Assembly (NCBI GenBank): GCA_029261055.1
Contig: JAJDCA010000044.1
Coordinates: 13,867 to 77,866 of the forward strand
Direction: 5' to 3'
Length of the DNA stretch: 64,000 nt
Origin: Candidatus Omnitrophota bacterium
GTDB lineage: Bacteria; Omnitrophota; Gorgyraeia; Zapsychrales; Zapsychraceae
Shown here: in pieces, positions 1-64,000 of the stretch
Position numbering within the stretch: the first letter of the stretch is position 1
Layout: every line of letters starts with the position of its first letter
The notes under the pieces: generated by a model
The model's input: only the letters and a program-made list of their open reading frames with translations
Databases searched by the model: none
Told to the model about the DNA's origin: nothing
Program-made: the position numbers and the translations under genes

Positions 1-7
1 GTCATTC

Positions 8-310
8 GTGTATTCGCAATGGCAGAAAGTTTTTGAAGGATGGCAAGAGCAAGAGCGTGCCAGGAGGTTTCAAATTCGTAATGAAGAGGAGGCTATTACG
101 TTACGCATAACTCGTCTCAAATCTCTTCAGAATCAAGCACAAAAAATGAAAAAGTCATATTTATCGCGGCTTCCTATTAAACCTGATAATTCATGGATTG
201 AAAAAAAGCATGGGTTACCAGATGTAATGTATCCTAAGAAATTAAGAAATTTACAAAAAAAGAATGAAAAAGTGATTATGGGTCTTTTTATGAAGGGTGA
301 CTTGTTATGA
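8..310 (+). CDS. Hypothetical protein, possibly the 3' part of a gene that starts upstream of the window
   Basis: ORF in track. Charged, coiled-coil-like sequence with no recognisable motifs. Overlaps the next gene by 4 bp (ATGA), suggesting co-transcription. Confidence 0.3.
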   Translation: MYSQWQKVFEGWQEQERARRFQIRNEEEAITLRITRLKSLQNQAQKMKKSYLSRLPIKPDNSWIEKKHGLPDVMYPKKLRNLQKKNEKVIMGLFMKGDLL

Positions 311-2277
311 AATGTATGTCAAATTTTTCTCCTAAGCAAAAAAAATGGATGTATGGTCTTTTGATTTTTTTACTTCTTTTTTCTCTAGTCCCCATATTAT
401 CGCCGTTTCCTCATGTTTTTGAATACAGCTCCGATGAAGGAACGAATCTTATGAAAGCTGTTCTTTTAGGGCAAGGGGTGCCTCTTTATGAAGATATTAT
501 TAGTGATCAGCCGCCACTGTTTACGGTCATGCTTTCTTTTTGGATAAAAGTATTCAGTCATTCTGTATTTCATGCACGTGTTCTTATTTTAATATTTTCC
601 ATGTTGCTAATTGTAGTTCTTTATCGCCTTGTGAAATATGACTGGGGAAAGCTGGGCGCTTTGAGTGCCTGTGTATTTCTTGTCTTATCAGCCTATTATC
701 TCAGACTTAGTGTATCGATTTTGATTGGATTGCCGGCATTGGCATTAGCGATGCTTTCTCTTTATTTCGTTTTCCTTTACCGTCGCCATTTATCATTATG
801 GATGGTGATACTTTCAGGGATATTATTTGCGATTTCAACACAAACAAAATTTTTTACGATGTTTTTATTACCACTCATTTTGATTAAGCTTTCTAAAAAA
901 CGATTACCTTTAATTACATGGTTTGGGAGTTTTTCAGTTGTGTACGGGTTTATTATGCTTGTGTTCTTTAAGGGGAATTTGAGCGCGATTTCAGAACAGC
1001 TTTTTCAGCCGCACCTGCAAGAATTTAATTTGTCGTGTAATAATTTTGCTGTTATGTGGCAGATGCTTATGACAGATTTTGATATCGCTTTGCTTGCCGT
1101 GGTGGGAATTATTTGTATCATTGCACATAAAAAATGGTCAGCACTGTTTCCTGTAGGTTGGATTATCATTAGTACAATTATTTTATGGAATCATCGTCCG
1201 GTATGGCGTCATCATTATTTATTGATTTCTATCCCGCTTTGCTGGTTGGCCGGAATTGGATTTGCAGGTTTTATGCAGAATAGAAAAAAGGTGTTGCCGG
1301 TGTTTCGATGGTTAATGATTGTCGTGATAGCCATAGTGGTTTTGAGAATGCCTGCAAAATATTTACGCATGAAAAGGAGTGTTGATGTCCCATTAAATTC
1401 TGGAAAGGAAGAAATGCTTAAAGTTATCCAAACATATCAGCCACATGTGAATTGGATGACTACGGACAATTCTATCTTTGCCTTTTACGCGGACATAGGC
1501 ATACCGCCGGAATTGGCTCTTGTCACACGAAAACGAAATTTTCTTAGCGAAACTCAGCAAGAATATTTTATTCAGCAATTAAAGAAATACAAGCCCGAAT
1601 TGATTGTGTGGTCAGATGCACAGCGGAATTGGTCTTTAGGTCCCAAAGGGCTGGCATTCATAGAAGAGAATTACACAAAAATCACCCAACAAACAATTCA
1701 TGAAAAGTGGGTGGATAAAAATTTTGTATTAGTAGATAGCCCGTTGTCCATTTCGAACATAAAAACATATGGTCGAAAAATGTGGTTTCACTTACGCCGA
1801 AAGGAGAATAATAAAAAGTTAGGATATCACGACTTTTTTATCAAAAATATCGATCACTTGAGTGATTTGTATGCACAAGGATTGAAAACAGGAGATGTTC
1901 CTAAAGCGGGTGTTGTGTCCCTGCCGATTAATGTGAATTTATTCGGAGGTGTATCCTTACTTCCGGCTGATAAAGCCAAAACCGTGTGGGCGCGTAGTTT
2001 TACGAATGCCACAGACCGTAAATTATGTGTAGAGATATTTATTAATGTTTTTAATGATTGGATCCAATTAAAAAATGATAAAAGAAGACTTGTCATAAGA
2101 TCCAAAACTGATGCTTTTCATGCTGTCATAAATCAATTGGAATCATTAAAACAACATGTGGTTAATGAGCGTCAAAAGTACACATGGGATTATTTTTTTG
2201 GGACAACAGATAGTGTTCTTGATCTGACAGATAATTATGAAATAATTCTTTATGTCCGTAAGGGGCATAGGCTCTGA
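307..2277 (+). CDS. Integral-membrane glycosyltransferase, GT-C fold (ArnT/PMT-like, GT39/GT83-type), with C-terminal soluble domain
   Basis: 656 aa. The N-terminal ~350 aa carry many predicted TM helices (LLIFLLLFSLVPILSP, VLILIFSMLLIVVLY and others) typical of dolichyl/undecaprenyl-phosphate sugar transferases, followed by a hydrophilic C-terminal domain. Family assignment is from architecture only. Confidence 0.5.
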   Translation: MKCMSNFSPKQKKWMYGLLIFLLLFSLVPILSPFPHVFEYSSDEGTNLMKAVLLGQGVPLYEDIISDQPPLFTVMLSFWIKVFSHSVFHARVLILIFSMLLIVVLYRLVKYDWGKLGALSACVFLVLSAYYLRLSVSILIGLPALALAMLSLYFVFLYRRHLSLWMVILSGILFAISTQTKFFTMFLLPLILIKLSKKRLPLITWFGSFSVVYGFIMLVFFKGNLSAISEQLFQPHLQEFNLSCNNFAVMWQMLMTDFDIALLAVVGIICIIAHKKWSALFPVGWIIISTIILWNHRPVWRHHYLLISIPLCWLAGIGFAGFMQNRKKVLPVFRWLMIVVIAIVVLRMPAKYLRMKRSVDVPLNSGKEEMLKVIQTYQPHVNWMTTDNSIFAFYADIGIPPELALVTRKRNFLSETQQEYFIQQLKKYKPELIVWSDAQRNWSLGPKGLAFIEENYTKITQQTIHEKWVDKNFVLVDSPLSISNIKTYGRKMWFHLRRKENNKKLGYHDFFIKNIDHLSDLYAQGLKTGDVPKAGVVSLPINVNLFGGVSLLPADKAKTVWARSFTNATDRKLCVEIFINVFNDWIQLKNDKRRLVIRSKTDAFHAVINQLESLKQHVVNERQKYTWDYFFGTTDSVLDLTDNYEIILYVRKGHRL

Positions 2278-2354
2278 CATTTACTTTGCCAATACGAGAA
2301 CTTTATTAAAACTCAATATGGACAGCATTCTCTTCCTATGATAGAATTCGCCTT

Positions 2355-3572
2355 ATGTCATCAGAAATGAAATACATTACCATTGTTCCCGACGGTATGG
2401 CGGATGAGCCTTTAGATGAGTTGGGTGGGAAGACTCCGTTGGAAGCAGCGCGTACGCCGAATATGGATTATTTGGCCCAGCATGGATGTACGGGTACAGT
2501 ACAAACGATTCCGCATAAAATGGATCCAGGCTCAGACATCGGGAATATGGCCCTCTTGGGATATGATCCGAAGGCGTGTCATACAGGTCGAGCGCCATTG
2601 GAAGCGGCCAATCTTGGAGTTAATTTAAACGATGATGAAGTAGCTGTTCGTTGTAATTTTATTACAGTGCAAGATGGTGCCATGTCGGATTACAGTGCCG
2701 GGCACATTGCAACGAAAGAGGCAACGCTTTTGATTGATGCCTTAAATGGCTCAATTAATCTAGATGGTGTTAAATTCTTTACCGGTAAAAGTTATCGGCA
2801 TTTGCTTGTTTTAAAAGTGCGGAATCCTCAAGAATATCTTCGAATTAAAACTGTGCCGCCACATGATATTTTGGGTAAATCCATTGAACAGTATCTTCCG
2901 AAAGGTCCAGAAGCTGAGATGCTGTTAAAACTGATGGAAAAGTCCAAAGAAATATTAAAGAGTCACGAAGTCAACAGAGTTAGAATTGATTTGCAAGAAA
3001 ATCCAGCCAATATGATTTGGTTATGGGGGCAAGGGGTTAAACCTAATTTGCCGTCGTTTAATGATAAATTTGGCGTAAAAGGTGGCATTATTTCAGCTGT
3101 GGATTTGGTGAATGGGATTGGGCGATTGGCTGGTTTAGAGGTTATTGATGTTCCAGATATTACAGGATATTATGATACTAATTATTACGGGAAAGCTCAG
3201 TACGCCCTGAAATCTTTACAGACTAAGGATTTTGTGTATGTCCATATCGAGGCGCCGGATGAAGCAGGACATAATGGTGATGTCAAAGCCAAGATTGAAG
3301 CTATTGAAAGAATTGATAAAGACATTATAGGGACTGTGATTAATCATTTTAACGCACATGATGATGTGCGTATTCTTGTATCCCCGGATCATCCAACACC
3401 GATTGCTTTGCGCACACATACATCAGATCCGGTCGGATTTATCGCTTTTGGTAAAGGCATCACACAAGATGATTCATTAGAATACAATGAAAGGTCAGCA
3501 GAAGAAAAAAATCTAAAATTTAAAAGTGGAGAAGCTCTTATTGATTGGTTTATGAGGAAAAATTTAAAATGA
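2355..3572 (+). CDS. apgM: 2,3-bisphosphoglycerate-independent phosphoglycerate mutase, archaeal type (alkaline-phosphatase superfamily)
   Basis: 405 aa. N-terminus MKYITIVPDGMADEPLDELGGKTPLEAARTPNMD and the internal HIEAPDEAGH metal-binding motif are characteristic of the ApgM family. Confidence 0.8.
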   Translation: MSSEMKYITIVPDGMADEPLDELGGKTPLEAARTPNMDYLAQHGCTGTVQTIPHKMDPGSDIGNMALLGYDPKACHTGRAPLEAANLGVNLNDDEVAVRCNFITVQDGAMSDYSAGHIATKEATLLIDALNGSINLDGVKFFTGKSYRHLLVLKVRNPQEYLRIKTVPPHDILGKSIEQYLPKGPEAEMLLKLMEKSKEILKSHEVNRVRIDLQENPANMIWLWGQGVKPNLPSFNDKFGVKGGIISAVDLVNGIGRLAGLEVIDVPDITGYYDTNYYGKAQYALKSLQTKDFVYVHIEAPDEAGHNGDVKAKIEAIERIDKDIIGTVINHFNAHDDVRILVSPDHPTPIALRTHTSDPVGFIAFGKGITQDDSLEYNERSAEEKNLKFKSGEALIDWFMRKNLK

Positions 3573-4789
3573 AAAAGAAAATTATTGTACAAAAATTTGG
3601 AGGTTCTTCGGTTGCCAATGTTGACCGCATAAAAGCTGTAGCCAAGAGGATTGTAGAAAGAAAAACAGCACGTAATCATATCGTGGTGGTTGTCTCTGCC
3701 TTAGGGGATACGACGGATGAGTTGGAAAAACTCGCCTTTCAAATTACCAAAACACCGCCTGAACGGGAAATGGATATGTTGATGTCGACAGGTGAACAAA
3801 TTTCGTGTTCACTTTTGGCCATGGCAATTAAAAAATTAGGAAAAGCCGCCATTTCATTTACCGGTAAACAAGTCGGTATTAAAACCGATAAATCCCATAC
3901 CAAGGCACGCATTGAGACCATTAACGGAAAATGTATTCGTAAGGCTTTTGATGAAAATAAAATCGTTATTGTCGCCGGATATCAAGGCGTGACCGATGAT
4001 AATGATATTACAACCCTTGGTCGAGGGGGGTCAGATTTGACGGCTGTCGCTTTGGCACAAGCCCTTAATGCAGATGTGTGTGAAATTTACACGGACGTCA
4101 AAGGGATTTACACCACAGATCCGCGTATTGTTAAAGAAGCAAAGAAAATTAAAACGATTACGTTTGATGAAATGTTAGAAATGGCCTCGTTAGGTGCACA
4201 AATAATGCAGGCTCGATCAATTGAAGTGGCCAAACGATTTAATATTCCTATTCATGTACGCTCAAGTTTTTCTAAGGAGGAAGGAACCATGATTGTGAAG
4301 CAAAGTCAAAAATTAGAAGAAATTTCTATTCAGGGCGTCACCAGCAGTAAGTCCGATGCCAAAATTACCATATGTGCGGTGCCAAATCAAACAGGTATTG
4401 CCGCGAAAATTTTTAGCGAAATCTCCAAAGCAGATGTCAATGTTGATATTATTGTCCAAAACGTAAGCCATACAAAACATACGGATATTTCATTTACAGT
4501 TCCAAAATCTGATTTTACTAAAGCCATGAAGGCCGCTAATATTATTGCAAAAAGAATTAAGGCGGGTAATGTTACGCAAGATAAAGATATTGCGCGGGTA
4601 TCCATTGTTGGCTCAGGGATGCGTTCACACCATGGCATTGCCGCTAAAATGTTTGAGGCCTTGGCTAAAAATAAAGTCAATATTGACATGATTTCAACAT
4701 CAGAAATCAGTATTTCGTGTATCATTAATTCAAAACAGGCCGACAAAGCAGTGAAAGCCTTGCATACAGCATTTCAATTAGGGAAATAA
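3569..4789 (+). CDS. lysC: Aspartate kinase (monofunctional, with C-terminal ACT domains)
   Basis: Start MKKKIIVQKFGGSSV is the classic aspartokinase N-terminus (KFGGTS(V/L) motif). ATGA overlap with the apgM stop. I moved the start from the track ORF 3545 to the ATG at 3569. Confidence 0.85.
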   Translation: MKKKIIVQKFGGSSVANVDRIKAVAKRIVERKTARNHIVVVVSALGDTTDELEKLAFQITKTPPEREMDMLMSTGEQISCSLLAMAIKKLGKAAISFTGKQVGIKTDKSHTKARIETINGKCIRKAFDENKIVIVAGYQGVTDDNDITTLGRGGSDLTAVALAQALNADVCEIYTDVKGIYTTDPRIVKEAKKIKTITFDEMLEMASLGAQIMQARSIEVAKRFNIPIHVRSSFSKEEGTMIVKQSQKLEEISIQGVTSSKSDAKITICAVPNQTGIAAKIFSEISKADVNVDIIVQNVSHTKHTDISFTVPKSDFTKAMKAANIIAKRIKAGNVTQDKDIARVSIVGSGMRSHHGIAAKMFEALAKNKVNIDMISTSEISISCIINSKQADKAVKALHTAFQLGK

Positions 4790-4839
4790 CCATACACGAA
4801 CCAGTGGTTCGTGTGAGGTTTAAAAAAGGATTTAACATT

Positions 4840-6411
4840 ATGTCACGCATAACAATCTACGACACAACATTACGTGATGGCTCGCAGAGTGAAGGGGTTT
4901 CGTTTACAGTTAATGATAAAGTTAATATCACAGATAAATTAGATCAACTCGGCGTCCATTACATTGAAGGGGGATGGCCGGGATCCAACCCTAAAGATAA
5001 AGAATATTTTAAATTATTTCAAAATCGCCCATTAAAAAATGCTAAGGTTTCGGCTTTTGGTTCAACACGGCGGGCGAAAATTAAATGTTCGGAAGATCTT
5101 AATTTGCGTGAATTGATTAAATCTCAGACCCCTACGATTACCATTTTTGGAAAAACCTGGGATTTGCACGTAAAAGATGTGTTAAAAACGTCCTTGGATG
5201 AAAATTTGAAAATGATCCATGATTCCGTCAAATATCTCAAACAAAAAAAACGTGAGGTGTTTTATGATGCCGAACATTTTTTTGATGGATACAAAAATAA
5301 TCCTGAATATGCCTTAAAAACTCTTTTGGCAGCCCAAGAAGGTGGAGCCGATTGTATTATTTTTTGTGATACCAATGGGGGAACATTACCGGAAGAAGTT
5401 GAAAAAATTATTTTGGAATTGAAGAAAAATTTTTCAATTGATTTAGGTATTCATACGCATAATGACTTAGGTTTAGCTGTGGCCAATAGTATTGTGGCCA
5501 TTAATGCGGGATGTGTGCATGTGCAAGGAACCTTTAATGGTCTAGGTGAGCGTTGTGGTAATGCAGATTTAGCGGCGATCATCGGTATTTTGCATACCAA
5601 GATGGAAACAAAATCAATCCCGGAAAAAAATGTAAAGAAGTTAAAAGAGACGGCGCATTATTTAAGTGAAATGAGCAATGTACGATTGCCGGATAATGTT
5701 GCCTTTGTTGGGCATTCTGCTTTTGCGCATAAGGGTGGGGTGCATATTGATGCAATGTTAAAAAATCCTTTGGCCTATGAGCATATCAAACCTGAAATTG
5801 TCGGCAATCATAGCCGTTTTATTACATCGGAATTAGCCGGAAAAATGCCTATTGTACTTAAAGCGCAAAAGATGGATGTAGCGCTTGATAAAAAATCGCC
5901 GGAAGCTAAGAAAATCATGAAAGTGTTGCAAAAAAAGGAACATGAGGGCTACCAATTTGAGGCGGCCGATGCTTCGTTTGAATTATTTATGAAGCGTTCC
6001 CTAAAAAAGTACAAGCCGTTTTTTAAGCTTGAGAGTTTTCGGACAGCTTCAGAAAAGCGTTTTGATGGACGGGTGTTTGCGGAAGCTTCAATTCGGGTTA
6101 ACGTTAATGGGGAAAGCAAATTTAGCGCTGCTGATGGGCATGGTCCTGTGGATGCTTTGGATCAAGCTTTACGCAATGCTTTAAAAAGGTTTTATCCAAA
6201 ACTTGAAGAAATGCATTTAAGCGATTACAAAGTTCGCGTGTTAGACACCAAAGGCGGAACCGCCGCCAAAGTACGTGTTTTTATCGAATCCCAAGATACC
6301 TCCGATACATGGACAACCGTAGGGGTTCACGAAAACATCATCGAAGCCAGTTGGGAGGCCTTGATTGATAGTATTGAGTACAAATTGTTGAAGGATAAAA
6401 CAAGGTTATGA
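4840..6411 (+). CDS. cimA: LeuA/CimA-family alpha-keto acid + acetyl-CoA synthase (citramalate synthase / 2-isopropylmalate synthase type 2)
   Basis: MSRITIYDTTLRDGSQSEGVSF is the HMGL-like / LeuA_rel N-terminus. ~523 aa with a C-terminal LeuA-dimer-like region. I chose the internal ATG at 4840 rather than 4804 so the protein begins at the conserved motif. Confidence 0.7.
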   Translation: MSRITIYDTTLRDGSQSEGVSFTVNDKVNITDKLDQLGVHYIEGGWPGSNPKDKEYFKLFQNRPLKNAKVSAFGSTRRAKIKCSEDLNLRELIKSQTPTITIFGKTWDLHVKDVLKTSLDENLKMIHDSVKYLKQKKREVFYDAEHFFDGYKNNPEYALKTLLAAQEGGADCIIFCDTNGGTLPEEVEKIILELKKNFSIDLGIHTHNDLGLAVANSIVAINAGCVHVQGTFNGLGERCGNADLAAIIGILHTKMETKSIPEKNVKKLKETAHYLSEMSNVRLPDNVAFVGHSAFAHKGGVHIDAMLKNPLAYEHIKPEIVGNHSRFITSELAGKMPIVLKAQKMDVALDKKSPEAKKIMKVLQKKEHEGYQFEAADASFELFMKRSLKKYKPFFKLESFRTASEKRFDGRVFAEASIRVNVNGESKFSAADGHGPVDALDQALRNALKRFYPKLEEMHLSDYKVRVLDTKGGTAAKVRVFIESQDTSDTWTTVGVHENIIEASWEALIDSIEYKLLKDKTRL

Positions 6412-7013
6412 AAATAAATGTTAAAACATATTATTTTAACATAGCACTTATCATCTGTGGATTAGCTGTTTTCTTTAATGGATGTATTTCAGTAAGGCAT
6501 GCAAAATTTCCGGAAAGCCATAAATTAGTAGGGGAGACATTACAAGGTAATAGTACTTGTATTAATTTAAGTGGTAGATACCAAAATAAAAATTATTTTT
6601 TTAAGGGGATGCATTATCATGCAGATGAAGCTTATCAAGCTATTTATTCGCTGAGTTATTTTATTTTTCCAGGAAGTCACGCATCTAATGAGGGAGAAAT
6701 TGAGATATCAATGGTGAATAATAATGAGTTTAAAATAGCATTATCGTTGAATAATGAAATTATTGAGTCTGTCAATTACTCTTACGAAGATGGAGATTTT
6801 AAATGTTCAGATAATAAAATTATATTTGATGAATCTAGGCCTCCTCACCCCAGAGATTTGGGTATTGCCTATTCAAAAAGAAAATTAGAGTTTAGCAAAA
6901 CAGTTAATTCAGATTTGGCGTTGAGGCATGCATTCAAAATTACAGGGCTGCTTGGGTTAATTCCAGCCCATTTTAATCAATCAGAGGTTTTAGTGTTTAA
7001 GAAACTTGAATAA
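6408..7013 (+). CDS. Hypothetical lipoprotein
   Basis: Signal peptide plus a lipobox-like FFNGC motif near the N-terminus. No recognisable catalytic motifs. Confidence 0.45.
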   Translation: MKINVKTYYFNIALIICGLAVFFNGCISVRHAKFPESHKLVGETLQGNSTCINLSGRYQNKNYFFKGMHYHADEAYQAIYSLSYFIFPGSHASNEGEIEISMVNNNEFKIALSLNNEIIESVNYSYEDGDFKCSDNKIIFDESRPPHPRDLGIAYSKRKLEFSKTVNSDLALRHAFKITGLLGLIPAHFNQSEVLVFKKLE

Positions 7014-7073
7014 GAAATAAATGGAAAATAATTTCTTAATTGTAATGAGTGCAAATTAGTAGAAAATAAAATT

Positions 7074-7376
7074 GTGAAGACAGATGCGCATAATAGCCTT
7101 GATAAGTTAAAAAATTTTCTTTTGGATGAATGTAAAGACATTCAAGTCAAAATAATTTTGTTTGGGTCGCGGGCAAGAGGTGATTATCATACGACTTCTG
7201 ATATCGATATTGGATTTATGCCTCGTCAAGGGTTTGATTCAAAAAAAATTATGTTAATCAAGGAAAAAGTAGAGGATTTAAATATTCCCTACGAAATTGA
7301 TTTTCTTAATTTTAATGAAGTCGATAAATCCCTTCAAAAAGAACTTCTTAAGGATGCAATCATATGGAAAGATTAA
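7074..7376 (+). CDS. Minimal nucleotidyltransferase (Pol-beta superfamily, MNT-like)
   Basis: GSRARGDYHTTSDIDIG matches the GS-x9-13-DxD nucleotidyltransferase motif. 100 aa. No HEPN partner is recognisable next to it. Confidence 0.6.
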   Translation: MKTDAHNSLDKLKNFLLDECKDIQVKIILFGSRARGDYHTTSDIDIGFMPRQGFDSKKIMLIKEKVEDLNIPYEIDFLNFNEVDKSLQKELLKDAIIWKD

Positions 7377-7405
7377 AATTAAAATTTAATATTTGAAAGA
7401 AAAGT

Positions 7406-10075
7406 ATGACAGAATTACCAAAGTGTTTTAATTTTAAAGAAGTTGATGCAAAATGGTCCACGTATTGGGAAGAAAAGAATTGTTTTCACGCCGAAGCTAA
7501 TCCTGAAAAACCTGCGTACACGGTTGTAATCCCTCCACCGAATGTAACTGGAATTTTGCACATGGGGCATGCGCTTAATAATACTTTGCAAGATATTATT
7601 ATTCGCTACAAACGTATGCAAGGATGTGAAGCCTTATGGATGCCAGGGACAGATCATGCCGGTATTGCGACGCAGAATGTTGTGGAGAAGCAGTTAGCCA
7701 AAGAAGGGAAGAAGCGTCAAGACATTGGACGTGAAGCTTTTCTGAAGCGTTTGTGGGATTGGAAAAAAAAGTATGGCGGTACAATTTTTCATCAGCTCAA
7801 GAAATTAGGCGCTTCCTGTGATTGGCCGCGAACACGGTTTACCATGGACGATGGATACAGTGAAGCGGTTAAACATGTTTTTGTTAAGCTCTATAAAAAA
7901 GGGCTGGTTTATCGTGGAGAATACATCATTAATTGGTGCCCACGTTGCCAAACAGCGCTTTCTGATGAAGAGGCAGAACATCAGGATATGCAGGGGCATT
8001 TGTACCATATTCGGTACCCCTTTAAAGAAAATCCAGGACAATACCTTATTGTGGCCACAACTCGACCGGAAACGATGTTGGGTGACACCGCAGTTGCCGT
8101 TAATCCTAAAGATGAACGATACAGTCCATTCATCGGTCAGAAGATTGTCTTACCGTTAATTAATCGTGAAATACCTATTATTGCTGATGATTTTGTCGAT
8201 CCAGAATTCGGAACTGGAGCTGTTAAAGTAACACCGGCGCATGATCCGAATGACTTTGGTATGGGGCAACGGCACAAATTGCCCATGATTAATGTCATGC
8301 ATCCGGATGCGCGGATGAATGAAGAAGCTGGGGATTTCCAGGATATGGATCGTTTTGAAGCGAGAGAAGCGATTACTGAATCCTTACGTGAATTAAAACT
8401 TCTCGAGAAAGTTGAACCGCACAATCACGCGGTGGGCCATTGTTACCGTTGTCATACGGTTGTAGAACCTTATTTATCTAAACAATGGTTTGTTAAAATG
8501 GAACCTTTGGCCAAGCCGGCGGTTGAAGCCGTGAAAACTGGAAAGATCAAATTTCATCCTGAACGATGGACCAAGGTGTATTTAAACTGGATGGAAAATA
8601 TTCGTGATTGGTGTATTTCTCGACAGATTTGGTGGGGACATCAGATTCCGGTATGGTATTGTGTGGGCGATGACAAATGTAAATTAGAATGTCGTGAACC
8701 TATTGTAGCTGAAACAGCCCCGGAAAAATGTCCACATTGCGGTTCAACAAATCTTAGACAGGATGAAGATGTGTTGGATACCTGGTTTTCCTCTTGGTTG
8801 TGGCCGTTTGCCACGCTTGGATGGCCTATTAAGAGAAGCAAGAATCAAGAGGCAAGAAGCAAAGAAGAAGCAGATTTGAAATATTTTTATCCAACAGCGT
8901 CTTTATTCACAGCTCCAGAGATTATCTTCTTTTGGGTGGCGCGTATGGTTATGGCTGGGTATGAGTTCATGGGAGAAGCCCCTTTTTCCGATGTCTATCT
9001 GCACGGAACCGTACGTGATGCGCAAGGGCGTAAGATGTCGAAATCATTAGGCAATGCCCTGGATCCTTTAGAAATTATTGAAGAATACGGGGCCGACGCC
9101 TTACGTTTTAGTTTGATTATGAATTCCGGACAAGACCTATTTATTTCGAAAGATAAGTTTGAAATCGGTCGTAATTTTGCCAATAAAATTTGGAATGCCA
9201 CGCGGTTGATTTTGATGAATACAGATTTAGCGAACCTAAAAGAATTAGACGATGTAAGTCAGCTTGATTTACCATCACGTTGGATCGTATCACGGTTTTA
9301 CACGACTTTAGATAATGTGAGTTCTGCCATTGAAAAATACCGTTATTCTGAGGCGGAAAGCCTGATTTATGATTTCTTTTGGAAGCAGTTCTGCGATTGG
9401 TATTTGGAAATTATTAAAGACCGTTGGGCTGAACCAAGTACACAACAAGTCACTTTAATGATCCTCAATGAATCACTCAAAATGATGCATCCCTTTATGC
9501 CGTTTGTCACCGAAGAAATTTGGCAAAATATTCATCCGGAGAGTGATGCTTTGTGTCAGCAACCTTGGCCGACAATCAAAAAAGACCACAGCGACACCAC
9601 GGTTGAGAATACAATGCAAACTCTTCTTGAAGTGATCAGTGCTATCCGCAATTTACGTGCACAATGGAATATCGCCCCCAAAGAAACAATTTCCTGTCAT
9701 TTTACATCCACTAATCCAGAAGATTTAAAACTCTTAGAAGCAAACAGCCCGATTTTAAAGTCTTTAGCTAAATTAGAGGAAGTCGTGATTGACCCACAAT
9801 TACCCACGATCCCAAATGCGGCTTCTGTGATTGTAGGCAACATTAAAGGCATCATTGCTTTAGGGGATATTATTGATATTGACGAAGAGAAGAAGCGGAT
9901 TGCCCAACAAATCAATGAACAGCAAAAAGCTTTTAACAGTTTATCCAAACGTCTACAAAATGCAAACTTTCTACAAAAAGCCCCAGCGGATGTTGTCGAA
10001 AAAGAAAAAGAACGCTTAGCCACATTTGAAATAAAGTTACAAAAATTAGAACAGGTTCTAGCAGAGCTTAATTGA
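7406..10075 (+). CDS. valS: Valine--tRNA ligase
   Basis: 889 aa. HIGH motif (PPPNVTGILHMGHA), KMSKS motif (GRKMSKSLGN), and the C-terminal coiled-coil typical of ValRS. Confidence 0.95.
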   Translation: MTELPKCFNFKEVDAKWSTYWEEKNCFHAEANPEKPAYTVVIPPPNVTGILHMGHALNNTLQDIIIRYKRMQGCEALWMPGTDHAGIATQNVVEKQLAKEGKKRQDIGREAFLKRLWDWKKKYGGTIFHQLKKLGASCDWPRTRFTMDDGYSEAVKHVFVKLYKKGLVYRGEYIINWCPRCQTALSDEEAEHQDMQGHLYHIRYPFKENPGQYLIVATTRPETMLGDTAVAVNPKDERYSPFIGQKIVLPLINREIPIIADDFVDPEFGTGAVKVTPAHDPNDFGMGQRHKLPMINVMHPDARMNEEAGDFQDMDRFEAREAITESLRELKLLEKVEPHNHAVGHCYRCHTVVEPYLSKQWFVKMEPLAKPAVEAVKTGKIKFHPERWTKVYLNWMENIRDWCISRQIWWGHQIPVWYCVGDDKCKLECREPIVAETAPEKCPHCGSTNLRQDEDVLDTWFSSWLWPFATLGWPIKRSKNQEARSKEEADLKYFYPTASLFTAPEIIFFWVARMVMAGYEFMGEAPFSDVYLHGTVRDAQGRKMSKSLGNALDPLEIIEEYGADALRFSLIMNSGQDLFISKDKFEIGRNFANKIWNATRLILMNTDLANLKELDDVSQLDLPSRWIVSRFYTTLDNVSSAIEKYRYSEAESLIYDFFWKQFCDWYLEIIKDRWAEPSTQQVTLMILNESLKMMHPFMPFVTEEIWQNIHPESDALCQQPWPTIKKDHSDTTVENTMQTLLEVISAIRNLRAQWNIAPKETISCHFTSTNPEDLKLLEANSPILKSLAKLEEVVIDPQLPTIPNAASVIVGNIKGIIALGDIIDIDEEKKRIAQQINEQQKAFNSLSKRLQNANFLQKAPADVVEKEKERLATFEIKLQKLEQVLAELN

Positions 10076-10088
10076 GGAAGGGTAAATT

Positions 10089-10391
10089 ATGCCTAAATTG
10101 TACGAGTATTTTGGATTGATAATATTATTTTATTCAAATGAACATGAACCAATACATGTGCACTGTAAACATCAAGATAAAGAAAGCAAAGCGGAAATAA
10201 TTTTTGAAAATGGCAAGTTTACGAAAATCACTGTGCAAAAGGTAAAAGGTAAAGATCCTTTAAATGTAGCTGACTTAAGAAAATTTAGGAAATTAGTTGA
10301 AATTTATAGAGATGATATTGTACGAAAATGGGTCGATTTCTTTGTTTATAATAAAGAAATATCTTGTGAAAAAATTACGCAAAAATTGTAA
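10089..10391 (+). CDS. DUF4160-family small protein
   Basis: 100 aa. YFGLIILFYSNEHEPIHVHCKH resembles the DUF4160 N-terminal signature. Paired with a DUF2442-like gene downstream. Confidence 0.45.
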   Translation: MPKLYEYFGLIILFYSNEHEPIHVHCKHQDKESKAEIIFENGKFTKITVQKVKGKDPLNVADLRKFRKLVEIYRDDIVRKWVDFFVYNKEISCEKITQKL

Positions 10392-10403
10392 AGAGAGTGA
10401 AAA

Positions 10404-10649
10404 ATGACAATATTTGTAAAAAAAGCTAAATATTTAAAAGAATACAAAATACAAATTTTGTTTTCTGATGAAACTGAACAAATTTTAGATTTTAAAGGTT
10501 TTCTATCGACAGCAAAAAACCCTATGACAAAAAAATATTTAAATACCAATCTTTTTAAGAAATTTCAGATAAAACATGGTGATCTTGAATGGAATGACTT
10601 TGAATTATGTTTTCCAATATGGGATCTTCATGAAGGTAAAATAAATTAA
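10404..10649 (+). CDS. DUF2442-family small protein
   Basis: 81 aa. Small conserved partner commonly found next to DUF4160 genes. Confidence 0.4.
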   Translation: MTIFVKKAKYLKEYKIQILFSDETEQILDFKGFLSTAKNPMTKKYLNTNLFKKFQIKHGDLEWNDFELCFPIWDLHEGKIN

Positions 10650-10658
10650 AAGGATACT

Positions 10659-11198
10659 TTGTTTTCCTCAAAACAAACAATATTAGTCGTCATTGACATG
10701 CAAGAAAAATTGATGCCGGTGATGTGTGAGTACGCGAAGGTAATTAAAAATACACAGGTTTTAATTCAAGCAGCCCGAGCATTAGACATTCCTATCCTTT
10801 ATTCCGAACAAGTTCCTGAAAAAATCGGCCCAACGATTCCTGAAATTCATCAATATTTAAAAGATCAATTACCTATTTCCAAAAAAACCTTCAGCTGTTG
10901 TCGTGAAATTACATTTTTGAATGCTCTCAATGAAATGCATCGTAAACAAATCATTGTGGTGGGTATTGAAGCACACGTCTGTGTGTATCAAACCGTCGCT
11001 GACCTCATTCATTCCGAATTTGAAGTCAATGTCATTGCTGATGCGGTTTCTTCCCGCTCACAAGACAATAAACAGATAGCCTTAAACCGTGCGGCAAAGT
11101 TAGGCGCCGCCGTGAGCAGTACAGAAATGATGGTACTCGAATTAGTAGGGACAGCAGAACATAAAAATTTTAAAGAAATTTTAGAATTGATAAAATAA
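10659..11198 (+). CDS. Isochorismatase-family cysteine hydrolase
   Basis: 179 aa. The VVGIEAHVCVYQT catalytic-Cys region and overall size fit the isochorismatase/YcaC family. Confidence 0.65.
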   Translation: MFSSKQTILVVIDMQEKLMPVMCEYAKVIKNTQVLIQAARALDIPILYSEQVPEKIGPTIPEIHQYLKDQLPISKKTFSCCREITFLNALNEMHRKQIIVVGIEAHVCVYQTVADLIHSEFEVNVIADAVSSRSQDNKQIALNRAAKLGAAVSSTEMMVLELVGTAEHKNFKEILELIK

Positions 11199-11209
11199 AA
11201 ATTTAATTT

Positions 11210-11491
11210 ATGAAAGAACTAAAAAAAATAAATGAGCATGTAACAAATACAAAGGAATCTTGGGATATTTTGTTAGAATCAATTCGAGAAAAACTTATTG
11301 GAAAAACTATTTTTTGTGATGGTTGTAAGAAACAAATTAAAAGGAACAAATTTTCTATTTCTTTTAAGTTACCCAAGAAATATCAAAATTTAAAAAATAT
11401 TCCTTTAGATCTTCTCAAAAATTTACGTTATGTAAAATGCAATCATTTTTCATGTGCAAATAAGATGTTAGAAAAAGCATTTAAAAAATAG
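11210..11491 (+). CDS. Hypothetical Cys-rich (zinc-ribbon-like) protein
   Basis: 93 aa, Lys-rich, with CDGCKK ... CNHFSC pairs. Confidence 0.35.
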   Translation: MKELKKINEHVTNTKESWDILLESIREKLIGKTIFCDGCKKQIKRNKFSISFKLPKKYQNLKNIPLDLLKNLRYVKCNHFSCANKMLEKAFKK

Positions 11492-11501
11492 GAGGTATTA
11501 A

Positions 11502-13469
11502 ATGAGTGATCATACTAAACAAGGCAGCAAAGACACGGTAAAAGCTTTATTAGTTGAAAATCGGGTGTTTCCACCGCGTGCGGAATTTAAAGGGCAGGTG
11601 GATATTAAGGATGCGGCTATTTATGCGGAAGCGGCAAAAGATCGTGAGGCGTTTTGGGCGGGGTGTGCGGCAAAATTGGATTGGTTTAAGAAGTGGGATA
11701 CGGTTTTAGAATGGGAAGCGCCGTTTGCGAAATGGTTTGTCGGGGGAAAGTTGAATGCGAGTTACAATTGTTTGGATCGGCATATTAAGAATGGGCTGGG
11801 GCAGAAAACAGCAATTATTTGGGAGGCGGAATCGGAAGGGGAACAACGTATTCTTTCTTACGATGATGTGTACACGGCCGTTAATAAAATGGCAAATTGT
11901 TTGAAAACACTCGGTGTAGCCAAGGGGGATCGTGTCGCCATTTACATGCCTATGGTGCCGGAAGCTGCTTTTGCGATGCTCGCTTGTGCGCGTATCGGGG
12001 CGATTCACAATGTTGTCTTCGGCGGTTTTAGCGTGGATTCATTACGTGACCGTATCAATGATGCGCAAGCCAAACTGTTGATTACAGCGGACGGTGGATT
12101 TCGCCGTGGCAAAATTGTTCCGCTCAAAGAAACTTCAGATAAAGCCGTAGCAGAATGTCCTTCCATTGAAAAGCTTTTAGTTATTCAGCGGACAAAAAGT
12201 GATGTGAATATGAAGGAAGGTCGAGACCATTGGTATCATGACATGATGGAAAAAGCGGATGAATTTTGTGAACCGGAACCAATGGATGCGGAAGATATTT
12301 TATTCATACTTTACACCTCAGGGACAACGGGTAAACCGAAAGGCATTATTCACACCACAGGTGGATACCTTACCCAAGCAACAGCCACCACTAAGTGGGT
12401 ATTTGATCTTAAATCAGAAGATATCTTTTGGTGCACCGCTGACGTGGGTTGGGTTACCGGACACAGTTACATTGTGTATGGTCCGATGGCCAATGCGGCC
12501 ACACAAGTGATGTATGAAGGAACACCGGATTTCCCAGAACGCGATCGATTTTGGAAAATTATTGAAAAAAATAAAGTATCTATTTTTTACACGGCCCCTA
12601 CTGCAATTCGCGCTTTTATGAAATGGGGAGAAGAATGGGTCAATAAATGTGATGTATCCAGCCTACGTCTTTTAGGTACGGTTGGAGAACCCATTAATCC
12701 AGAAGCGTGGATTTGGTATCATAAACATATCGGTAAGGAAAAATGTCCGATTGTGGATACATGGTGGCAAACAGAAACAGGTAGTATTTTGATTTCACCA
12801 TTACCGGGCGTGATTGATACAAAGCCGGGGTCGGCGACGAAACCTTTACCAGGTATCGAGGCTAAAATTTTGACTGAAGAAGGTTCAGAGGTTGAAAAAG
12901 GTGGCGGTTATTTATCCATCACAAGTCCTTGGCCGTCGATGTTGCGTGGTATTTGGGGAGATGAACAACGTTACAAAGATACATATTGGAGTAAATGGGA
13001 GGGAAAATCATATTTTCCAGGTGATGGCGCAAAAAAAGATCCGGATGGGTATTTTTGGCTTTTAGGTCGCGTTGACGACGTGATGAATGTAGCGGGTCAC
13101 AATATTGGAACAATGGAAGTTGAAAGCGCGCTTGTGGATCATCCAACAGTTGCTGAATCTGCGGTGGTCGGTATTTCGGATGAATTAAAAGGACAAGCGA
13201 TTGCTGCTTTTGTTATTCTTAAGGAAGGGAATGAACCTGGTAAAGAGGAAGAAGATACATTAAAACAACACGTGGCCAATAAAATTGGCGCAATTGCCCG
13301 ACCGAAGAAAATTATCTTTACCGCTGAGTTACCAAAGACACGCAGTGGTAAAATTATGCGTCGACTTTTGAGAGACATTGCCGAAGGCCGTGCGCTTGGC
13401 GATGTAACAACCTTGGCCGATGCCAGCATCGTCGAGAGTTTAAAGACAAAATATTCAGAAGAAGGGTAA
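11502..13469 (+). CDS. acs: Acetyl-coenzyme A synthetase (AMP-forming)
   Basis: 655 aa. [14 protein letters not shown]-binding motif, WWQTETG, and the C-terminal TRSGKIMRR motif are diagnostic of Acs. Confidence 0.9.
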
Positions 13470-13510
13470 AAAAGTTATCACAAGGATAAGTAAATAATGT
13501 GTTTTAAAAT

Positions 13511-14215
13511 TTGCTTAGCTATGTTAGAATTTTTTTCATTATGAATCAAACATCCACCTATCAAAAATCTTCTATTGGTAAAAAACAAATTGTAGCCGTC
13601 ACAGGCCTGATTCTTATTTTATTTGTCTGTGGGCATTTATTAGGAAACCTCTTTATTTTTGTGGGGCCGGAGGCCTTTAATCATTATGCTGCAAAATTAG
13701 CAGGTCTTCGTCCAGGACTTTATGTCGTTGAGGCCGGGCTGACGATTATGTTTGTTGTACATTTGATGCTAACCCTCTCAATAGCCCATGAAAATGCTGC
13801 AGCACGTCCTGTTAAATATCAGGTGAGTAACCCTGGAGCCAGCAAAACACATTCTAGTTGTTTGATGCCGCTATCCGGTAGTGTCCTTTTGATTTTTGTC
13901 TTGTGGCATTTATGGGATTTTACTTTTTCAAATCATGATGGCTTACGCAGCGTTTTATCGGATGGCGTTAACTACGGCCTTTATGGCGTAGTTGTCAATT
14001 CTTTTAAAGATCCGTTACATAGTATTCTCTACATCCTTTCCATGGCTGCCGTGGGATTACATCTTAGTCATGGATTGCAAAGCGTTGTGCAAACCTTTGG
14101 TTTATCCGATGGTAAATTTTTACCCGTAATGAAAAAAATTAGTTTTGTATTTGGTTTTAGTGTGGCCGCCATATTTAGTGCCATACCTATGTATGTATTA
14201 TTTGTATTGAAATAA
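13511..14215 (+). CDS. sdhC: Succinate dehydrogenase / fumarate reductase dihaem cytochrome b membrane subunit (type B, single anchor)
   Basis: ~5 TM helices with conserved His (HLLGNLF, HLMLTLS, HLWDF, HLSHG). Sits directly upstream of sdhA. The real start may be the internal MNQTSTY. Confidence 0.7.
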
Positions 14216-14217
14216 CT

Positions 14218-16128
14218 ATGTTAAATTCTAAAATTCCATCAGGCCCTTTAAAAGACAAATGGGCCAATCATAAAGATCATTTGAAACTCGTCAATCCGGC
14301 GAATAAACGCAAGTACAATGTAATTGTTGTTGGAACAGGGTTGGCCGGAGCTTCTGCCGCTGCTTCATTATCCGAAATGGGTTATCAAGTTGATACATTT
14401 TGCATGCAAGACAGTGCTCGCCGTGCCCATAGTATTTCAGCGCAAGGCGGTATTAATGCCGCCAAAAATTATCCGAATGATGGCGACAGCATTTATCGTT
14501 TATTTTACGACACCGTTAAAGGTGGTGATTTCCGTTCGCGTGAAGCAAATGTGTATCGTCTTGCCGAAGTAAGTAATCAAATTATTGATCAATGCGTTGC
14601 GCAGGGAGTTCCATTTGCACGAGAGTATTCCGGGTATCTGGATAATCGTTCCTTTGGTGGGGCTCAAGTTTCACGTACATTTTATGCCCGCGGACAAACT
14701 GGCCAACAACTTTTATTAGGCGCTTACAGTGCTTTAATGAAAGAGGTTGGGCGTGGTTCAGTCACATTGCATACACGGACTGAAATTTTAGATATTGTGG
14801 TTATTGATGGTGTTGCCCGAGGGGTGATAACACGTAATTTGATTTCCGGTGAAATTGCCAGTTTTGCCGCTGATGCGGTTGTGTTGGCCACCGGCGGTTA
14901 TTCTAATGTATTTTATTTATCGACGAATGCTAAAGCGTGTAACGTAACAGCTGCATGGCGGGCGCATAAGCGTGGTGCTTTTTTTGCTAATCCATGTTAC
15001 ACACAAATTCATCCTACCTGCATTCCAGTTCATGGAGAATATCAATCCAAATTAACTTTAATGAGTGAAAGTTTACGTAATGATGGCCGTGTTTGGGTTC
15101 CAAAGAAAGAAGGAGACCCCCGAAAGGCTCAGGATATCCCTGAAGAAGAACGTGATTATTATTTAGAACGGCGATATCCAAGTTTTGGTAATTTAGTTCC
15201 GCGCGATTTGGCCTCACGTAATGCAAAAATGCAATGTGACGAGGGTAAAGGCGTAGGTCCAACTGGTCAGGCCGTGTATCTTGATTTTGAAGAGGCGATT
15301 GGACGTTTGGGTGAAGATGTTATTCGAGCTCGGTATGGAAATCTTTTTGATATGTACGAAAGTATTACGGCGGAAAATCCTTACAAACAACCCATGCTTA
15401 TTTTTCCAGCCTTGCACTACACGATGGGTGGATTATGGGTGGATTACAATTTAATGAGTAATCTTCCGGGATTATTTGTTTTGGGTGAAGCTAATTTTTC
15501 GGATCATGGGGCTAACCGGTTAGGTGCAAGTGCGCTTATGCAAGGATTAGCTGATGGCTATTTTGTTTTACCGTACACCATTGGAGATTATTTGGCGGGT
15601 GTTCCATCTGGAAGAACGGCCACAGATTCCGATGAATTTCGACAGGCAGAAAAAGAAGCCGAAGAGAAAATAGAGACCTTGCTAGCCATTAAAGGAAACA
15701 AAACGGTTGATGATTTTCATAGAGAGCTTGGAAAATTGTGTTGGGAAAAATGTGGTATGTCACGCGATGAGCAAGGGCTTAAAGAGGCATTGCAAAAAAT
15801 TCCTGAAATTCGTGATGAGTTTTGGAAAAATGTAAATGTTCCTGGATCAGGCCGTGACCTTAATCAATCGTTGGAACGCGCCGGACGCGTAGCCGATTTT
15901 CTTGAATTTGCCGAATTGATGGTTAATGATGCCTTGTACCGTAAAGAATCTTGTGGCGGTCATTTTCGTGAAGAATCCAAAACCGAAGAAGGTGAAGCCC
16001 TGCGGGATGATAAAAATTTTACACATGTAGCTGCTTGGGAATTCCAAGGTTTGAATAAGGAGCCACAACTTCACAAAGAGGCACTTGAGTTTGAAACAGT
16101 CCAGCTGACACAGAGGAGTTACAAGTGA
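14218..16128 (+). CDS. sdhA: Succinate dehydrogenase / fumarate reductase flavoprotein subunit
   Basis: 636 aa. N-terminal FAD-binding fold ([12 protein letters not shown]), the covalent-FAD His region (HSISAQGG) and the active-site HPT region. Confidence 0.9.
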
Positions 16129-16874
16129 AAACGATTAACCTTACACTTCAAATTTGGCGACAAAAAGATGCAAACAGTACAGGCCAATTTGAATCATATC
16201 CCGCCAAAGATATTGACACGGCTATGTCGTTTCTCGAGATGTTAGATGTGGTGAATGAGCGTTTGACGAAAGAAGGCAAAGAACCTGTGGCCTTTGATCA
16301 TGATTGTCGGGAAGGCATTTGCGGGATGTGTGGGGCCGTCGTTAATGGACAACCTCACGGACACATCAAAGCAACCACATTGTGCCAATTGCATATGCGT
16401 CATTTTAATGATGGCGAGACTATTGTAATTGAACCGTGGCGCTCAACGGCTTTTCCTGTGACGAAAGATCTCATTGTAGATCGTACGGCGTTTGATCGGA
16501 TTATTTCAGCGGGTGGTTTTATCTCCGCAAAAACCGGATCAGCTCCGGAAGCCAGTGCTATTTCAATTCAACAAGACAAGGCAGAATTATCTATGGATGC
16601 AGCCTCATGTATCGGTTGTGGTGCTTGTGTTGCATCTTGTCCTAATGCCTCAGCCATGCTTTTTACATCGGCTAAGGTAAGTCATTTAAATTTATTACCG
16701 CAAGGTAGAGTTGAGGCAAAAGACCGTGTCACCAACATGGTCAAACAAATGGACGAAGAAGGGTTTGGTAATTGTTCTAATGAATACCTCTGTGAAGATG
16801 CCTGTCCAAAAGAAATTTCTGTAGTTAATATTGCTCGTATGAATAAAGAATTTCGTACCGCATCCCGATCGTAA
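16125..16874 (+). CDS. sdhB: Succinate dehydrogenase / fumarate reductase iron-sulfur subunit
   Basis: 2Fe-2[11 protein letters not shown] motif, 4Fe-4[13 protein letters not shown] motif, and a 3Fe-4S-type motif. ATGA-type overlap with sdhA. Confidence 0.9.
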
Positions 16875-16883
16875 TATCCTTTC

Positions 16884-18263
16884 ATGTCAATTCTCATCGA
16901 CAAAGATACCATCCTTAAATACGATAAAGCCGGTCCGCGTTACACAAGTTATCCGACAGCCCCAACATGGTCGGATGAAGTCAACGAATCTGTTTACATC
17001 GAAAAATTAAAAAGCTTTGGTCAGACAGATAAGACTTTATCTTTGTACATTCATATCCCTTTTTGTCAGACCTTGTGCACCTATTGCGGATGCAATGTCG
17101 TTATTCGTCCTCAAAAAGAAAAATATGGGGATGTGTATTTGGATCATTTAATCCGTGAAATGGAATTGATTGCTAAGCATATTGGAACAAAAAAAACTGT
17201 TCATCAATATCATTGGGGGGGAGGGACACCGACGTTCTTGACTGAATCACAAATTGAGCGTTTATTTACCAAAACACAAGAATATTTTACGTTGAGCCCT
17301 ACGAGTGAAATTGCTATTGAAGTTGATCCTCGGACAACGGATAAAGCTAAGATACGATCCTTGCGTCGTTTAGGGTTTAATCGAATTTCATTTGGTGTTC
17401 AGGATTTTGATGCGAATGTTCAAGAAAAAGTAAACCGTATTCAGCCTTTGGACCTTGTCGCCGATGTGCATGCCTATTGTCGAGAGCTTAAGTTTAATTC
17501 GATTAATTTTGACCTCATTTACGGGTTGCCTGGACAAACAGCGAAAGGTTTTTCCGAAACCATAAAACAGGTTATTGATTTGCGTCCGGATCGCATTGCC
17601 CTTTACAGTTATGCCCATGTGCCCTGGTTAAAAAAACATCAAAATAAAATGAATACAGCTGATCTTCCTTCGGCGGATCAAAAATTGGATATTTTTCTTT
17701 TGGCGCGTGAGCAATTTTTACAAGCCGGATATCAAGCTATTGCCATGGATCATTTTGCCCTTAATGATGATGAACTGGCTAAGGCCTTTAATCACGGCGA
17801 GCTGTATCGCAATTTTATGGGTTACACCGTTCAACCGGCCGATGAATACATTGGTTTGGGGCTTACTTCAATTGGATTTTTAGAAAATACGTTTGTACAC
17901 AACATTAAAGTGCTTCCGGAATATTACAAAGTTTTGGATGAGGGGAAATTACCCGTGGAAAGAGGAAAAATTCTTACGCACGATGATACAGTCCGTCGAT
18001 GGACGATTAATGTCTTGATGTGTCAGTTTCAATTAGATAAAGTAAATTTTCAAACAATATTTGGGACAAGCTTCGACATTTATTTTGAGAACGAACAAAA
18101 ACACTTGAAACATTGCCAAGAAGAAGGGCTTTTAGAAGAAGTTGGAAGTACTCTAAAAGTTACAGAAATTGGAAAAATATTTATTCGCAATATCTGTATG
18201 GGATTTGATGCGTATTTACAAAAAAAAGCAACACCTCAGCAGCGTTTTTCACGAACTATTTAA
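16884..18263 (+). CDS. hemN: Oxygen-independent coproporphyrinogen III oxidase (radical SAM)
   Basis: 459 aa. CQTLCTYCGC radical-SAM CxxxCxxC motif and an HemN C-terminal domain. Confidence 0.85.
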   Translation: MSILIDKDTILKYDKAGPRYTSYPTAPTWSDEVNESVYIEKLKSFGQTDKTLSLYIHIPFCQTLCTYCGCNVVIRPQKEKYGDVYLDHLIREMELIAKHIGTKKTVHQYHWGGGTPTFLTESQIERLFTKTQEYFTLSPTSEIAIEVDPRTTDKAKIRSLRRLGFNRISFGVQDFDANVQEKVNRIQPLDLVADVHAYCRELKFNSINFDLIYGLPGQTAKGFSETIKQVIDLRPDRIALYSYAHVPWLKKHQNKMNTADLPSADQKLDIFLLAREQFLQAGYQAIAMDHFALNDDELAKAFNHGELYRNFMGYTVQPADEYIGLGLTSIGFLENTFVHNIKVLPEYYKVLDEGKLPVERGKILTHDDTVRRWTINVLMCQFQLDKVNFQTIFGTSFDIYFENEQKHLKHCQEEGLLEEVGSTLKVTEIGKIFIRNICMGFDAYLQKKATPQQRFSRTI

Positions 18264-18298
18264 CCAGCAAACAAGCCTGAAAGGTTTGTTTACTGGTT
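18264..18298 (+). terminator. Candidate hairpin terminator immediately after hemN
   Basis: ACCAGCAAACAAGCC - TGAAA - GGTTTGTTTACTGGT pairs 13 of 15 positions. Only a weak T-tract follows. Confidence 0.35.
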
Positions 18299-18350
18299 AC
18301 TTAAAGTAATATTAATTTACGAATTTGACAAATTAAAATAGAATATCGTC

Positions 18351-18695
18351 ATGGAAATAAAAATAATTAAAGAAAAAATTTTACTGGAAGAATTTAACCG
18401 TCTTGCTCAGGAAAATTATGGCGACATGGTTAAGGGTGTTGTTGATGTCACACAGAAAATTCTAGCTTTAGGTGGTGAACTTCATGCAGATGCAGAGACC
18501 CTTTTACTTGAAAATGGTTCAAAACAGGAAGATTTGTGGGGATTTAATATTTTTAAGGAACGATCTAAAGAAGAAAGAATAGAGTTTGTTTCATTTATTA
18601 ACATACGTCCCGCTCAGAAAAATTTTTCAATGGAAATTGAAAATGACGAGTTACAAAAATTAATACAAAGTATCATTAATACACTAGTTGACTAG
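18351..18695 (+). CDS. Hypothetical protein
   Basis: 114 aa ORF with no recognisable motifs. Overlaps the next ORF by 8 bp. Confidence 0.35.
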   Translation: MEIKIIKEKILLEEFNRLAQENYGDMVKGVVDVTQKILALGGELHADAETLLLENGSKQEDLWGFNIFKERSKEERIEFVSFINIRPAQKNFSMEIENDELQKLIQSIINTLVD

Positions 18696-19017
18696 AATAA
18701 TGGATAAAGATAAATGGTACAAATTATCCTGGGCCCGACAGCTTGGAAATATTGGAAGCGAGCTCACCAGGGCACGCCTTAGTGAAGAAAAAAAGGATGA
18801 GGCGGGTCGAAAAAATTCATTAATACGCGCTTTAGAATTATTGGATTTGACCATATCTGACCAAAGATGGATCAAGAAGTTGAAAGAATTAACGCGTTTT
18901 CGTGAAGTAATTGCGGATTGGTTTTGTCAAACACATGCATACAATATTTCTCACAAAATTCTTGAGAAATATTGTATGCATTTTTATCTCAATGAATTAA
19001 GGATTAAAAAATTATGA
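18688..19017 (+). CDS. Hypothetical protein
   Basis: 109 aa ORF. Overlaps both its upstream partner and the hemE start, so it is probably co-transcribed with hemE. Confidence 0.35.
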   Translation: MTRIMDKDKWYKLSWARQLGNIGSELTRARLSEEKKDEAGRKNSLIRALELLDLTISDQRWIKKLKELTRFREVIADWFCQTHAYNISHKILEKYCMHFYLNELRIKKL

Positions 19018-20009
19018 ATAAACCTTTATTTCTCCAAGCATTTGAAGGGACGAATGAAAAAGTTCCGGTTTGGTTTATGCGTCAGGCAGGTCGCTATTTA
19101 CCGGAATACCAAGCCATTAAAAAAAAGCATTCCCTTGAAAAAATGTTTAAAATGCCTGAGCTTGCCGCTGAAATCACCTGTCAGCCGATTGATATTTTGG
19201 GGGTCGATGCCGCCATTTTGTTTGCAGACATCTTGACGCTGCCTACAGCCATGGGGTTTAATATCCACTTCGACAATAAAAAAGGGCCAATCATTGAAGT
19301 GATGAAAAAGTTTGATGATGTTCATGATTTTGATGATTTGTCGCATGTATCCAAAACTATTGAATTAGTCAAACAGCGCCTCCCGAAAAATATTCCCTTA
19401 ATTGGATTTGCCGGTTCGCCGTTTACGGTGTTAACCTATTTAATCGAAGGGGGATCATCATTAACGTATGCAAAAACGTTTCGATTTGCACGGGAAGAGT
19501 CTGAATTGTTTCATCGCTTGATGCAGATGATTACAACAAATACGATTAATTACCTTAATCTTCAGAAAGCAGCCGGCATTGATGCGTTCCAAATATTCGA
19601 TTCATGGGGCGGAATTTTACGACAGGAAGATTATGCCGAATGGGTTTTGCCGCATGTGTATCAAATTTTTGAACAAGTCGAATTACCGTCCATTTATTAC
19701 CTTAAAAACTGTCGGCATTTACTGCCATTGATGGATCAAACCGAGGCGGATTTTCTCTCGGTGTGCCACACTGTCGAATTAGGGGAGCGACTCTTTAATA
19801 AGACACAAAAAGGCATACAGGGAAATTTGTTTAATGGCCTGTTGTATGCTGATAAAACCACGTTGGAAAAAGAAATTAATACCATCTTAACGGCAGCACA
19901 AAAACATAAAAAATTTATTTTTAATCTAAGTCACGGCGTATTTCCGGATGTTTCGGTTGATCAATGCAAGTTTGTGGTTGATTGTGTGCATGATTTTAAA
20001 TGGAAGTAA
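19014..20009 (+). CDS. hemE: Uroporphyrinogen decarboxylase
   Basis: The PVWFMRQAGRYLPEY N-terminal signature is diagnostic of HemE. Confidence 0.9.
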   Translation: MNKPLFLQAFEGTNEKVPVWFMRQAGRYLPEYQAIKKKHSLEKMFKMPELAAEITCQPIDILGVDAAILFADILTLPTAMGFNIHFDNKKGPIIEVMKKFDDVHDFDDLSHVSKTIELVKQRLPKNIPLIGFAGSPFTVLTYLIEGGSSLTYAKTFRFAREESELFHRLMQMITTNTINYLNLQKAAGIDAFQIFDSWGGILRQEDYAEWVLPHVYQIFEQVELPSIYYLKNCRHLLPLMDQTEADFLSVCHTVELGERLFNKTQKGIQGNLFNGLLYADKTTLEKEINTILTAAQKHKKFIFNLSHGVFPDVSVDQCKFVVDCVHDFKWK

Positions 20010-20010
20010 G

Positions 20011-21354
20011 ATGAAAAAGAATATTGTTATTGTTGGGGGAGGGATTAGCGGTTTGGCTCTCCTGCATTATTTAAACATCCGACATTATTTTGATGATGAA
20101 GTGAGTATTCAGCTTCTGGAAAAAGGTTCACGACCAGGCGGAACGATTCAATCAACGCGTGAAGACGACTATCTTTTTGAAAATGGGCCGAATGGTTTTT
20201 TAGACAATAAACCCAACACGCTCAAATTTATTCAGGAGATTGGCACTGAAGAACATCTTGTTCGTGCCTCCGGTGCCGCCAAAATTCGTTTTATTGCTTA
20301 CCAAAAAGCCCTGCATGCCTTGCCGGCCAGTCCCAAAGACTTTATTTCGTTTAAATTATTAACCCCATTGGATAAATTGCGTATTCTTATGGAGCCACTT
20401 TTACCACGGGGCAAGAAATTAGATGAATCTGTGTACGATTTTGGACGACGACGATTAGGCCGGAAATTTTCTGAGCTCTTTTTAGATCCCATGGTCAGTG
20501 GTATTTACGGCGGGGATGCACACAAAATTTGTTTGAGAGCCGCGTTTCCAAGGATGGCTGAACTTGAATCGAAATACCGTTCGTTGTTTAATGCCATGAT
20601 TCGCCTTAAAAAAAAGGGAGGCATGCCGCAGGGGACGTTGACGTCATTTACTGGGGGTATGGCCCAATTAATGGATGTGGCTGCAAAAAAATATGCCGAT
20701 CAAATTGTGTGTAATACTGAGATTAAAACTATTTCTCGGAACGGGCCGCAATACATCGTTTATTCGCAGGATACACAATACAAGGCGGATGAGCTTTTCA
20801 TGTGTACCCCGGCATACAGGGCCGCTGATTTATTAAAAAGTATGGATGCTTCCGTAAGCGAGTCTCTGTTGCAAATTCCTTATGCGCCGATGGCTGTGAT
20901 TGGTCTTGGATTTGCGAATGAGAGTTTTCAATGTTTACCTCAGGGTTTTGGTTATCTCAATCCTTCATCAGAAAAACGCAAGGCTCTCGGTGTTTTGTTT
21001 GACAGTAATATTTTTCCAGAACGGGCCCCGGAAGGGCATTTGCTGTTCCGCATCATGATCGGAGGAGCTCGCTTTCCGGACATTATTAAAAAATCCAAAG
21101 AAGAAATTATTAATCTTGCGCTAGATGAAATTCAACAGCATTTTCCAACAAAGGCAAGTCCAAAGAAAGTTTTTTACCGTATGTGGCCGAAAGCAATTCC
21201 ACAATATGATCAGACGTATGTTCACGTTAAAGCGAAACTTCAGGATCAGCTTAAACAATTACCTCATGTTCATCTGAATGCCAACTATTGGAATGGAATT
21301 TCTTTTAACGATTGCATCCTGGATGCCCGCAACAATTCCATGGCAATTTCTTAA
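20011..21354 (+). CDS. hemY: FAD-dependent protoporphyrinogen/coproporphyrinogen oxidase (HemY/CgoX family)
   Basis: MKKNIVIVGGGISGLAL dinucleotide-binding motif at the N-terminus. ~448 aa. I set the start at the ATG at 20011, immediately after the hemE stop, rather than track ORF 19948 which overlaps hemE. Confidence 0.75.
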   Translation: MKKNIVIVGGGISGLALLHYLNIRHYFDDEVSIQLLEKGSRPGGTIQSTREDDYLFENGPNGFLDNKPNTLKFIQEIGTEEHLVRASGAAKIRFIAYQKALHALPASPKDFISFKLLTPLDKLRILMEPLLPRGKKLDESVYDFGRRRLGRKFSELFLDPMVSGIYGGDAHKICLRAAFPRMAELESKYRSLFNAMIRLKKKGGMPQGTLTSFTGGMAQLMDVAAKKYADQIVCNTEIKTISRNGPQYIVYSQDTQYKADELFMCTPAYRAADLLKSMDASVSESLLQIPYAPMAVIGLGFANESFQCLPQGFGYLNPSSEKRKALGVLFDSNIFPERAPEGHLLFRIMIGGARFPDIIKKSKEEIINLALDEIQQHFPTKASPKKVFYRMWPKAIPQYDQTYVHVKAKLQDQLKQLPHVHLNANYWNGISFNDCILDARNNSMAIS

Positions 21355-21481
21355 ACTTTGTTTATTTGCAACATGTTACAACAAAGTTGCCCCGCGGAGC
21401 AATTTCACAAGTCGTAAATATTTTAACATTTCTAGCAATATTTTCTTGTGTATTTAATTTAATCGCCTACAATAGCAAAAA

Positions 21482-22129
21482 TTGATAAAAAAAGGAGTAG
21501 ATGAGATGGCTAATTTTATTTTTTTAATAGGGGTCGTGTTACTCATGAGTTCTTGCGGGCAGCGCCCTGAAAAGACTCAATATGAAGAGATTGTTATTTC
21601 GCCTGAACAACCTAAAGCAAAAGGATCAACTACGATGACCGATCCGCATGCTTTTATGAAAAAAGAAGTTGCGGCTACGAAAGCCGAACCCTCAATAAGT
21701 TGGCACGCACCAGAAGGTTGGGAAGAAGTGGAGTCATCAGGTTTTCGCTTAACTACTTTTAAAGCTGGCATTGATGAACAAATCATGGAGTGTTCTATTG
21801 TGTCTTTAGGGCCTGCGGCTGGCGATTTAAAGGCAAATGTTCAGCGTTGGATGGGACAGATTGAATTGCCCATGCCGAATGAAAAAATATTTACCTATTT
21901 TATGAAAAATTTAAAAACCACCCCAACACAAGCCGGCAAGCCGGCAACATTAGTTGATTTTACATTGTTGCAATCTTTTAAGAAACCAATGCAGCCTTCA
22001 ATGATGACAGCCATTATTTCTTTAGATGATCAAACCATTTTTGTCAAAATGACAGGGGCAGGTCATGCTATTGATTTTCATCGCGAACTTTTTATTGAAT
22101 TGGTGCAATCAATTCGGGTCAAGAAATAA
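21482..22129 (+). CDS. Hypothetical lipoprotein
   Basis: Signal peptide with lipobox LLMSSCG. No other motifs. Confidence 0.45.
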   Translation: MIKKGVDEMANFIFLIGVVLLMSSCGQRPEKTQYEEIVISPEQPKAKGSTTMTDPHAFMKKEVAATKAEPSISWHAPEGWEEVESSGFRLTTFKAGIDEQIMECSIVSLGPAAGDLKANVQRWMGQIELPMPNEKIFTYFMKNLKTTPTQAGKPATLVDFTLLQSFKKPMQPSMMTAIISLDDQTIFVKMTGAGHAIDFHRELFIELVQSIRVKK

Positions 22130-22154
22130 TTAATCTCGGTACACTTAATTTCTA

Positions 22155-23270
22155 ATGAAACAATTACGCAAAAACCGCATTCTTAAATCATTATCTTCAA
22201 TAAAAATCACAGTTATTTGTTTATCTTTATTGTTTATCCTTACATTGTGGGGCACTATTGATCAGGTGAATAATGGTCTTTATTTAGCCCAGGAACGTTT
22301 TTTTAATTCACTGATTTTTTTAATTGGAGGGTATGTTCCATTTCCCGGGGCAAGATTGGTGCTTTGGGTGTTGTTTATTAATTTAGTTTCTGCTTCGATC
22401 ACTCGCCTTGTGTACCGGTGGCGTCAGGCCGGTATCATCCTGATTCATTCGGGGCTTTTATTATTTTTTGTAGCGGCCTTTGTGACATTTCATGGCACTG
22501 AAGAATCACAATTAACTTTGTCGGAAGGCGAAGGACGTAATGTTTCAGCCAATTACAATCAATGGGAATTGTCGGTGTGGGAAATAAAGAAATCCAACAA
22601 AAATGTTTTTGCTTATCCAACAAAGAATTTTTCTGTCGGAGATCGGGTGGAATTTACACCCCATGATTTTTCTGTCAGAATTGATGCGTATTACCCTAAT
22701 AGCGAAGCATTTTTAGCTGGCGAAGGGCAGACGTCTGTTTTGGTGAACCCTTCAAATATTCAAGTGGTAAAACCGATTCCTGTGGACAAAGAACCTGAAA
22801 GAAATGTTCCCGGCGGCATATTCTCAGTGTATGGAACTGATCAAAAAGATTTACGCATTCTTCTTTATGGTGGCGAAAATGTACCTGCCATCATTACAAA
22901 AAATAATAAGACGTATGCTATGCAGTTGCGTCATAAACGACATGTGCTGCCATTTATTTTGAAACTCAAAGATTTTCGCATGGAGGTCCACCCAAATACA
23001 GAGATGGCACGCAGCTATGAAAGCTTAGTTGAAGTCATTTCAAATGACACAAGCCGTGAAGTCTTGATTTCCATGAATGAACCTTTACGGTACAAAGATT
23101 TTACCTTTTATCAAGCCTCGTACGCGATGGATCAATTTGGCCGGGAACTCTCAACACTTGCCGTGGTCAAAAATTCCGGACGTTTATTACCCTATGTGGC
23201 CAGTTTAGCCACCTTTGCAGGATTATTACTTCATTTAATTCTCATGGCGTTTGGAGGGAAGAAAAGATGA
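22155..23270 (+). CDS. resB: Cytochrome c biogenesis protein ResB/Ccs1 (system II)
   Basis: N-terminal TM helices, a large periplasmic domain and a C-terminal TM. Sits directly upstream of ccsA. The architecture fits Ccs1/ResB, but 371 aa is short for the family. Confidence 0.7.
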   Translation: MKQLRKNRILKSLSSIKITVICLSLLFILTLWGTIDQVNNGLYLAQERFFNSLIFLIGGYVPFPGARLVLWVLFINLVSASITRLVYRWRQAGIILIHSGLLLFFVAAFVTFHGTEESQLTLSEGEGRNVSANYNQWELSVWEIKKSNKNVFAYPTKNFSVGDRVEFTPHDFSVRIDAYYPNSEAFLAGEGQTSVLVNPSNIQVVKPIPVDKEPERNVPGGIFSVYGTDQKDLRILLYGGENVPAIITKNNKTYAMQLRHKRHVLPFILKLKDFRMEVHPNTEMARSYESLVEVISNDTSREVLISMNEPLRYKDFTFYQASYAMDQFGRELSTLAVVKNSGRLLPYVASLATFAGLLLHLILMAFGGKKR

Positions 23271-23284
23271 AATTTAATTTATTA

Positions 23285-23358
23285 GGGCATGATAAATCAT
23301 GCCCGTACAACGGTAGGGGCATGACCTGCCTGCCGGTAGGCAAGGTTCATCATGCCCG
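23285..23358. repeat. REP-like stacked palindromic element, copy 1 (GGGCATGA-TAAA-TCATGCCC + GTACAACG + GGGCATGA...TCATGCCC)
   Basis: Perfect 8-bp-arm palindrome plus a second nested palindrome. 28 bp are identical to the element at 39424. Lies across the putative ccsA start. Confidence 0.6.
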
Positions 23359-25216
23359 ATATTTGCTTCTCCTTGTATTTTGTTTTAATTTTGGGGGAAT
23401 GTCCGCATCTGCTCAATCCACTGTTAATCTCGATACTTTCAAAAACATCCCTATTTTAGATGAAGGCCGGGTTAAACCTTTGGATACCTACGCGCAAAAT
23501 CTTCTCTTGCGGTTTTCTGGCCGACGCAGCTTTGATCGTAAACCGGCTATTGAATGGCTGGCGCGTCTTTTGCTTGATTCGGATAGTGTAAGGGATGACA
23601 AAATTTTTATGATTAATTCGTTGGATATTCCCATGGCCTTGAAAATTGAACCGGCAAAAAAACGCCGGTACAGTTATGCGCAAATTGAGCCGGAATTTGT
23701 AAAAATTATTCAGCTGGCGGAAGTCGCTGAAACAATCGCGGAAAAAGAACGCTCTATTGTGGAGCAAGAAGTTTTACGTCTGTATTACAATATGATGCAA
23801 TATGCAAAATTAACCCAGGCATTGTCATTTGCCAGGCCGCATGACGATTTTCATGTGCATGACGCAGCATTGCGTAAAAAAATTCATTTGCCTGCAGAGC
23901 AAACCAAATTTAGCTTTTGGGATATTGTTACACGCTCTGAACATCTCTACGCTTTAACGGAAAAATTAGAAGACACAACGCCGGAGTTTTGGTCAGAGGG
24001 GGATAAGGCCTTGATGGGGCTGGTTTCAAATTTGTATCAATGGTCTCTGCTGTACCACAAAATTCCTTTTGCGGTTGTTCCTACGGATATTGCGGAGGAT
24101 GAAACCTGGTTAAGCCCTTGGGATATTTTACGTGAGAATTTTCACAATGAAATAATCCGAAAAGAAATTGGTTTGTTGCATACCATTGCGGTAGGGTATC
24201 GCACAAAAGATCAGAAAATGTTTGATGCGGCCGCCAAAGCCTTTACGGATTCACTTGCGGGACGTGTCATTAAAAAGCAAAGAAAAAATATTGAAAAAAT
24301 CCCTCTTGAATTGCAATACAATAAAAGGCATTTCTTTTTATGGGCTAAATTATTGTATGGATTGGCATTTTTCCTATTTCTTTTTTCATTTTTTAAGTCG
24401 ACACCAATTCTTCGTGCGGCCTCTCTTTGGATTATTGGCGTAGGGTTTGCTTCGCAGCTGACTGGGGTTATCATGCGATGTATTATTATGTCCCGACCGC
24501 CGGTAACGAATCTTTATGAGACATTTGTGTTTGTAGGTTTAATTTGTGTTCTTCTTGGTGTTATTGTGGAATTAGTTAATAAACGATGGCTTGGAATCAT
24601 GGTCGCTAGTCTTTTAGGCCTGCTATTTCTCATGATTTCTGCGAAATTTAGCGCAGAAGGGGATACCATGCGAATGATGGTGGCCGTGTTGGATTCCAAT
24701 TTTTGGTTGGCTACCCATGTTGTCACCATTACAATCGGGTATGCCGGATGTTCCGTGGCGGGTTTAATAGGGCATATGTATTTAATCCAGCGCATGATGC
24801 CATCATGCAATGCGCAAACCTTGCAATCGACCTACCGTAATCTTTTGGGCACGTTAATTTTTGGACTGGCCACGACATTTTTGGGAACTTTTCTTGGAGG
24901 CATTTGGGCGGATCAATCGTGGGGTCGTTTTTGGGGATGGGATCCCAAAGAGAATGGAGCCTTATTGATTGTTTTGTGGTGTAGTATTATTCTTCATGCC
25001 AAAGTTGGGCGTCTCATCGGACAAAAGGGAGTGGCCATTTTTAGCGCCTTAGGTCTGATCGTAGTCATGTGGGCCTGGTTTGGGGTTAATCTTTTGAACG
25101 TTGGCTTGCATTCCTACGGATTTACATCAGGTATTGCGACAGGCCTGATTGTGTATGTCATTGCTGAAATTATTTTTCTTACATTTAGTGGGTTCTATCT
25201 TAGAAAAAAGACATAA
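23321..25216 (+). CDS. ccsA: Cytochrome c-type biogenesis protein CcsA/ResC (haem exporter/lyase, system II)
   Basis: WGRFWGWDPKENGAL is the WWD haem-handling motif, with multiple TM helices. Start is uncertain. The ATG at 23321 gives a plausible signal-like N-terminus. Track ORF start 23267 would read through a REP-like palindrome. Confidence 0.8.
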   Translation: MTCLPVGKVHHARYLLLLVFCFNFGGMSASAQSTVNLDTFKNIPILDEGRVKPLDTYAQNLLLRFSGRRSFDRKPAIEWLARLLLDSDSVRDDKIFMINSLDIPMALKIEPAKKRRYSYAQIEPEFVKIIQLAEVAETIAEKERSIVEQEVLRLYYNMMQYAKLTQALSFARPHDDFHVHDAALRKKIHLPAEQTKFSFWDIVTRSEHLYALTEKLEDTTPEFWSEGDKALMGLVSNLYQWSLLYHKIPFAVVPTDIAEDETWLSPWDILRENFHNEIIRKEIGLLHTIAVGYRTKDQKMFDAAAKAFTDSLAGRVIKKQRKNIEKIPLELQYNKRHFFLWAKLLYGLAFFLFLFSFFKSTPILRAASLWIIGVGFASQLTGVIMRCIIMSRPPVTNLYETFVFVGLICVLLGVIVELVNKRWLGIMVASLLGLLFLMISAKFSAEGDTMRMMVAVLDSNFWLATHVVTITIGYAGCSVAGLIGHMYLIQRMMPSCNAQTLQSTYRNLLGTLIFGLATTFLGTFLGGIWADQSWGRFWGWDPKENGALLIVLWCSIILHAKVGRLIGQKGVAIFSALGLIVVMWAWFGVNLLNVGLHSYGFTSGIATGLIVYVIAEIIFLTFSGFYLRKKT

Positions 25217-25252
25217 CTTTATCATTGTTAATATTAAAACGGAGAAAATAAA

Positions 25253-25417
25253 ATGTTTAAATTAGGTTTCCCGGAATTGATTATTGTTTTTTTGGCTGTG
25301 CTTTTGTTGTTTGGAGCTAAGGCTTTGCCGGAGATTGCCCGTGGATTAGCCAAAGGCATTCGAGGTTTTAAAAAAGGGATGCAGGATATTGTTGAAGATG
25401 AAAAGGATAAAAGTTAG
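25253..25417 (+). CDS. tatA: Sec-independent protein translocase subunit TatA/E
   Basis: 54 aa: MFKLGFPELIIVFLAVLLLFGAKALPEIARGLAKGIRGFKKG is the canonical TatA TM plus amphipathic helix. Missing from the ORF track because it is under 60 aa. I translated it by hand. Confidence 0.8.
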   Translation: MFKLGFPELIIVFLAVLLLFGAKALPEIARGLAKGIRGFKKGMQDIVEDEKDKS

Positions 25418-25419
25418 TC

Positions 25420-26625
25420 ATGGTTTCTGTGCAAGAAGCAGAATTAATTATTTCTCAAAATCTTGAAATTTCTCCAGCCATCAGAGTTCCTTTGAGTGAA
25501 GCCTTTGGATGTATTTTACGACAAGATATTGCCGCTGATCGCGATGTGCCGCCATTCCACAGGGTTGCAATGGATGGGATAGCGATCCTTTTTTCATCTT
25601 GGCAGGATGGGAATTTAAATTTTGTTATCGAAGGTATTCAGAAAGCCGGGAGTCCTGTCCTCACCTTGAAAGATCCAAAAAATTGCTTTGAGGTAACGAC
25701 CGGTGCCATGCTACCCAATGGGTGTGACTGTGTAATCCCTGTTGAAAATATTATTATTGAAGGCGATGTGGCAAAGTTGCGTGAGGGATTTAAATTATCT
25801 CCTATGCAAAATGTTCACAGGAAAGGTTCCGATAATAAGGAAGGAGATGTTCTTCTTTCCAAAGGAGCCGTTCTTTTATCACCACAAATTGCAGCGGCAG
25901 CTTCCGTTGGTCAGCAAAACATTCAAGTTTCCCAATCTCCTAAAATTGCCGTGGTAGGGACAGGTGATGAATTGGTCGATATTAATGAAATGCCGGCGCC
26001 CTATCAAATTCGTCAATCCAATGCATATGCCATCCAATCAGCTCTTATCTTACGGGGATTTCGTCATGTTCATCGATTTCATATTAAGGATGATGAAAAA
26101 GAATTGCATGACGGCTTACATAAAATGCTTGAAGATTTTGATTTTGTGATTTTAAGCGGTGGGGTCTCCATGGGAAAATTTGACTTTGTTCCGCAGGTGT
26201 TAAACGAACTTGGCGTAAAAGTTTTATTTCATAAAGTTAAGCAACGTCCAGGAAAACCTTTTTGGTTTGGTAAAAATATTGAAGGGAAATTAGTTTTTGC
26301 GCTGCCAGGAAATCCTGTTTCGACACAAATTTGTTTTTATCGATATGTCATGCCTCATTTAATCAAATCTTTAGGTATCCCAGAACATCATAAAGAATAT
26401 GCCATCTTAGCCACTGATGTTGAAATTAAAACATCTCTTAGGTATTTTCAATCCGTTAAAATTCAGCACACTCACGACGGCCGCATAATGGCTGAACCGG
26501 TTTACCTTAATGGTTCCGGGGACTATGCTTCTTTAGCGAGGAGTGATGGTTTTGTTGAGTTGGAAGAGTCTACTCACCATTTTCCCAAAGGGACAATAGC
26601 CCCTTTGTACCGCTGGAAAATCTAA
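25420..26625 (+). CDS. moeA: Molybdopterin molybdotransferase
   Basis: 401 aa. MoeA N-terminal region plus the MoCF-biosynthesis domain (ILSGGVSMGKFD) and GNP motif (LPGNPVS). Confidence 0.85.
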   Translation: MVSVQEAELIISQNLEISPAIRVPLSEAFGCILRQDIAADRDVPPFHRVAMDGIAILFSSWQDGNLNFVIEGIQKAGSPVLTLKDPKNCFEVTTGAMLPNGCDCVIPVENIIIEGDVAKLREGFKLSPMQNVHRKGSDNKEGDVLLSKGAVLLSPQIAAAASVGQQNIQVSQSPKIAVVGTGDELVDINEMPAPYQIRQSNAYAIQSALILRGFRHVHRFHIKDDEKELHDGLHKMLEDFDFVILSGGVSMGKFDFVPQVLNELGVKVLFHKVKQRPGKPFWFGKNIEGKLVFALPGNPVSTQICFYRYVMPHLIKSLGIPEHHKEYAILATDVEIKTSLRYFQSVKIQHTHDGRIMAEPVYLNGSGDYASLARSDGFVELEESTHHFPKGTIAPLYRWKI

Positions 26626-26673
26626 CATCGATCGCTGTTAATGCTAATCAAGAAAATTTTTCAAAAGAAGAAA

Positions 26674-27582
26674 TTATGCGTTAGACTTCTTTAGCATCAT
26701 TTCATAAAAAGTTTTTGTGGATTTTGTGAAGGTTTTACCTTTAGGATGGAGAATACCGAGAGGTCTTGTTAAGGTCAAATCTTTAACAGGAATAATTTCT
26801 AAAGTTTTGTTTTTTAATTCTTGAATAATTGTATTCCGTGGCACAATTCCACATCCCATTCCCAATTCAACCGCACTTTTTAAAGTTTCAATATTGTCAT
26901 ATTCATGTATTACATTTGGATAAGTTTTTTTAGTCCTAAATAATTCATGAATGACCTTCCCAGTCGGTGTACTTAAGGCAAAATTAATAAACCGTATTTG
27001 ATTAAGATCTTTTAGGGAAATACTTCTTTTAGATATGATCGGTCGTTCAGGAGATTGGACAAGTACTAATTTATTTGTATCAAAAGTTCTAGATATGAGG
27101 CTCGCTGATTTTTTGGGAAAGGCAACTAGGCCAAAATCAATACTCCTATTTAAAATCATTTCATAAATAGTATTATTGGGATGGTATTCCAAATGGATAT
27201 TGACTTTCGGATATTTTCGCAAAAATCGCCGTACAATGGGTTGTAATTCATGTAAACCAATAGAATAAATCGTGGCAATATGAATAGTTCCGTTAAAATG
27301 GTTAACTGTTTCTTGCATCCGCATTTTTGCTTCCGCATACTGCTTAAGAATGTCTTCAGCATAGGTTAAGAAAATACGACCGGCAGGGGTAAGAGAGATT
27401 CGTTTACCTTGACGCTCAAAAAGAGAGAGCCCAAATTTCTTTTCTAAAATGCGAATATGCTGCGAAACAGCCGGCTGCGTAATAAAGTTTCGTTCGGCTG
27501 TAATACGAAATGACCCAGTCTTAGCAACGGAAACAAAGCTTTTAATAAAGAATAAATCAACCATAATTAGAAATAATACCAT
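26674..27582 (-). CDS. LysR-family transcriptional regulator
   Basis: N-terminal HTH (FITQPAVSQHIRILEKKFGLSLFER) and a LysR substrate-binding domain. Transcribed divergently from the molybdoenzyme operon that starts at 27716. Confidence 0.85.
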   Translation of the reverse strand: MVLFLIMVDLFFIKSFVSVAKTGSFRITAERNFITQPAVSQHIRILEKKFGLSLFERQGKRISLTPAGRIFLTYAEDILKQYAEAKMRMQETVNHFNGTIHIATIYSIGLHELQPIVRRFLRKYPKVNIHLEYHPNNTIYEMILNRSIDFGLVAFPKKSASLISRTFDTNKLVLVQSPERPIISKRSISLKDLNQIRFINFALSTPTGKVIHELFRTKKTYPNVIHEYDNIETLKSAVELGMGCGIVPRNTIIQELKNKTLEIIPVKDLTLTRPLGILHPKGKTFTKSTKTFYEMMLKKSNA

Positions 27583-27715
27583 AAGGGTAACCCATTAGCA
27601 ATGCTTATTAGAACTATTAGATATAAACCGTATGGTTATTTAAAAATTTCATTAGAATAAAAATATATTAAATATTAAATATGGTTCCCAATCCAATAAA
27701 AAAAAGGGGGGCTTT

Positions 27716-28462
27716 ATGAGTAATGATCAGGAAAAACAGCAAAAAGCACGCCGGGGGTTTTTAAAGAAGTCAGCTATGGCTGTGGCAGGGGCCGCAACTA
27801 TGGCAACCTTGGGTGGTGTTGCAACAGCCATCACAGAACCAAAGAAAACAAAAAAGCGGTTAGCCATGCTCATTGATTTAAGGCGCTGCATCGGTTGCGA
27901 TACGTGCTCCGTGTCGTGTAAATCAGAATCCAATGTTAGACTTGGCGCATTTCGATCCCATGTGAATAAAGTAGAAAAAGGGACCTACCCGAATGTAAAA
28001 AGATTTTTCCTGCCAAGGATGTGTAATCACTGCGACAATTCTACTTGTTCTCTTGTCTGCCCTACAAGCGCGACTTATAAGAGAGAAGACGGTGTCGTGA
28101 TGATCGATAAAGACAAGTGCATAGGTTGTCGTGCATGTATAAATTCTTGCCCGTACGGTGCGAGATATTTTAATTGGAGCGATGACAAGTCCGGCAGTAA
28201 ATCACGAACACATGGTACGGTGGATAAATGTGATATGTGTGTTCATAGAGTGGACAAAGGAATCGTACCTTCATGTGTCAATTCTTGCCCAGAAAATGCT
28301 CGTATCTTTGGGGACATGAATGACCCTAATAGTGAAATCAGTCAAGCTCTTGCCAAAAATGCAGTGGATACATTGCTTCCGGACAAAGGGACAAAGCCAC
28401 ATGTTTTTTATATCGGCCTAGAATCGGATGCTGTTAAAGATCTCTTGAAAGGGGGGCGATAA
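27716..28462 (+). CDS. Periplasmic 4x[4Fe-4S] electron-transfer subunit of a complex iron-sulfur molybdoenzyme (TtrB/PsrB/DmsB-like), TAT-exported
   Basis: Twin-arginine signal (ARRGFLKKSAMAVAGAA). Four Cys clusters (CIGCDTCSVSC, CNHCDNSTCSLVCP, CIGCRACINSCP, CDMCVHR ... CVNSCP). Confidence 0.8.
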   Translation: MSNDQEKQQKARRGFLKKSAMAVAGAATMATLGGVATAITEPKKTKKRLAMLIDLRRCIGCDTCSVSCKSESNVRLGAFRSHVNKVEKGTYPNVKRFFLPRMCNHCDNSTCSLVCPTSATYKREDGVVMIDKDKCIGCRACINSCPYGARYFNWSDDKSGSKSRTHGTVDKCDMCVHRVDKGIVPSCVNSCPENARIFGDMNDPNSEISQALAKNAVDTLLPDKGTKPHVFYIGLESDAVKDLLKGGR

Positions 28463-28463
28463 A

Positions 28464-29594
28464 ATGAAAAAAATCTGGTTAGCTGTACTTTCAATCTTGA
28501 TTGTTGTCGGGTTTATTAAAATGGGACACCTGTTAAGTGTCGGTCAAATCACGACCAATGCCAATGATAAAATACCGTGGGGCCTTGATGCGGTTGTTTA
28601 TATGTTTACGGCTGGTCTAGGTGCGGCTGCATTTATCATGGCCACACTGAGCTTATTTGGTATTAATACATTTAAGCCGATCGCCAAGGTCGCCCTTATT
28701 CTTTCTATTGTTTTAGTAGGTATTGCTCCGGTTAATCTGCTTTTAGGCATGGGGCATCCAGGTAAATTTTGGATGATTTTTCTTACACCCAATTTTACCT
28801 CAATCATTGTCCTAGGCGCCTATTTATTACTTGCTTTCACAATAGTGAGTTGTCTATTTGCTTATTTCACTCTACGCCGAGATATGCCGGGAAAATCTTT
28901 ATCACCGGCGGAAATAGCAGGAGACGATAAAAAAATTAAAATTCTGGGTTTAATCGGCCTTCCGATTGCTTTATTTGTTATTGGGTATACCGGCGTATTA
29001 CTTGGGTTATCCCGAGCACGAATTCTTTGGTCAACATCGTTGATGCCGGTTATTTTCTTTGTATCATCGATCATTTCTGCCATCGCATTGCTTATCATTA
29101 TTTCAAAAATTCTTCAAACAAAATGTGGTTTTGATATCAAAGAAACTTTATTTGATCATCTTGGCAAATTAATGCTTGCCGGCATATTGTTTGACGTGCT
29201 TTTTTTGTCAGGAGAAATATTGACTGGGATTTATGGGCGATCCGGCGATCATTATGAAGCCTGGTCTGTTTTATTATTCGGTCAACATGCTTTAAACTTT
29301 TATCTTTTTCAAATTTTTATCGGGGCCATTATTCCGATTTATCTTTTGCTTAAACAGAAGACTTCGCAAAAGATGGTATTAGCGGCCGTTTGTGCTCTGA
29401 TCGGAGTTTTTGCTATGCGTTACAATGTCATCATCGGTGGACAAGTTGTCCAATCATCAGGTGGTCCTTTAGGTCAATATATTCCGAATCTTGATGAATG
29501 GTTAGTATCCATTGGACTATGGGCCGTAAGCGGGTTGTTACTTACTTTTGCAATCAATCGGCTCCCTTTAAAACCTTCCATGGGGAATAATTAG
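28464..29594 (+). CDS. NrfD/PsrC/TtrC-family polytopic quinol-interacting membrane subunit
   Basis: 376 aa with ~8-9 TM helices. Its position between the FeS and catalytic subunits matches ttrBCA gene order. Confidence 0.75.
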   Translation: MKKIWLAVLSILIVVGFIKMGHLLSVGQITTNANDKIPWGLDAVVYMFTAGLGAAAFIMATLSLFGINTFKPIAKVALILSIVLVGIAPVNLLLGMGHPGKFWMIFLTPNFTSIIVLGAYLLLAFTIVSCLFAYFTLRRDMPGKSLSPAEIAGDDKKIKILGLIGLPIALFVIGYTGVLLGLSRARILWSTSLMPVIFFVSSIISAIALLIIISKILQTKCGFDIKETLFDHLGKLMLAGILFDVLFLSGEILTGIYGRSGDHYEAWSVLLFGQHALNFYLFQIFIGAIIPIYLLLKQKTSQKMVLAAVCALIGVFAMRYNVIIGGQVVQSSGGPLGQYIPNLDEWLVSIGLWAVSGLLLTFAINRLPLKPSMGNN

Positions 29595-29606
29595 GAGAAA
29601 GCACAT

Positions 29607-32168
29607 ATGAAAAAAATTAATCGACGTGATTTTTTCAAACTAGCCGGCTCCTCTGCTTTATTAGCCGGTTTATTCCCCGCCACGGGGTTCGGTGCACTAA
29701 GAGGAAATGTTAAGTTTAAACAAGGCGGCGAAGATTTTTCGCCGGACACCAACCGTATTCGAAAAAGCATTCCCTCTGCCTGCTGGCAATGCGTTTCGAG
29801 AGATTCATCTTTGTGTTATGTCGAAGATGATCGCTTAGTAAAAATTGAAGGCAATCCGAAAGCCATCCGCAATCGAGGTAAACTTTGTGCCAAAGGACAG
29901 GCCGGGATTAACCAGGTTTATGACCCTGATCGTGTTCTGTATCCGTTTCGCAGAAAAAAAGGAACGCCTCGCGGTGGTGGACAATGGGAAAGAATTTCTT
30001 GGGAAGAAGCTTATGATGACCTTACCAGCCATTTACAGCCTTTACTTGATAAAGGGGAACCAGAGAAATTTATGTTCCATTACGGACGAATGAAAGGCTC
30101 CGATAGTAAAATTGTTAAAAGCTGTTTTTTGGCGGCCTTTGGAACAAAGACAATTGGCAACCATACCTCTATTTGTGAAGCAGCTAAATGGACAGGTCAA
30201 GAGCTCGTTTGGGGTAAACATTACGATATTAATGATGTGGAGCATACCAAAATGATTCTTAATTTTGGGTGTAATTTTTTTGAAGCCCACACGTCCCATA
30301 TTCAATTATCACAACGCACAACAAATGCCCTTATGAATGGGGCTAAGCTGTACACATTCGATGTGCGCTTGTCTAACACGGCGGCTAAAAGTACGGAATG
30401 GCTTCCGGTGAAACCAGGGACAGATTTACCCATTATTCTGGCCATGAGTAAAGTCATTATGGATGCTGGGTTACAGAATGATGATTTTATTAATAAATGG
30501 ACTAATGTTACGCCGCAACAAATTAAGAAATTTTTGGATGAAGGAAATTATACCCCTAAGTGGGCTGAAGAACTTAGTGGTGTGCCTGCAGAAAAGATCA
30601 AAAGTTTGGCGATTCAATTTGCCAAAACAAGACCGAGTACCCTAGTTACATACAGAGGCGCTGTTGCGCATTTTCATGGCGCTAACGTGGAGCGTGCCGC
30701 AAAAATGTTGGATGCTATCTGTGGAAATATCAATATTAAGGGTGGAACAAATCAAGCCGTTGGGGCCTCATGGAAATATCCGAAACCAAAACATCCCCCC
30801 AAAGCGCATAAATTAAAAATTATTGATGGTGTTGGAATTAGTTTACCTACCCATCATGCCAGTCACATGGTGTTGCGCATGATTAAGGAAGCTCCGGCCA
30901 ATAAACGACCAGCAATTTATATGCATTATTGTTATGAACCGGTTTATGCAAATGGGAATGTGCAAGAAAGCATTGATATTCTCAAAGATGAAAGTATTAT
31001 TCCTTATGTCGTATCTGTAAATCCGTTTTATTCCGAAAGTGCCTCTTTGGCTGACCTGATCATACCAGATGTGACCTATCTTGAACGTTGGTCTTGGGAT
31101 GATATGGTTTCTTACGAATTGATTCCGGAATATTATCTTCGTCAACCTGTTGTTAAACCGTTAGGTGAAAGTCGACAGTTTCAAGATGTGTGTATTGAGT
31201 TAGCCAAACGGCTTAGGCTAAACGGGAAACCGTTGGATATGGGGGGATACACCTCGACGCTTGATTTTATTAAAAAATCTTGTGTCAAGACCAGTAAAAA
31301 ATTAGGTCAAACATTAGATTTCAATCAATTAGCTAAAGATGGTGTTTGGGTGCCTCAAGGATTAAAACCTAAATATCATGCTCATGCCAAAGCCCTTTCT
31401 TTAGAAGAAAAAGGCAGCATCATTCTTGATGAAAAGACAGGCACATTTTGGGATTGGAAAAAATCCAAAGCCAAGTCTGTTGAAGAGGCGAAAGCAAAAG
31501 GTTATTCAAAAACAAAAAATAGTTATAAAGGATACAAAGGGCAAAAATTCGACCATGGTATTTTTCAAGGGTTTAAACCGGACAAAGTGAATAAATCCGG
31601 AAAATTTGAAATTTATTCAGAAATTATGAAGGATAAAGGATTTAATCCTTGGCCAGTATGGGAAGCTATTCCTGAACATAAAAAAATGGCGGCCAACGAA
31701 TTAATTTTGACTTCATTCAAAGTGGCGGTGCAAGCACACTCCCGTACACAAAACTGTAAATGGTTAACCGAATTATATCATGATAACCCTGCCTGGTTAA
31801 ATACGGTTACGGCTAATCGTTTGGGTTTGAAAGATGGCGATGCTATTGAAGTAAGTCAAGTTAAAAAGTCGTCAGGCAAATCAAATTACACGCAGCCTGT
31901 TAAAAAATCCATTCAAACCAAGGTTCGTGTTACAGAAGGTATTCACCCCGGGACAATAAGTATTTCTCACCATATGGGACATTGGCAGTATGGTTTGATG
32001 GCTTCCGGTAAAAAAGCCGCCACGGGGCATGTGGCGGATGAAGATCGAAAACATAAATGGTGGAAAGAAAAAGGAGTGCATGTGAATTGGATTATCCCTA
32101 ACGCTCCGGATCCCATCAGCGGACAAATTCGCATGAGCGACACGGTCGTAACAGTGAGTAAAGTTTAA
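29607..32168 (+). CDS. Periplasmic bis-MGD molybdoenzyme catalytic subunit (Psr/Phs/Ttr/Arr clade; substrate unassigned)
   Basis: 853 aa. TAT signal (RRDFFKLAGSSALLAG). N-terminal Cys cluster CWQCVSRDSSLC ... C. Candidate Mo-ligand Cys in TSICEAAKW. C-terminal molybdopterin-binding barrel. Confidence 0.85.
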   Translation: MKKINRRDFFKLAGSSALLAGLFPATGFGALRGNVKFKQGGEDFSPDTNRIRKSIPSACWQCVSRDSSLCYVEDDRLVKIEGNPKAIRNRGKLCAKGQAGINQVYDPDRVLYPFRRKKGTPRGGGQWERISWEEAYDDLTSHLQPLLDKGEPEKFMFHYGRMKGSDSKIVKSCFLAAFGTKTIGNHTSICEAAKWTGQELVWGKHYDINDVEHTKMILNFGCNFFEAHTSHIQLSQRTTNALMNGAKLYTFDVRLSNTAAKSTEWLPVKPGTDLPIILAMSKVIMDAGLQNDDFINKWTNVTPQQIKKFLDEGNYTPKWAEELSGVPAEKIKSLAIQFAKTRPSTLVTYRGAVAHFHGANVERAAKMLDAICGNINIKGGTNQAVGASWKYPKPKHPPKAHKLKIIDGVGISLPTHHASHMVLRMIKEAPANKRPAIYMHYCYEPVYANGNVQESIDILKDESIIPYVVSVNPFYSESASLADLIIPDVTYLERWSWDDMVSYELIPEYYLRQPVVKPLGESRQFQDVCIELAKRLRLNGKPLDMGGYTSTLDFIKKSCVKTSKKLGQTLDFNQLAKDGVWVPQGLKPKYHAHAKALSLEEKGSIILDEKTGTFWDWKKSKAKSVEEAKAKGYSKTKNSYKGYKGQKFDHGIFQGFKPDKVNKSGKFEIYSEIMKDKGFNPWPVWEAIPEHKKMAANELILTSFKVAVQAHSRTQNCKWLTELYHDNPAWLNTVTANRLGLKDGDAIEVSQVKKSSGKSNYTQPVKKSIQTKVRVTEGIHPGTISISHHMGHWQYGLMASGKKAATGHVADEDRKHKWWKEKGVHVNWIIPNAPDPISGQIRMSDTVVTVSKV

Positions 32169-32788
32169 TGATTCAAATGACAGACATATCCATCCAGGAA
32201 CAAGCCGGTATTTATGCTTTTTTAAAAATGGTTTTTGCCACGGAACCATCATCGGCTTTACTGGCATACCTGCAAACGCCTGCGGTCTTAGAAAGTTTTA
32301 AGGTCGCAGGCGTCTGTATTGAAAAAAAAGAACTCGATGTATCAGAATTGTCAAAATTGCAAGCAGATTACACCCAATTATTCATTGGTCCCAAAAAGCA
32401 CATTGCCCTCAATGAAGCAATTTACATCGAACAAACACCACAGTTTTGGGGAGAGGCGACTGTTCAACTTAATAAACTTATTAAATATCTTGGCCTGGAA
32501 TTAGATGAACATTGGACAAGGATGCCTGATCATATTGCTATTGAGTTTGAACTCATGCAAAAATTGTTGGAAGCAAAAATTAAAGCCGTGGATTCAAATG
32601 ATCAGTCAAGTGTTGAGCAATGTACCAAAGCGATAAACAATCTATTTAAAGATCACATTATTAAATGGGTCCCCCAAGTTTGCACCCAAGTGATTGATCG
32701 TGCTCAGACAAATACATACAAAGCTATCGGCACGTGGACAAAAATGTTTATAGAATTTTCACAAGAAATTCATAAAAATTTCACATAA
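32168..32788 (+). CDS. TorD/DmsD-family redox-enzyme maturation chaperone
   Basis: 206 aa cytoplasmic protein. TAATG overlap with the catalytic subunit. All-helical TorD-like composition. Confidence 0.65.
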   Translation: MIQMTDISIQEQAGIYAFLKMVFATEPSSALLAYLQTPAVLESFKVAGVCIEKKELDVSELSKLQADYTQLFIGPKKHIALNEAIYIEQTPQFWGEATVQLNKLIKYLGLELDEHWTRMPDHIAIEFELMQKLLEAKIKAVDSNDQSSVEQCTKAINNLFKDHIIKWVPQVCTQVIDRAQTNTYKAIGTWTKMFIEFSQEIHKNFT

Positions 32789-32837
32789 TTAAACTATACT
32801 TATCCAAAAAAAATCAACAAAATACAAAGGAGGGAAA

Positions 32838-34088
32838 ATGAATTCAAAAAAATGGCCCATATTGGGGTTATGCCTTGGGGTAGCATTATTAGTCGCTTCC
32901 TCAACATCATTTGCAGGGGAGATTGATATCTTGGTCGATAAATTAGTCGAAAAAGGAATCCTTACGCGAAGTGATGCGACTGAAATTCTATCGGAAACAC
33001 GACAAGAAGCAGCTCGCCAGGCAAAACAAGTAGCACCTTCTGACGTGCCCAAATGGGTGAATAAAATAAAACTCAAAGGGGATTTAAGGTTACGTTATGA
33101 GCATAAAGAAAAGAGAGGCGTTAATGACATTGAACGTGGAAGAGTCAGATATCGTCTTGGGATTGAATCAAAAATTGTGGATAAGGTGACTGTTGGTGCT
33201 GGATTGGCTTCCGGCAGTGATAGTAGTACAAGCGCACGTTCAACTAATCAAGACCTACAAGACGTGTTTAGTACAAAATCAATTAATTTAGATTATGCTT
33301 ATTTTGAATATGAGCCATATGAATGGATGAGTATGGTAGGGGGTAAATTCAAACGAAAGAAATATCTTTGGGCTCCAAGTGATTTACTTTGGGATGGAGA
33401 TATTAATCCTGAAGGGGTGTCCTTTCAATTTAAACATGAACTGGTGGATAATGTCCAAGGTTTTGCCAATACTGGTTTTTGGATTTTGGACGAATCAACA
33501 GGCGACACCTCCGATCCATATCTCGCGTATATTCAACCCGGGGTCAAAGCTAAATTTAGCGATTTAGGTGCGGATGCTAAAGTAGCTGTAACCTATTATG
33601 ATTTTGGTAATGTTAAAGGGGCTACGTTAGATGGCGCATTGGGAGACAACAGTACCGATAGTGGTGGAGGATTAGCTTTCAGATATAATCCTATTGCGGT
33701 AGCTGCTGAGGTAGGGATTGAAGAGCCTTTTGATTTACCTGTCCCAAGAGTTGCTGCCTTCGGTGAATTTGTTCATAACCCTGATCCAGATGATGAAAAT
33801 AATGGATGGTTACTGGGGCTTAAATTGGGCGATAAAAAAGTCAAAGATAAAAACCAATGGCAATTAAAATATATATTTGCCAGACTCGAAAAAGATGCCT
33901 TTCTTGATGTTCTTCCAGATGCTGACCGTTACAGTGGGGGAACAGATATCGTCAGTCATGAAGGTATTATACAATTCGGATTAAATAAAAATATTATGGT
34001 AGAGTTTGATTATTACCATAGCAATAGAGTTAATGCGGCATCAGCACCTGAAAATGTATTTCAAACAAGTGCTAATTTTAAATTCTAA
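32838..34088 (+). CDS. Outer-membrane beta-barrel protein (putative porin)
   Basis: Signal peptide. An N-terminal coiled segment is followed by alternating amphipathic beta-strands and a C-terminal ...ANFKF aromatic terminus. Shares an (L/I)RLRYEH motif with the ORF at 50918. Confidence 0.6.
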   Translation: MNSKKWPILGLCLGVALLVASSTSFAGEIDILVDKLVEKGILTRSDATEILSETRQEAARQAKQVAPSDVPKWVNKIKLKGDLRLRYEHKEKRGVNDIERGRVRYRLGIESKIVDKVTVGAGLASGSDSSTSARSTNQDLQDVFSTKSINLDYAYFEYEPYEWMSMVGGKFKRKKYLWAPSDLLWDGDINPEGVSFQFKHELVDNVQGFANTGFWILDESTGDTSDPYLAYIQPGVKAKFSDLGADAKVAVTYYDFGNVKGATLDGALGDNSTDSGGGLAFRYNPIAVAAEVGIEEPFDLPVPRVAAFGEFVHNPDPDDENNGWLLGLKLGDKKVKDKNQWQLKYIFARLEKDAFLDVLPDADRYSGGTDIVSHEGIIQFGLNKNIMVEFDYYHSNRVNAASAPENVFQTSANFKF

Positions 34089-34111
34089 TTAATACGACTA
34101 ATTTTTTGGTC

Positions 34112-34148
34112 ATAAGGGGGCATTATTAATTTAATAATGCCCCCTTAT
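34112..34148. repeat. Perfect 18-bp-arm inverted repeat (ATAAGGGGGCATTATTAA / TTAATAATGCCCCCTTAT), related to the GGGCAT..ATGCCC family
   Basis: Read directly from the sequence between the two OMP genes. No flanking U-run in either orientation. Confidence 0.6.
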
Positions 34149-34164
34149 AAAGAGAGGACCGTGT

Positions 34165-34821
34165 ATGTTTAAAAAATTATTGGGTTCTTTGGCTTTAACC
34201 ATGGTTATTGTTCAGACATGTTGGGCTTCACCCACAGGCTTAAATAATATACCGACCGCTGATGTTGTTCCAAAGAAAGTTTTAGTCTTGCAGGCTTACA
34301 CGGAAGTAGGCGATAATAATAAACCAGATTATTTTACAGGATTTAAATATTCTCCATTAGAAAATCTGGAAGTCGGTTTAGATGGGCGTATTTTTCCAGA
34401 AGCTTCTTTGGAAGAGCAGCTTAAAGGGCAAATCAAGTACCGATTTAAATTTGGTGAACAGACCGCCGTTGCTTTTGGGGTTGCAAATTTGGGTGACCGG
34501 GCCAAATTAGGTTGGGAAGATTATTATGCTGTATTCACGCATGACTTTGGTTTTATTCGAGCTCATTTAGGCGGTACGCTGCAGCGCGATAATGAAGGAG
34601 GGTTTGCCGGACTTGATAAAACTCTTGAATTATTCGAAAAAGATTTAACTCTTAGAGCCGATATTATTGAAACAAATGATAGTCATAACATAACAAGCAG
34701 CGTCGGGTTTATCTATGATTTAGGTTATAATTTTTTATTAGAAAATTGGGTATCTTTTCCAACGCAGTCAGAAAAAGAAGATTTTTTTACCATAAAGATT
34801 GATTATGTGATAAAATTTTAA
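34165..34821 (+). CDS. Small outer-membrane beta-barrel protein
   Basis: Signal peptide (LALTMVIVQTCWA). 218 aa. Alternating hydrophobic pattern and a C-terminal ...VIKF terminus. Confidence 0.5.
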   Translation: MFKKLLGSLALTMVIVQTCWASPTGLNNIPTADVVPKKVLVLQAYTEVGDNNKPDYFTGFKYSPLENLEVGLDGRIFPEASLEEQLKGQIKYRFKFGEQTAVAFGVANLGDRAKLGWEDYYAVFTHDFGFIRAHLGGTLQRDNEGGFAGLDKTLELFEKDLTLRADIIETNDSHNITSSVGFIYDLGYNFLLENWVSFPTQSEKEDFFTIKIDYVIKF

Positions 34822-34934
34822 TTAAATTAATTCCCTAATCCCGGGCGACCTAAAATAAAAAATGTCATGGTTCCGGGGCGATACGGCAATGTTGGAAACG
34901 ACATTGTTTCCCGACAATTGGAAAGGAATTAGAC

Positions 34935-35894
34935 GTGAATAATGCTAATACATCATCATCCATAATTGATCCCCATGGGCGCTGCATTCATAAAATGCGC
35001 GTCCAATTGACCGATGCCTGCAATTTTCGTTGTTTTTACTGCATGCCAGCCCAAGTCAAATTCCTACCTTCCAAACAATTATTGTCTGCGACTGAAATTA
35101 TTGATATCTGTTCCGAGCTTACAAATGTAGGTATAAATGAAATGCGTGTTTCAGGTGGGGAACCAACATTACGCAAAGATTTTCGTCAAATAATTGAAGG
35201 CTTAGACGAATTAAATCTTCTCAAATTGGGCCTAACATCCAATGCATATTTTTTAGATAAAGAATTGCCCTTTTTAAAAAATACAAATTGTCAGCACATT
35301 AACATTAGTTTAGATAGCCTTAATAAACAGTCTTTTGCTCAAATAACAAAAACTAATTATTTTGATACAGTGTTCCAGACTATTTTGCAAACAAAAGCGA
35401 TGGGGTTCCACGTTAAAGTTAATGTTGTGCTATTAAAAGGTGTTAATGATGCAGAAGTTTTTGATTTTATTGAATTTTCAGCACGACATAAAATTGAGGT
35501 TAGGTTTTTAGAATTAATGAAAATAGGGCCACAAAATGCAAAGCATGAACACTTATTTATTTCCGCAAGAGAAATTATTCAAAAGATAGAAGGTTCTGAA
35601 AAATTAACGCCTCAATCAGTTAATTGTGATTCAACATCTTTTAACTTTACAACTTCCGCAGGAGCGCATATAGGTTTTATCGCTTCTGAATCCCAACCAT
35701 TCTGCCAATTTTGTTCAAGATTGCGTTTAACAGCAACCGGAATATTACGCGCATGCCTTATGTCTGAGGATGGCATAAACCTCCGTTATCGTAATAAAGC
35801 AGAATATGCCGCTATCCTCCACGATGTTGTTTCTATGAAACCCAACTACCGTATTGATCATATTGAGCAACCGATGTATCAAATCGGAGGATAA
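34935..35894 (+). CDS. moaA: GTP 3',8-cyclase (molybdenum cofactor biosynthesis protein A, radical SAM)
   Basis: CNFRCFYCMP radical-SAM motif. C-terminal Cys triad CQFCSRLRLTATGILRAC for the second 4Fe-4S cluster. Confidence 0.9.
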   Translation: MNNANTSSSIIDPHGRCIHKMRVQLTDACNFRCFYCMPAQVKFLPSKQLLSATEIIDICSELTNVGINEMRVSGGEPTLRKDFRQIIEGLDELNLLKLGLTSNAYFLDKELPFLKNTNCQHINISLDSLNKQSFAQITKTNYFDTVFQTILQTKAMGFHVKVNVVLLKGVNDAEVFDFIEFSARHKIEVRFLELMKIGPQNAKHEHLFISAREIIQKIEGSEKLTPQSVNCDSTSFNFTTSAGAHIGFIASESQPFCQFCSRLRLTATGILRACLMSEDGINLRYRNKAEYAAILHDVVSMKPNYRIDHIEQPMYQIGG

Positions 35895-35899
35895 TCAAA

Positions 35900-37033
35900 T
35901 TGCACAAACAAAAACAAAATTATACATACCACCCTTTTGAATTAGCTTTCTGCGGTTATTCCAATTCCGGAAAAACCACACTGATCACACAACTTATTAA
36001 GACTCTTTCCAAGAAATATAAAATTGGATACATCAAACACGACGTCCATAAATTTTGCATGGATCACGAAGGCAAGGATACTTATCAGGTTCGAAAGAGT
36101 GGTGCGCATACTGTTTTTATCAGTGATTCCGAACATAGTGCGTGTATTCATGGATCGAGCCAGAATTTATTCGCACATCAACCTATTTTTCTGGAATCGG
36201 ATATTGTTTTAGTAGAAGGATATAAATCATCCGATATACCAAAAATTGTGTTGCTGGATAAGGATAAAACCATCTTAGAAGATTTAAAGAATCAGAAATT
36301 TACGAATATTGTGGCCGTTGTTGGGCCGATGGATGTGGAGGATGATATTTCAGAAAAATACCCTTATTTCCATCGCGATGATATTGAGGGAATAAAGCAA
36401 TGTGTTCTCAGACATATATCTGATAAAATTAAAGAAACACCTCTTTACGGTCTTGTTTTAGCGGGAGGGCGCAGTACACGCATGAAAAAAGATAAATCTT
36501 TACTTAATTATCATGGCAAACCTCAAATTCAACATGCAAGCGAATTTCTTACAAAATTCTGCACCAAAGTCTTTATTTCAAATAGAGACGAGCAATCAGA
36601 AATCGCAAATCACAGTAAATCCCCTCAAATTCACGATACATTTCTAAATATCGGCCCTTTAGGCGGAATCCTTTCAGCCATGACCACGCATCCAAACGCC
36701 GCCTGGCTTGTATTGGCCTGTGATTTACCTTTTATCACGGATCAGACAATCGAATATTTGATCAAAAATCGACATCCATTTAAGTTTGGCTCAGCCTATA
36801 AAAGCGCACAAAATGACCTTCCCGAACCCTTATGCGCTATTTATGAACCAAAATTCAGACCACGCCTGTTCCAATTTCTAGGCCAAGGCCTTCAATGCCC
36901 TCGAAAAATCCTCATAAACTCCGATATTGCCCTTTTTGACCTTCCAGAAAAATCCGCCTTGAATAATGTTAATCATCCTGAAGAATATGTTGAAACCAAA
37001 AATATTCTATCAACAAACCGCGCAAAATTTTAG
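35900..37033 (+). CDS. mobBA: Fused MobB (GTP-binding) - MobA (molybdenum cofactor guanylyltransferase)
   Basis: N-terminal Walker A (GYSNSGKTTLI, MobB-like). C-terminal LAGGRSTRM and LACDLPF motifs of MobA. Confidence 0.8.
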   Translation: MHKQKQNYTYHPFELAFCGYSNSGKTTLITQLIKTLSKKYKIGYIKHDVHKFCMDHEGKDTYQVRKSGAHTVFISDSEHSACIHGSSQNLFAHQPIFLESDIVLVEGYKSSDIPKIVLLDKDKTILEDLKNQKFTNIVAVVGPMDVEDDISEKYPYFHRDDIEGIKQCVLRHISDKIKETPLYGLVLAGGRSTRMKKDKSLLNYHGKPQIQHASEFLTKFCTKVFISNRDEQSEIANHSKSPQIHDTFLNIGPLGGILSAMTTHPNAAWLVLACDLPFITDQTIEYLIKNRHPFKFGSAYKSAQNDLPEPLCAIYEPKFRPRLFQFLGQGLQCPRKILINSDIALFDLPEKSALNNVNHPEEYVETKNILSTNRAKF

Positions 37034-37077
37034 AATGATTCACTTGACGAAATTAAATCGTGCAGTAGAATATTTTT

Positions 37078-38952
37078 ATGCCGCTCAAAGTCCGCATTCC
37101 GGATGACAATTATTGGAAAGAACAAATTAAATGTCAATATGCCTGCCCGGTACACACCGATGCACGTGGATACGTGCGTGCGGTTGCAGACGGAGATTTT
37201 GACAAGGCTTATCTCATTGCACGTGCACCAAATCCGTTAGCCTCGATTTGCGGGCGGATTTGCGGGGCACCGTGTGAAGCGGCTTGTCGACGTGGCAGCG
37301 TGGATAAAAGTATTTCGATTCGTGCGCTTAAACGTTCCGCTGTTGACCATCATCAATACCAAGACAACCAGCCGCTTAATCTCATCCAAAAAATAAAAAC
37401 ATCCTTACAAAATCGTGATTGTTCCGACCTTGAAGATTTAGGTGGGTTATTCCAGAATTTTGATAATCAAAAAATGCCTAAAACAGAGGGGCAAAGCATT
37501 GGCATTATCGGCTCCGGCCCGGCGGGATTAGCTGCCGCGCATGATTTGGCCCTGATGGGATTTTCTGTCATCATTTATGAAATGGAATCGGTCCCGGCAG
37601 GGATGTTGTATTTAGGGGTGCCGGCCTACCGTCTTCCGCGTGAACTCATCGAGGCGGAGGTAGATGTCATTAAAGCTTTAGGTGTTGAAATCAAAACGAA
37701 TTGTACTATTGGTAAAGATATTACTTTTGATGCTTTACGCAAAAAACATCAAGCGGTTATTATTGCGGTCGGATGCAAGAAGTCTCGTTCAATTCCGTTG
37801 CCAGGAATTGACGCCGAAGGGGTGATTGGTGGTGTCGAATTTTTAAGAGATGTTTCTCTGAATTTACCGCATACCATCGGGAATAAAGTCGTCGTGATCG
37901 GTGGTGGTAACGTGGCCTATGATGTGGCCCGTTCGGCTCTTCGACAACAACAAATGGATGTGGCCGCCACGGCCTTGCATGAACGCGAAGGGATTAAGGT
38001 TACTTTGTCTTGTTTAGAACGGGAAGATGAAATGTTGGCGGATGAAATTGAAATCTTAGAAGGGGAAGAAGAAGGGGTCACTCGACAAAATGGGTATGGT
38101 CCTCAGGAAGTTTTAACAAAAAATAATAAAGTAACCGGTGTGGTATTCCATAAAGTGATTTCTATTTTTGATGAAAATAAACAATTTAATCCAAAATATG
38201 ATCCCAATCAATCCATCACAATTGAAGCGGACACAGTTTTATTGTCCGTGGGGCAACGTTCTGATATTTCTTTTGTAGATCCCAAAAAAGACGGCGTAAC
38301 GATTAATGATAGGGGGATTATGACGTGTGACCCTGACACTCTGGAAACGACGGCGTCGGGTGTTTTTCTTGCGGGTGATTTGGCGCATGGACCGCGACTC
38401 ATGATTGATGCGATTGCCAGCGGTAAAAAAGTAGCCCGTTCAATTTATCAAAAATTAATAGGCACAGCCTTTTCGTTTGACAGCAAACAAACGCATGTTC
38501 CTATTGAAAATTATTCGCGCGAGGCCGGTTACGAAAAAATTCGCAGACAAGTCTTGCAATCCGTAGAAGTTACCGATAGAATTTATAATCATACAACGGT
38601 GGTTGAAAAAGGTTTCACCTGTGGCCAGGCCAAGGTGGAAGGGGCCCGTTGTTTTGATTGCAGTGTCAACACGATCTTTGACGGTAATAAATGTATTCTT
38701 TGCGGTGGGTGTGTGGATGTGTGTCCTGAATTATGCCTTAAACTTGTTCCGATCGATGAACTCGATGGCGATAAAACATTTTCCGAATTAACAAATATTG
38801 TTAAAGAACAAAAATCCACTGATGAGTTAACTGCTATTATTAAAGATGAAGAAAAATGTATTCGGTGTTCCTTATGTGCCATTCGTTGTCCGGTTGATGC
38901 CATTACGATGGAACGATTTTCGTTTACAACAGCTACGTGTCAAAAAAAATAA
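37078..38952 (+). CDS. GltD-like NAD(P)H/FAD oxidoreductase with N- and C-terminal iron-sulfur domains
   Basis: 624 aa. N-terminal Cys clusters (CQYACPVHTDARG, CGRICGAPCEAAC) as in the glutamate synthase small subunit. Two Rossmann motifs (IGIIGSGPAGLAAA, VVVIGGGNVAYD). C-terminal 2x[4Fe-4S] (CILCGGCVDVCP, CIRCSLCAIRCP). Confidence 0.8.
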   Translation: MPLKVRIPDDNYWKEQIKCQYACPVHTDARGYVRAVADGDFDKAYLIARAPNPLASICGRICGAPCEAACRRGSVDKSISIRALKRSAVDHHQYQDNQPLNLIQKIKTSLQNRDCSDLEDLGGLFQNFDNQKMPKTEGQSIGIIGSGPAGLAAAHDLALMGFSVIIYEMESVPAGMLYLGVPAYRLPRELIEAEVDVIKALGVEIKTNCTIGKDITFDALRKKHQAVIIAVGCKKSRSIPLPGIDAEGVIGGVEFLRDVSLNLPHTIGNKVVVIGGGNVAYDVARSALRQQQMDVAATALHEREGIKVTLSCLEREDEMLADEIEILEGEEEGVTRQNGYGPQEVLTKNNKVTGVVFHKVISIFDENKQFNPKYDPNQSITIEADTVLLSVGQRSDISFVDPKKDGVTINDRGIMTCDPDTLETTASGVFLAGDLAHGPRLMIDAIASGKKVARSIYQKLIGTAFSFDSKQTHVPIENYSREAGYEKIRRQVLQSVEVTDRIYNHTTVVEKGFTCGQAKVEGARCFDCSVNTIFDGNKCILCGGCVDVCPELCLKLVPIDELDGDKTFSELTNIVKEQKSTDELTAIIKDEEKCIRCSLCAIRCPVDAITMERFSFTTATCQKK

Positions 38953-38955
38953 TTT

Positions 38956-39417
38956 ATGTCAAATTCTAACAAAAAAATAACCCGGAGAGATTTCTTAGGG
39001 TTATCTGCTTTGTGGACATGCCTTGCCGCATGGTTTTTCACATTTCTCGGTCTTCTTAAATTCCCCAAACCTGCATTATTACCTGATGTATCTAATGTCT
39101 TTAAAATTGGCCGTCCTGACGATATTCCAATAGATAGCGAAAAAATTTATGATGATAAAAAAGTCCTTATTGTACGCGACAATGAAGGGGTTTCTGCTGT
39201 TTCGTTGATTTGTACGCATTTAGGATGTATTGTTTCGAAAAGCAAAGATGGATTTTCATGTCCCTGTCATGGATCAAAATTTGATACCAATGGGGATGTG
39301 ATTGCAGGACCAGCCCCTCGGGGATTAAGCTGGCTTGAAGTAAGTCAACTTCCCAGTGGAAAATTAGTTGTGAATGCCGGGAAACGTGTGCCGGAGGGGA
39401 CGAAGTTTGTAGTTTAA
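38956..39417 (+). CDS. petA: Rieske [2Fe-2S] protein, TAT-targeted and membrane-anchored
   Basis: RRDFLGLSALW twin-arginine signal/TM. CTHLGC ... CPCHGS Rieske boxes. Confidence 0.85.
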   Translation: MSNSNKKITRRDFLGLSALWTCLAAWFFTFLGLLKFPKPALLPDVSNVFKIGRPDDIPIDSEKIYDDKKVLIVRDNEGVSAVSLICTHLGCIVSKSKDGFSCPCHGSKFDTNGDVIAGPAPRGLSWLEVSQLPSGKLVVNAGKRVPEGTKFVV

Positions 39418-39423
39418 AATTAT

Positions 39424-39490
39424 GGGCATGATAAATCATGCCCGTACAACGAGGTCGTGTTGTCCGTAGGGGCATAATTTATTATGCCCA
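39424..39490. repeat. REP-like stacked palindromic element, copy 2
   Basis: GGGCATGATAAATCATGCCCGTACAACG is identical to copy 1. It is followed by ACAAC..GTTGT and GGGGCATAAT-TT-ATTATGCCC palindromes. Sits in the Rieske-cytochrome b intergenic region. Confidence 0.6.
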
Positions 39491-39526
39491 ATATAAAATT
39501 ATCTTATCGATATCTGGAAATAATTA

Positions 39527-41065
39527 ATGCCTATCAAAAAATTTTACCAAAATCTTAAACAATTACCTCAAACGTTTATCGAATCCATTATTCGCAATGA
39601 TAAACCTACGTCTGATCGAGCGCGTAGCCAGGCGGTGTTTGGAAACATGTTCCTTCATATTTTCAGCACACGTATTCATCGTTATTCGTTAAAAAAGACA
39701 TTCACCTTTGGATTAGGTATCATATCTGCTTTTTCCTTTATAATCCTTATTGTCACAGGCATTCTTTTAATGATTTATTACAAGCCATCAGTCGAATTGG
39801 CCTATGATTCTATCAAAGACATTCAATACATTGTCCCTGGTGGTCGATTTATTCGTAATGTGCATCGCTGTGCTACCAATGTTATGATCGTGGCTGTTTT
39901 TCTTCACATGGCAAGAGTCTTTTATACGGCGGCTTACAAACGCACGCGTTCTTTTAATTGGGTTTTAGGCATTGGACTTCTTGCCTTAACGCTGATGATG
40001 AGTTTTACAGGTTATTTGCTTCCCTGGGATCAGTTAGCCTATTGGGCAGTTACGATTGCGACGAATATTGCGGCTTCAACCAGTGAATTAACGGATGCAT
40101 TAAATATTACGGCTTATTTTGATCCAGGACATGTCATTAAGGTTCTTTTGTTAGGATCAGAAAATATTGGGCAGGATGCCCTAACGCGTTTTTATTGGCT
40201 GCATTGTATTATTCTTCCAGTGGCCTTGGTGATGGTTTTGGCCGTGCATGTATGGCGTGTGCGCAAAGATGGAGGATTGGCCAGGCCGGATACACTTACA
40301 GAAGAAGATTTGAAAGGTACGCCGAAAGATCCGCTTTCTGATAAGGTTTTTAATCATGCGCCGCAGAAAACATACGGTTTAATGTGCCTGGTTAAAGGGA
40401 AGTCCAATGCTGTCAGCAGAGGACCGGAACAAACCGTTTCGAGCTGGCCTCATATGATGATTCGTTTAGTAGGGTTGTTTATGCTGACATTTGCACTATG
40501 TTGTATTTATGCCTATTTTGTTGAAGCTCCGCTTAAAGAAATGGCTAATCCCGCCGTACCAGAAAATCCTGCCAAGGCACCATGGTATTTTCTAGGTTTG
40601 CAAGAATTAGTTTCTTATTCTGCTTTTATGGGAGGCGTCGGCATTCCAACCTTAGCCCTTTTAGGATTAGCTTTAATTCCGTATTTGGACAGAGAAAATC
40701 AAGAAATTGGGCGTTGGTTTGATGATAAAAAAGGGAAGAAAGTCGCCATACAATCTTTCATTTATGCCTCCGTTGTTGTGATCGGTATGCTTATTTTTAC
40801 GGTGAGTTTTGGATGGTTACGCAATTGGTTTCCTGCCATTCCTCAGCTGGCGATTACATTTATTAATCCGGGAACCATATTAGTTGGATTTTATGTCGGG
40901 TGGTCTTTATATTGTATGGCCAAATATAAATCAACACGCATGTCGGCGATTGCTTTATTTACATGTTTTCTTGTTGGCTTTTTAGTTTTAACGTATTTTG
41001 CAACCTTTCACCGTGGACCAAATTGGGATTTTTATTGGCTAAAGAGCCAGTGGCCTATTCATTAA
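39527..41065 (+). CDS. petB: Cytochrome b (fused cytochrome b6 / subunit IV-like, long form)
   Basis: 512 aa with ~9 TM helices. The His pairs on helices (HRCATNVMIVAVFLHMARV ... HCIILPVALVMVLAVHVWRV) have the spacing of the bL/bH haem ligands. Follows the Rieske gene. Confidence 0.85.
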   Translation: MPIKKFYQNLKQLPQTFIESIIRNDKPTSDRARSQAVFGNMFLHIFSTRIHRYSLKKTFTFGLGIISAFSFIILIVTGILLMIYYKPSVELAYDSIKDIQYIVPGGRFIRNVHRCATNVMIVAVFLHMARVFYTAAYKRTRSFNWVLGIGLLALTLMMSFTGYLLPWDQLAYWAVTIATNIAASTSELTDALNITAYFDPGHVIKVLLLGSENIGQDALTRFYWLHCIILPVALVMVLAVHVWRVRKDGGLARPDTLTEEDLKGTPKDPLSDKVFNHAPQKTYGLMCLVKGKSNAVSRGPEQTVSSWPHMMIRLVGLFMLTFALCCIYAYFVEAPLKEMANPAVPENPAKAPWYFLGLQELVSYSAFMGGVGIPTLALLGLALIPYLDRENQEIGRWFDDKKGKKVAIQSFIYASVVVIGMLIFTVSFGWLRNWFPAIPQLAITFINPGTILVGFYVGWSLYCMAKYKSTRMSAIALFTCFLVGFLVLTYFATFHRGPNWDFYWLKSQWPIH

Positions 41066-41118
41066 TGAGCACATAATTTATGGAGCGTAAGCGAACATAA
41101 ATTATCTGTGCGAATTAA

Positions 41119-41159
41119 CCCTGCGAAGCTCAACGCGAAAGCAATTGAGCGAAGCAGGG
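41119..41159 (+). promoter_or_regulatory. Structured 5' leader hairpin upstream of the decahaem cytochrome gene
   Basis: CCCTGC-GAA-GCTCAA-C-GC[GAAA]GC-AA-TTGAGC-GAA-GCAGGG forms a two-tier stem with symmetric GAA/GAA internal loops and a GNRA tetraloop. GC-rich in an AT-rich region. Confidence 0.4.
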
Positions 41160-41168
41160 TAAAATAAT

Positions 41169-43745
41169 ATGAAAAAACTCATTATATTTTCCAGTCTTGT
41201 CATCATCCTCGTTCTTCTTGCCGAAGCCAAGCGCGAAAATTTGAGCATGGATTGGCAAAAATATCAGAAGCAATACCGCAGTGAATTACTTCAATTAGCT
41301 GAAACACCTCAAGAAAAACAAATCGCCAAACAATATGCAATTCAAATGCGTCAGATTGTTCTTCCGGAACAAAATAAAGTGGATCGCTGTACGATTTGCC
41401 ATGTCGGTGTAGAAGACGGACGTATGGCCGATAAACCTAATCCACTTAAAACACATCCGGGCAATTATTTGGAAGTTCATGAAGTAGAAAAAACTGGATG
41501 TACCATTTGTCATGACGGACAGGGACGGGCGATTACCTTTGCTGAATCCAAAGCCCATGCTGAAGATAAATTTTGGGAAAAACCTGTTTTAAATAAACCC
41601 TTTGTGGAAGCAAATTGTTACCGTTGTCATCAAAATACGCTGGCCGCCACGCCGAATTATAATCACGGAAAAGAGTTGTTTGACACGAACGGATGTTTAG
41701 GGTGCCATCAAATTAATGGGAAAGGCGGCATCAAAGGACCGGATCTTTCTAATTTAGGTAATGCCAATTTTCACGTCAAAATGCCGACAGATCATAACCG
41801 TCATGACCTTTTACACAAATTCGACGAAAATGTTAATTTGGCCTATATTTATGAAGCCGTAAAAGATCCGCATGCCCAGCCGCTTGATTCCGCCATGGTC
41901 GATTATAAATTTACAGATGAAGATTCAATTGCTTTAACGGTGTATTTAAAAAGTTTATTAGATGATAGCGTACCTAAAGATTTATTAGCCACACGTAAAC
42001 CCCAAACACCTCTGACACCTTTACAACATGGCCAGCAATTATATGGCATGTATTGCATAGCCTGTCACGGGGAGGAAGGTAAAGGCACACATTTAAACGA
42101 ACTTAGTAAAATCGGACCGGCGATCGGTAACACCGAATTTTTGGCGATTGCAGATGATAAGTTAATCAATCATGTCATCAGTTTTTCAAGGGGTGGTGAA
42201 ATGCCGCCATTTAAAAAGAGTGGAGGACTGACAACCGAAGAAATTGCTCATATTACGGAATACATTTTATCTTTGAAAAAAACGCCGCCTTCGTTTGAAG
42301 AAGTCAGCACCGTTGAAGGAAATGCAAAATACGGCGCAGCTTTTTTTGCTACCAATTGTGCCAGCTGTCACGGTGCCGATGCCAATTTTGAACAAGACCT
42401 TGTTGGTCCCACATTAAATAATCCAACCCTTTTAGGTTTAGCCACGAAAGAATTTTGGTATGACACTATTGTCAACGGTCGCCTCGGCACCGCCATGCCT
42501 TCATGGCATTTTTTAAATAAAACCCAAATTGCCGATGCGATTGCTTACCTTGAATCTCTCAAGCCTGAGCCACTTGATACAAAGAAGGTATTGGCCTTAA
42601 TACAAAAAGGGGCTTCACTGGAAAACGGGGAAAAACTTTACAAAGGAAATTGTTCAAGTTGTCACGGTTTATCCGGTGAAGGCGGTTTAGCCCCAAGCCT
42701 TAACAATAAAGAATTCCACCAAATTACCGATGCGAAATTTATTTTAAAGGTCTTAATCGAAGGCCGCGAAGGTACAGCCATGCCGAGCTGGAACCATTTA
42801 CCCGAAGAAAATGTGGCTGACCTGATTGCTTACATTAAATCATGGCAGGTGGGTGATTCTGTTGAATTGTCGAACGAGCGTATCATCAGCTCGGAGATAC
42901 AAGGAAAAGCCTTGTTTCAAGAATCGTGTCAAAAGTGTCACATGGTGGGGCGGGGTAGTGTAGTGGCACCGGCTATTTTTTCCAAAGGATTTCTCCGACA
43001 GGCGAGCGATCAGTACATAAAGCACAGCATCATGTATGGACGCGGGCACACCGCCATGCCGCCGGCCTTAGTCGGTACAAGCGGTGTGGTTGAGTTAACA
43101 GATGAAGAAATCAATTCCATGGTGGCCTACATCCGTTCATTTGAAAAATTCCCGGTTGAACTTAAAGGGATGTCCATGTACTACGGTAACAATGCTGAAG
43201 GAAAAGAATTGTTCGGTCGCAGTTGTGCGCAATGTCACGGAGATCATGGTGAAGGCGGCGTTGGTCCGGCGATTGGGAAAAAAGGATTTTTGGATAGTGT
43301 TTCCGACGGATTTATTTATGCGATGTTGCGCATAGGACGTCCAGGATCTGAAATGAAACCATTCCCGCCTCACGGAGATGGTTTTAGTAATTTAAGTGAT
43401 ACTGAAGCTTCCGATATTATCAGCTTTTTGCGATCTAATATTTCTAACGCCGAGAAACATACGAAAAAGGTTAGAGGTTATGCCCAGAGAGGTAAAGAAT
43501 TTTTTGCTGCGTATTGTGCGCAATGTCATGGAATAAATGGACAAGGTGGCATCGCTCCTGATTTGAATAATAAGAATTTTATGGACTCTGTGTCCGATAG
43601 TTATTTACAAGCAACGATGTCATTGGGACGACACGGCACTCAAATGAAACCCATGATGAAAGGTGGAAGCGGGGTTGTTGAACTTTCATCACAGGAAGTT
43701 AATAATATTATTAGTTATTTGCGATCATTGATCGAAATAGAATAG
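41169..43745 (+). CDS. Multihaem c-type cytochrome (about 10 CxxCH), N-terminal multihaem region plus tandem class-I monohaem domains
   Basis: Signal/anchor MKKLIIFSSLVIILVLLA. CxxCH motifs: CTICHV, CTICHD, CYRCHQ, CLGCHQ, CIACHG, CASCHG, CSSCHG, CQKCHM, CAQCHGDHG, CAQCHGING. The last six are each followed by a Met-containing GTAMP / GxxM motif typical of His/Met monohaem domains. Confidence 0.85.
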   Translation: MKKLIIFSSLVIILVLLAEAKRENLSMDWQKYQKQYRSELLQLAETPQEKQIAKQYAIQMRQIVLPEQNKVDRCTICHVGVEDGRMADKPNPLKTHPGNYLEVHEVEKTGCTICHDGQGRAITFAESKAHAEDKFWEKPVLNKPFVEANCYRCHQNTLAATPNYNHGKELFDTNGCLGCHQINGKGGIKGPDLSNLGNANFHVKMPTDHNRHDLLHKFDENVNLAYIYEAVKDPHAQPLDSAMVDYKFTDEDSIALTVYLKSLLDDSVPKDLLATRKPQTPLTPLQHGQQLYGMYCIACHGEEGKGTHLNELSKIGPAIGNTEFLAIADDKLINHVISFSRGGEMPPFKKSGGLTTEEIAHITEYILSLKKTPPSFEEVSTVEGNAKYGAAFFATNCASCHGADANFEQDLVGPTLNNPTLLGLATKEFWYDTIVNGRLGTAMPSWHFLNKTQIADAIAYLESLKPEPLDTKKVLALIQKGASLENGEKLYKGNCSSCHGLSGEGGLAPSLNNKEFHQITDAKFILKVLIEGREGTAMPSWNHLPEENVADLIAYIKSWQVGDSVELSNERIISSEIQGKALFQESCQKCHMVGRGSVVAPAIFSKGFLRQASDQYIKHSIMYGRGHTAMPPALVGTSGVVELTDEEINSMVAYIRSFEKFPVELKGMSMYYGNNAEGKELFGRSCAQCHGDHGEGGVGPAIGKKGFLDSVSDGFIYAMLRIGRPGSEMKPFPPHGDGFSNLSDTEASDIISFLRSNISNAEKHTKKVRGYAQRGKEFFAAYCAQCHGINGQGGIAPDLNNKNFMDSVSDSYLQATMSLGRHGTQMKPMMKGGSGVVELSSQEVNNIISYLRSLIEIE

Positions 43746-43754
43746 GAGATTATT

Positions 43755-46421
43755 ATGCCAAAATCTAAGGGATCTATAACACGAAGAAATTTTTTGAAAG
43801 GAACTGTCGCTGGCGCAGCCGCGTTAGGCATGTCGGATACATTGTTTAGCCCGACTAAGGTCATGGCCGAGGAATTAGGCCTTGTTAATAAAGTTATCGA
43901 GATGCCGGCACAATGTCCCTATTGTGGCGTCGGGTGTGGCTCCATTATTAAATTTGATCAAAAATCTGCAAAGATTATCGGCGTTGTCCCGGATAAACAA
44001 CATCCAACCAATAAAGGCGTGCAATGCATTAAAGGATTAAATGCCGACGAACCAACTTATGTTGATCGACTTAAAAAAGTCTTAGTACGAAAAGATATGA
44101 GTGATCCTTTAAGAGGGTATGTATCTAAATCTAAAGGTAGCTTTGATGACAAAGATTTTCATGAAGTTTCTTTTGAAGAAGCCGAAGAATTGGTCGCCCA
44201 TAAAATGGGGGAAATTTACAAAGCACATGGTGGCAACAGTATTGGATTATACGGTTCAGGCCAATTGACCGTTGAAGCGCAGTGGATCGAAAACAAACTC
44301 GTTAAAGGTGTTTTAGGTTCCAACTCCATTGAAGCGAATGCCCGTATGTGTATGACGTCGGCTGTAACGGGCTATTTTGCAACCTTAGGCAGTGACACCC
44401 CACCACTTTCGTATGACGATATTGAAATGTCGGATATGATTACCTTCTGGGGGCACAATCCTCGAGGAGCTCACCCGATTGTCTTTTGGCGTGTGGCAGA
44501 TCATAAAAAATCTAAAGACATCCCAACCGTTGTGTCTGATCCCAGAAGAACAGGATCTGTGCAAGCTTTAGAAGGCATTAATCCACGGAATAGTTTTCAT
44601 TTTCAAAGTATCAACGGTGATATTTCGATTTTAAACGCCATCGGCCATGTTCTCATTAAAGATCATGAAGATATTATTGATTATCCTTTCTTAAAAGAAC
44701 ATGTAACAGGTTGGCAAAAATACGTGAAGATGGTCACAGAAGAATACTCTCCGGAACAAGTACAAGATCGTTCAATGGTAGATCCGCAGCTTATACGCAC
44801 GGTCGCCGCTCAATGGGCAGATGCGACGCGTAAACGCAAACGCCGTGGAACTGGTGGCGTCATTTCTTTCTGGGGTATTGGTTATAATCAACATCTGCAT
44901 GGACAGCATAATGTCATTAGCCTTATTAATCTCCATGCCTTAACAGGCAATATTGCTAAGCCGGGATGTGGTCCATTCTCCATGACAGGACAACCAAATG
45001 CCATGGGTGAACGACTTATGGGGGGATTAACAGGACGCCTTCCTTTTAATATCGGCATAGAGAATGAAAAACATCGTGATTGGATTGGAAAAATTTGGAA
45101 TGTTCCCAAAGAACGTATGGACAAAATGGCGATGGAGAAAAATCCTGGAATGATGATCGGTTTATTTGAACGAGCAATGAAAGGTGATGTAAAGGGTATG
45201 TTTTATATGTACACAACCCATATTCATCAACCGGATCTGAATACATTGATTCGACCTGCTCTTTCTAAATTATTTCTTGTTGTCCAAGATATTTACCGGC
45301 ATGCCCCGAATAACCTTTATGGCGATGTCATCTTTCCAGCTTTGACCTGGGGTGAATGGCAGGGGGGAACATACATTAGTTCAGAAAGACGATTTAACGT
45401 CGTTGACGGTATTGGAAAAGGTGCACCCGGACTTGAAAATTGTGTTCCTGATCTTGATTTGGCCATTGATAAAGGAAAAAAATTGGCCAATATAGTCGGT
45501 TTAGACGGCGATAAAATTTTCCCTTATAAAAAGAAAAAATTTCATCCAGATGGGCCCATGCTTTATGATTCTGAAGAAGTGTTTGAAGAAATCATACGAG
45601 GTTCTAAGGGAACGGATGCTGATTTAACAGGTATGTTAGAAGTGCGCGATCGTGACGGTATCGGCCTTTATGAGCAACTTCGTCGTTTAAGAGGCATGCA
45701 ATGGCCGGCGCCAACCTATGAAATAGCCAAACAAGGCGGCGTTAAACGACGCTATATGGGGCAAGAAGGATGGAAAGATAAAACATATGGTATGTTTCGG
45801 CATAAGGACGGTAAGTTGCATATGAAAGCTTGCCAACAGGATTATTCTAAAAGAAAAGAAGTTACGGCTGAATTAGAAAAATTTGGAACAGTAGAAGGTT
45901 ATTATACCATTGATCATCCGGAAGTATTAACCAAGGCGCGCGATATGGCCCTCACACCGGAGATGCCGGATTCTGAAGATCTTGGAAAACATTGGAAAGA
46001 AATCCCGAAAAATAAATACCCGTTCTGGCTTGGTTTAGGAATCGTGTATGAACATTTTCATACAGCCAAAACGATTCGCGGCGCAACCACTCGACGTTTG
46101 GTACCGGAACAGTATGTAGAAATGCATCCGGATGACGCCGAAGAAAATGGTCTGCGTGATGGAGATCAAATAAAGGTTATTACACGACGGGGCGAATATC
46201 AAGGGCGTGTCAGTGTCGGGGGGTATCGTAGTAAAGTCAAGCCGGCACGAAATGAAGTGCCGAAAGGATACATTTTTTCTCCATGGAATTTATCTGTGGC
46301 GGATTCGGCAGATCCGAAAAAAAATAAATGGTTAGTTAATGCCGTTTCTCACAGAGCCTATGATCCTGTTTCCGGTCAAGCTGACTTCAAAAAACTTGCG
46401 GCTCGGATTGAAAAGATTTAA
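43755..46421 (+). CDS. Divergent periplasmic NapA-like bis-MGD molybdoenzyme (nitrate-reductase-like; substrate not proven)
   Basis: 888 aa. TAT signal (ITRRNFLKGTVAGAAALG). N-terminal 4Fe-4S box CPYCGVGCG ... C-x-KG aligned to NapA. NARMCMTSAV aligns to the NapA Mo-ligand cysteine region (NARLCMASAV in the canonical NapA at 61197). Confidence 0.85.
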   Translation: MPKSKGSITRRNFLKGTVAGAAALGMSDTLFSPTKVMAEELGLVNKVIEMPAQCPYCGVGCGSIIKFDQKSAKIIGVVPDKQHPTNKGVQCIKGLNADEPTYVDRLKKVLVRKDMSDPLRGYVSKSKGSFDDKDFHEVSFEEAEELVAHKMGEIYKAHGGNSIGLYGSGQLTVEAQWIENKLVKGVLGSNSIEANARMCMTSAVTGYFATLGSDTPPLSYDDIEMSDMITFWGHNPRGAHPIVFWRVADHKKSKDIPTVVSDPRRTGSVQALEGINPRNSFHFQSINGDISILNAIGHVLIKDHEDIIDYPFLKEHVTGWQKYVKMVTEEYSPEQVQDRSMVDPQLIRTVAAQWADATRKRKRRGTGGVISFWGIGYNQHLHGQHNVISLINLHALTGNIAKPGCGPFSMTGQPNAMGERLMGGLTGRLPFNIGIENEKHRDWIGKIWNVPKERMDKMAMEKNPGMMIGLFERAMKGDVKGMFYMYTTHIHQPDLNTLIRPALSKLFLVVQDIYRHAPNNLYGDVIFPALTWGEWQGGTYISSERRFNVVDGIGKGAPGLENCVPDLDLAIDKGKKLANIVGLDGDKIFPYKKKKFHPDGPMLYDSEEVFEEIIRGSKGTDADLTGMLEVRDRDGIGLYEQLRRLRGMQWPAPTYEIAKQGGVKRRYMGQEGWKDKTYGMFRHKDGKLHMKACQQDYSKRKEVTAELEKFGTVEGYYTIDHPEVLTKARDMALTPEMPDSEDLGKHWKEIPKNKYPFWLGLGIVYEHFHTAKTIRGATTRRLVPEQYVEMHPDDAEENGLRDGDQIKVITRRGEYQGRVSVGGYRSKVKPARNEVPKGYIFSPWNLSVADSADPKKNKWLVNAVSHRAYDPVSGQADFKKLAARIEKI

Positions 46422-46455
46422 AATACAAAACTAAAGACCGTAAAGCTCAGACTTT

Positions 46456-46490
46456 AGACCAAGGATTAATTTAAAATCTTTGGTCTTTTG
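46456..46490 (+). terminator. Candidate rho-independent terminator after the NapA-like gene
   Basis: AGACCAAGG - 13-nt loop - CTTTGGTCT gives a 9-bp stem with one G-U pair, followed by TTTT. Confidence 0.5.
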
Positions 46491-46583
46491 TCTATGCAAG
46501 AAAATCGCCTTTGTCGATAACCTGAAGGCGTATTTTTGGTGCCGATAGGAAAGTTTTATACTTTCCTATACGGGCAAAAAATT

Positions 46584-47171
46584 ATGATCAGAAGAAATTT
46601 TATTAAACGCACCTTAATATTTTTTGCCGCGAGTACTCTTTATTCACTCATGGGAAACCATGTGGTCTTTGGAAAAACCAGAAAAATATTCAAGAAATAT
46701 TTACGCCCCCCCGGAGCTCTTCCTGAAAAAGATTTTTTAGCGACGTGTATTAATTGTCATCGTTGCGGACAAGCCTGCCCCAGCGATTGTATTCAGTACA
46801 TTAATGATCCATTAAATCCTTCAATGCACGACACGCCCTACATTAATCCACGACAGAAGGCTTGTATTCTTTGCATGAAATGCACACAAGCCTGCCCGTC
46901 AGGATCTTTACAACGTATTGATAATGATGATTCCGATTCTATTCACAAACACGTAAAAATGGGAATTGCGGTTGTGGATACAAATATTTGCAATTCTTAC
47001 AATGGATATTCCTGCGGCGTATGTATCCGGGCTTGTCCTTTAGGAGAAGAAACTTTAAAAACAGGCAACTGGGAACGTCCAATCGTTAACCCTGATAACT
47101 GTGTTGGCTGCGGGCTTTGTGAACAAAGCTGTATTCACTATCCACAGGCGATAAGGGTAGAACCGATATGA
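46584..47171 (+). CDS. napG: NapG/MauM-like periplasmic 4x[4Fe-4S] ferredoxin, TAT-exported
   Basis: MIRRNFIKRTLIFFAAS TAT-like signal. Four ferredoxin boxes (CINCHRCGQACP, CILCMKCTQACP, CGVCIRACP, CVGCGLCEQSC). I set the start at the internal ATG rather than track ORF 46536. Confidence 0.75.
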   Translation: MIRRNFIKRTLIFFAASTLYSLMGNHVVFGKTRKIFKKYLRPPGALPEKDFLATCINCHRCGQACPSDCIQYINDPLNPSMHDTPYINPRQKACILCMKCTQACPSGSLQRIDNDDSDSIHKHVKMGIAVVDTNICNSYNGYSCGVCIRACPLGEETLKTGNWERPIVNPDNCVGCGLCEQSCIHYPQAIRVEPI

Positions 47172-48598
47172 TCACAAAATTTCGACGACTAATTCAATGG
47201 AGTATTTTCTTAGGCATCATCCTCATTACTGTCTTAAATTATTACGAAAACCAAAAAGTAAAATATGGAGGAGAGTTGGTTATTCAAGAATCACCCATTT
47301 TACGGACTGTAGATAAAATTTTTGGGCAGCTTGAAAACCGCACAAAAATTGTCACTTTTTTACAAGGGGATGTTTGGTCGTTTCAAATAGGCTCTATTAA
47401 AATTACGGATCCATTGGCCTTTATTGGCAATATCAGTCGCACCAAAGCTATCTATTGGCCACTTTTTTTAGCCGCTTTAATCCCGATCATTCTGACAATT
47501 CTTTTAGGAAAAGTGTTTTGTAGTTGGATTTGTCCGATGGGACTTTTGTTTGAATTAAATGCAAAATTACGCACCGTGTTACAAAAATTCGCTTTACCGT
47601 TAGGTAATTTTACATTGCCTCCTTGGTGCAAATATATTGTATTAGGCGGTGGAATTTTTACAGGGCTTGTTTGGGGTGCCCATTATTTCTTTCTGATTTA
47701 TCCCCCCAAAATTATTTCCGGTGAAATTTATTTTAGTGTCATTAAATCTTCATTAGGATATGGCGTTGCATTTCTTTTTCTGCTTTTAGCGATTGAATTA
47801 TTTCTTGCCCCACGATTTTGGTGTCGTTCGCTTTGTCCCGGAGGGGCATTGTACACCTTATTGAGTCAATTTCGCTTTTTACGCATTAAAAACGATTTAA
47901 ATCGCTGCACAAACTGCGGCATTTGCGATACCTTGTGCCCATATGACATCACCCCGTCCAAAGGAAAATTATCATTGGAATGTGATCATTGTTCTCTATG
48001 TATTACTAAATGCCCAGTCAAAAGCCTTTCTTTTAAGATGCCCAACCGTACACACACCCCCGGGGTGTGTATATGGTTAATCTTAACCATGTGTCTTTTT
48101 TTCAATGCGACAACGGCATCAGCGCATCATATCCGCGGATTACCACATTATGGATATTCTGAAAATTATCCGCAGACGCCAACGTATGAAGAAATTCGTG
48201 TGGTTGATGATTGGAAAGTTAATTTTTCATATATAAAAATTTTTGAAACCAAAAATTGTGATTTAGCTGTTTATTTAAAAAATACAAAAACCGGGAAACC
48301 ATATGCTGGAAAAATTCGGTTTAAAGTTTTTGGCGAAAGGGAAGACCCTGAAGCTTCGCCTTATTATGATACGCATTTTGATCCAACCAATACGTTCCGC
48401 GTAGGATGGGCTTATGAATTGGATGGTGTTTACATTGTGAGAGCCCAATTTTTTGATGAAGGCAAAGAGTATATTGAAGATTTTCGTATGCAAATAGGCA
48501 AAGTTGGATTTAATCCGTTATGGTGGGCTATTCCAGGAATATTTGTTTTAATTTTAATCATATTAATTGCTGTGAAACAACGGAGGAGCTCTAAATGA
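47168..48598 (+). CDS. napH: NapH/MauN/CcoG(RdxA)-family membrane polyferredoxin with C-terminal periplasmic beta-domain and terminal TM
   Basis: TM helices with CSWICPMG and CRSLCPGG (CxxCP) motifs. Two ferredoxin boxes (CTNCGICDTLCP, CDHCSLCITKCP). ~170-aa C-terminal extension ending in a TM helix, as in CcoG/FixG. ATGA overlap with napG. Confidence 0.75.
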   Translation: MITKFRRLIQWSIFLGIILITVLNYYENQKVKYGGELVIQESPILRTVDKIFGQLENRTKIVTFLQGDVWSFQIGSIKITDPLAFIGNISRTKAIYWPLFLAALIPIILTILLGKVFCSWICPMGLLFELNAKLRTVLQKFALPLGNFTLPPWCKYIVLGGGIFTGLVWGAHYFFLIYPPKIISGEIYFSVIKSSLGYGVAFLFLLLAIELFLAPRFWCRSLCPGGALYTLLSQFRFLRIKNDLNRCTNCGICDTLCPYDITPSKGKLSLECDHCSLCITKCPVKSLSFKMPNRTHTPGVCIWLILTMCLFFNATTASAHHIRGLPHYGYSENYPQTPTYEEIRVVDDWKVNFSYIKIFETKNCDLAVYLKNTKTGKPYAGKIRFKVFGEREDPEASPYYDTHFDPTNTFRVGWAYELDGVYIVRAQFFDEGKEYIEDFRMQIGKVGFNPLWWAIPGIFVLILIILIAVKQRRSSK

Positions 48599-50121
48599 TT
48601 ATGTCGGGTTTACCAAAGTGGTTATTTTTTACAAGTATTGCGCTTGTGTTGATGATTTCATTTATCCTGGTAGAGTGGTTAAACCGATCCAATCGTAAGG
48701 CCAAGCCCTATCCTAAGTTTAACATTCTTTCCATTCCCGGCGTCAAGGCTTGTGTGAAGGCCCCATTTTTTAAATTCCTTTTTCAATTTCCTGTATTTTT
48801 AATTTTCTGCCTTATTATTTATGCCGGTATTTACGGACATGCCGTGATTAATATTGCCCCTGTATTGACTTGGACCATATGGTGGGCAGGACTCATTTTT
48901 CTAATTTTATTTTTTGGTAAGGCCTGGTGTTTTGTGTGTCCCTGGGATTTTGTCGCGACTCTTTTTCAATATTTAAAACCATTCGGTGTCAGCAAAAAAC
49001 CTTTTACATTGGGATATAAATGGCCAAGGTGGCTGAAGAATATTTATTTGGCTATTGGATTATTCGTTCTCTTAACATGGTTTGAGCTAGGATATCATGT
49101 GACGGCCTCACCACGCTTTACAGCAATATTAGCGATTGTCATTGTTTTTCTCTCCGTCATTCCGGCTTTAATTTTCGAAAAACGTTCTTTTTGTAAATAC
49201 GGGTGCCTCATTGGACGCATTTCAGGATTGTATGCCATGTTTTCACCTGTGGAAGTGCGCAGTGCAGACTTGGATGTATGTACAAAATGCAAGACAAAAG
49301 ATTGTTATACCGGAAATGATAAAGGTAATGCTTGCCCAACATCACTTGTGATTCCTCAAATCAAAGAAAATACCTATTGTATTTTATGTACAGAATGTGT
49401 CAAAAGTTGTCCGCACGATAATGTCGCCATTAATGTACGCCCCTTTGCAACGGATTTGAAAAATTTTACAAAAGTAAAAAGTGATGAAGCCATACTGGCC
49501 ATTATTCTTTTGGCCTTAACATCCTTTCATGGACTCACCATGACCCCACTGTGGGATTCACCGACAGGTAATTCAATAATCCATTCTATACGTTCCATCA
49601 CAGGATTTGGACCATTAGGGGCCTTTACATTAGGCATGTTTTGTGTGAATGCAGCGTTAGGTTTATTTTATTATCTAATCGCCTTAATTACACAACGATT
49701 TGTCGGAGAGCCGCAGGTTTCAACTAAAAAAGTTTTTTTGTATTACGCCTATTCTTTGCTACCCATTGCTTTGTTTTATCACTTAGCGCATAATGCCATG
49801 CATGTATTCATGGAGGGGCAAGTTGTCGTCCCCTTAATTTCGGATCCATTAGGGCAGGGTAATAATTTCTTTGGCACGGCGCAATGGTATTTGGCACCGC
49901 TGTTATCACACAGCAGCATTTGGTATCTGCAGGTGGGACTTGTCCTCATCGGACATATTTTTGGTATTATTATCGCGCATCATGTTTCACGAAAACTTTA
50001 TTCTGATCGCAGGGCCGCCATACGATCATTAGTTCCTATGCTCATCGGCATGATTTTTTACTCATTTCTTTCCTTATGGATTATGCATTTGGATATGAAT
50101 ATGCGGAGTAGTTTGATGTGA
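48595..50121 (+). CDS. Second NapH/MauN-family membrane polyferredoxin with extra C-terminal His-rich TM helices
   Basis: CFVCPWD and CKYGCLIG CxxCP-type motifs in TM context. Ferredoxin box CILCTECVKSCP. The C-terminal ~200 aa have 4 additional TM helices carrying conserved His (HLAHNAMH, GHIFGIIIAHH). Confidence 0.7.
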   Translation: MIMSGLPKWLFFTSIALVLMISFILVEWLNRSNRKAKPYPKFNILSIPGVKACVKAPFFKFLFQFPVFLIFCLIIYAGIYGHAVINIAPVLTWTIWWAGLIFLILFFGKAWCFVCPWDFVATLFQYLKPFGVSKKPFTLGYKWPRWLKNIYLAIGLFVLLTWFELGYHVTASPRFTAILAIVIVFLSVIPALIFEKRSFCKYGCLIGRISGLYAMFSPVEVRSADLDVCTKCKTKDCYTGNDKGNACPTSLVIPQIKENTYCILCTECVKSCPHDNVAINVRPFATDLKNFTKVKSDEAILAIILLALTSFHGLTMTPLWDSPTGNSIIHSIRSITGFGPLGAFTLGMFCVNAALGLFYYLIALITQRFVGEPQVSTKKVFLYYAYSLLPIALFYHLAHNAMHVFMEGQVVVPLISDPLGQGNNFFGTAQWYLAPLLSHSSIWYLQVGLVLIGHIFGIIIAHHVSRKLYSDRRAAIRSLVPMLIGMIFYSFLSLWIMHLDMNMRSSLM

Positions 50122-50705
50122 CCAAAGAAAACCTTTCCCGACGAGATTTTTTTAAAAAAGGATTAAAGTCGTTGGCTCAAGGCGCCAAGGAAACCGCCAC
50201 GATTTTATATTCATCGGAAGAACCCATTACGCCCAGCCGAACTCTTGTACGCCCTCCCGGAGCATTACCTGAAAAAGAATTTCTTGAAAAATGCACACGA
50301 TGTAATGAATGTGTGAAAGTCTGTCCTGAAGAATCCATTATGAAATTTGTCGGCGAAGAATCGCCCCTGCATTTAACACCCATGCTTTCCGTGCGTAAAT
50401 CACCGTGTGTGCTTTGTGAAGATTTTCCGTGTATCAAAGTATGCGAACCCGAAGCCTTAGTGATGCCGGCTGCACGTGAAGAAGTAAAAATGGGCATAGC
50501 GGTGATTAATGAAAAACTTTGTTATGCCTGGCAAGGGGGCCAAGATTGTGATTACTGTATTAAAGAATGCCCCATAGGAGAAAAAGCTATTTATTTTGAT
50601 GAAGTACGCCGGCCGCATGTATCGTCGGAACATTGTACTGGCTGCGGATGCTGTGAATATATTTGTCCCAGTCGTCAACCGGCGATTGTTGTCGGCACGC
50701 GTTAA
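50118..50705 (+). CDS. Second NapG/MauM-like periplasmic 4x[4Fe-4S] ferredoxin, TAT-exported
   Basis: SRRDFFKKGLKSLA TAT signal. Boxes CTRCNECVKVCP, CVLCEDFPCIKVC, CDYCIKECP, CTGCGCCEYICP. Confidence 0.75.
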   Translation: MTKENLSRRDFFKKGLKSLAQGAKETATILYSSEEPITPSRTLVRPPGALPEKEFLEKCTRCNECVKVCPEESIMKFVGEESPLHLTPMLSVRKSPCVLCEDFPCIKVCEPEALVMPAAREEVKMGIAVINEKLCYAWQGGQDCDYCIKECPIGEKAIYFDEVRRPHVSSEHCTGCGCCEYICPSRQPAIVVGTR

Positions 50706-50789
50706 AAAATTTATTATATTTTTCTTGTATTGCTATAAAACTATGGCACCATACGAATATTCAATTAACTAATATCCAATCAAGGGTAT

Positions 50790-50880
50790 GAACCTCAGGG
50801 CAAGCCCTGGACCCTATCAGTCGCAGCGAGCTGCGGGGTATTAAACCCGTTTGGAATTTCGTTAAAGCATCGAAATTCCT
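50790..50880 (+). other. GC-rich structured intergenic segment (three consecutive short palindromes), candidate cis-regulatory RNA or small RNA
   Basis: CAGGGCAAGCCCTG (50796-50809), CGCAGCGAGCTGCG (50822-50835), and GGAATTTCG-N9-CGAAATTCC (50853-50879). Lies between the second napG-like gene and the OMP gene. Confidence 0.35.
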
Positions 50881-50917
50881 CAATAAATTTTAAACCTTGA
50901 AAAGGGGAGGGAATTAG

Positions 50918-52147
50918 ATGAAACGTTTAATAGCTTTACTGCTTTTAACATTAATTTTTTGCATAAGTGAAGGGTATGCAGCGGAGTCTCTTAAAGAGGT
51001 TTTTACAGAAGGAACGCCTTATATTGATATTCGATTGCGCTATGAACATGTCGAACAAGATGGTTTGATAAATGCAAATTCAAAAACAGCGCGAACACGT
51101 TTAGGTTTTAAATCCGATAAGTTTTATAATTTTGTTGGTGTTATTGAAGGAGAAGGTGTTTTTTATTTAGGAAATGATGATTATAACGACACGGTTAATG
51201 GTCGTACTGATCATGCCACGGTCGCTGATCCTGAGAATGTACAAGTCAATCAAGCTTATGGAGAATATACAGGAATTCCTGATACAGCGATCAAAGCAGG
51301 TCGGCAGGTTATTACGCTGGATGGCCACCGTTTTATTGGCCATGTTGGATGGCGACAAAATAATCAGGTCTTTGATGCCGCGATGATCACGAACTCGTCT
51401 ATTCCAGACACAACAGCAAAATATGGTTATATCTATAATGTAAACCGTATTTTTGGTGAACAATCCACGGGAGGCGACTGGGGTTCCAAAAGTCATTTCT
51501 ACCATATTGCCAACACAAGTCTACCCTTTGCTAAAGTTGCCGCGCATGGATACATTCTTGATTTTGGGAGTGATTCCGCCGCAAATTCTAACAAAACATT
51601 TGCTGTTAATTTTTCAGGAAAAAAAGAATTAAATGATGATTTTACTTTTAAATATTATGGCGAATATGCCCATCAAACTGATAATGCAGATAACACAACT
51701 GATTATGATGCGAGTTATTACCATATAGCTCCAGCCATCGCCTGGAAAAGTCTAACAGCAACAGTAGGTTTTGAAGTCTTAGGCAGTGATGATGGTAAAT
51801 TTGCTTTTAGGACACCTTTAGCGACTCTGCATAAATGGAATGGTTGGTCAGATAAATTTTTAACAACACCGGCTAACGGGCTTCAAGATTTTTATGTTGA
51901 TTTAACCTATAAAGTAAAAGATTTAGATGGAAATTTAGAATTTCTTAATGGATTGTTAGCTAAGGTTCAATACCATGATTTTGATGCAGATAATGGAGGT
52001 TTGGATCATGGAAAAGAATTCGGCGTATTTCTTAAAAAACCCATTAATAAGAACCTTGTTGTCAGCACAAAATATTCAAATTATATGGCTGATAAGACAT
52101 CAACTGATACACAAAAAATAACTTTTGATATTGGTATTAAATTTTAA
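50918..52147 (+). CDS. Outer-membrane beta-barrel protein (putative porin), paralogue of the ORF at 32838
   Basis: Signal peptide (LLLLTLIFCISEGYAAE). IRLRYEH motif near the N-terminus shared with ORF 32838. C-terminal ...GIKF aromatic terminus. Confidence 0.6.
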   Translation: MKRLIALLLLTLIFCISEGYAAESLKEVFTEGTPYIDIRLRYEHVEQDGLINANSKTARTRLGFKSDKFYNFVGVIEGEGVFYLGNDDYNDTVNGRTDHATVADPENVQVNQAYGEYTGIPDTAIKAGRQVITLDGHRFIGHVGWRQNNQVFDAAMITNSSIPDTTAKYGYIYNVNRIFGEQSTGGDWGSKSHFYHIANTSLPFAKVAAHGYILDFGSDSAANSNKTFAVNFSGKKELNDDFTFKYYGEYAHQTDNADNTTDYDASYYHIAPAIAWKSLTATVGFEVLGSDDGKFAFRTPLATLHKWNGWSDKFLTTPANGLQDFYVDLTYKVKDLDGNLEFLNGLLAKVQYHDFDADNGGLDHGKEFGVFLKKPINKNLVVSTKYSNYMADKTSTDTQKITFDIGIKF

Positions 52148-52238
52148 TGGTGGAAACGCTCCATCTAAAGTATAGTATTCGCAATACAAATCAAAACTTT
52201 TTCAAACTTTAACTTGAGACGAGAGGGGTTCTCTCAAA

Positions 52239-52487
52239 ATGTCTAAATTTGTTGTGCGAATACTATATTACGCTATTTTAAAAGAAAAACGGGGATTATC
52301 GGAAGAAAGCATTAACACTCAAGCAGTTACTGCGTTAGATCTTTATCAAGAACTCAAAGATCGACATTCGTTTGATTTATCCTCCAAATCATTAAAAGTA
52401 GCGATCAATGATGAATTTACCTCTTGGGATACGCGTTTACAGGCAGAGGATACTGTCATTTTCATCCCGCCGGTAGCTGGAGGCTAG
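52239..52487 (+). CDS. moaD: MoaD/ThiS-family sulfur-carrier protein (molybdopterin synthase small subunit)
   Basis: 82 aa ending in ...PPVAGG (C-terminal Gly-Gly), the hallmark of MoaD/ThiS. Confidence 0.65.
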   Translation: MSKFVVRILYYAILKEKRGLSEESINTQAVTALDLYQELKDRHSFDLSSKSLKVAINDEFTSWDTRLQAEDTVIFIPPVAGG

Positions 52488-52493
52488 CACTTC

Positions 52494-53159
52494 ATGTTCA
52501 ATCTCAAAAGTTTACTTAGGAAACCCTGTATGCGTAAATTTATTTTTATTTCTTTAATACTAGTTCTATCAACTTCTTTTGCACAGGCTCAAACCGAGCC
52601 AGGCTTATCTGTAGGGGCTGAAGCTCCTAATTTTGAAACAGTGAATTTTAAGGGCGATCCTATTCAACTGGATGATATTACCCAGAAAGGGCCGGTTGTT
52701 TTACTTTTTTATCGAGGGAGTTGGTGCCGATTTTGTAATCTTCAACTTCAAGCCTTTCAATCCCGTTTAACGGATTTTGAAAAACGAGGTGTTTCAATTA
52801 TTGCGATCAGCGTTGATAAACCCGAAAAATCAGCAGAAATGGTGCAAACTAAAGAATTTGGTTTTGAAGTTATAAGTAATCCTGAAGCAGATTTATTAGA
52901 ACAATATGCTGTCATGTTTCATGTTCCTGAAAAAACCGCCAAGATGTACAAAGAAAAATACCATATTGACCTCGTGGCTGCATCGGGACGCACGGATTAT
53001 TTGATTGCCGTTCCAGCTGTTTATGTCGTTGATCAAACGGGGACCATTGTTTTTGCCTATGCTAATGAAGACTACAAAGTCCGTAAGAGTCCTGATGAAA
53101 TTCTTGAAGTGCTAGATAATTTAAGTCTGGCTAACGCTTGGCAAAAGTTGCATGAATAA
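52494..53159 (+). CDS. Secreted thioredoxin-fold redoxin (AhpC/TSA - TlpA-like family)
   Basis: Signal peptide. The WCRFC CxxC motif follows a GPVVLLFYRGSW beta-strand typical of peroxiredoxin/TlpA proteins. Confidence 0.65.
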   Translation: MFNLKSLLRKPCMRKFIFISLILVLSTSFAQAQTEPGLSVGAEAPNFETVNFKGDPIQLDDITQKGPVVLLFYRGSWCRFCNLQLQAFQSRLTDFEKRGVSIIAISVDKPEKSAEMVQTKEFGFEVISNPEADLLEQYAVMFHVPEKTAKMYKEKYHIDLVAASGRTDYLIAVPAVYVVDQTGTIVFAYANEDYKVRKSPDEILEVLDNLSLANAWQKLHE

Positions 53160-55113
53160 AGAATTTGAGATCCTTTCCAATCTAAATCCCCAACAGTCCG
53201 AAGCTGTGCGTTATGCCGGTGGACCTTTGCTTGTTTTGGCTGGAGCCGGTTCCGGCAAAACACGGATTATTACTTCGCGTATTGTCCACATGATCAATCA
53301 AGGTGTTTCTCCGTCAGCCATTTTAGCCGTGACTTTTACGAATAAAGCGGCTAGTGAAATGAAATCACGTGTTTTTGAACATGTTCAATCCCCCGTGTCC
53401 ATCGGTACATTCCATTCGATTTGTCTAAGAATTTTGCGCAGAAATGCGGAGAGTATTTCACGAAAATCAGATTTTACGATTTACGACGACCAAGATCAAC
53501 TTGCTGTAATCAAAACATGCATGAAAGAATTAAACATAAATCCAAAGGAGGTTCATCCAAAACACATTCGTGAAGGCATCAGCCGCTGCAAAGATCAACT
53601 ACAATTTGCTGGGGATCTGGAAGACAAATACGTGGAATATGCAGATCAAATGCTGAATACAATTTATAAATTGTATGAAGAAAAACTCCAAAAATTTAAT
53701 GGATTAGATTTCGGTGACCTCATAGCTAAAACCGTCCGTTTATTTTCTCGCCGGTCAGATATTTTGGAATACTATCAAAAACGATTTCGGTATATTCTCA
53801 TTGATGAGTATCAAGATACAAATTATGCGCAGTATATGTGGATAAAACTATTGGCACAAAAGTACAATGATATCACGGTTGTAGGCGATCCTGATCAATC
53901 CATTTATGAATGGAGGGGAGCTGATGTCGAAAATATTATGAAATTTGAGTCAGAATTTAAAGGGACAAAAACAATCCGTCTCGAACAAAATTACCGTTCT
54001 ACGAATACTATCCTGAAGGCGGCGAATGCCGTTATTTCCAATAATTTCCACCGACAACCCAAAGAACTTTGGTCCGATAAAGGTGATGGCCATTTGGTTG
54101 AAGTGTGTGATCATGAAGATGAACGGGAAGAGGCTCAGTATTTTGTGCAACAAACTTTAAAATTAAGAAAACAAGGCCATGCCCTAAACGATATGGCATG
54201 TTTTTACCGGACGCATGCACAATCGCGCGTATTTGAAGAAGAGCTTATGCGACAGAATATTCCCTACAAAATCGTCGGCGGCGTCAAATTTTATGCCCGT
54301 CGTGAAATTAAAGACTTAATGGCTTACTTGCGCGTTGTTCATAACCCTGATGATGAGGTGAGTGTTTTAAGGATTATTAATATCCCAAAACGCGGCATTG
54401 GTAAAACTTCCCTGGAGAAGATTAGTAAAGTTAGTCGCGATCAAAACATATCCTTTTTTACAGCTATGACGTATTACATGGAAACAGCTAAAGTTTCAAC
54501 AAAATTAAGAAATGGACTGACGCAGTTTGTGCAAATGATTCAAAAATTCCGGCAAGCCACGTATAATATTAACTTAAGCCAGCTATTAACCATGATTATG
54601 GACGAAACAGGATACGTCACTGAACTAAAAAGTGAAAACACTGTAGAAGCCAAAGTCCGCATGGATAATATTCGTGAGTTTCGCGGCGCCATTGTAGAGT
54701 TTCAAGAGTCATTGGATGAAGGCATTACCGGACCCGAAGCCCTGCGCACCTATTTAGAATTGATCAGCCTGCAAACAAGTATTGATAATTGGGATACCAC
54801 CGAACAAGTCTTAACCTTGATGACCTTACACAGTGCCAAAGGATTAGAATTTCCGATCGTTTTCATGCCGGGTATGGAAGAAGGCCTCTTACCGCATATG
54901 AATGCCCTGCAAGCCTCATCCAAAGAAATAGAAGAAGAGCGTCGCTTATGTTATGTCGGTTTCACCCGAGCTCAGGAAAAATTATTCCTCAGCTACGCCA
55001 ATTACCGCACCTTATTTGGCTACGAACGCACCCAAACCCCCTCAAGATTCCTCAACGAAATCCCCGAACATCTCCTCACCTGTGCCATGAATGATTGTGG
55101 TATTGGGCTGTAA
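53152..55113 (+). CDS. uvrD: ATP-dependent DNA helicase, UvrD/PcrA/Rep family (SF1)
   Basis: N-terminal LNPQQSEAVRYAGGPLLVLAGAGSGKT (motifs Q and I) plus downstream SF1 helicase motifs. 653 aa. 8-bp overlap with the redoxin gene. Confidence 0.9.
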   Translation: MNKEFEILSNLNPQQSEAVRYAGGPLLVLAGAGSGKTRIITSRIVHMINQGVSPSAILAVTFTNKAASEMKSRVFEHVQSPVSIGTFHSICLRILRRNAESISRKSDFTIYDDQDQLAVIKTCMKELNINPKEVHPKHIREGISRCKDQLQFAGDLEDKYVEYADQMLNTIYKLYEEKLQKFNGLDFGDLIAKTVRLFSRRSDILEYYQKRFRYILIDEYQDTNYAQYMWIKLLAQKYNDITVVGDPDQSIYEWRGADVENIMKFESEFKGTKTIRLEQNYRSTNTILKAANAVISNNFHRQPKELWSDKGDGHLVEVCDHEDEREEAQYFVQQTLKLRKQGHALNDMACFYRTHAQSRVFEEELMRQNIPYKIVGGVKFYARREIKDLMAYLRVVHNPDDEVSVLRIINIPKRGIGKTSLEKISKVSRDQNISFFTAMTYYMETAKVSTKLRNGLTQFVQMIQKFRQATYNINLSQLLTMIMDETGYVTELKSENTVEAKVRMDNIREFRGAIVEFQESLDEGITGPEALRTYLELISLQTSIDNWDTTEQVLTLMTLHSAKGLEFPIVFMPGMEEGLLPHMNALQASSKEIEEERRLCYVGFTRAQEKLFLSYANYRTLFGYERTQTPSRFLNEIPEHLLTCAMNDCGIGL

Positions 55114-55204
55114 TAGTGCCCATACGGGTGAAGATTTAAGTTTGAATACGTATCACAATAAATATTGTTGAATGGATGAATTAATACCTATTTGAAACTC
55201 TATT

Positions 55205-56194
55205 TTATGAACTTTTTTTCAATCGATGCAGCGTAATTTCTGGGCGGCAGTTGAAGCGGACGCAGAGGCCGGATGTGCCGGCGCCGCGGGAGGTGTAGCC
55301 TTGCAGGGTTTTGTATTGCCATGGGCCGGCGATAAAAGAACTGAACGGTTTGTGCGGAGTATTTTTAATCATGGCGATGCCGCCGGGAAGGCAGACTTGT
55401 CCGCCGTGGGTATGTCCACACAAATATAGAGAAATACCGGCCGCCTCAGCGGATTTGATTAATTCCTGCGAATGCGCCAGAAGGATTTTAATGTCGCAGG
55501 TGTTGATGTCATTCATGGCTTTTAATAAATCTGCCGATTCATAAAAATGCTCGTCATCAACCCCGGCTAATCCAATCGTTGATTCATCTCGCTGAAGGGG
55601 GATAGCTTCATTCACCAGCATCTTCATGCCCGTCGATTCCAATTCCGGCACCATTTCAATAAAATCATGATTACCCAAAATACCGTATACAGGGGCTTTA
55701 AGTTTCAACGTATTCACCAGACGCTTAGTGTAAGCAAAAGATTCATGCGTTTGCCCGTACGTTAAAAAACGAAAGTCCCCCGTAATGACACAGACATCGT
55801 AATTTAATTGACTTACCTTATTGACTAATGCTCGGCCGCAATCAAACATACCATCGATATGCAAATCTGAGAGATGAAGAATAGTAAACCCGTCAAAGGC
55901 GGGAGGCAAGTGCGAGATCGCGACATCGTTTTCCACAATCTCAAAATTAATCGAATTTATAAAACCTCTTCGGAGAAATCGCGTTGTCTTAAGCAAAAAC
56001 TGAAGGAGCGGCACGAGAAAATGCATGTTTTCCCAGTACACATGGAACCCACCACGAAACTGAAAGGCCTGATGCTGTTGCTGTCGTTTTATACGCTTTT
56101 CTAAATGCGCAGCATCAAATCGTTCTTTTAATTGTTTTAAAATGTATTCATCCATAACCACTACAAGTATACCCTTCTTAAAAATAAAATCCAA
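55205..56194 (-). CDS. Calcineurin-like metallophosphoesterase
   Basis: GDxHID (HLSDLHIDG), GDF, GNHD and GHTH motifs in canonical order. Confidence 0.75.
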   Translation of the reverse strand: MDFIFKKGILVVVMDEYILKQLKERFDAAHLEKRIKRQQQHQAFQFRGGFHVYWENMHFLVPLLQFLLKTTRFLRRGFINSINFEIVENDVAISHLPPAFDGFTILHLSDLHIDGMFDCGRALVNKVSQLNYDVCVITGDFRFLTYGQTHESFAYTKRLVNTLKLKAPVYGILGNHDFIEMVPELESTGMKMLVNEAIPLQRDESTIGLAGVDDEHFYESADLLKAMNDINTCDIKILLAHSQELIKSAEAAGISLYLCGHTHGGQVCLPGGIAMIKNTPHKPFSSFIAGPWQYKTLQGYTSRGAGTSGLCVRFNCRPEITLHRLKKSS

Positions 56195-56368
56195 ATTTTT
56201 TATGAATGTTTACAAAACAATTACATAACTATTTGTTATCAAACGAATAAGTAAAAAATATGTAACTATTTATTTACATAATACTTATGCCATAGTACGA
56301 TTAATTTACTTTTTTAAGCCTTCTTTATAAATATAAACTTCGTTAAATATTAGATAGACAACGTTTTA

Positions 56369-56938
56369 ATGAACTCATCAAAAAAATATTACTGGCCAAT
56401 TATCATCGTTTTTGTATTACTGGCATTGAGTTTTGTTCTTGATATGTGGGGAAAACCTATCAAAATTAAACAAAATCCAACCGTTGATTCAAAATTTTTA
56501 TCCCACGATACTGTACGTGATCCGTTAGTCCATGGCGCAAAAATTGAGCAAGCAGGATTTAAATACAATTGTAATGAGTGTCATGCTTATCTACAACCTC
56601 CCGAGACCCCTAAAAAATTAATCGGTGCGCATCAGCACATTGTTCTTAAACATGGTATCAATGATAATTGCTTCAAGTGTCATCATCGTACAAAACGGGA
56701 ATCATTAGTCGACATTTATGGCACAGAAGTGCCGTTTAAACAAAGTGCTCAATTGTGTCAAAAATGCCATGGACCAAAATACCGAGATTGGAAGGCTGGT
56801 GTCCATGGACGGCCAAGTGGCTATTGGGATAAGACTAAAGGGGAGACAATAAAACCGACCTGTGCCGCCTGTCACAATCCTCATGCACCAAAATTTCAAC
56901 CAATTGAGCCGGCACCAGCACCGGCAGGAAATCATTAA
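56369..56938 (+). CDS. Membrane-anchored tetrahaem c-type cytochrome (NrfB/NrfH/NapC-like electron-transfer subunit)
   Basis: N-terminal TM (YWPIIIVFVLLALSFVL). Four CxxCH motifs (CNECHA, CFKCHH, CQKCHG, CAACHN) within 189 aa. Confidence 0.8.
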   Translation: MNSSKKYYWPIIIVFVLLALSFVLDMWGKPIKIKQNPTVDSKFLSHDTVRDPLVHGAKIEQAGFKYNCNECHAYLQPPETPKKLIGAHQHIVLKHGINDNCFKCHHRTKRESLVDIYGTEVPFKQSAQLCQKCHGPKYRDWKAGVHGRPSGYWDKTKGETIKPTCAACHNPHAPKFQPIEPAPAPAGNH

Positions 56939-56942
56939 GAAT

Positions 56943-57893
56943 ATGAGCGAAGAAAATAAAGAAAACAATGACAATCCTTTAAATACTGGACCGATAAGCC
57001 GTAGAGATTTCCTTAAGCGCGGGGCTGTTTTAACCTCCGGTATTACAGCTATGGTGGCCGCCCTTTCGCCATTGAAACAGCTTGAAGATACATTTGATAT
57101 GGAGGAGTTTGTTCAGAAACATTACAAAGAATTAACCCCAAAAGAAATGGAAGGGGTTTTAAAACGCATTGCTAAAAAAGTCGAAAAGAAATATGGAACA
57201 ACCCCAAACGTCCAAGATATCAAACCACAAGAAGGGGTGGAATTTTCCTATGCCTTAAATCTTTCCCGTTGTATTGGATGCCGTCGTTGCGTGCATGCCT
57301 GTGTTGATGAAAACAATCAATCACGCAGTCCTGAAGTCCAGTACATCCGTGTCTTAAAAATGCCACAGGGAACCATGGATATGGAAAAGGGTGACCATCA
57401 TTACAATGTAAAGAAAGTACCCGAAGAAGGACATTTTTATATGCCGGTTCAATGTCATCAATGCGAAAAACCACCCTGTGTTAAAGTTTGTCCCGTTGAA
57501 GCGACTTGGCAAGAACCAGATGGCATCACGGTTATCGATTACGACTGGTGTATCGGTTGCCGGTATTGTGAAGCAGCCTGTCCTTATTGGGCCAGACGAT
57601 TTAATTTTTCCGAGCCTTCCATTCCTAAAGAAAAGATAAATCCAAACATGAATTATTTATCTAATCGTCCCCGATCTAAAGGGGTTATGGAAAAATGTCA
57701 TTTTTGTTTACAACGGACACGCGAAGGAAAACTTCCCGCGTGTTTAGAAGTTTGCCCAACAGGGTCGCGAACATTCGGTAATATTTTGGATCCTGAAAGT
57801 GAAATTTCCTATATATTGAAAAACAAACGTGTGTTTGTTTTAAAAGAAGAGGCAGGGACTCTGCCGAGATTTTTTTATTACTTTGATAAATAA
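56943..57893 (+). CDS. NrfC/HybA-like periplasmic 4x[4Fe-4S] subunit, TAT-exported
   Basis: TAT signal (ISRRDFLKRGAVLTSG). Boxes CIGCRRCVHAC, CHQCEKPPCVKVCP, CIGCRYCEAACP, CHFCLQR ... CLEVCPTG. I set the start at the ATG at 56943, after the stop of the cytochrome gene, rather than track ORF 56862. Confidence 0.85.
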   Translation: MSEENKENNDNPLNTGPISRRDFLKRGAVLTSGITAMVAALSPLKQLEDTFDMEEFVQKHYKELTPKEMEGVLKRIAKKVEKKYGTTPNVQDIKPQEGVEFSYALNLSRCIGCRRCVHACVDENNQSRSPEVQYIRVLKMPQGTMDMEKGDHHYNVKKVPEEGHFYMPVQCHQCEKPPCVKVCPVEATWQEPDGITVIDYDWCIGCRYCEAACPYWARRFNFSEPSIPKEKINPNMNYLSNRPRSKGVMEKCHFCLQRTREGKLPACLEVCPTGSRTFGNILDPESEISYILKNKRVFVLKEEAGTLPRFFYYFDK

Positions 57894-59125
57894 TGGCTAA
57901 AGCACTCCTAAATTATATCTCTTTTCTTTGCCGATGCGTTGCCATCAGCTTTAAAGGTTCAACTAGGTTTTATGCCTGGATGACATTCTTAACGGTTTTA
58001 ACGCTTATTGGATTGAATGCCTACTGTAAACAACTTGTGCATGGTTTGCATATGACGGGGATGACGGATCAAGTTTCTTGGGGCGCTTACATTGCCAATT
58101 TTACATATTTAGTCGGTATGGCTGCTGCAGCCGTCATGCTTGTGATTCCGGTATATTTATACAAAAATAAAGAGTTAGAAGACGTTGTCATTATTGGTGA
58201 ACTTTTTGCCATTGCCGCCATTATTATGGCTCTTTTATTTGTAGTGGTGGATTTAGGTCGTCCAGACCGATTTTGGCATTTAATTCCGTTTATTGGAAAA
58301 TTTAACTGGCCAATTTCCATGCTGAGTTGGGATGTTGTTGTTCTTAATATTTATCTTCTTTTAAATATGCATGTATGCGGTTATTTGCTTTACATGCGCT
58401 ACTTAAGACGTAAGCCGACCAAAGCATTCTATTTACCCTTTGTGTTTATTTCCATTATTTGGGCTGTTAGCATTCATACGGTGACCGCATTTTTATTTGC
58501 CGGATTAGGAGGGCGTCCATTTTGGAATACGGCTATTTTGGGACCACGCTTTATTGCGTCAGCCTTTGTTTCCGGTCCGGCTTTTATTGTCTTGTCGTTA
58601 CAGTTTATTCGACGTTTTAGCGATTACAAAATTGCAGACCAAGCTTTATTTACATTGCGTAAATTAATGCAAGTGGCTATGCTCATCAGCTTTTTTCTAT
58701 TCTTAAATGAATTTTTTGTTGAACTTTACACCGATTCTTTGCATGTAGCGTCCATGCAATATTTATTTTTTGGTTTGCATGGCCACAATGCATTAGTGCC
58801 CTGGATTTGGACAGCGATTGCATTTAATTTTACGGCTTTAATTTTATTTGTTTTACCAGCTTCGCGGAGTATTAAATGGCTTAACTTAGCTTGTATTTTA
58901 TCGGTAGTCGGCATATGGATTGAAAAAGGGATGGGGCTTATTATCCCGGGATTTATTCCAACACCTTTGGGAGAAATTGTGGAATACACGCCTTCATGGA
59001 ATGAAATATTGATTTGTGTCGGTATTTGGGCTTTTGGATTTTTGATTTATACAATTTTATTAAAAACATCGATTCCTGTATTACTAGGTAAGTTGCATAT
59101 TAAACATAAAGAGGCAAAGAAGTAA
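57893..59125 (+). CDS. NrfD-family polytopic membrane quinol dehydrogenase subunit
   Basis: 410 aa with ~10 TM helices. TAATG overlap with the FeS subunit, the same gene order as E. coli nrfC-nrfD. Confidence 0.8.
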   Translation: MAKALLNYISFLCRCVAISFKGSTRFYAWMTFLTVLTLIGLNAYCKQLVHGLHMTGMTDQVSWGAYIANFTYLVGMAAAAVMLVIPVYLYKNKELEDVVIIGELFAIAAIIMALLFVVVDLGRPDRFWHLIPFIGKFNWPISMLSWDVVVLNIYLLLNMHVCGYLLYMRYLRRKPTKAFYLPFVFISIIWAVSIHTVTAFLFAGLGGRPFWNTAILGPRFIASAFVSGPAFIVLSLQFIRRFSDYKIADQALFTLRKLMQVAMLISFFLFLNEFFVELYTDSLHVASMQYLFFGLHGHNALVPWIWTAIAFNFTALILFVLPASRSIKWLNLACILSVVGIWIEKGMGLIIPGFIPTPLGEIVEYTPSWNEILICVGIWAFGFLIYTILLKTSIPVLLGKLHIKHKEAKK

Positions 59126-59216
59126 GAGGCAAGAGGCAGAGAAAAAAACTATAAAATAAAAAAATTCTTTAATTTTTTTATCTTTGCTTCTTATCTCTTT
59201 GATTTTTACTTCTCTT
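59108..59216. repeat. Purine-arm / pyrimidine-arm inverted-repeat element, copy A (overlaps the 3' end of the NrfD-like gene and the intergenic region)
   Basis: AAAGAGGCAAAGAAGTAAGAGGCAAGAGGCAGAGAAAAAAA, then an AT-rich spacer, then TCTTTGCTTCTTATCTCTTTGATTTTTACTTCTCTT. Related to copies B and C. Confidence 0.55.
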
Positions 59217-59232
59217 AAAAAAGGAGGATGGC

Positions 59233-60678
59233 ATGAAGCAAAAAATTTTAACATTTATTATCGGAACGGTTTTTGTTCTATGCGTTTCACAAGCCCAAGC
59301 CGGCATGTTCGGGCCAAGTGAAAAAACTGCTCAGACAAAAAAATGTCTGGACTGTCACAAAACAGAAACCCCGGTTATTACCCAACAATGGGGTGCCAGC
59401 AAACATTATCGAGGTAATGTTGGATGTTTTGAATGTCACAACGCAGAAAAAAATGACAAGGATGCATTCAAGCATTATGGAGAGTATATTTCAACAATTG
59501 TTTCTCCTAAAGATTGTGCCCGTTGTCATCAAAAGGAAGTTTCTGAGTTTGAAGATTCTCACCATTCTAAGGGCGCACGAATTCTTGGTTCCTTAGACAA
59601 TCGTTTGGCCGAGGTGGTCGAAGGAAATAATCAGTTTGTGACCCCTGGTTTTCCTGAAGGGAATTCATCGGCTGCAGTTAATGGCTGTTGGCAGTGTCAT
59701 GGGTCAGAAGTAAAAGTACTTTCTGGAGGAAAACTAGATCCTGCAACATGGCCAAACTCCGGTATTGGACGGATTAACCCGGATGGTTCTGAAGGTTCTT
59801 GCTCAGCCTGCCATTCTCGTCATCGATTTTCTGTTGAACAAGCCCGTAATCCAGAAAATTGTGGTAAATGCCATATGGGACCGGATCATCCACAAATTGA
59901 AATTTATGAAGAGTCAAAGCACGGCATTGCATTTCATGCCAATAAAGACAAAATGAATATGGCCAATGAAAAATGGGTTCTAGGAGAAGATTACAATGCT
60001 GCTCCGACGTGTGCCACATGCCATATGAGTGCAACGCCTGATCAAGACGTCACACACGATGTAGGGTTACGTATCAGCTGGAATAACCGCCCAATTACAT
60101 CAATCCGTCCTGAAGTATCTGATGCTAAAATGGGATTGCCTGGAAAAGATATTTTATGGGAAGAACGCCGGGCTAATATGAAAAATGTATGTTTAAATTG
60201 TCACAATCAATCTTATGTAGATAATTTTTACACTCAATATGACAGCTTAATTGAACTCTACAATGAAAAATTTGCTAAACCTGGGAAAGCGTTAATGGCT
60301 TTAGCTAAACCTTTGCTTAAACCAGTTGTGTTTGGAAACAAACTTGATTTTATCTGGTTTGAAATTTGGCACCATGAAGGCCGTCGAGCTCGTCACGGGG
60401 CTTCAATGATGGGCCCAGATTATACACATTGGCATGGAACTTATGAAGTTGCCAAAAACTTCTACACTGAATTAATTCCAGAACTAGAAGAGCTTGCCGA
60501 AAAATACCTTCATTCTAACATTGAAGAAAAAAAGGCTCAGGCTAAAAAATTACAATCAAAAATTAATGAAGTTCTAAACTCTGATGATCATAAATGGTAT
60601 ATTAATAAAATGGATCCTGCAGAGATGCAAAAACGGAAAGCTGCACAGAAAGAGTTTAAGGAAAGATATTCAAAATAA
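59233..60678 (+). CDS. Periplasmic octahaem c-type cytochrome (HAO/epsilon-Hao / octahaem nitrite- or tetrathionate-reductase superfamily; subfamily not resolved)
   Basis: Signal peptide. Eight CxxCH motifs (CLDCHK, CFECHN, CARCHQ, CWQCHG, CSACHS, CGKCHM, CATCHM, CLNCHN) in 481 aa. Confidence 0.85.
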   Translation: MKQKILTFIIGTVFVLCVSQAQAGMFGPSEKTAQTKKCLDCHKTETPVITQQWGASKHYRGNVGCFECHNAEKNDKDAFKHYGEYISTIVSPKDCARCHQKEVSEFEDSHHSKGARILGSLDNRLAEVVEGNNQFVTPGFPEGNSSAAVNGCWQCHGSEVKVLSGGKLDPATWPNSGIGRINPDGSEGSCSACHSRHRFSVEQARNPENCGKCHMGPDHPQIEIYEESKHGIAFHANKDKMNMANEKWVLGEDYNAAPTCATCHMSATPDQDVTHDVGLRISWNNRPITSIRPEVSDAKMGLPGKDILWEERRANMKNVCLNCHNQSYVDNFYTQYDSLIELYNEKFAKPGKALMALAKPLLKPVVFGNKLDFIWFEIWHHEGRRARHGASMMGPDYTHWHGTYEVAKNFYTELIPELEELAEKYLHSNIEEKKAQAKKLQSKINEVLNSDDHKWYINKMDPAEMQKRKAAQKEFKERYSK

Positions 60679-60848
60679 GAGAATCAGAGAGGTAAAGAGG
60701 TAAGAAGCAGAGATAAAAAACAGAGAATAACTTACTCTAAAAAAAGCAGTAAAATATAGAAACAAGCCTCAGAGAAATAATAAGGTCAATTAATTTAATT
60801 TTGTTTTTTCTCTGCACCTTTGTTTCTTACACCTCTGCTTCTTTAAAA
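60677..60848. repeat. Purine-arm / pyrimidine-arm inverted-repeat element, copy B (entire octahaem-napD intergenic region)
   Basis: Purine arm AGAGGTAAAGAGGTAAGAAGCAGAGATAAAAAAC. Downstream pyrimidine arm TTTTGTTTTTTCTCTGCACCTTTGTTTCTTACACCTCTGCTTCTTT is its imperfect reverse complement. Confidence 0.6.
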
Positions 60849-60852
60849 AACA

Positions 60853-61125
60853 ATGCCAATATCCAGTCTAATCATAAAAACACAAAAACAAGAAATCCAA
60901 AAGGTGGCCGATGAATTGCGCCGACTTAAAGGAACGATTGTTTCTGATGTACTAGATGAAAATATTGTGGTGGTAACCGAAACTGAAGATCGTAAAGAAG
61001 ATAAATCGCTTTGGGACCAAATGGAAAAAATCTCTGGCGTTATGCAAGTCGATTTGATTTACCATAACTTTGAAGATGCTGAAGAGAATCAAGAGGCAAA
61101 GATACAAGAAGCAGAGATAAAATAA
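60853..61125 (+). CDS. napD: NapD-like TAT-signal-binding chaperone for NapA
   Basis: 90 aa. Lies immediately upstream of napA. Small ferredoxin-like alpha/beta pattern (IVSDVLDENIVVVTE ... GVMQVDLIYHNFED). Assigned by position and size, so confidence is moderate. Confidence 0.55.
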   Translation: MPISSLIIKTQKQEIQKVADELRRLKGTIVSDVLDENIVVVTETEDRKEDKSLWDQMEKISGVMQVDLIYHNFEDAEENQEAKIQEAEIK

Positions 61126-61180
61126 TATTATTTTTTTGTTTTTTCTCTGCTTCTTGCTTCTATACAACTTGCTTCTTGTT
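61081..61180. repeat. Purine-arm / pyrimidine-arm inverted-repeat element, copy C (3' end of napD to the napA leader)
   Basis: CAAGAAGCAGAG (61104-61115) and CTCTGCTTCTTG form a perfect 12-bp inverted repeat around an AT loop. TTTTGTTTTTTCTCTGC is shared verbatim with copy B. Confidence 0.6.
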
Positions 61181-61196
61181 AGAGAGGAGTTAACAA

Positions 61197-63545
61197 ATGA
61201 CTAATTTTACCCGTCGAGAATTTCTTAAAATGTCCGCACAGATGGCCGCATTGGCGGCATTAGGGTTAAGTACTCTAAACTCTACTGTTGCCGAGGCTGA
61301 AGAAGTGGCTGATGGTTTAACCTGGCAAAAAGCACCTTGCCGTTTCTGTGGAACAGGATGTGGTGTCATGGTAGGTGTTAAAAAAGGGCGTGTTGTAGCT
61401 GTTCAAGGTGATCGCGAAAATCCTGTTAACCGCGGTTTATTATGTGCCAAAGGATATCATGTTGGTGCGGCCTTGTATGGAGCCGATCGTTTAAAACGGC
61501 CTATGCTGCGCAAAGGTGGAAAACTCCAACCGGTTTCATGGGATCTAGCCATTAACACAATAGCTGATAAAATCGTCGAAGACCCCACACGCTTTGCCAT
61601 TTATGGTTCCGGTCAATGGACCATTCCCGAAGGCTTTACCGCCATGAAATTTCTTAAAGGTGGGTTAGGAAGTAATCACATTGATCCTAATGCCCGACTG
61701 TGTATGGCCAGTGCCGTGGTTGGATTCATCAAGACCTTTGGCGTAGATGAACCTTCCGGATGTTACGATGATTTAGATAGTTGTGATACGGTCATCTGTT
61801 GGGGGAATAACTGGGCGGAAATGCATCCGATTTTATATTCCCGTTTTATCGACCGCAAAAATAAATTTGAGAAAGTTACTATGGTCGATATGGCCACACG
61901 CCGAACACGCACAACGGAAGCCGCAGACCATTACATTGAATTCCGCCCCCAATCTGATCTCGCTATTGCCAACGGTATTTGTTATCTGCTTCTTAAAAAT
62001 AAAACTTACGATGCAAAATTTGTAGCCGAACGGGCACGATTTAAATCGAACGATGGAAAAGATATTACTTTAGATCAATACTTCGAATTTCTGAAAGATT
62101 ACACCCCGGAAAAAGTGTCCAAAATATCGAATGTGCCTGTCGGGCAGATTAAAATGTTGGCGGATATTTTTGCTGATCCCAAACGCAAAGTTGTATCTTT
62201 GTGGTGCATGGGCATGAATCAGCACACACGGGGAACGTGGATTAATAATCTTGTTTATAATGTCCATCTTCTAGCTGGAAAAATCGGAAAACCAGGCAGC
62301 ACGCCATTTTCCTTAACGGGTCAACCCAGTGCCTGTGGCACATGTCGAGAAGTCGGAACATTGGCACATGCCTTACCCGGTGGCCGTGTGGTTAAAAATG
62401 AAGGACACCGCAAAGAGGCCGAAGAATTATGGAATCTCAAGCCTGGCACGATCAATCCAAAACCCGGATTTCATACGGTTAAAATGTTTAAGGCCTTGGC
62501 CTCAGGGGACATTACCGGTATGTGGGTTCAAGTGACTAATCCAGGCCAGTCCATGCCGAATTTAAATTTGACCCTTCAAAAGGCAAATGATCGTTTTTTT
62601 GTGGTCTCAGAGATCTATCCAACGGCTACTACAAAATATGCCGATGTTGTTTTACCGTCATCTACCTGGGTTGAAAAAAATGGTCTTTTTGGCAATACAG
62701 AGCGTCGTACACAGCAATGGTTCAAGATGATTGAACCTCCAGGTGAAGCGCGGGATGATGTCTGGCAGATGTTAGCCGTAGCCCGTAAGTTGTACGAAAA
62801 AGGCTTTGAAGGCATGAAAAATAAAGACGGTGAATTTTTATTTACCATGCGTGATGAAAAGGGTAAAGAAATTCACCATTGGAAATGGGATGTTTACAAA
62901 AAACATAATATCGATAAAATCCTTTTTGAAGAATATCGCCCTTTTACAACTAAGAAACATAAAGATATTGCCCCGTACGATGTATATGTTGAAAATCGTG
63001 GTTTACGATGGCCCGTGGTTCAAAATGGCAACGGTCAATGGAAAGAAACCAAACGACGCTTTGTGGAAGGCGAAGATCCTTTTGTAGAAAAAGGGGACGG
63101 CATTTCTTTTTACATGGCCAAGGCTGGCGACAAAAAAGCTATTATTTGGGCACGCCCGTATGAAGCCCCACCCGAGGTGCCCGATGAACAATATCCATTT
63201 TGGTTGTGTACAGGACGCGTCCTTGAACATTGGCATACCGGTACAATGACCGGCCGTGTTAAAGAATTAAAAAATGCCATGCCGCATGCCTTTGTGGATA
63301 TTCATCCAGCGGATGCCGAAAATCTCGGTGTCTACAATGGAGACCGTGTACGCATTAAATCCCGACGAGGATCCATAACACTTCCGGTGTCAGTCAACGG
63401 TCGTTCCGTGCCACAAAAAGGTTTAGTTTTTGTTCCATTTTTCGATGAAGCCAAATTGATTAACCAAGTGACCTTAGAAGCCTATTGTCCTTTGTCTAAA
63501 GAGCCAGATTATAAAAAATGTGCGGTTTTAATTGAGAAAGTTTAA
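61197..63545 (+). CDS. napA: Periplasmic nitrate reductase catalytic subunit
   Basis: TAT signal (TRREFLKMSAQMAALAALG). CRFCGTGCGV ... LLCAKG FeS box. HIDPNARLCMASAVVGF Mo-Cys region. TGRVLEHWHTG C-terminal motif. All are classic NapA signatures. Confidence 0.95.
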   Translation: MTNFTRREFLKMSAQMAALAALGLSTLNSTVAEAEEVADGLTWQKAPCRFCGTGCGVMVGVKKGRVVAVQGDRENPVNRGLLCAKGYHVGAALYGADRLKRPMLRKGGKLQPVSWDLAINTIADKIVEDPTRFAIYGSGQWTIPEGFTAMKFLKGGLGSNHIDPNARLCMASAVVGFIKTFGVDEPSGCYDDLDSCDTVICWGNNWAEMHPILYSRFIDRKNKFEKVTMVDMATRRTRTTEAADHYIEFRPQSDLAIANGICYLLLKNKTYDAKFVAERARFKSNDGKDITLDQYFEFLKDYTPEKVSKISNVPVGQIKMLADIFADPKRKVVSLWCMGMNQHTRGTWINNLVYNVHLLAGKIGKPGSTPFSLTGQPSACGTCREVGTLAHALPGGRVVKNEGHRKEAEELWNLKPGTINPKPGFHTVKMFKALASGDITGMWVQVTNPGQSMPNLNLTLQKANDRFFVVSEIYPTATTKYADVVLPSSTWVEKNGLFGNTERRTQQWFKMIEPPGEARDDVWQMLAVARKLYEKGFEGMKNKDGEFLFTMRDEKGKEIHHWKWDVYKKHNIDKILFEEYRPFTTKKHKDIAPYDVYVENRGLRWPVVQNGNGQWKETKRRFVEGEDPFVEKGDGISFYMAKAGDKKAIIWARPYEAPPEVPDEQYPFWLCTGRVLEHWHTGTMTGRVKELKNAMPHAFVDIHPADAENLGVYNGDRVRIKSRRGSITLPVSVNGRSVPQKGLVFVPFFDEAKLINQVTLEAYCPLSKEPDYKKCAVLIEKV

Positions 63546-63548
63546 CAT

Positions 63549-64000
63549 ATGAAAAAATATAAAAACGTATTTCTCACCCTATTCTTACTTGCGGCTGCAA
63601 TAGTTGTATTAGTAAAACCATCTGTCGTAACGGCTAAAAAACAATTAACGCCGGTTAAAGAACTTTCGAAACGGGAAGACCTACGTGCGTTTTACACGGC
63701 CCCACCCGTCATTCCTCATGAAGTAACAGATAACCGGGGGAATAAAGAATGTTTGTATTGCCATAACGAGGTTCTTAAAATTGAAAATCGTTTTTCTGTT
63801 AAAACACCTCATCCGCAATTTACAAATTGCCAACAATGTCATGTGCAAAGGCTGAAGCCGGAGACACCTGTTGCTTCTACATGGCAAGGCTTAAAAGAAC
63901 CAAAACAAGGGACAAGGGCTCATGAAGTTGCACCACCAACGATTCCACACCGTATTTTTTTAAGAGAAAATTGCAACACATGCCACGGCGCAAAAAATCC
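63549..64000 (+). CDS. napB: NapB-like periplasmic c-type cytochrome, 5' partial (runs off the window end)
   Basis: I translated it by hand. Signal peptide MKKYKNVFLTLFLLAAAIVV. Two NapB-type APP(V/T)IPH ... CxxCH units (APPVIPHEV..CLYCHN and APPTIPHRIF..CNTCHG) plus CQQCHV. Starts 3 bp after the napA stop. Confidence 0.7.
   Translation, partial: MKKYKNVFLTLFLLAAAIVVLVKPSVVTAKKQLTPVKELSKREDLRAFYTAPPVIPHEVTDNRGNKECLYCHNEVLKIENRFSVKTPHPQFTNCQQCHVQRLKPETPVASTWQGLKEPKQGTRAHEVAPPTIPHRIFLRENCNTCHGAKN

Follow-up and report, generated by a model that had tools for sequence, protein, structure and literature searches.

A conserved gene cluster in Candidatus Omnitrophota combines a Rieske/cytochrome b–NAD(P) module with a distinct Nap/Nas-like molybdoenzyme

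Nine adjacent genes at 37078–50705 on the + strand of a 64,000-nucleotide stretch of Candidatus Omnitrophota DNA (the window) encode a Rieske/cytochrome b complex with a putative NAD(P) subunit, a decahaem cytochrome c, a molybdoenzyme that we call MoA and four NapG/NapH-like proteins (Table 1). The arrangement is conserved far beyond chance. We hold it about evenly probable that the products form one membrane-bound respiratory assembly in which the Rieske/b complex feeds MoA. An earlier note, made from the sequence alone, had proposed this cluster; all nine ORFs lie where it placed them, and profile annotation with Pfam and NCBIfam bore out all of its module assignments. No description of the gene set was found in the literature searched, and sequence comparison indicates that MoA represents an undescribed, widespread family.

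Table 1. Features of the cluster and its flanks (window coordinates)
Feature	Position	Strand	Evidence or remark
MoaA, molybdenum cofactor synthesis, directly upstream	34935..35894	+	Pfam Radical_SAM + Mob_synth_C
MobB-MobA fusion, GMP addition for bis-MGD	35900..37033	+	Pfam MobB + NTP_transf_3
Promoter-like site TTGACG-16-TAGAAT	37044..37071	+	7 nt upstream of first gene; weak evidence
GltD/NfnB-like cytoplasmic flavoprotein	37078..38952	+	Pfam, NCBIfam
Rieske [2Fe-2S] protein	38956..39417	+	Pfam Rieske; Tat-like RR motif, membrane anchor
Cytochrome b6 fused to subunit-IV-like part, extra C-terminal helices	39527..41065	+	Pfam Cytochrome_B
Membrane-anchored decahaem cytochrome c	41169..43745	+	Exactly 10 CXXCH
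MoA, Tat-exported bis-MGD/[4Fe-4S] enzyme, distinct Nap/Nas-like clade	43755..46421	+	TAT_signal, Molybdop_Fe4S4, Molybdopterin, Molydop_binding
12-bp hairpin then UUUUGUCU, MoA-G1 spacer	46456..46486	+	Candidate terminator, attenuator or mRNA-stabilising element
G1, periplasmic NapG-like poly-[4Fe-4S] ferredoxin	46536..47171	+	NCBIfam NapG 134 bits, under cutoff 269
H1, NapH-like membrane polyferredoxin	47168..48598	+	Clear NapH-like match; two CX3CP motifs
H2, divergent NapH-like protein	48595..50121	+	NCBIfam napH_ weak, E 1.8e-10
G2, second periplasmic NapG-like ferredoxin	50118..50705	+	NCBIfam NapG 137.5 bits, below cutoff; Tat motif SRRDFFK
Outer-membrane porin-like protein (Alginate_exp-like)	50918..52147	+	Weak Pfam match, below cutoff
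MoaD/ThiS-like sulfur carrier, molybdopterin synthesis	52239..52487	+	Pfam ThiS

Type A loci have the flavoprotein, Rieske, cytochrome b, multihaem c, MoA and NapG/H genes; in type B loci, MoA is preceded by a dihaem cytochrome c only, without the Rieske/cytochrome b set. About a quarter of the metagenome loci with sufficient upstream DNA are type A (9 of ~36), and the remainder have the dihaem cytochrome only. A synteny search found the type A gene order in at least seven phyla, on contigs from Omnitrophota, Verrucomicrobiota, Gemmatimonadota, Planctomycetota (two classes), Calditrichota and Nitrospirota that include Gemmatimonadales, Phycisphaeraceae, Planctomycetaceae and Calditrichaceae. 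Type A hosts in Verrucomicrobiota, Planctomycetota, Gemmatimonadota and Calditrichota are mostly regarded as organoheterotrophs. Most hosts seem to be heterotrophs with no obvious need for reverse NAD(P)+ reduction, a point against the assembly proposed below.

The decahaem cytochrome is a direct link between the bc complex and MoA, because in it a hexahaem Rieske/b subunit (residues 1–465) is fused to a pair of dihaem class I units (about 480–858). Residues 2–465, with haems 1–6, are colinear with the hexahaem protein of a related Rieske/b module, and residues 484–854, with haems 7–10, are similar (29–41% identity) to the dihaem cytochromes encoded ahead of MoA in type B loci. Together with the synteny, this fusion upholds the earlier view of the genes as a functional unit.

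Spacing within the cluster is often short: G1/H1, H1/H2 and H2/G2 overlap by 4 nt, and the GltD/Rieske and decahaem/MoA spacers measure 3 and 9 nt. The widest intergenic gaps are 103–162 nt, with gaps of ~105 nt ahead of the cytochrome b and decahaem genes. Strong terminators between all modules would have spoken for separate units; one strong terminator-like hairpin divides MoA from the NapG/H genes (spacer fold -31.9 kcal/mol, z = -4.8). With its U-run, it may yield two transcripts from the cluster. Promoter-like sites in the region, including the one before the first gene, are no more numerous than in shuffles.

The flavoprotein has two N-terminal FeS clusters (Fer4_20), FAD and NAD(P) Rossmann folds (Pyr_redox_2) and a C-terminal 2x[4Fe-4S] domain, and no signal peptide was seen in its sequence. 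Its best solved relatives are the NfnABC-type 9bov/9bp5 and FwdF (5t5i). The best PDB match of the Rieske protein is 9rk4 (E 3.6e-24), which is Kuste4569 of the anammox bacterium Kuenenia stuttgartiensis. Cytochrome b matches NCBIfam ExtP and ExtQ below cutoff and keeps four haem-ligand His and an APWY Qo-type motif across seven type A loci. In other phyla, the Rieske/b–NAD(P) module (55–59% identity) pairs with an alpha-beta-gamma enzyme of the type II DMSO-reductase family, which takes in chlorate reductases, selenate reductases and nitrite oxidoreductases.

MoA is of Nap/Nas type at its active site, where residues C199-M200 and TGQPNAMGE-R420 align with the catalytic positions of Nap and Nas. 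FdhF, with its Sec/Cys-His and Arg, is not matched in this way, and MoA passes neither the curated Fdh nor the curated Nas models. It is not a canonical NapA either (350 bits against a curated cutoff of 904; ~28% identity), and is ~60–100 residues longer. The earlier note had labelled the protein 'divergent NapA-like', but it is not a divergent NapA: within the Nap/Nas/Fdh superfamily it forms a clade of its own, which falls outside those of NapA and Nas in a neighbour-joining tree on 677 columns, not a model-based phylogeny. This clade is tight, with 51–88% identity over more than 12 phyla, which suggests a distinct, constrained function, and it has motifs of its own (NQHxHGQH and SPWNLSVADSADP). 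One family member is PBPRB0650 of Photobacterium profundum SS9.

NapG/H-like genes follow MoA in every member of the clade. To judge by this context, the NapG-NapH-NapH'-NapG' set is an integral partner of the MoA family, and the earlier statement that the modules are normally separate does not hold for it. G1, which likely starts at ATG 46584 (MIRRNFIK, with Tat motif RRNFIK), and G2 match E. coli NapG in phmmer searches (1.8e-26 and 5.8e-30). H1 also contains, by fusion, a periplasmic beta-sandwich domain, in which an HHIxGxPHYxY motif is invariant, and has a C-terminal membrane helix; its AF2 model (pLDDT 79.8) has a fold that marginally matches the Cu-binding proteins CrdA and FetP. The extra C-terminal multi-helix domain of H2 matched no Pfam family, and its FHG.TM.P.W and YHLAHNxxH motifs are conserved in 12 homologues.

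Genes for molybdenum cofactor synthesis lie on both sides of the cluster. MoaA homologues flank six related loci, and a MobA-like gene lies within the cluster at two. Downstream, homologues of the porin-like protein, a possible anion channel, adjoin the cluster in four related loci, one of which has the MoaD/ThiS-like gene in the identical position. As the earlier note had said, neither napB nor napD was found inside the nine-gene cluster. It did not report that the window holds a canonical NapD-NapA-NapB set 10 kb downstream (60847–63998; NapA 940 bits, cutoff 904). Other respiratory genes in the window encode an HAO-like octahaem protein and Psr-like and SdhAB-like proteins.

In the assembly that we propose, a b6-type Rieske/cytochrome b complex would oxidise menaquinol at its outer (Qp) site. 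The high-potential electron would pass from the Rieske cluster to the c-type subunit of the complex, here the decahaem protein, and on to MoA in the periplasm, with its [4Fe-4S] cluster and its bis-MGD molybdenum centre. MoA would then reduce an oxyanion of high potential; nitrate, which would give nitrite, is the most probable one. The low-potential electron would cross the membrane via the b haems and either re-reduce quinone, as in an ordinary proton-motive Q cycle, or reach the FAD of the GltD-like subunit by way of four FeS clusters. For that branch, we judge NAD(P)+ reduction by quinol-based bifurcation, as proposed for anammox, slightly more likely than NAD(P)H input, which is nearly as likely. 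The NapG-NapH-NapH'-NapG' set would connect MoA by a second route, a quinol or transmembrane electron link of NapGH type.

The same subunits and cofactor chain might instead start from NAD(P)H. Electrons would run from the flavoprotein FeS chain to the b haems and the Qn site, giving a self-contained NAD(P)H:nitrate (or other oxyanion) oxidoreductase that primes the Q cycle. This reaction would be downhill throughout, and organoheterotrophs must re-oxidise the NAD(P)H that their catabolism generates. However, GltD/NfnB/SudA-type subunits usually work with NADPH, an anabolic carrier, and the window already encodes quinone-reducing dehydrogenases (SdhAB-like). Further, the sole published proposal for such a module, electron bifurcation in anammox bacteria, has NAD(P)H formed and is backed by high Rieske potentials of +303/+335 mV (PMC12954380). 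We regard NAD(P)H as a possible but less likely donor.

The substrate of MoA is most likely nitrate, to judge by its catalytic Cys-Met and Arg positions, which are those of Nap and Nas. The presence of an ordinary napDAB in the organism makes this less self-evident. Since MoA fails the NapA model, falls outside the NapA and Nas clades and shares the window with a bona fide NapA, it could reduce another oxyanion (e.g. chlorate, iodate, selenate or tellurate) and leave nitrate to the downstream NapAB. The distinct function suggested by MoA conservation, and the pairing of the Rieske/b module with relatives of chlorate and selenate reductases, are in keeping with such a substrate. Yet several nitrate reductases per bacterium are common, and the genetic setting points to nitrogen oxides: hemerythrin genes lie in at least 13 related loci, and the window itself has the HAO-like gene besides napDAB. 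NarQ/NarX-like sensor kinases (PilJ-HAMP-GAF-HisKA_3) flank 16 type B loci and NarL-type regulators 17, although the NarQ-like association is due mostly to a single gammaproteobacterial group of metagenome contigs and concerns type B loci, not the present window. Another oxyanion is possible, on balance doubtful.

MoA could also work in the oxidative direction, taking electrons from a periplasmic substrate such as nitrite, with the proton-motive force driving them back through Rieske/b to quinone and NAD(P)+. Class I cytochrome c domains, of which the decahaem protein has seven (Pfam), are often high-potential, and the Rieske/b module pairs with the enzyme family that includes nitrite oxidoreductases. 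The active site is of reductase type, however, and we know of no oxidising member of the Nap/Nas clade. The neighbouring genes (Psr-like, Nap, HAO-like) are anaerobic-respiratory. NapGH-type modules act as quinol dehydrogenases (PMC3475470), and although anammox reverse electron flow does use nitrite oxidation (PMC3578206), we consider an oxidative role improbable. That the genes are mere neighbours, separately transcribed and unrelated units of a respiratory gene island, would fit the hairpin, the ~105-nt gaps and the wealth of further respiratory genes in the window, but it sits badly with the 9-nt decahaem/MoA spacer and the G/H overlaps, is contradicted by the conserved gene order and the decahaem fusion, and is very improbable.

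Among the closest known counterparts of the proposed assembly are the complexes R/b-2 and R/b-3 of Kuenenia stuttgartiensis (Kuste4569-4574 and Kustd1480-1485); the earlier note had drawn an analogy with anammox complexes of this kind. It is borne out by the Rieske match and by the flavoprotein templates, which are those reported for Kuste4570. In both systems a Rieske protein and a b6-type cytochrome b with subunit IV go together with a multihaem c subunit, which replaces cytochrome f/c1, and with a cytoplasmic NAD(P) oxidoreductase that carries FAD and four FeS clusters; both are encoded beside a high-potential nitrogen-oxide enzyme (putatively so here). In Kuenenia that enzyme is an HAO-like octahaem protein; here it is a Nap/Nas-like molybdoenzyme. 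The present system further differs in the fusion of cytochrome b to subunit IV, in a c subunit with ten haems, of which four represent the donor cytochrome of MoA itself, in its additional NapG/H double module and in its hosts, which are not anammox bacteria.

The epsilonproteobacterial Nap systems (napAGHBFLD; Campylobacter jejuni, Wolinella succinogenes) likewise pair NapG/NapH with a Mo enzyme in the periplasm and lack NapC. There, menaquinol electrons pass through Rieske/cytochrome bc in electrogenic respiration, as demonstrated experimentally in C. jejuni (PMC6195509); here, the genes point to the same route. However, those systems rely on a general QcrABC encoded elsewhere, without a flavoprotein, and on canonical NapA with NapB and NapD, whereas the present cluster has a dedicated bc complex, a cytochrome fused to the enzyme's donor, an NAD(P) module and an enzyme of a different clade. 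The nap cluster of Caldithrix abyssi (Cabys_2564-2557, epsilon-Hao adjacent) shares Rieske, cytochrome b and napG/napH genes and the absence of napB/napC, but has no GltD-like subunit or decahaem protein, a tetrahaem NapM and a NapA described as Nap-family (PMC5317091).

Haloarchaea and Methanoperedens couple an external nitrate-reducing molybdoenzyme, genetically or functionally, to Rieske/cytochrome b, as may be the case here if the substrate is nitrate. The adjoining Rieske/cytochrome b and periplasm-facing Nar genes to which the earlier note referred are documented (PMC4683180). Further products of the Methanoperedens nar operon are a NapH-like protein extended by five C-terminal helices and small proteins of the periplasm with a single helix each (PMC4683180); by description, these are similar to H2 and to the domain of H1 that lies in the periplasm. 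These systems differ in their Nar-type catalytic subunit (type II DMSO-reductase family) and have no NAD(P) subunit. MoA resembles canonical NapAB (E. coli, Cupriavidus necator) in its Tat signal, its [4Fe-4S] motif, a Mo-ligating Cys with Met directly after it, the conserved Arg and a dihaem c-type cytochrome as supplier; its donor, however, is of class I and not of NapB type, and NapD does not accompany it.

The earlier note had described nine genes that join a flavoprotein, a Rieske/cytochrome b pair, a multihaem cytochrome, a molybdoenzyme and NapG/NapH-like proteins. This description was correct: Pfam and NCBIfam scans confirmed each module. The + strand ORFs at 37078-50705 encode, in order, a GltD-like flavoprotein (624 aa), a Rieske protein (153 aa), a cytochrome b (512 aa), a decahaem cytochrome (858 aa), the molybdoenzyme MoA (888 aa), and the NapG-like (G) and NapH-like (H) proteins G1, H1, H2 and G2 (211, 476, 508 and 195 aa). 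Spacing is 3 nt between the flavoprotein and Rieske genes and 9 nt between the decahaem and MoA genes, and the last four genes overlap by 4 nt. Wider gaps precede the genes for cytochrome b (109 nt), the decahaem protein (103 nt) and the first NapG-like protein (114-162 nt). The flavoprotein has Fer4_20 and Pyr_redox_2 domains and a C-terminal 2x[4Fe-4S] domain, and the Rieske protein carries an RR motif and a membrane anchor. Cytochrome b is b6-like in its N-terminal part (NCBIfam ExtP, 234 bits, under cutoff) and subunit-IV-like (ExtQ) in its middle part, with an APWY Qo-type motif and four conserved haem-ligand histidines; by eye, the Cys at the position aligned with that of b6-type haem cn is absent. 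The c-type subunit is membrane-anchored and has exactly ten CXXCH motifs.

MoA is a bis-MGD enzyme with a Tat export motif (SITRRNFLKG) and the NapA-type CX2CX3C...C [4Fe-4S] motif (CPYCGVGC...C91). Its C199-M200 and R420 align with the Mo-ligand Cys, the following Met and the Arg of the TGQP...R segment in Escherichia coli and C. necator NapA, and its segment TGQPNAMGE-R420 matches the Nap/Nas segment bearing this conserved Arg. Cys199 also aligns with Sec140 of the formate dehydrogenase FdhF, and the next residue is Met as in Nap/Nas, whereas Fdh has His; Met200 and Thr411 occupy the positions of FdhF His141 and Arg333. The best curated matches are NapA (NF010055/TIGR01706, 350.4 bits versus a cutoff of 904 and 331.9 versus 930.6), Fdh-alpha (TIGR01591, 309 versus 666) and the assimilatory NasA/NasC/NarB models (262 versus 1000 and 234 versus 1100), all far under threshold. 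The closest solved structures are NapA (E ~1e-78). Identity is 28.5% to C. necator NapA and about 29-30% to plasmid-borne assimilatory reductases. When MoA was modelled with AlphaFold2 on 12 aligned sequences, the result (mean pLDDT 54) was too poor for a fold search.

A word-indexed search returned MoA relatives in the thousands. The best 120 are 62-88% identical, almost all under generic protein names, and the taxa named among them are Omnitrophica, Verrucomicrobia, Myxococcota, Hydrogenedentota and Bdellovibrionota. Beyond these, identity falls steeply: an exhaustive search of 50%-identity cluster representatives found one at 56%, one at 50% and one at 41%, and no other full-length relative above about 40%. 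Close representatives of the family also miss every curated cutoff. The family has its own motifs (NQHxHGQH, EHFHTAKTIR and SPWNLSVADSADP). A distance-based neighbour-joining tree covered 118 sequences; its references were NapA from E. coli and C. necator, FdhF from E. coli, NarB from cyanobacteria and NasA from proteobacteria. In this tree the family is monophyletic in 50 of 50 bootstraps and branches outside NapA (both heterodimeric and monomeric-type) and outside Nas/NarB.

That MoA is an ordinary formate dehydrogenase is ruled out by its active-site residues and the curated cutoff; that it is an assimilatory nitrate reductase, by its Tat signal, the curated cutoffs and its position outside the Nas/NarB clade. 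The earlier reading of a divergent NapA-like enzyme holds for the catalytic residues, which are of the Nap/Nas kind; the tree and the cutoffs set the enzyme apart from NapA. Because the curated cutoffs are missed, identity falls steeply and the family is monophyletic outside NapA and Nas/NarB, MoA belongs, on its sequence, to a separate clade within the Nap/Nas/Fdh superfamily, one without a name in the sources and literature searched. No NapD- or NapB-like ORF occurs within 37078-50705; in the window such ORFs lie only beside a canonical NapA, at 60847-63998.

Coordinates of features in the window and in homologous loci (Lnnn)
Sequence	Feature	Coordinates	Strand	Remarks
Window	Succinate dehydrogenase/fumarate reductase-like set	13511-16874		234-aa protein without family match, SdhA-like flavoprotein, SdhB-like FeS protein
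Window	Cofactor-supply genes	19014-26625; 34935-37033; 52239-52487		HemE, HemY-like oxidase, system II cytochrome c maturation (ResB-like, CcsA-like); MoeA, MoaA, MobB-MobA fusion, MoaD
Window	LysR regulator	26674-27582	-	Divergent, upstream of Psr/Phs-like cluster
Window	Psr/Phs-like cluster	27716-32788	+	PsrB-like Fer4_11 protein, NrfD/PsrC-like membrane protein, 853-aa Psr/Phs-like catalytic subunit (PhsA 321 bits, under cutoff)
Window	NarJ/TorD-like chaperone (Nitrate_red_del)	32168-32788	+
Window	Putative outer-membrane proteins	32838-34088; 34165-34821; 50918-52147		Porin_5 protein; 218-aa secreted protein without family match; Alginate_exp-like porin
Window	Promoter-like site	37044		TTGACG-16-TAGAAT, ends 7 nt 5' of first gene
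Window	MoA	43755-46421	+
Window	MoA-G1 spacer	46422-46535
Window	G1	46536-47171	+
Window	H1	47168-48598	+	C-terminal part 48128-48598
Window	H2	48595-50121	+	C-terminal part 49450-50121
Window	G2	50118-50705	+
Window	Nitrate/nitrite respiration cluster	56369-63998	+	Tetrahaem cytochrome (4 CXXCH), NrfC/DsrO-like FeS protein, NrfD/DsrP-like membrane protein, HAO/HDH-like octahaem cytochrome (8 CXXCH)
Window	NapD-like	60847-61122	+
Window	Canonical NapA	61197-63545	+	940.3 bits versus cutoff 904
Window	NapB-like		+	3' of canonical NapA, cut by window end
L091	Rieske/b module with type II enzyme	10001-20763
L092	Rieske/b module with type II enzyme	10001-20658
L173	Sister-clade cluster	6050-12744		GCA_021608135.1
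L003	H1-domain homologue	14264-14911
L008	H1-domain homologue	15250-15861
L019	H1-domain homologue	15190-15777
L120	Type B flanking gene	3015-5030
L008	Type B flanking gene	2342-3037
L138	Type B flanking gene	1977-4550
L139	Type B flanking gene	11132-11725

We compared contigs around homologues with the window proteins by phmmer. By best hits alone, the source organism would be a member of Omnitrophota. A first genome scan with a whole-protein alignment was swamped by NarB/NasA, which share the CPYCGVGC pattern, and only 16 of the 80 loci kept held family members; a repeat on metagenomes used a C-terminal alignment specific to the family. The loci show two recurrent architectures. Type A keeps the window's order, from flavoprotein, Rieske, cytochrome b and a long multihaem cytochrome to MoA and the NapG/H genes after it. 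It is present in nine of the roughly 36 metagenome loci whose upstream sequence is 6.9 kb or longer. Its hosts include Omnitrophica (L001), Verrucomicrobia (L003), Gemmatimonadales (L007), Phycisphaeraceae (L013), Calditrichaceae (L018), Planctomycetaceae (L021) and Nitrospirae (L090). In type B the sole cytochrome beside MoA is a dihaem class I cytochrome c. This form is found in Pseudomonadota (Gallionellaceae, Motiliproteus, Hyphomicrobiaceae, Rhodospirillaceae, Photobacterium), Myxococcota, Bdellovibrionota, Hydrogenedentota, Sericytochromatia and Thermodesulfobacteriota. Cultured hosts of the family include Photobacterium profundum SS9, P. frigidiphilum and P. indicum; Candidatus Colwellia aromaticivorans also has it. 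The Photobacterium and Colwellia homologues are annotated only as 'molybdopterin-dependent oxidoreductase', and a NapC/NirT gene lies 3' of their cluster.

Several other genes recur in the flanks of type B loci: a thioredoxin-like DUF255 protein of 700-850 aa, one end of which is DsbD_N-like (15 loci), an unannotated 134-aa protein (13), hemerythrin (8 + 3), NapC/NirT cytochromes (5 + 3) and a PRMT-like methyltransferase with a SEC-C motif (7). Sister to MoA is a clade (P0122, 837 aa, 50% identity) with a reduced cluster of NapF-like ferredoxin, TatA, dihaem cytochrome c, the MoA homologue, NapG, NapH and a 180-aa protein, preceded by MobA-, MoeA-, MobB- and MoaD/MoaE-like genes and TatC.

The two architectures meet in the decahaem cytochrome. 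Residues 2-465 (haems 1-6) are colinear with the hexahaem subunit of a Rieske/b module in L091 (33.6% identity, 267 bits). The region best aligned with type B dihaem cytochromes is residues 484-854 (haems 7-10), which hold two tandem copies of them (identity 29-41%, some 100-140 bits). Type A homologues carry ten CXXCH motifs in five loci and eight in a sixth, against two in type B cytochromes. The decahaem protein is thus a fusion that joins the c-type subunit of a bc complex to the donor cytochrome of the MoA family, and this fusion is the strongest sequence evidence that electrons would pass directly between the Rieske/b complex and MoA. Synteny and the fusion rule out chance adjacency of the modules.

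NapG/NapH-like genes follow MoA in every locus with enough downstream DNA, usually in the order G, H, (G), a periplasmic protein of about 200 aa, H2, G2; in some loci H1 and H2 are fused (1055-1070 aa). The two pairs in mirrored order were as the earlier note had them, genes and order alike; its view of them as a normally separate module does not stand, because their presence in all testable loci makes NapG-H-H'-G' an integral partner of the MoA family and not an extra. G1 and G2 have Tat motifs and four Cys clusters, with NapG as best NCBIfam match (134 and 137.5 bits versus a cutoff of 269). H1 has CSWICP and CRSLCP (CX3CP) and ferredoxin Cys motifs (NapH, 117 bits versus 213), and H2 has CFVCP (CX2CP) and FCKYGC without the Pro (NapH, 41 bits).

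Both NapH-like proteins have extra C-terminal domains. In H1 some 130 residues form a conserved domain in the periplasm, with a membrane helix after it; the domain's N-terminal motif HHIxGxPHYxYxxxYPQxPT is invariant, and in most type B loci its homologue is a separate protein of about 200 aa. In the AF2 model the domain is a beta-sandwich, and the Foldseek matches, to the Cu-binding proteins CrdA (best, E 1.1e-3) and FetP, are marginal, a lead rather than a finding. In H2 the extra part is a multi-helix membrane domain with the conserved motifs DEA..LT.FHG.TM.P.W and LP.A..YHLAHN..H..E, which look like a metal- or haem-binding site. These two domains and the ORF at 34165-34821 have no Pfam family at E <= 1. 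The probable role of the double module is to connect MoA with the membrane by a second, NapGH-type route.

Among all PDB chains, the top match of the window's Rieske protein is 9rk4 (88.8 bits), identified by its depositors as Kuste4569 of the anammox bacterium Kuenenia stuttgartiensis, a subunit of the complex with the highest expression among the Rieske/b complexes there that bear an NAD(P) oxidoreductase (PMC12954380); the direct sequence comparison with Kuenenia complexes covered the Rieske domains. The closest solved relatives of the flavoprotein are NfnABC-type 9bov/9bp5 and the polyferredoxin FwdF (5t5i), and 9bp5 and 5t5i are the structural homologues reported for Kuste4570, the Kuenenia NAD(P) flavoprotein (PMC12954380). 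By domain content, and matched to Kuenenia by description, the cluster holds the subunit set of the anammox-type NAD(P)-linked complex: Rieske protein, b6-type cytochrome b/subunit IV, a multihaem c in place of cytochrome f/c1, and an NAD(P)/FAD subunit with four FeS clusters (PMC12954380).

Flavoprotein homologues are numerous; one (P0331) is 100% identical, and those at about 55% identity (Acidobacteriia/Terriglobia and others) keep the order flavoprotein, Rieske, cytochrome b, hexahaem cytochrome. In L091 and L092 the module is followed by a type II DMSO-reductase-family alpha subunit that passes TIGR03479 (1187 and 1168 bits versus a cutoff of 985); next come an FeS protein as beta subunit, a haem b protein of EB_dh type as gamma subunit, and a chaperone resembling NarJ; hemerythrin lies 5' of both modules, with Rrf2 too in L091. 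The window proteins share 55-59% identity with these for cytochrome b and the flavoprotein and 47% for Rieske. Since related modules adjoin type II DMSO-reductase-family enzymes as well as MoA, the NAD(P)-linked Rieske/b module is portable: in addition to its HAO-like partner in Kuenenia, it serves periplasmic molybdoenzymes of two or more unrelated kinds. A far broader generalisation, which we consider unlikely, is that such complexes are a general portable device that docks on MoA-clade, type II DMSO-reductase-family or HAO-like enzymes and bifurcates quinol electrons, so that oxyanion reduction pays for NAD(P)H formation, with the MoA clade and its obligatory NapG-H-H'-G' module forming a new, widespread type of periplasmic nitrate/oxyanion reductase.

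The count of promoter-like sites in the region is no higher than in shuffles, so the site ahead of the first gene carries little weight. The sole strong internal signal is in the MoA-G1 spacer, a 12-bp AT-rich hairpin followed by UUUUGUCU (U-run). The spacer folds at -31.9 kcal/mol (z = -4.8), and a second hairpin lies downstream, just 5' of the likely G1 start. The spacer could act as a terminator or an attenuator, or could set subunit stoichiometry through RNA processing or stability. Given this hairpin, the cluster may be one operon with an internal attenuator/stabiliser or two units (flavoprotein to MoA; G1 to G2). The conserved gene order as a whole argues that both parts belong to one system.

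Other respiratory genes lie around the cluster. A second, ordinary nitrate/nitrite respiration cluster follows it, and a third molybdoenzyme cluster, in B-C-A order, precedes it. Genes for cofactor supply are interleaved with the respiratory clusters, and the succinate dehydrogenase/fumarate reductase-like set indicates a quinone-based respiratory chain in the host. Putative outer-membrane proteins bracket the nine genes and are possibly anion channels for the substrate; homologues of the Alginate_exp-like porin adjoin the cluster in L001, L010, L109 and L127.

Nitrate is the leading candidate for the substrate of MoA, with roughly an even chance of being correct, because the active-site residues are of Nap/Nas type, because NarX/NarQ-like kinases, NarL/LuxR-type regulators and hemerythrins recur nearby, and because the window is itself a respiratory island. 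A sensor kinase of NarX/NarQ architecture (PilJ-type sensor, HAMP, GAF, HisKA_3) flanks sixteen type B loci; most of this evidence is from a single group of marine metagenome contigs that resemble one another, and the loci are of type B, not type A. Its PilJ-type sensor bears a P-box-like motif (AINxAGxxRM), and its top curated matches are NarQ and NarX, both under cutoff. A NarL/LuxR-type regulator is present in seventeen loci, and hemerythrin genes recur close to related loci. As the organism has an ordinary NapAB, MoA may differ from it in substrate, affinity or bioenergetic role.

The best-supported reading of the cluster is a dedicated bc-dependent quinol:oxyanion oxidoreductase. Menaquinol would be oxidised at the Qp site; the high-potential electron would leave the Rieske cluster and reach MoA by way of the decahaem protein, and the low-potential electron would travel through the b haems to Qn or the flavoprotein. 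For the flavoprotein we lean slightly towards NAD(P)H-making by bifurcation over NAD(P)H input. The module is consistently tied to enzymes whose known relatives use very high-potential substrates, GltD/NfnB-type subunits are NADPH enzymes, and the Rieske potentials measured in Kuenenia suit a bifurcation scheme.

Full-text literature searches found no description of the gene set, the MoA clade or the P. profundum locus tags PBPRB0643-0651. Each part is of a kind already known, be it the Rieske/b complex that carries an NAD(P) subunit, the Nap-like enzyme or NapGH. The novelty lies in the conserved way in which a fused cytochrome unites them, in a separate molybdoenzyme clade for which the G-H-H'-G' module is obligatory, and in an NAD(P)-linked Rieske/b module that is portable beyond anammox bacteria. 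The anammox complexes that bind NAD(P) have been a standing puzzle since they were first noticed, in bacteria that are difficult to study, and making NAD(P)H would be a third use of Q-cycle machinery, proposed and never demonstrated. The same module in many other phyla, hard-wired by the fused cytochrome to MoA or paired with a type II DMSO-reductase-family enzyme, supports on comparative grounds a role linked to high-potential oxyanion reduction and offers more experimental systems to choose from. The MoA clade, large and strongly conserved behind the database label 'molybdopterin-dependent oxidoreductase', is now delineated. Its presence in the cultured, genetically tractable P. profundum SS9 makes directly testable its substrate and any role it has in the cycling of nitrogen or other oxyanions in sediments, groundwater and the deep sea.

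Parts of the proposed scheme have counterparts in known systems. Electrogenic, bc-dependent Nap respiration has an experimental precedent in C. jejuni (PMC6195509), and the nap cluster of Caldithrix abyssi holds Rieske/cytochrome b genes (PMC5317091). By description, a NapH-like protein of the Methanoperedens nar operon has five extra helices in a layout like that of H2 (PMC4683180). Canonical cytochrome bc1 and b6f complexes have a monohaem cytochrome c1 or cytochrome f, whereas the cluster has a decahaem c-type subunit. In Kuenenia, where Rieske potentials are +303 and +335 mV, the modelled route runs from the b haems through four FeS clusters to FAD and supports the older proposal that quinol electrons are bifurcated between NAD(P)+ and a high-potential acceptor; quinol-driven NAD(P)+ reduction is unproven even in these complexes (PMC12954380). 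The Kuenenia module has an HAO-like partner, whereas the partner of the window's module is MoA.

What the first reader, a model, noticed from the sequence alone, without database searches (positions are those of the whole stretch)
41169..43745. Decahaem cytochrome c built from a 4-haem N-terminal block plus six tandem monohaem class-I domains
I count ten CxxCH motifs. The last six are regularly spaced (~75-100 aa apart) and each is followed by a Met-containing GTAMP / GxxM motif, as in His/Met-ligated mitochondrial-type cytochrome c domains. A six-fold tandem array of such domains fused to a multihaem head is an unusual architecture. It sits exactly where a bc complex would carry cytochrome c1/f, so it could act as a built-in electron wire from the Rieske/b core to the NapA-like enzyme.
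Basis: seen in the sequence. Interest (0 to 1): 0.6.

Follow-up and report, generated by a model that had tools for sequence, protein, structure and literature searches.

The report
Ten-haem cytochrome of a nitrate-linked bc complex
This intact gene encodes a membrane-anchored cytochrome with ten haems (three in a head, then seven tandem mitochondrial-type units) that sits where cytochrome c1 would sit in a Rieske/cytochrome b complex and probably wires that complex to a nitrate-reductase-like enzyme; the module occurs in many uncultured bacteria and I found no description of it.

Summary
ORF 41169-43745 (+) is an uninterrupted 858-aa protein with ten CxxCH motifs. These use all 20 of its cysteines.

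The partition needs correcting. The protein is an N-terminal membrane helix, a three-haem head (probably bis-His), and SEVEN class-I units, not six. Each unit passes Pfam Cytochrom_C on its own and has an invariant Met. Haem 4 belongs to the first unit, which together with the head forms the conserved core.

It is not a mis-joined fusion: all 114 full-length homologues have exactly ten CxxCH.

The gene order is conserved: NAD(P)-binding FeS flavoprotein, Rieske, fused cytochrome b, decahaem, TAT-exported NapA-like Mo enzyme, NapG-like, NapH-like. It is found in 34 of 34 adequately flanked decahaem loci from at least ten phyla, all metagenome-assembled genomes. Relatives with 5-8 haems share the core but have other partners or none.

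Best reading: this is the c subunit of an anammox-type Rieske/cytochrome b complex, extended into a high-potential haem chain that feeds a periplasmic nitrate reductase. The wiring and the direction of flow are inferred, not shown.

I rate it a new variant of a known kind, of moderate interest.

The parts
41169..43745 (+). Decahaem cytochrome c gene (858 aa): membrane helix, 3-haem head, 7 class-I monohaem units
41169..41243 (+). N-terminal hydrophobic helix (aa 1-25). Probably a membrane anchor; cleavage after 'AEA' is not excluded
   Evidence: Hydropathy; AF2 helix 2-25
41346..41645 (+). Three-haem head (CxxCH at aa 74, 111, 150). Invariant H96 and H104, and H130 aligned next to a mostly-His column, are candidate distal ligands, so probably bis-His
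   Evidence: Only sub-threshold c7/c3/MtrC-domain Pfam hits; conservation; low pLDDT without haems
41646..41984 (+). Class-I unit 1 (d4, aa 160-272; haem 4, invariant M243; ~20-aa insertion). With the head it forms the conserved core
   Evidence: Pfam Cytochrom_C 44.7 bits alone
42006..42284 (+). Class-I unit 2 (d5, aa 280-372; haem 5, M345)
   Evidence: Pfam 41.9/46.5 bits; invariant Met
42309..42578 (+). Class-I unit 3 (d6, aa 381-470; haem 6, M443)
42603..42866 (+). Class-I unit 4 (d7, aa 479-566; haem 7, M538)
42879..43154 (+). Class-I unit 5 (d8, aa 571-662; haem 8, M630)
43176..43454 (+). Class-I unit 6 (d9, aa 670-762; haem 9, M729)
43467..43742 (+). Class-I unit 7 (d10, aa 767-858; haem 10, M826); 45% identical to d9
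37078..38952 (+). NAD(P)-binding FAD/FeS oxidoreductase (GltD-like); no export signal was noted, so presumably cytoplasmic
   Evidence: Pfam Pyr_redox_2, Fer4_20, Fer4; NCBIfam PRK12771; conserved upstream in 34/34 loci
38956..39417 (+). Rieske [2Fe-2S] protein with TAT motif (TRRDFL) and one TM helix; boxes CTHLGC / CPCHGSKF
39527..41065 (+). Cytochrome b, fused b6-like and subunit-IV-like halves (8 TM). Four canonical haem His plus conserved His44
43755..46421 (+). TAT-exported NapA-like molybdopterin enzyme. Its start lies 9 nt after the decahaem stop, with GGAG in between
46536..47171 (+). NapG-like periplasmic polyferredoxin
   Evidence: NapG 134 bits, below cut-off; 34/34 synteny
47168..48598 (+). 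NapH-like membrane FeS protein with a C-terminal extension
   Evidence: Pfam Fer4_5; TM prediction
48595..50121 (+). Second polytopic CxxCP-type membrane FeS protein (no Pfam hit). Conserved in 23/34 loci
50118..50705 (+). Polyferredoxin with an N-terminal RR motif (NapG/NapF-like)

Best explanation
The gene encodes the cytochrome c subunit of a specialised Rieske/cytochrome b complex. This complex is of the kind known from anammox bacteria, in which the operon also encodes a cytoplasmic NAD(P)-binding FeS flavoprotein.

The protein is held at the membrane by an N-terminal helix. A three-haem head (probably bis-His) plus a first class-I unit form the conserved core that docks on the Rieske/b core and takes the electron from the Rieske cluster. 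Six further His/Met class-I units extend this into a ten-haem chain, expected to be of high potential. The chain hands electrons to the periplasmic NapA-like molybdoenzyme encoded 9 nt downstream, which most likely reduces nitrate.

Shown here: the ten haem-binding motifs, the seven class-I folds, the invariant Met and His residues, the c1/f gene position, and the strict co-occurrence with the Rieske, cytochrome b, flavoprotein and Mo-enzyme genes.

Inferred: the order of electron transfer, direct docking to the Mo enzyme, nitrate as substrate, and any coupling to NAD(P)+ reduction through the b haems and the flavoprotein (the bifurcation proposed for the Kuenenia complexes).
For: Motifs and integrity.

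Seven units each pass Pfam Cytochrom_C alone, at 39-54 bits against a cut-off of 21.3, with near-full profile coverage. They align with one another at 22-45% identity.

In 77 homologues of 33-72% identity, all ten CxxCH, seven Met (one per unit), H96 and H104 are invariant. All 114 full-length hits have ten CxxCH.

The AF2 model has pLDDT 86 and pTM 0.79, with repeated class-I helical units. Foldseek aligns about 90-residue stretches of it to cytochrome c6 chains (TM 0.67-0.77 normalised to the target) and two-unit stretches to dihaem QcrC and Kuenenia Kustc0457/8.

Gene order Rieske, cytochrome b, decahaem. The Mo gene starts 9 nt after the decahaem stop, with GGAG in between.

In 34/34 ten-haem loci with enough flank, the flavoprotein, Rieske and cytochrome b genes lie upstream and the Mo enzyme and NapG-like genes downstream. 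None of the 4 five-haem relatives with enough flank has the Mo enzyme.

Each unit best matches its positional counterpart in Zixibacteria and Kiritimatiellia (7/7), so the array is old and position-specific.

The Mo enzyme is closest to E. coli NapA (2nya, 9.7e-78). It has the NapA-type 'CM' after the Mo-ligand Cys, not the 'U/C-H' of formate dehydrogenases.

The literature records anammox Rieske/b complexes with an NAD(P) oxidoreductase, a multihaem c subunit and a periplasmic catalytic partner, together with a bifurcation proposal (PMC12954380; PMC5600118).
Against: There is no experimental or structural evidence that the last haems contact the Mo enzyme.

The same cluster encodes NapG- and NapH-like proteins. 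In canonical Nap systems these form a quinol-to-NapA route and would make a cytochrome wire unnecessary.

The Mo enzyme scores far below the NapA equivalog cut-off (350 against 904 bits), so its substrate is not established.

Seven units seem more than distance alone requires.

The 'AEA' after the N-terminal helix could be a signal-peptidase site, which would make the protein soluble.

Every genome with a named source that carries it is a MAG, so no physiology is available.
Confidence: 0.6

Rival explanations
1. Parallel modules. The decahaem is the c subunit of the Rieske/b complex but passes electrons to soluble or other periplasmic acceptors. The NapA-like enzyme is fed, as in canonical Nap systems, by the NapG/NapH-like quinol dehydrogenase. 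The genes are co-located only because they are co-regulated.
For: NapG- and NapH-like genes are conserved next to the Mo enzyme (34/34 and 31/34 loci). A hairpin followed by a T-run lies after the Mo gene (46456-46486). In L048, a locus with no Rieske or cytochrome b gene in about 9.7 kb upstream still has a class-I-only cytochrome followed by the Mo enzyme and NapGH-like genes. The Caldithrix genome paper also left NapGH open as the donor (PMC5317091).
Against: The ten-haem form never occurs without the Mo enzyme (34/34), whereas 5-haem forms with the same core lack it. The decahaem and Mo genes are 9 nt apart. In L048 a class-I array still directly precedes the Mo gene, which ties the array to the Mo enzyme rather than to the b core.
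Confidence: 0.2
2. Reverse flow. The Mo enzyme oxidises a periplasmic substrate (such as nitrite, arsenite or another oxyanion). The decahaem collects these high-potential electrons and feeds them backwards through the Rieske/b core, with quinol or proton-motive force as co-driver, to make NAD(P)H on the flavoprotein.
For: His/Met class-I haems suit transfer in either direction. A related 8-haem locus (L058) sits next to an AioA-like arsenite oxidase large subunit and two dihaem peroxidases. Reverse operation of bc complexes is discussed for nitrite oxidisers (PMC3578206).
Against: The Mo enzyme has the NapA-type Cys-Met active-site context and aligns best with nitrate reductases. NapGH-like partners are typical of reductive Nap systems. 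To my knowledge, no Nap-type enzyme is known to work physiologically as an oxidase.
Confidence: 0.1
3. Periplasmic electron store or general hub. The many haems act mainly as a capacitor or as a promiscuous distributor to several periplasmic reductases, rather than as a dedicated wire.
For: Seven units exceed what simple bridging seems to need. The number of units varies (2, 3, 5 or 7) among relatives with different neighbours.
Against: Each unit keeps its positional identity across phyla. The haem number tracks the partner enzyme. Both argue for a defined, ordered chain.
Confidence: 0.07
4. Artefact. The ORF is a mis-joined fusion of several cytochrome genes caused by an assembly or frameshift error.
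For: None found.
Against: The reading frame is continuous. A 100% identical protein lies on an independent Logan assembly contig. 114 full-length homologues of 830-1030 aa all have ten CxxCH.
Confidence: 0.01

Closest known systems
Multihaem cytochrome c subunits of the anammox Rieske/cytochrome b complexes (Kuenenia stuttgartiensis Kustd1480-1485 and Kuste4569-4574; 'subfamily G' bc complexes)
   Same: The operon logic is the same: Rieske, b6-type cytochrome b with a subunit-IV part, a cytoplasmic NAD(P)-binding FeS flavoprotein, a membrane-anchored multihaem cytochrome in place of c1/f, and a periplasmic catalytic partner (PMC12954380; PMC5600118). Cytochrome b here has a conserved extra His at position 44, close in number to His43 of Kuste4571, which was proposed to bind an extra haem b.
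   Different: The Kuenenia subunits are reported as hexa- or octahaem, with haems grouped in twos and threes and, in Kustd1485, long wrapping helices. Here there are ten haems, seven of them in tandem class-I units. The partner is a NapA-like Mo enzyme with NapGH-like proteins rather than an HAO-like octahaem enzyme. Cytochrome b is fused and shows no CxGG (haem c_n) motif. No Kuenenia sequence was compared directly.
Dihaem cytochrome cc (QcrC) of actinobacterial bcc complexes, and CcoP of cbb3 oxidases
   Same: Both consist of tandem class-I His/Met domains. QcrC acts as the built-in c subunit of a Rieske/b complex and wires it directly to a terminal enzyme. Both are top sequence and fold matches.
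   Different: They have two units, not seven, no three-haem head, and an oxidase rather than a Mo enzyme as partner. The scores are below the family cut-offs (QcrC 157.7 against 200; CcoP 162.3 against 179.95).
Caldithrix abyssi Nap cluster with embedded Rieske/cytochrome b genes
   Same: A Rieske/cytochrome b pair is encoded inside a nap cluster that lacks NapB and NapC and includes NapGH. The authors proposed that the Rieske/b complex delivers quinol electrons to NapA through a multihaem cytochrome (PMC5317091). A Calditrichaceae MAG (L043) carries an 8-haem relative with the full module.
   Different: In C. abyssi the proposed carrier is a tetrahaem NapM, and the authors note that there is no class-I cytochrome nearby. 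They mention no NAD(P) flavoprotein gene.
Trihaem cytochrome subunits of membrane-bound alcohol, aldehyde and fructose dehydrogenases, and the tetrahaem TsdBA fusion
   Same: To my knowledge these are the solved proteins with the most tandem class-I haem domains. They appear among the Foldseek matches (8gy2, 8gy3, 7w2j/8jej, 5lo9).
   Different: They have three or four units and unrelated partners. The spatial superposition is poor (rmsd 17-23 A; TM normalised to the query at most 0.13).
ActE (monohaem class-I subunit) of alternative complex III
   Same: It is the class-I output subunit of a quinol:cytochrome c oxidoreductase. In Elusimicrobia loci (for example L054) a class-I-only 7-haem relative of this array sits in the ActE position of an ACIII/Qrc-like cluster.
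   Different: Canonical ActE has one haem. The window protein belongs to a Rieske/b complex, not an ACIII complex.

Membership tests
Class-I (mitochondrial-type) cytochrome c domain, Pfam PF00034/PF13442 | Profile match above the gathering score for each putative domain taken alone | tested here: met
   Seven fragments score 39.4-53.7 bits on PF00034 (cut-off 21.3), covering profile positions about 1-90
Class-I (mitochondrial-type) cytochrome c domain, Pfam PF00034/PF13442 | A single CxxCH near the N-terminus of the domain and a Met sixth ligand about 40-70 residues downstream | tested here: met
   The CxxCH-to-Met distance is 43-46 aa in six units and 67 aa in d4. All seven Met are invariant in 77 homologues. 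Actual Fe-S(Met) ligation is not testable here
Class-I (mitochondrial-type) cytochrome c domain, Pfam PF00034/PF13442 | Helical class-I fold | tested here: met
   AF2 pLDDT is about 90 over the units, each with a repeated pattern of four to five helices. Foldseek aligns about 90-residue stretches to cytochrome c6 (TM 0.67-0.77 normalised to the target) and about 84-117 residues to cL chains
Cytochrome c1 (PF02167), the canonical bc1 c subunit | Profile match above the gathering score | tested here: not met
   18.1 bits against a cut-off of 22.8, over a 20-residue stretch only. It is a positional analogue, not a c1 homologue
Actinobacterial QcrC dihaem cytochrome cc (NF050122) | Whole-protein score above the curated cut-off | tested here: not met
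   157.7 against 200 bits
CcoP (TIGR00782) | Whole-protein score above the curated cut-off | tested here: not met
   162.3 against 179.95 bits; no cbb3 genes are adjacent
Decahaem MtrA/DmsE, MtrC/OmcA and GSU2203 families | Profile match above the cut-off; closely packed bis-His haems throughout | tested here: not met
   19-20 bits against cut-offs of 192-325. Seven of the ten haems are in class-I units with Met
Anammox-type ('subfamily G') Rieske/cytochrome b complex with an NAD(P) oxidoreductase subunit | The operon encodes a Rieske protein, a b6-type cytochrome b with a subunit-IV part, and a large NAD(P)-binding FeS flavoprotein | tested here: met
   conserved in 34/34 loci
Anammox-type ('subfamily G') Rieske/cytochrome b complex with an NAD(P) oxidoreductase subunit | A membrane-anchored multihaem cytochrome c in place of c1/f | tested here: met
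   Gene position plus N-terminal helix. Physical association was not tested
Anammox-type ('subfamily G') Rieske/cytochrome b complex with an NAD(P) oxidoreductase subunit | CxGG motif for haem c_n in cytochrome b (reported as conserved in subfamily G; PMC5600118) | tested here: not met
   There is no C.GG anywhere in the 512-aa cytochrome b
Anammox-type ('subfamily G') Rieske/cytochrome b complex with an NAD(P) oxidoreductase subunit | Sequence relatedness of the subunits to Kuste4569-4574 / Kustd1480-1485 | not tested
No hit carried a Kuenenia name
Periplasmic nitrate reductase NapA (for the neighbouring Mo enzyme) | Equivalog-level profile score | tested here: not met
   350.4 against 904 bits (NF010055) and 331.9 against 930.55 bits (TIGR01706)
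Periplasmic nitrate reductase NapA (for the neighbouring Mo enzyme) | TAT signal, N-terminal [4Fe-4S] motif, and a Cys Mo ligand followed by Met | tested here: met
   TAT_signal and Molybdop_Fe4S4 hits. 'NARMCMTSA' aligns to E. coli NapA 'NARHCMASA'
NapB, NapC or NapM as electron donors to NapA | Homology of the decahaem or of any neighbouring gene to these families | tested here: not met
   No NapB or NapC profile hit. NrfH reaches only 23.6 bits against a cut-off of 134.2

The most novel reading that the evidence does not exclude
The eight-gene module would be a nitrate-driven, quinol-bifurcating NAD(P)+ reductase. Quinol is oxidised at the Qo site. One electron runs downhill through Rieske, the ten-haem chain and the NapA-like enzyme to nitrate. 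The other is pushed through the b haems (perhaps including an extra haem on the conserved His44) to the cytoplasmic FeS flavoprotein, which makes NAD(P)H. This would extend the still-untested anammox Rieske/b hypothesis to a widespread enzyme in at least ten phyla of uncultured anaerobes. The sevenfold class-I array would be the structural adaptation that docks a large Mo enzyme.
Probability: 0.22. Interest if true: 0.8.

Novelty: new variant of a known kind. Interest (0 to 1): 0.55.

Why it matters
Rieske/cytochrome b complexes are usually pictured with a one- or two-haem c subunit that reduces a soluble carrier. This window carries a conserved, phylogenetically broad variant. In it the c subunit has grown into a ten-haem chain, and it is genetically locked both to a periplasmic nitrate-reductase-like enzyme and to a cytoplasmic NAD(P)-binding flavoprotein.

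If the chain really connects them, nitrate reduction by a Nap-type enzyme would be coupled to an energy-conserving Q cycle. Nap is normally regarded as non-electrogenic. It might also be coupled to NAD(P)H formation by quinol bifurcation, a mechanism proposed for anammox bacteria but never demonstrated.

The family also shows a modular rule: a conserved head-plus-first-unit core, followed by 2, 3, 5 or 7 class-I units depending on the partner. That rule could help predict the electron partners of bc-type complexes in metagenomes.

In routine annotation these genes appear only as 'c-type cytochrome' and would probably be scored as an ordinary napA and bc complex, so the coupling would be missed.

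Tried and rejected
1. Fusion or frameshift artefact: rejected.

2. Membership of the c1, QcrC, CcoP, NrfH/NapC or Mtr/Dms decahaem families: all below their cut-offs.

3. Sequence search of the PDB found only generic class-I matches. Foldseek against the PDB found nothing spanning more than a few units (TM normalised to the query at most 0.17).

4. The afdb50 fold library was not available. Model coordinates are not exposed, so I could not measure His-Met or haem-haem distances or judge whether the chain is geometrically continuous.

5. Six full-text literature searches (two further attempts failed on syntax) found the anammox, Caldithrix and Nitrospina precedents. None described a Rieske/b, decahaem and NapA module or a sevenfold class-I array. 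The library lacks most subscription papers, so absence is not proof.

6. The cluster-member look-up returned no source names or organism for the window's protein. The closest named relative is an Omnitrophica MAG protein at 65% identity.

7. I considered that the head might be a NapC/NrfH-type quinol dehydrogenase. I rejected this because the score is weak and a complete Rieske/b quinol-oxidising core lies directly upstream.

8. The promoter and terminator scan gave fewer promoter-like sites than shuffled sequence and only consensus-level terminator-like sites. I used it only as a hint.
Full report
**1. The observation**

The window holds an uninterrupted ORF at 41169-43745 on the + strand, from ATG to TAG, encoding 858 aa. 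It contains ten CxxCH motifs at residues 74, 111, 150, 176, 296, 397, 495, 587, 686 and 783. Its 20 cysteines are exactly those of the ten motifs. From the protein's own composition about 0.017 such motifs would be expected by chance.

The last six motifs are 92-101 residues apart. Each is followed 43-46 residues later by a Met in a G-x-x-M-P/K context.

**2. Not a fusion artefact**

A protein 100% identical to this one is on an independent Logan assembly contig, again followed by the Mo enzyme gene. A database search returned 699 proteins at E<=1e-10. Of the 120 retrieved, all 114 that are at least 800 aa long have exactly ten CxxCH.

**3. Domain anatomy: 3 + 7, not 4 + 6**

Pfam reports seven Cytochrom_C stretches on the whole protein. 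I cut the protein at aa 160-272, 280-372, 381-470, 479-566, 571-662, 670-762 and 767-858. Each piece alone passes the PF00034 gathering score (39-54 bits against 21.3), with near-complete profile coverage.

The seven pieces align with one another at 22-45% identity. They share the pattern G-x-x-L-F/Y ... C-x-x-C-H-G ... G-P-x-L ... G-x-x-M-P ... Y-L/I-x-S-L. The first piece (haem 4) differs only by an insertion of about 20 residues.

In an alignment of 77 full-length homologues (33-72% identity), all ten CxxCH and seven Met are invariant: M243, 345, 443, 538, 630, 729 and 826, one per unit.

The first 159 residues carry three CxxCH and give only sub-threshold c7, c3 and MtrC-domain hits. H96 and H104 are invariant. 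H130 lies two residues from a column that is His in 59 of 77 homologues, where the window has Lys, so it may be the same ligand shifted by an alignment slip. Together these would give three distal histidines for three bis-His haems. That assignment is an inference.

An AlphaFold2 model built on the alignment has mean pLDDT 86 and pTM 0.79. It shows a helix at residues 2-25 and seven repeats of the class-I helical pattern. Confidence is low only in the haem-packed head.

Foldseek against the PDB aligns about 90-residue stretches of the model to cytochrome c6 chains (TM 0.67-0.77 normalised to the target). It aligns stretches of about two units to dihaem proteins: actinobacterial QcrC and Kuenenia Kustc0457/8. 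Trihaem dehydrogenase subunits and TsdBA align over longer stretches but superpose poorly (rmsd 17-23 A). Nothing covers the whole chain (TM normalised to the query at most 0.17). A sequence search of the PDB gives the same picture.

**4. Surroundings**

The gene lies in a co-directional, tightly spaced cluster:
- MoaA (34935-35894).
- A MobB-MobA fusion (35900-37033).
- A 624-aa NAD(P)-binding FAD/FeS oxidoreductase of the GltD type (37078-38952).
- A TAT-exported Rieske protein (38956-39417).
- A fused b6-plus-subunit-IV cytochrome b with 8 TM helices (39527-41065).
- The decahaem (41169-43745).
- A TAT-exported NapA-like molybdoenzyme (43755-46421).
- A NapG-like polyferredoxin (46536-47171).
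- A NapH-like membrane FeS protein (47168-48598).
- A second CxxCP-type polytopic membrane protein (48595-50121).
- A further polyferredoxin with an RR motif (50118-50705).

The decahaem therefore occupies the c1/f position of a bc operon. The Mo gene starts 9 nt after the decahaem stop codon, with GGAG in between.

The Mo enzyme aligns best with E. coli NapA (2nya, 9.7e-78). It has the NapA-type Cys-Met at the Mo ligand ('NARMCMTSA' against 'NARHCMASA'). However, it scores far below the NapA equivalog cut-off (350 against 904 bits). It is NapA-like, and nitrate is the best guess for its substrate, not a demonstrated one.

**5. Comparative evidence**

Six look-ups of homologues' contigs and a scan of GTDB species genomes gave 88 loci. 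The scan found more than 583 confirmed loci and I kept 80.

The hosts named by the records are Zixibacteria, Kiritimatiellia/Verrucomicrobia, Phycisphaerae and other Planctomycetota, Myxococcota, Desulfobacterota, Gemmatimonadales, Binatia, Hydrogenedentota, Calditrichaceae, Elusimicrobia, Bacteroidota, Acidobacteria, Nitrospirales and Omnitrophota. All 80 GTDB loci, and every other locus whose source is named, are MAGs.

Among ten-haem loci with at least 4.5 kb upstream and 3 kb downstream, 34 of 34 carry the flavoprotein, Rieske and cytochrome b upstream. All 34 also carry the Mo enzyme and the NapG-like gene downstream. NapH-like is present in 31 and the second membrane FeS protein in 23.

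Relatives with fewer haems keep the head and the first class-I unit but differ downstream:
- Forms of about 420 aa with five haems (3+2) follow flavoprotein, Rieske and cytochrome b, or Rieske and cytochrome b alone. None of the four with enough flank has the Mo enzyme.
- Eight-haem forms occur with the full module in Calditrichaceae. In Bacteroidota they occur without flavoprotein or Mo enzyme. In one proteobacterial MAG the eight-haem form lies next to two dihaem peroxidases and an AioA-like subunit.
- The first class-I unit is the best-conserved part in the short forms.
- Class-I-only arrays of six or seven units also exist as separate proteins. One directly precedes the same Mo enzyme and NapGH-like genes (L048). 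Others occupy the ActE position of ACIII/Qrc-like clusters in Elusimicrobia.

Each of the seven units of the window protein best matches its positional counterpart in Zixibacteria and Kiritimatiellia homologues (7/7). The signal blurs among units 8-10 at about 33% identity. The array is therefore old and position-specific, not a recent expansion.

**6. Mechanism**

The best-supported reading is as follows. The protein is the c subunit of a Rieske/cytochrome b complex. It is anchored by its N-terminal helix. Its head and first unit receive the Rieske electron. The following six His/Met units carry that electron to the periplasmic NapA-like enzyme.

- His/Met class-I haems are typically of high potential. 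This is established knowledge, not measured here. It would fit a chain between a Rieske cluster and the nitrate/nitrite couple.
- The Rieske protein has the box-II serine ('CPCHGSKF'). In the Kuenenia Rieske proteins that serine accompanies potentials above +300 mV (PMC12954380).
- The strongest arguments for the wire are genetic. The ten-haem form and the Mo enzyme always co-occur, they are translationally coupled, and a class-I array still precedes the Mo enzyme where no Rieske or cytochrome b gene lies within about 9.7 kb upstream (L048).
- The main weakness is that NapG/NapH-like proteins in the same cluster could supply NapA on their own, as proposed as one alternative for Caldithrix (PMC5317091). 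No structural or biochemical test of contact was possible here.

I put 0.6 on the wire reading as a whole. I put about 0.85 on the narrower claim that this is the c subunit of the Rieske/b complex. The alternatives and their weights are in the Rival explanations section.

**7. Relation to what is known**

Multihaem cytochromes replacing c1/f in bc-like operons are known from Kuenenia, Nitrospina and Methylomirabilis (PMC3578206).

Operons that add an NAD(P)-binding FeS flavoprotein are known from anammox bacteria. There, quinol bifurcation to NAD(P)H has been proposed, driven by a high-potential periplasmic reaction (PMC12954380; PMC5600118).

The window's module fits that kind on operon content and on the anchored multihaem subunit. 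It differs in four respects:
- the design of the cytochrome (3 bis-His plus 7 tandem class-I units);
- the partner (a Nap-type Mo enzyme with NapGH-like proteins instead of an HAO-like enzyme);
- the fused cytochrome b;
- the absence of a CxGG motif.

Cytochrome b has a conserved extra His44 (64 of 65 aligned homologues). Its number is close to His43 of Kuste4571, which was proposed to bind an additional haem b. I could not align the two sequences directly.

The protein is not a member of the c1, QcrC, CcoP, NrfH or Mtr/Dms decahaem families by their own cut-offs.

Six full-text searches found no description of this module or of a sevenfold class-I array. The library is incomplete, so this is absence of evidence only.

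**8. Verdict**

The class-I domains (seven, not six), the c1/f position and the integrity of the ORF are established. The wire to the NapA-like enzyme is well motivated by synteny but unproven.
- The architecture is rare among characterised proteins but common in environmental genomes.
- I classify it as a new variant of a known kind, with interest 0.55.
- The most novel reading still open is a nitrate-driven, quinol-bifurcating NAD(P)+ reductase spread over many uncultured phyla. I give it a probability of about 0.22. It would deserve an interest of about 0.8 if true.

Noticed in passing
window 27716-34088 (+): A second molybdoenzyme system lies directly upstream: a PsrB-like 4Fe-4S protein (27716-28462), an NrfD/PsrC-like membrane subunit (28464-29594), an 853-aa molybdopterin catalytic subunit (29607-32168), a NarJ/TorD-type chaperone (32168-32788) and a putative porin (32838-34088). 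The substrate is unknown.
   Followed up: no
window 23267-26625 and 34935-37033 (+): Cofactor-supply genes flank the respiratory clusters: a CcsBA/ResB-like cytochrome c assembly protein (23267-25216), MoeA (25420-26625), MoaA (34935-35894) and a MobB-MobA fusion (35900-37033). Moco genes are also adjacent in several homologous loci.
   Followed up: partly
window 47168-50705 (+): The NapH-like protein (476 aa) is much longer than I recall for typical NapH. It has a C-terminal extension of about 150 aa ending in a TM helix. It is followed by a 508-aa, roughly 9-TM protein with CxxCP-type cysteine motifs and no Pfam hit (homologues in 23/34 loci), and then by a second polyferredoxin with an RR motif. 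Their roles are unknown.
   Followed up: partly
window 39527-41065 (+), cytochrome b residue 44: Besides the four canonical haem-ligand histidines (H113, H127, H226, H241), His44 in the N-terminal segment is conserved in 64 of 65 aligned homologues, and H51 in 57. Its number is close to His43 of Kuste4571, which AlphaFold3 modelling proposed as ligand of an extra inter-monomer haem b (PMC12954380). No CxGG (haem c_n) motif is present, and the Qo motif reads APWY.
   Followed up: partly
window 46456-46486 (+) and 37044-37071 (+): A 12-bp hairpin followed by a T-rich tail lies 35 nt after the Mo enzyme's stop codon. A promoter-like site (10/12) lies just upstream of the flavoprotein gene. This would fit a five-gene core transcript (37078-46421) with read-through into the NapGH-like genes. 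These are consensus scans only.
   Followed up: no
L054:3637-13134 (Elusimicrobia MAG); also L052, L053, L057, L061, L071, L078: A 785-aa cytochrome made only of seven class-I units sits in the ActE position of an ACIII/Qrc-like cluster: a six-haem QrcA/ActA-like protein, a fused QrcB-QrcC/ActB-like protein of 1025 aa, an NrfD-like protein, and small subunits. Tandem class-I arrays thus recur as the output arm of different quinol-oxidising complexes.
   Followed up: partly
L058:5888-18637 (Proteobacteria MAG): An 8-haem (3+5) relative follows flavoprotein, Rieske and cytochrome b. Downstream are two dihaem cytochrome c peroxidase/MauG-type proteins and an AioA-like subunit (Rieske_3 3Fe-4S domain plus molybdopterin). 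This suggests the same core is paired with other periplasmic redox enzymes.
   Followed up: partly
L004/L005:1-9976 (Kiritimatiellia MAG): A second bc-type gene set lies directly upstream of the decahaem module: split cytochrome b, a 990-aa cytochrome with faint class-I and multihaem hits, and a second GltD-like flavoprotein. Two related modules are thus encoded in tandem.
   Followed up: no
L077:8633-15364 and L081:5287-6657 (Desulfobacterales MAGs): Five-haem (3+2) relatives with Rieske and cytochrome b lack the GltD-like gene. Instead they have amine-oxidase-type FAD proteins nearby, on both sides in L077 and upstream in L081. A small dihaem class-I cytochrome lies upstream (Pfam-confirmed in L077 only).
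   Followed up: no

Follow-up and report, generated by a model that had tools for sequence, protein, structure and literature searches.

A TAT-exported, Cys-ligated Mo-bisPGD enzyme of a distinct Nap/Nas-like clade, encoded beside an anammox-type Rieske/cytochrome b gene set

The window, that is, the whole stretch of 64,000 nucleotides analysed here, encodes at 43755..46421 a protein of 888 residues that had been singled out as a second, divergent NapA-type enzyme. The genes and features that bear on it are the following:

34935..37033, + strand: MoaA and fused MobB/MobA, for bis-MGD cofactor synthesis (TIGR02666, 286.5 bits; PRK14490, 426.5 bits; both above cut-off)
37078..38952, + strand: cytoplasmic GltD/NfnA-like NAD(P)/FAD Fe-S subunit, 624 aa (Pfam Fer4_20, Pyr_redox_2, 4Fe-4S dicluster)
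38956..39417, + strand: TAT-exported Rieske [2Fe-2S] subunit, 153 aa (PF00355; motifs CTHLGC and CPCHGS)
39527..41065, + strand: cytochrome b6 plus subunit-IV-like fusion, 512 aa (PF00033, PF13631)
41169..43745, + strand: membrane-anchored decahaem cytochrome c, 858 aa (10 CxxCH motifs, N-terminal TM segment)
43755..46421, + strand: TAT-exported, Cys-ligated Mo-bisPGD enzyme of a distinct Nap/Nas-like clade, 888 aa, ATG start
46456..46486, + strand: intergenic hairpin with a 12-bp stem, then UUUUGUCU
46584..47171, + strand: NapG-like periplasmic poly-ferredoxin 1, TAT signal MIRRNF (mechanical ORF start TTG at 46536)
47168..48598, + strand: NapH-like membrane Fe-S protein 1, 476 aa (NapH/MauN, 117 bits; cut-off 213)
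48595..50121, + strand: NapH-like polytopic membrane protein 2, 508 aa (weak NapH match)
50118..50705, + strand: NapG-like periplasmic poly-ferredoxin 2, TAT signal SRRDFF (NapG, 137.5 bits; cut-off 269)
50918..52147, + strand: outer-membrane porin, 409 aa (weak Opr-porin and Alginate_exp matches)
60853-61125: NapD (PF03927 match)
61197-63545: canonical NapA, 782 aa (940.3 bits; NapA cut-off 904)
from about 63548: NapB-like ORF with CxxCH motifs

The open reading frame, its motifs, the canonical set and the hairpin are not chance patterns. The original prediction had placed a canonical napDAB set at 60853-64000, and NapD, NapA and the NapB-like protein were all recovered there; the two NapA-type enzymes also differ in length and sequence as it had described, with 888 against 782 residues and 29% identity over the full length (E 8e-93). 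In the same genome an epsilon-Hao-like gene adjoins the canonical NapDAB genes, and the genomic setting of the window is one of anaerobic respiration, with Psr-like, Frd, epsilon-Hao-like and Nap genes.

Pfam profiles recognize in the 888-residue protein a TAT signal (TAT_signal, 23.3 bits, residues 8-26) and the domains Molybdop_Fe4S4, Molybdopterin and Molydop_binding. The FeS ligands are C54, C57, C61 and C91, accompanied by K93, and the pocket is defined by the Mo-ligating C199 followed by M200, by Q413 and by the active-site arginine R420. All these residues are common to NapA and Nas and invariant in the family to which the protein belongs (16 members aligned with Nap and Nas), and the cofactor ligands are likewise invariant in a separate alignment of 76 rows (75 family members and canonical NapA). 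The Mo-ligand motifs quoted earlier for the two proteins of the window (ANARMCMTSAV and NARLCMASAV) are correct, and direct alignment with the characterized NapA of Desulfovibrio desulfuricans pairs C199, M200, Q413 and R420 with Cys140, Met141, Gln346 and Arg354, which speaks against a pseudo-enzyme. Judged by the residues of its catalytic core, the protein is an intact NapA-type molybdoenzyme, and the proposal of a divergent but catalytically complete paralogue, with FeS cysteines, Mo-ligand Cys and active-site Arg all kept, holds. An AF2 model (pLDDT 80, pTM 0.84) has its nearest solved NapA structures in 2jio (TM 0.86) and 2nya (TM 0.81), with formate dehydrogenases ranking lower. Some residues that Nap and Nas hold invariant are changed in the family: the pocket residue Met308 of D. 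desulfuricans NapA is replaced by Ile375, the Glu that follows the active-site Arg (Asp in the D. desulfuricans enzyme) is Leu or Phe in the family (RE to RL or RF), and the alignment reveals seven more family-specific switches at residues that are invariant across both Nap and Nas. Such changes may point to another substrate.

Current classification recognizes Nap for periplasmic nitrate reduction (NapAB working with NapC or NapGH) and Nas for its cytoplasmic relatives. With canonical NapA (E. coli 2NYA, C. necator 3ML1, R. sphaeroides 1OGY, D. desulfuricans 2NAP/2JIO) the protein has in common its fold (TM 0.79-0.86), TAT export, the N-terminal CxxCxxxC...C box for a [4Fe-4S] cluster with its Lys, the Cys-Met at the Mo ligand, the equivalents of Gln346 and Arg354, the latter being the active-site Arg, and NapG/NapH-type genes in the operon, as in Wolinella and E. 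coli. It differs from NapA in that the family is only 24-29% identical to it and carries family-specific insertions amounting to about 130 residues (the largest at 700-746), in the Met308 to Ile and RE to RL changes, and in its presumed partner, a class-I His/Met-type cytochrome c and not the bis-His dihaem NapB, with no NapD. The resemblance to NasA, NasC and NarB lies in the TGQPNAMG(G/E)-R motif and the Cys-Met context of the Mo ligand, with 28-33% pairwise identity; Nas enzymes, however, are cytoplasmic, lack a TAT signal and start at the FeS box, and their partners are ferredoxin, flavodoxin or NAD(P)H, whereas the exported family sits among cytochrome c and NapGH-like genes. An identity as assimilatory nitrate reductase was rejected on the TAT signal, on scores of 262 of 1000 and 234 of 1100 bits, and on a position outside the Nas clade.

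Against the NapA models of NCBIfam the protein scores 350.4 bits (NF010055, cut-off 904) and 331.9 bits (TIGR01706, cut-off 930.55). In a neighbour-joining tree of 690 columns the family is monophyletic with 100% bootstrap and falls outside both the NapA clade (also 100%) and the Nas clade. Its members are 56-88% identical across at least eight phyla, and a search of 1.84 billion representatives reduces the family to a single 50% cluster (1033 bits) with two sister lineages, outside which no full-length protein exceeds 317 bits. The sources are metagenome-assembled genomes from groundwater, marine, sediment and hydrothermal samples, together with at least one cultured carrier, Photobacterium frigidiphilum JCM 12947, in which the gene has a simpler dihaem/NapGH/NapC setting. 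No description of the family was found in the searchable literature. On these comparisons, the protein is best read as the catalytic component of a third lineage of periplasmic Nap/Nas-type molybdoenzymes, one not described before; this lineage, highly conserved and phylogenetically widespread, would add to the Nap/Nas scheme a member with its own electron-transfer wiring. Annotation pipelines label the family only as "molybdopterin oxidoreductase", so that surveys of nitrogen-cycle genes miss or misassign it.

The earlier observation that neither NapB nor NapD lies beside the gene stands insofar as profile searches found no match to either family among its neighbours, and none was seen in about 20 related loci, in which the queries were the window's cluster proteins, or a Pfam listing was used, and not NapD or NapB themselves. 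It is nevertheless misleading, because conserved, dedicated partners flank the gene: the decahaem cytochrome upstream and two NapG-like/NapH-like pairs downstream.

The decahaem cytochrome gene ends 9 nt upstream of the enzyme gene and its product, with seven Cytochrom_C and six Cytochrome_CBB3 matches in Pfam, consists of an N-terminal tetrahaem part and six class-I (CcoP-like) monohaem domains; in other phyla a dihaem class-I cytochrome of 190-260 aa is found next to the Mo enzyme instead. Of 15 genome loci, 12 have a cytochrome c gene right before the enzyme gene; in one further locus (L087) it comes right after, and L006, L011 and L015 gave no upstream cytochrome match. A dedicated partnership with the upstream bc/decahaem module, which had been put forward as a possibility, thus gains support from synteny, the module or its dihaem equivalent being upstream in those 12 loci. 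The full order of NAD(P)/FAD subunit, Rieske protein, cytochrome b and multihaem cytochrome c recurs in L001, L007, L012, L014, L088, L090 and L092. Moco genes also adjoin the cluster in L087, L002, L007 and L010.

To our knowledge, a Rieske/cytochrome b complex of this type has so far been discussed only for anammox bacteria, on whose complexes Kartal and colleagues reportedly made a proposal in 2013. The operon of the window has the anammox-type gene set, with genes for a Rieske protein, for a b6-type cytochrome b whose SUIV is enlarged, for an Fe-S subunit that binds NAD(P) and FAD, and for a multihaem cytochrome c in place of cytochrome f/c1. The anammox complexes Kuste4569-74 and Kustd1480-85 (Hauser et al., 2025; PMC12954380) present the same chassis gene content with an extra periplasmic catalytic subunit. 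For the Rieske subunit the likeness rests on a direct PDB match, since its best solved structure is 9rk4, that is, Kuste4569 (E 3.6e-24; 88.8 bits against 72.6 for the next), and Kustd1480 (9rk3) also matches. For the NAD(P) subunit, which has no signal peptide, it rests on common templates, its best PDB matches, NfnABC (9bov/9bp5) and FwdF (5t5i), being the structural homologues reported for Kuste4570 (PMC12954380). The cytochrome b shows eight TM segments by hydropathy and has cytochromes b6 as its best PDB matches; its N-terminal His44 is invariant in seven sequences from five phyla, and its equivalence to His43 of the anammox protein is positional only.

There are also differences from the anammox complexes: a Mo-bisPGD NapA-like enzyme takes the place of the HAO-like octahaem protein as the catalytic addition, a single protein combines cytochrome b with SUIV, ten haems and six class-I domains characterize the cytochrome, NapGH-like genes are appended, and the hosts are not anammox bacteria, the closest relatives being labelled Omnitrophota. 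The same cluster is also present in metagenome-assembled genomes of Nitrospirota, Planctomycetota, Calditrichota and Gemmatimonadota. At one locus (L094) the chassis instead bears a type II NarG-like enzyme with its full alpha-beta-gamma-delta set, all four subunits having been scored; the Pfam content of L093 and L096 agrees with this, and the sequence of L095 ends after the start of the alpha subunit. The NarG-like version has an Rrf2 regulator upstream, often with a hemerythrin/RIC gene. The linkage of enzyme and chassis, together with the NarG-like version in other phyla, bears on the role of anammox-type complexes, a question since 2013, and offers non-anammox systems for testing quinol-based bifurcation.

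The coupling of a Rieske/cytochrome b complex to periplasmic nitrate reduction has precedents. In Campylobacter jejuni, Nap depends on Qcr (PMC6195509), and in Caldithrix abyssi the nap genes are clustered with Rieske/cytochrome b genes (PMC5317091). As proposed for the window, a Rieske/cytochrome b quinol oxidase there feeds a periplasmic nitrate reductase, which makes the process electrogenic, and NapGH is also present; their enzymes, however, are canonical NapA (with NapB or NapM) and their Qcr is an ordinary one without an NAD(P) oxidoreductase subunit. The nap and qcr genes of C. jejuni are unlinked, whereas the enzyme and Rieske/cytochrome b genes of the window lie in one cluster.

Downstream of the enzyme, NapG and NapH are the best families for the encoded proteins, with TAT motifs and Cys clusters present and all scores below the curated cut-offs; NapG-like protein 1, for instance, reaches 134 bits for NapG (cut-off 269) and 121 bits for MauM/NapG (cut-off 179). 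They resemble NapGH of Wolinella succinogenes and E. coli, MauM/MauN and NosG/NosH in combining a TAT-exported poly-ferredoxin with a Fer4_5 membrane protein with cytoplasmic 4Fe-4S sites, and their genes come directly after the catalytic gene, as in the NapGH relatives. They differ in that there are two or three copies per cluster, and in that the NapH-like proteins have 476-508 aa, against about 255-290 aa in those systems, with an extra uncharacterized domain and extra TM helices. The additional C-terminal domain of NapH-like protein 1 (about 300-476) has no match to a Pfam family and occurs elsewhere as a separate ORF (homologue at L013:15190-15777, E 3e-14). NapH-like protein 2 has orthologues of 34-49% identity at the same position in 11 loci and is fused to NapH-like protein 1 in L090. 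P. frigidiphilum has a NapC/NirT gene in addition. Porins of the type encoded at 50918..52147 adjoin the cluster in L004, L087 and L090, which is suggestive of a possible accessory of the cluster.

Taken with these neighbours, the enzyme would be a periplasmic terminal oxyanion reductase, most likely of nitrate, fed through the Rieske/cytochrome b and NapGH-like modules and possibly coupled to NAD(P)+ reduction, a reading to which we give slightly better than even weight. The protein would be exported in folded form by TAT, with one [4Fe-4S] cluster, Mo-bisPGD on Cys199 and a pocket of nitrate-reductase type, and would reduce a high-potential oxyanion, for which nitrate is the default candidate. 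Electrons would reach it without NapB or NapC, both through class-I c haems, namely the six C-terminal domains of the decahaem subunit, from a Rieske/cytochrome b6-type quinol oxidase, and through the NapG/NapH-like Fe-S quinol dehydrogenase modules encoded directly downstream. The Mo enzyme would thereby be the high-potential electron sink, the position held in anammox bacteria by the HAO-like octahaem protein, and periplasmic nitrate reduction would become protonmotive through a Q cycle, with bifurcation of quinol electrons possibly powering the reduction of NAD(P)+. The arrangement may thus reveal how NAD(P)H is formed during nitrate respiration. The window encodes two potential quinol-oxidizing routes, Rieske/cytochrome b and NapGH-like. 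What the comparisons establish is the enzyme's family, conserved residues and fold, the synteny, and the modular nature of the chassis; the substrate, the direction of electron flow, the physical association and the bifurcation are inferred.

A further-reaching version of this reading, possible but distinctly tentative, is that the genes together specify one self-contained supercomplex, an electron-bifurcating menaquinol:nitrate/NAD(P)+ oxidoreductase, and that the chassis is a general modular device for interchangeable periplasmic reductases beyond anammox. Of the two quinol electrons, one would reach the NapA-like enzyme (about +430 mV) by way of the Rieske centre and the ten c haems, and the other would be driven over b haems and Fe-S clusters to FAD and NAD(P)+. 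The interchangeable high-potential reductases would be HAO-like, NapA-like or type II NarG-like, and the NapA-like family and its class-I cytochrome partner would have evolved together for this role on the chassis. Quinol-driven NAD(P)+ reduction by bifurcation is a hypothesis in anammox bacteria too (PMC12954380).

Since canonical NapDAB is encoded in the same genome, a second nitrate reductase looks redundant, and a substrate other than nitrate would explain the coexistence of the two enzymes. It is unlikely, though worth weighing, that the same machinery serves another high-potential oxyanion, such as chlorate/perchlorate, selenate, iodate or bromate; the alternative substrates suggested originally (chlorate, selenate and arsenate) are likewise less favoured than nitrate. 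The family-specific changes at Nap/Nas-invariant positions, including Ile375 and RL/RF, agree with this, and the recurrent porin neighbour could be a dedicated anion channel. Moreover, canonical CjNapA reduces chlorate and perchlorate (PMC12769810), so specificity in the NapA fold is plastic. On the other hand, the core of Cys-Met, Gln and Arg is the one found in nitrate reductases, a spread over at least eight phyla is more readily explained by a common substrate, such as nitrate, than by rare oxyanions, and no chlorite dismutase and no selenium- or iodine-related genes were seen in the approximately 20 neighbourhoods inspected. Since P. frigidiphilum JCM 12947 is cultured and carries the enzyme, the question of the substrate is directly testable.

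High-potential His/Met c haems are also typical of substrate-oxidizing Mo enzymes, which raises the alternative that the enzyme is oxidative (for example a nitrite or arsenite oxidoreductase), delivers electrons to the high-potential c haems, and uses the Rieske/cytochrome b-NAD(P) and NapGH-like modules for reverse transport to quinone and NAD(P)+. The partner haems are indeed class-I, CcoP/QcrC-like and with Met-containing motifs, as in the cytochrome acceptors of Mo-dependent oxidases; uphill electron flow could terminate at the NAD(P) module; and the NarG-like enzyme found on the chassis elsewhere is of type II, a group of which NXR is a member. We nonetheless consider this direction of flow improbable: NapG/NapH-like proteins, and the NapC/NirT of L013, are known as quinol dehydrogenases that feed reductases, the role that NapG/NapH have in the Nap systems of Wolinella and E. 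coli, the nearest relatives, Nap and Nas, are both reductases, none of the loci links a terminal oxidase to the cluster, and the genomic setting described above is one of anaerobic respiration.

The enzyme had been pictured as the product of a stand-alone gene closed by its own terminator. The candidate terminator is real as a structure: the stem at 46456-46486 stands directly before TTTTGTCT, and the intergenic sequence folds with z = -4.8, none of 200 shuffles folding as well. This hairpin with its T-tract after the stop codon, the gap of 162 nt to the napG-like gene and the want of an adjacent NapB or NapD would suit a redundant NapA isoenzyme of the ordinary kind that works without its neighbours. 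However, the hairpin does not end the operon, for NapG/NapH-like genes follow the enzyme in every locus that reaches far enough. The corresponding gap is at most 41 nt, or the genes overlap, in 7 of 18 loci; L088 and L090, the closest relatives, have a hairpin of different sequence, then TTTTGT, at the same position, in a gap of 76 nt that ends at the NapG start and leaves no room for a promoter; and no promoter-like site was found on the + strand from 46422 to 46584. With neighbours conserved across phyla, scores far under the NapA cut-offs and a position outside the NapA clade, an independent isoenzyme is very improbable, and the hairpin is likely a partial terminator or an mRNA-stability element inside the operon.

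That the protein is a periplasmic formate dehydrogenase or an inactive pseudo-enzyme is hardly credible: the formate dehydrogenase alpha model does give 309 bits (against 666), formate dehydrogenases are the next-best folds and a related lineage (P0133) is without the Mo-Cys motif, but Cys199 is followed by Met and not the His of a (Se)Cys-His pair, Thr411 replaces the Arg of formate dehydrogenases before GQP, and the cofactor ligands are invariant in both the 16-member and the 75-member alignments of a family that is strongly conserved across phyla.

The open reading frame at 43755–46421 (+) encodes 888 residues, starting with an ATG nine nucleotides past the stop codon of the preceding gene. 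The original prediction that this is a real NapA-like gene holds: Pfam places a TAT signal at residues 8–26 and recognises the Molybdop_Fe4S4 box together with two domains, Molybdopterin and Molydop_binding. The other NapA of the window is canonical, as had also been proposed, and belongs to a napDAB set:

60853–61125, NapD gene (PF03927)
61197–63545, canonical NapA, 782 aa (940 bits, NCBIfam NapA cut-off 904)
from about 63548, NapB-like open reading frame with CxxCH motifs

Aligned end to end, the two enzymes share 29% identity (E 8e-93), and the alignment bears out the motifs previously read in them, ANARMCMTSAV in the divergent enzyme and NARLCMASAV in the canonical one.

Residues C54, C57, C61, C91, K93, C199, M200, Q413 and R420 are invariant in the family formed by the enzyme and its relatives, and are common to Nap and Nas. 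Direct alignment to the NapA of D. desulfuricans (Dd NapA) equates C199, M200, Q413 and R420 with Cys140, Met141, Gln346 and Arg354 (crystallographic numbering), while in C. necator NapA the Cys and the Arg correspond to precursor residues 181 and 421 (mature 152 and 392); presumably these cofactor and active-site residues have the functions known from the NapA structural literature. The motif alignment rules out two readings that the original prediction had raised against itself, a pseudo-enzyme that has lost catalytic residues and a formate dehydrogenase: the core is invariant, and the formate dehydrogenase hallmarks, (Se)Cys-His at the Mo ligand and an Arg before GQ, are absent from the enzyme. 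An AlphaFold2 model (76 sequences, pLDDT 80, pTM 0.84) finds its best solved-structure matches in NapA, with TM-scores of 0.86 (2jio), 0.81 (2nya) and 0.79–0.81 (3ml1, 3o5a, 1ogy), and formate dehydrogenases rank next. The family differs from Nap and Nas: at nine positions invariant in both it carries a different invariant residue (one of them being Dd Met308, here Ile375), the acidic residue that follows the active-site Arg (generally Glu in Nap/Nas, Asp in Dd NapA) is Leu or Phe, and family-specific insertions amount to approximately 130 residues, the largest at 700–746 and another at 118–134. The protein is an intact Cys-ligated Mo-bisPGD enzyme of the nitrate-reductase type, in a clade of its own.

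The notion that the enzyme is an ordinary NapA isoenzyme is ruled out by model cut-offs and by its position in the tree. Its best NCBIfam scores are those of NapA (350 and 332 bits, cut-offs 904 and 931), followed by the formate dehydrogenase alpha model (309, cut-off 666) and NasA/NasC (262 and 234, cut-offs 1000 and 1100); all lie below the cut-offs, and therefore no curated family is reached. In a neighbour-joining tree (a distance method; 690 columns, 100 bootstraps) the family is monophyletic with 100% bootstrap, joins its sisters with 98–100%, and lies at the end of a long stem, neither within the NapA clade (100%) nor within the Nas clade, with formate dehydrogenases far away.

Homologues of the enzyme are widespread. 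More than 120 proteins at 62–88% identity, all with generic names, came out of a word-indexed search across 5.8 billion; they belong to Omnitrophota, Verrucomicrobiota, Myxococcota, Hydrogenedentota and Bdellovibrionota. A second scan, which took one genome per species, extended the family by members at 56–63% from Gemmatimonadales, Gallionellaceae, Motiliproteus and other Gammaproteobacteria, Hyphomicrobiaceae, Rhodospirillaceae, Phycisphaeraceae, Planctomycetaceae, Calditrichaceae, Sericytochromatia and the cultured Photobacterium frigidiphilum JCM 12947; most other matches, at 27–33%, were cytoplasmic Nas/NarB-like enzymes whose N-terminus lies at the FeS box. Searched exhaustively with HMMER, 1.84 billion 50%-identity representatives gave a single family representative (1033 bits, 56% identity), two sister lineages (750 and 511 bits) and a Cys-less relative, P0133 (442 bits), and no other full-length protein above 317 bits, which shows that the family is isolated from other proteins. 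P0133 (680 aa, 40% identity) lacks the TGQP motif and the Mo-ligand Cys-Met motif, where it reads VNG--CEPASAA, and may be a cofactor-less pseudo-enzyme offshoot. Among 72,556 plasmid records, no plasmid-borne or characterised homologue exceeds 31% identity.

Neither Pfam nor NCBIfam (June 2026) holds a model for the family, and a full-text search of the openly accessible literature found no description of the clade or of a NapA-like enzyme on a Rieske/cytochrome b-NAD(P) operon. A 2025 NapA phylogeny, drawn from cultured organisms only and comprising 251 homologues with 30% or more identity to Dd NapA, contains no such clade (PMC12769810), and a 2023 survey of the MopB superfamily lumped everything into NapA or NasC/NasA (PMC10100899). 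The enzyme is thus of the Nap/Nas type with a new lineage and a new wiring, of which an earlier description may exist.

That wiring is suggested by the neighbourhood, where every gene from 34935 to 52147 lies on the + strand, in this order:

from 34935 (+), MoaA
(+), fused MobB/MobA
(+), GltD/NfnA-like NAD(P)/FAD Fe-S protein
(+), TAT Rieske protein
39527–41065 (+), fused b6/SUIV-type cytochrome b, about eight TM helices
(+), membrane-anchored decahaem cytochrome c (four N-terminal haems and six class-I domains)
43755–46421 (+), the NapA-like enzyme
from 46584 (+), first NapG-like protein (ATG 46584 the probable start, MIRRNF)
(+), first NapH-like protein
(+), second NapH-like protein
(+), second NapG-like protein
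to 52147 (+), porin

Comparison of neighbourhoods (tblastn over 15 loci, and gene tables for further loci) distinguishes two conserved architectures. In architecture A, found in the window, in close relatives labelled Omnitrophota, and in Nitrospirota, Gemmatimonadota, Planctomycetota and Calditrichota, the full Rieske/cytochrome b/NAD(P)/multihaem set lies upstream of the enzyme. In architecture B, found in Proteobacteria, Myxococcota, Sericytochromatia and P. frigidiphilum, that set is replaced by an adjoining dihaem class-I cytochrome of 190–260 aa, similar to CcoP and QcrC; in P. frigidiphilum, whose cluster spans L013:9330–18694, a NapC/NirT gene additionally closes the cluster. Common to both architectures, and hence the invariant core, are a class-I cytochrome c, the enzyme and the NapG/NapH-like modules. 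The enzyme is encoded with a fixed set of partners, which in the window includes a Rieske/cytochrome b-NAD(P) module of the anammox type.

This organisation bears on the hairpin and T-tract that the original prediction had taken for a candidate terminator. The hairpin itself is present (46456–46486, a 12-bp stem followed by TTTTGTCT), and the fold of the intergenic RNA around it has z = -4.8, but a stand-alone gene closed by a terminator is ruled out by synteny and by comparison of the intergenic regions. The closest relatives, L088 (placed by cluster membership at approximately 88–90% identity) and L090 (79% identical at the protein level), carry a hairpin of another sequence at the same place, followed by an identical TTTTGT, within a gap that ends at the NapG start codon; this gap is only 76 nt long, and therefore leaves no room for a promoter. 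In 18 loci the following gene begins between -1 and 344 nt from the enzyme gene, and in seven of them no more than 41 nt away; no promoter-like site was found on the + strand from 46422 to 46584. The conserved hairpin, the short gaps and the lack of such a site thus make it a feature within the operon and not the end of the unit, probably an attenuator or 3'-stabiliser that sets subunit stoichiometry. Between the hairpin and the NapG-like start (46490–46583) the window is longer than L088 and L090 by an insert of approximately 85 nt, which holds a second stem-loop (about 46503–46532).

The four genes upstream of the enzyme (37078–43745) form a chassis with known relatives. Among solved structures the window Rieske protein matches 9rk4 best (E 3.6e-24) and 9rk3 as well, which are Kuste4569 and Kustd1480, the Rieske subunits in two unusual Rieske/cytochrome b complexes of Kuenenia (PMC12954380). 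Both complexes combine a multihaem c and an NAD(P) oxidoreductase with a cytochrome b of the b6 type whose SUIV is enlarged; one of the two has an HAO-like octahaem protein as an additional component. Bifurcation of quinol electrons, to NAD(P)+ on one side and a high-potential acceptor on the other, has been proposed for them (PMC12954380). The window NAD(P) subunit matches NfnABC (9bov/9bp5) and FwdF (5t5i), the same homologues as those of Kuste4570 (PMC12954380). In the cytochrome b, His44 and His51 of the N-terminal cytoplasmic stretch are invariant in all seven sequences, from five phyla; His44 recalls, by position alone and so only suggestively, His43 of Kuste4571, which has been proposed to ligate an extra haem b. 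At the Qo-site 'PEWY' motif (residues ~350–360) the same seven sequences read KAPWYF, Ala replacing Glu.

The NAD(P) subunit has numerous homologues at 54–75% identity. A Nitrospirota MAG has the whole cluster, NapA-like enzyme included, while an Acidobacteriia MAG (L093) and another three MAGs (L094–L096, one labelled Firmicutes) have the four-gene chassis, with a multihaem cytochrome of ~495 aa, ahead of a type II DMSO-reductase-family enzyme:

L093:10001–20763, chassis and type II enzyme
L094:10001–20658, chassis and type II enzyme
L095:10001–16259, chassis and type II enzyme, ending inside the alpha gene
L096:10001–21008, chassis and type II enzyme

The subunit scores are those of L094 alone, with which L093 and L096 agree by Pfam content: its alpha subunit reaches 1168 bits with TIGR03479 (cut-off 985; NarG is second best) and its beta subunit 493 (cut-off 481), and the locus also encodes a NarJ-like chaperone and a gamma subunit of the EB_dh haem-b type. 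A chassis carrying a type II enzyme usually has an Rrf2 regulator upstream, often with a hemerythrin/RIC-like gene; when tested against NsrR, IscR and RirA, the Rrf2 proteins beside related clusters exceed the cut-off of the superfamily model only, and therefore give no diagnosis of NO sensing. Since either a NapA-like or a type II enzyme occurs on the same chassis, the periplasmic terminal modules are interchangeable, and the Rieske/cytochrome b-NAD(P) complex appears to be a modular platform in use outside anammox bacteria. Known relatives of these terminal modules act on N-oxyanions.

As regards function, quinol would be oxidised by the Rieske/cytochrome b complex and/or the NapGH-like proteins, and class-I c haems and/or NapG-like ferredoxins would carry the electrons to the [4Fe-4S] cluster and on to the Mo centre, where a high-potential oxyanion would be reduced in the periplasm. 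Nitrate is most plausibly the substrate. It is favoured by the conserved core of Nap and Nas, accessory genes of the Nap type, the alternative NarG-like module on the chassis and the very broad environmental distribution of the family, whereas the coexisting canonical NapDAB and the family-specific changes in the pocket argue against it. A Q-cycle would render the reduction protonmotive; such a link has been shown genetically for the canonical Nap of C. jejuni (PMC6195509), and a similar Q-cycle-linked Nap has been proposed for Caldithrix (PMC5317091). More speculatively, a low-potential branch might reduce NAD(P)+. We consider it rather unlikely that the cluster encodes a bifurcating supercomplex.

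The C-terminal domain of the first NapH-like protein (48065–48595, ~177 aa) represents an uncharacterised type of ~180–200 aa that has a hydrophobic leader and a C-terminal TM helix and conserves the motif (A/S)HH(I/V)xGxPxY; Pfam has no family for it or for the second NapH-like protein. Fused in the window, it is a separate open reading frame in P. frigidiphilum (L013:15190–15777, E 3e-14), and is a conserved component of the cluster. At another locus, a 201-aa open reading frame with no Pfam match (L087:15105–15710) lies in a similar position. In an Omnitrophica WOR_2 MAG both NapH-like genes are fused into a single 1055-aa frame (L090:13378–16545), which suggests that the two membrane proteins act as a unit. 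In the closest relative, a 161-aa MOSC-domain protein immediately follows the last NapG-like gene (L088:17361–17846), with no equivalent in the window; it could be a maturation factor in place of NapD or FdhD, because MOSC domains handle sulfur on molybdenum cofactors. Alginate_exp/Opr-like outer-membrane porins lie beside the NapA-like cluster in distant lineages; similarity among them is weak (E 1e-5), and they may provide an anion channel for the substrate:

window 50918–52147 (+), porin
window 32838–34088, Porin_5 gene after a third molybdoenzyme operon
L004:19254–20471, porin at a compared locus
L087:7757–9319, porin
L090:17694–19022, porin

The third operon (26674–32788) is of the TAT type and includes a divergent LysR regulator:

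27716–28462, 4Fe-4S subunit
28464–29594, NrfD-like membrane subunit
29607–32168, PhsA/PsrA-like catalytic subunit (321 bits, cut-off 694, so not an equivalog)
32168–32788, TorD/NarJ-like chaperone

Four genes at 56369–60678, upstream of the canonical napDAB, look like a nitrite reductase module of the epsilon-Hao type that has a quinol dehydrogenase of its own, an arrangement adjoining nap that is described for Caldithrix and Campylobacterota:

56369–56938, small multihaem c
56862–57893, DsrO-like Fe-S protein
57893–59125, DsrP/NrfD-like membrane protein (420 bits, DsrP cut-off 350)
59233–60678, HAO-family multihaem cytochrome, 481 aa
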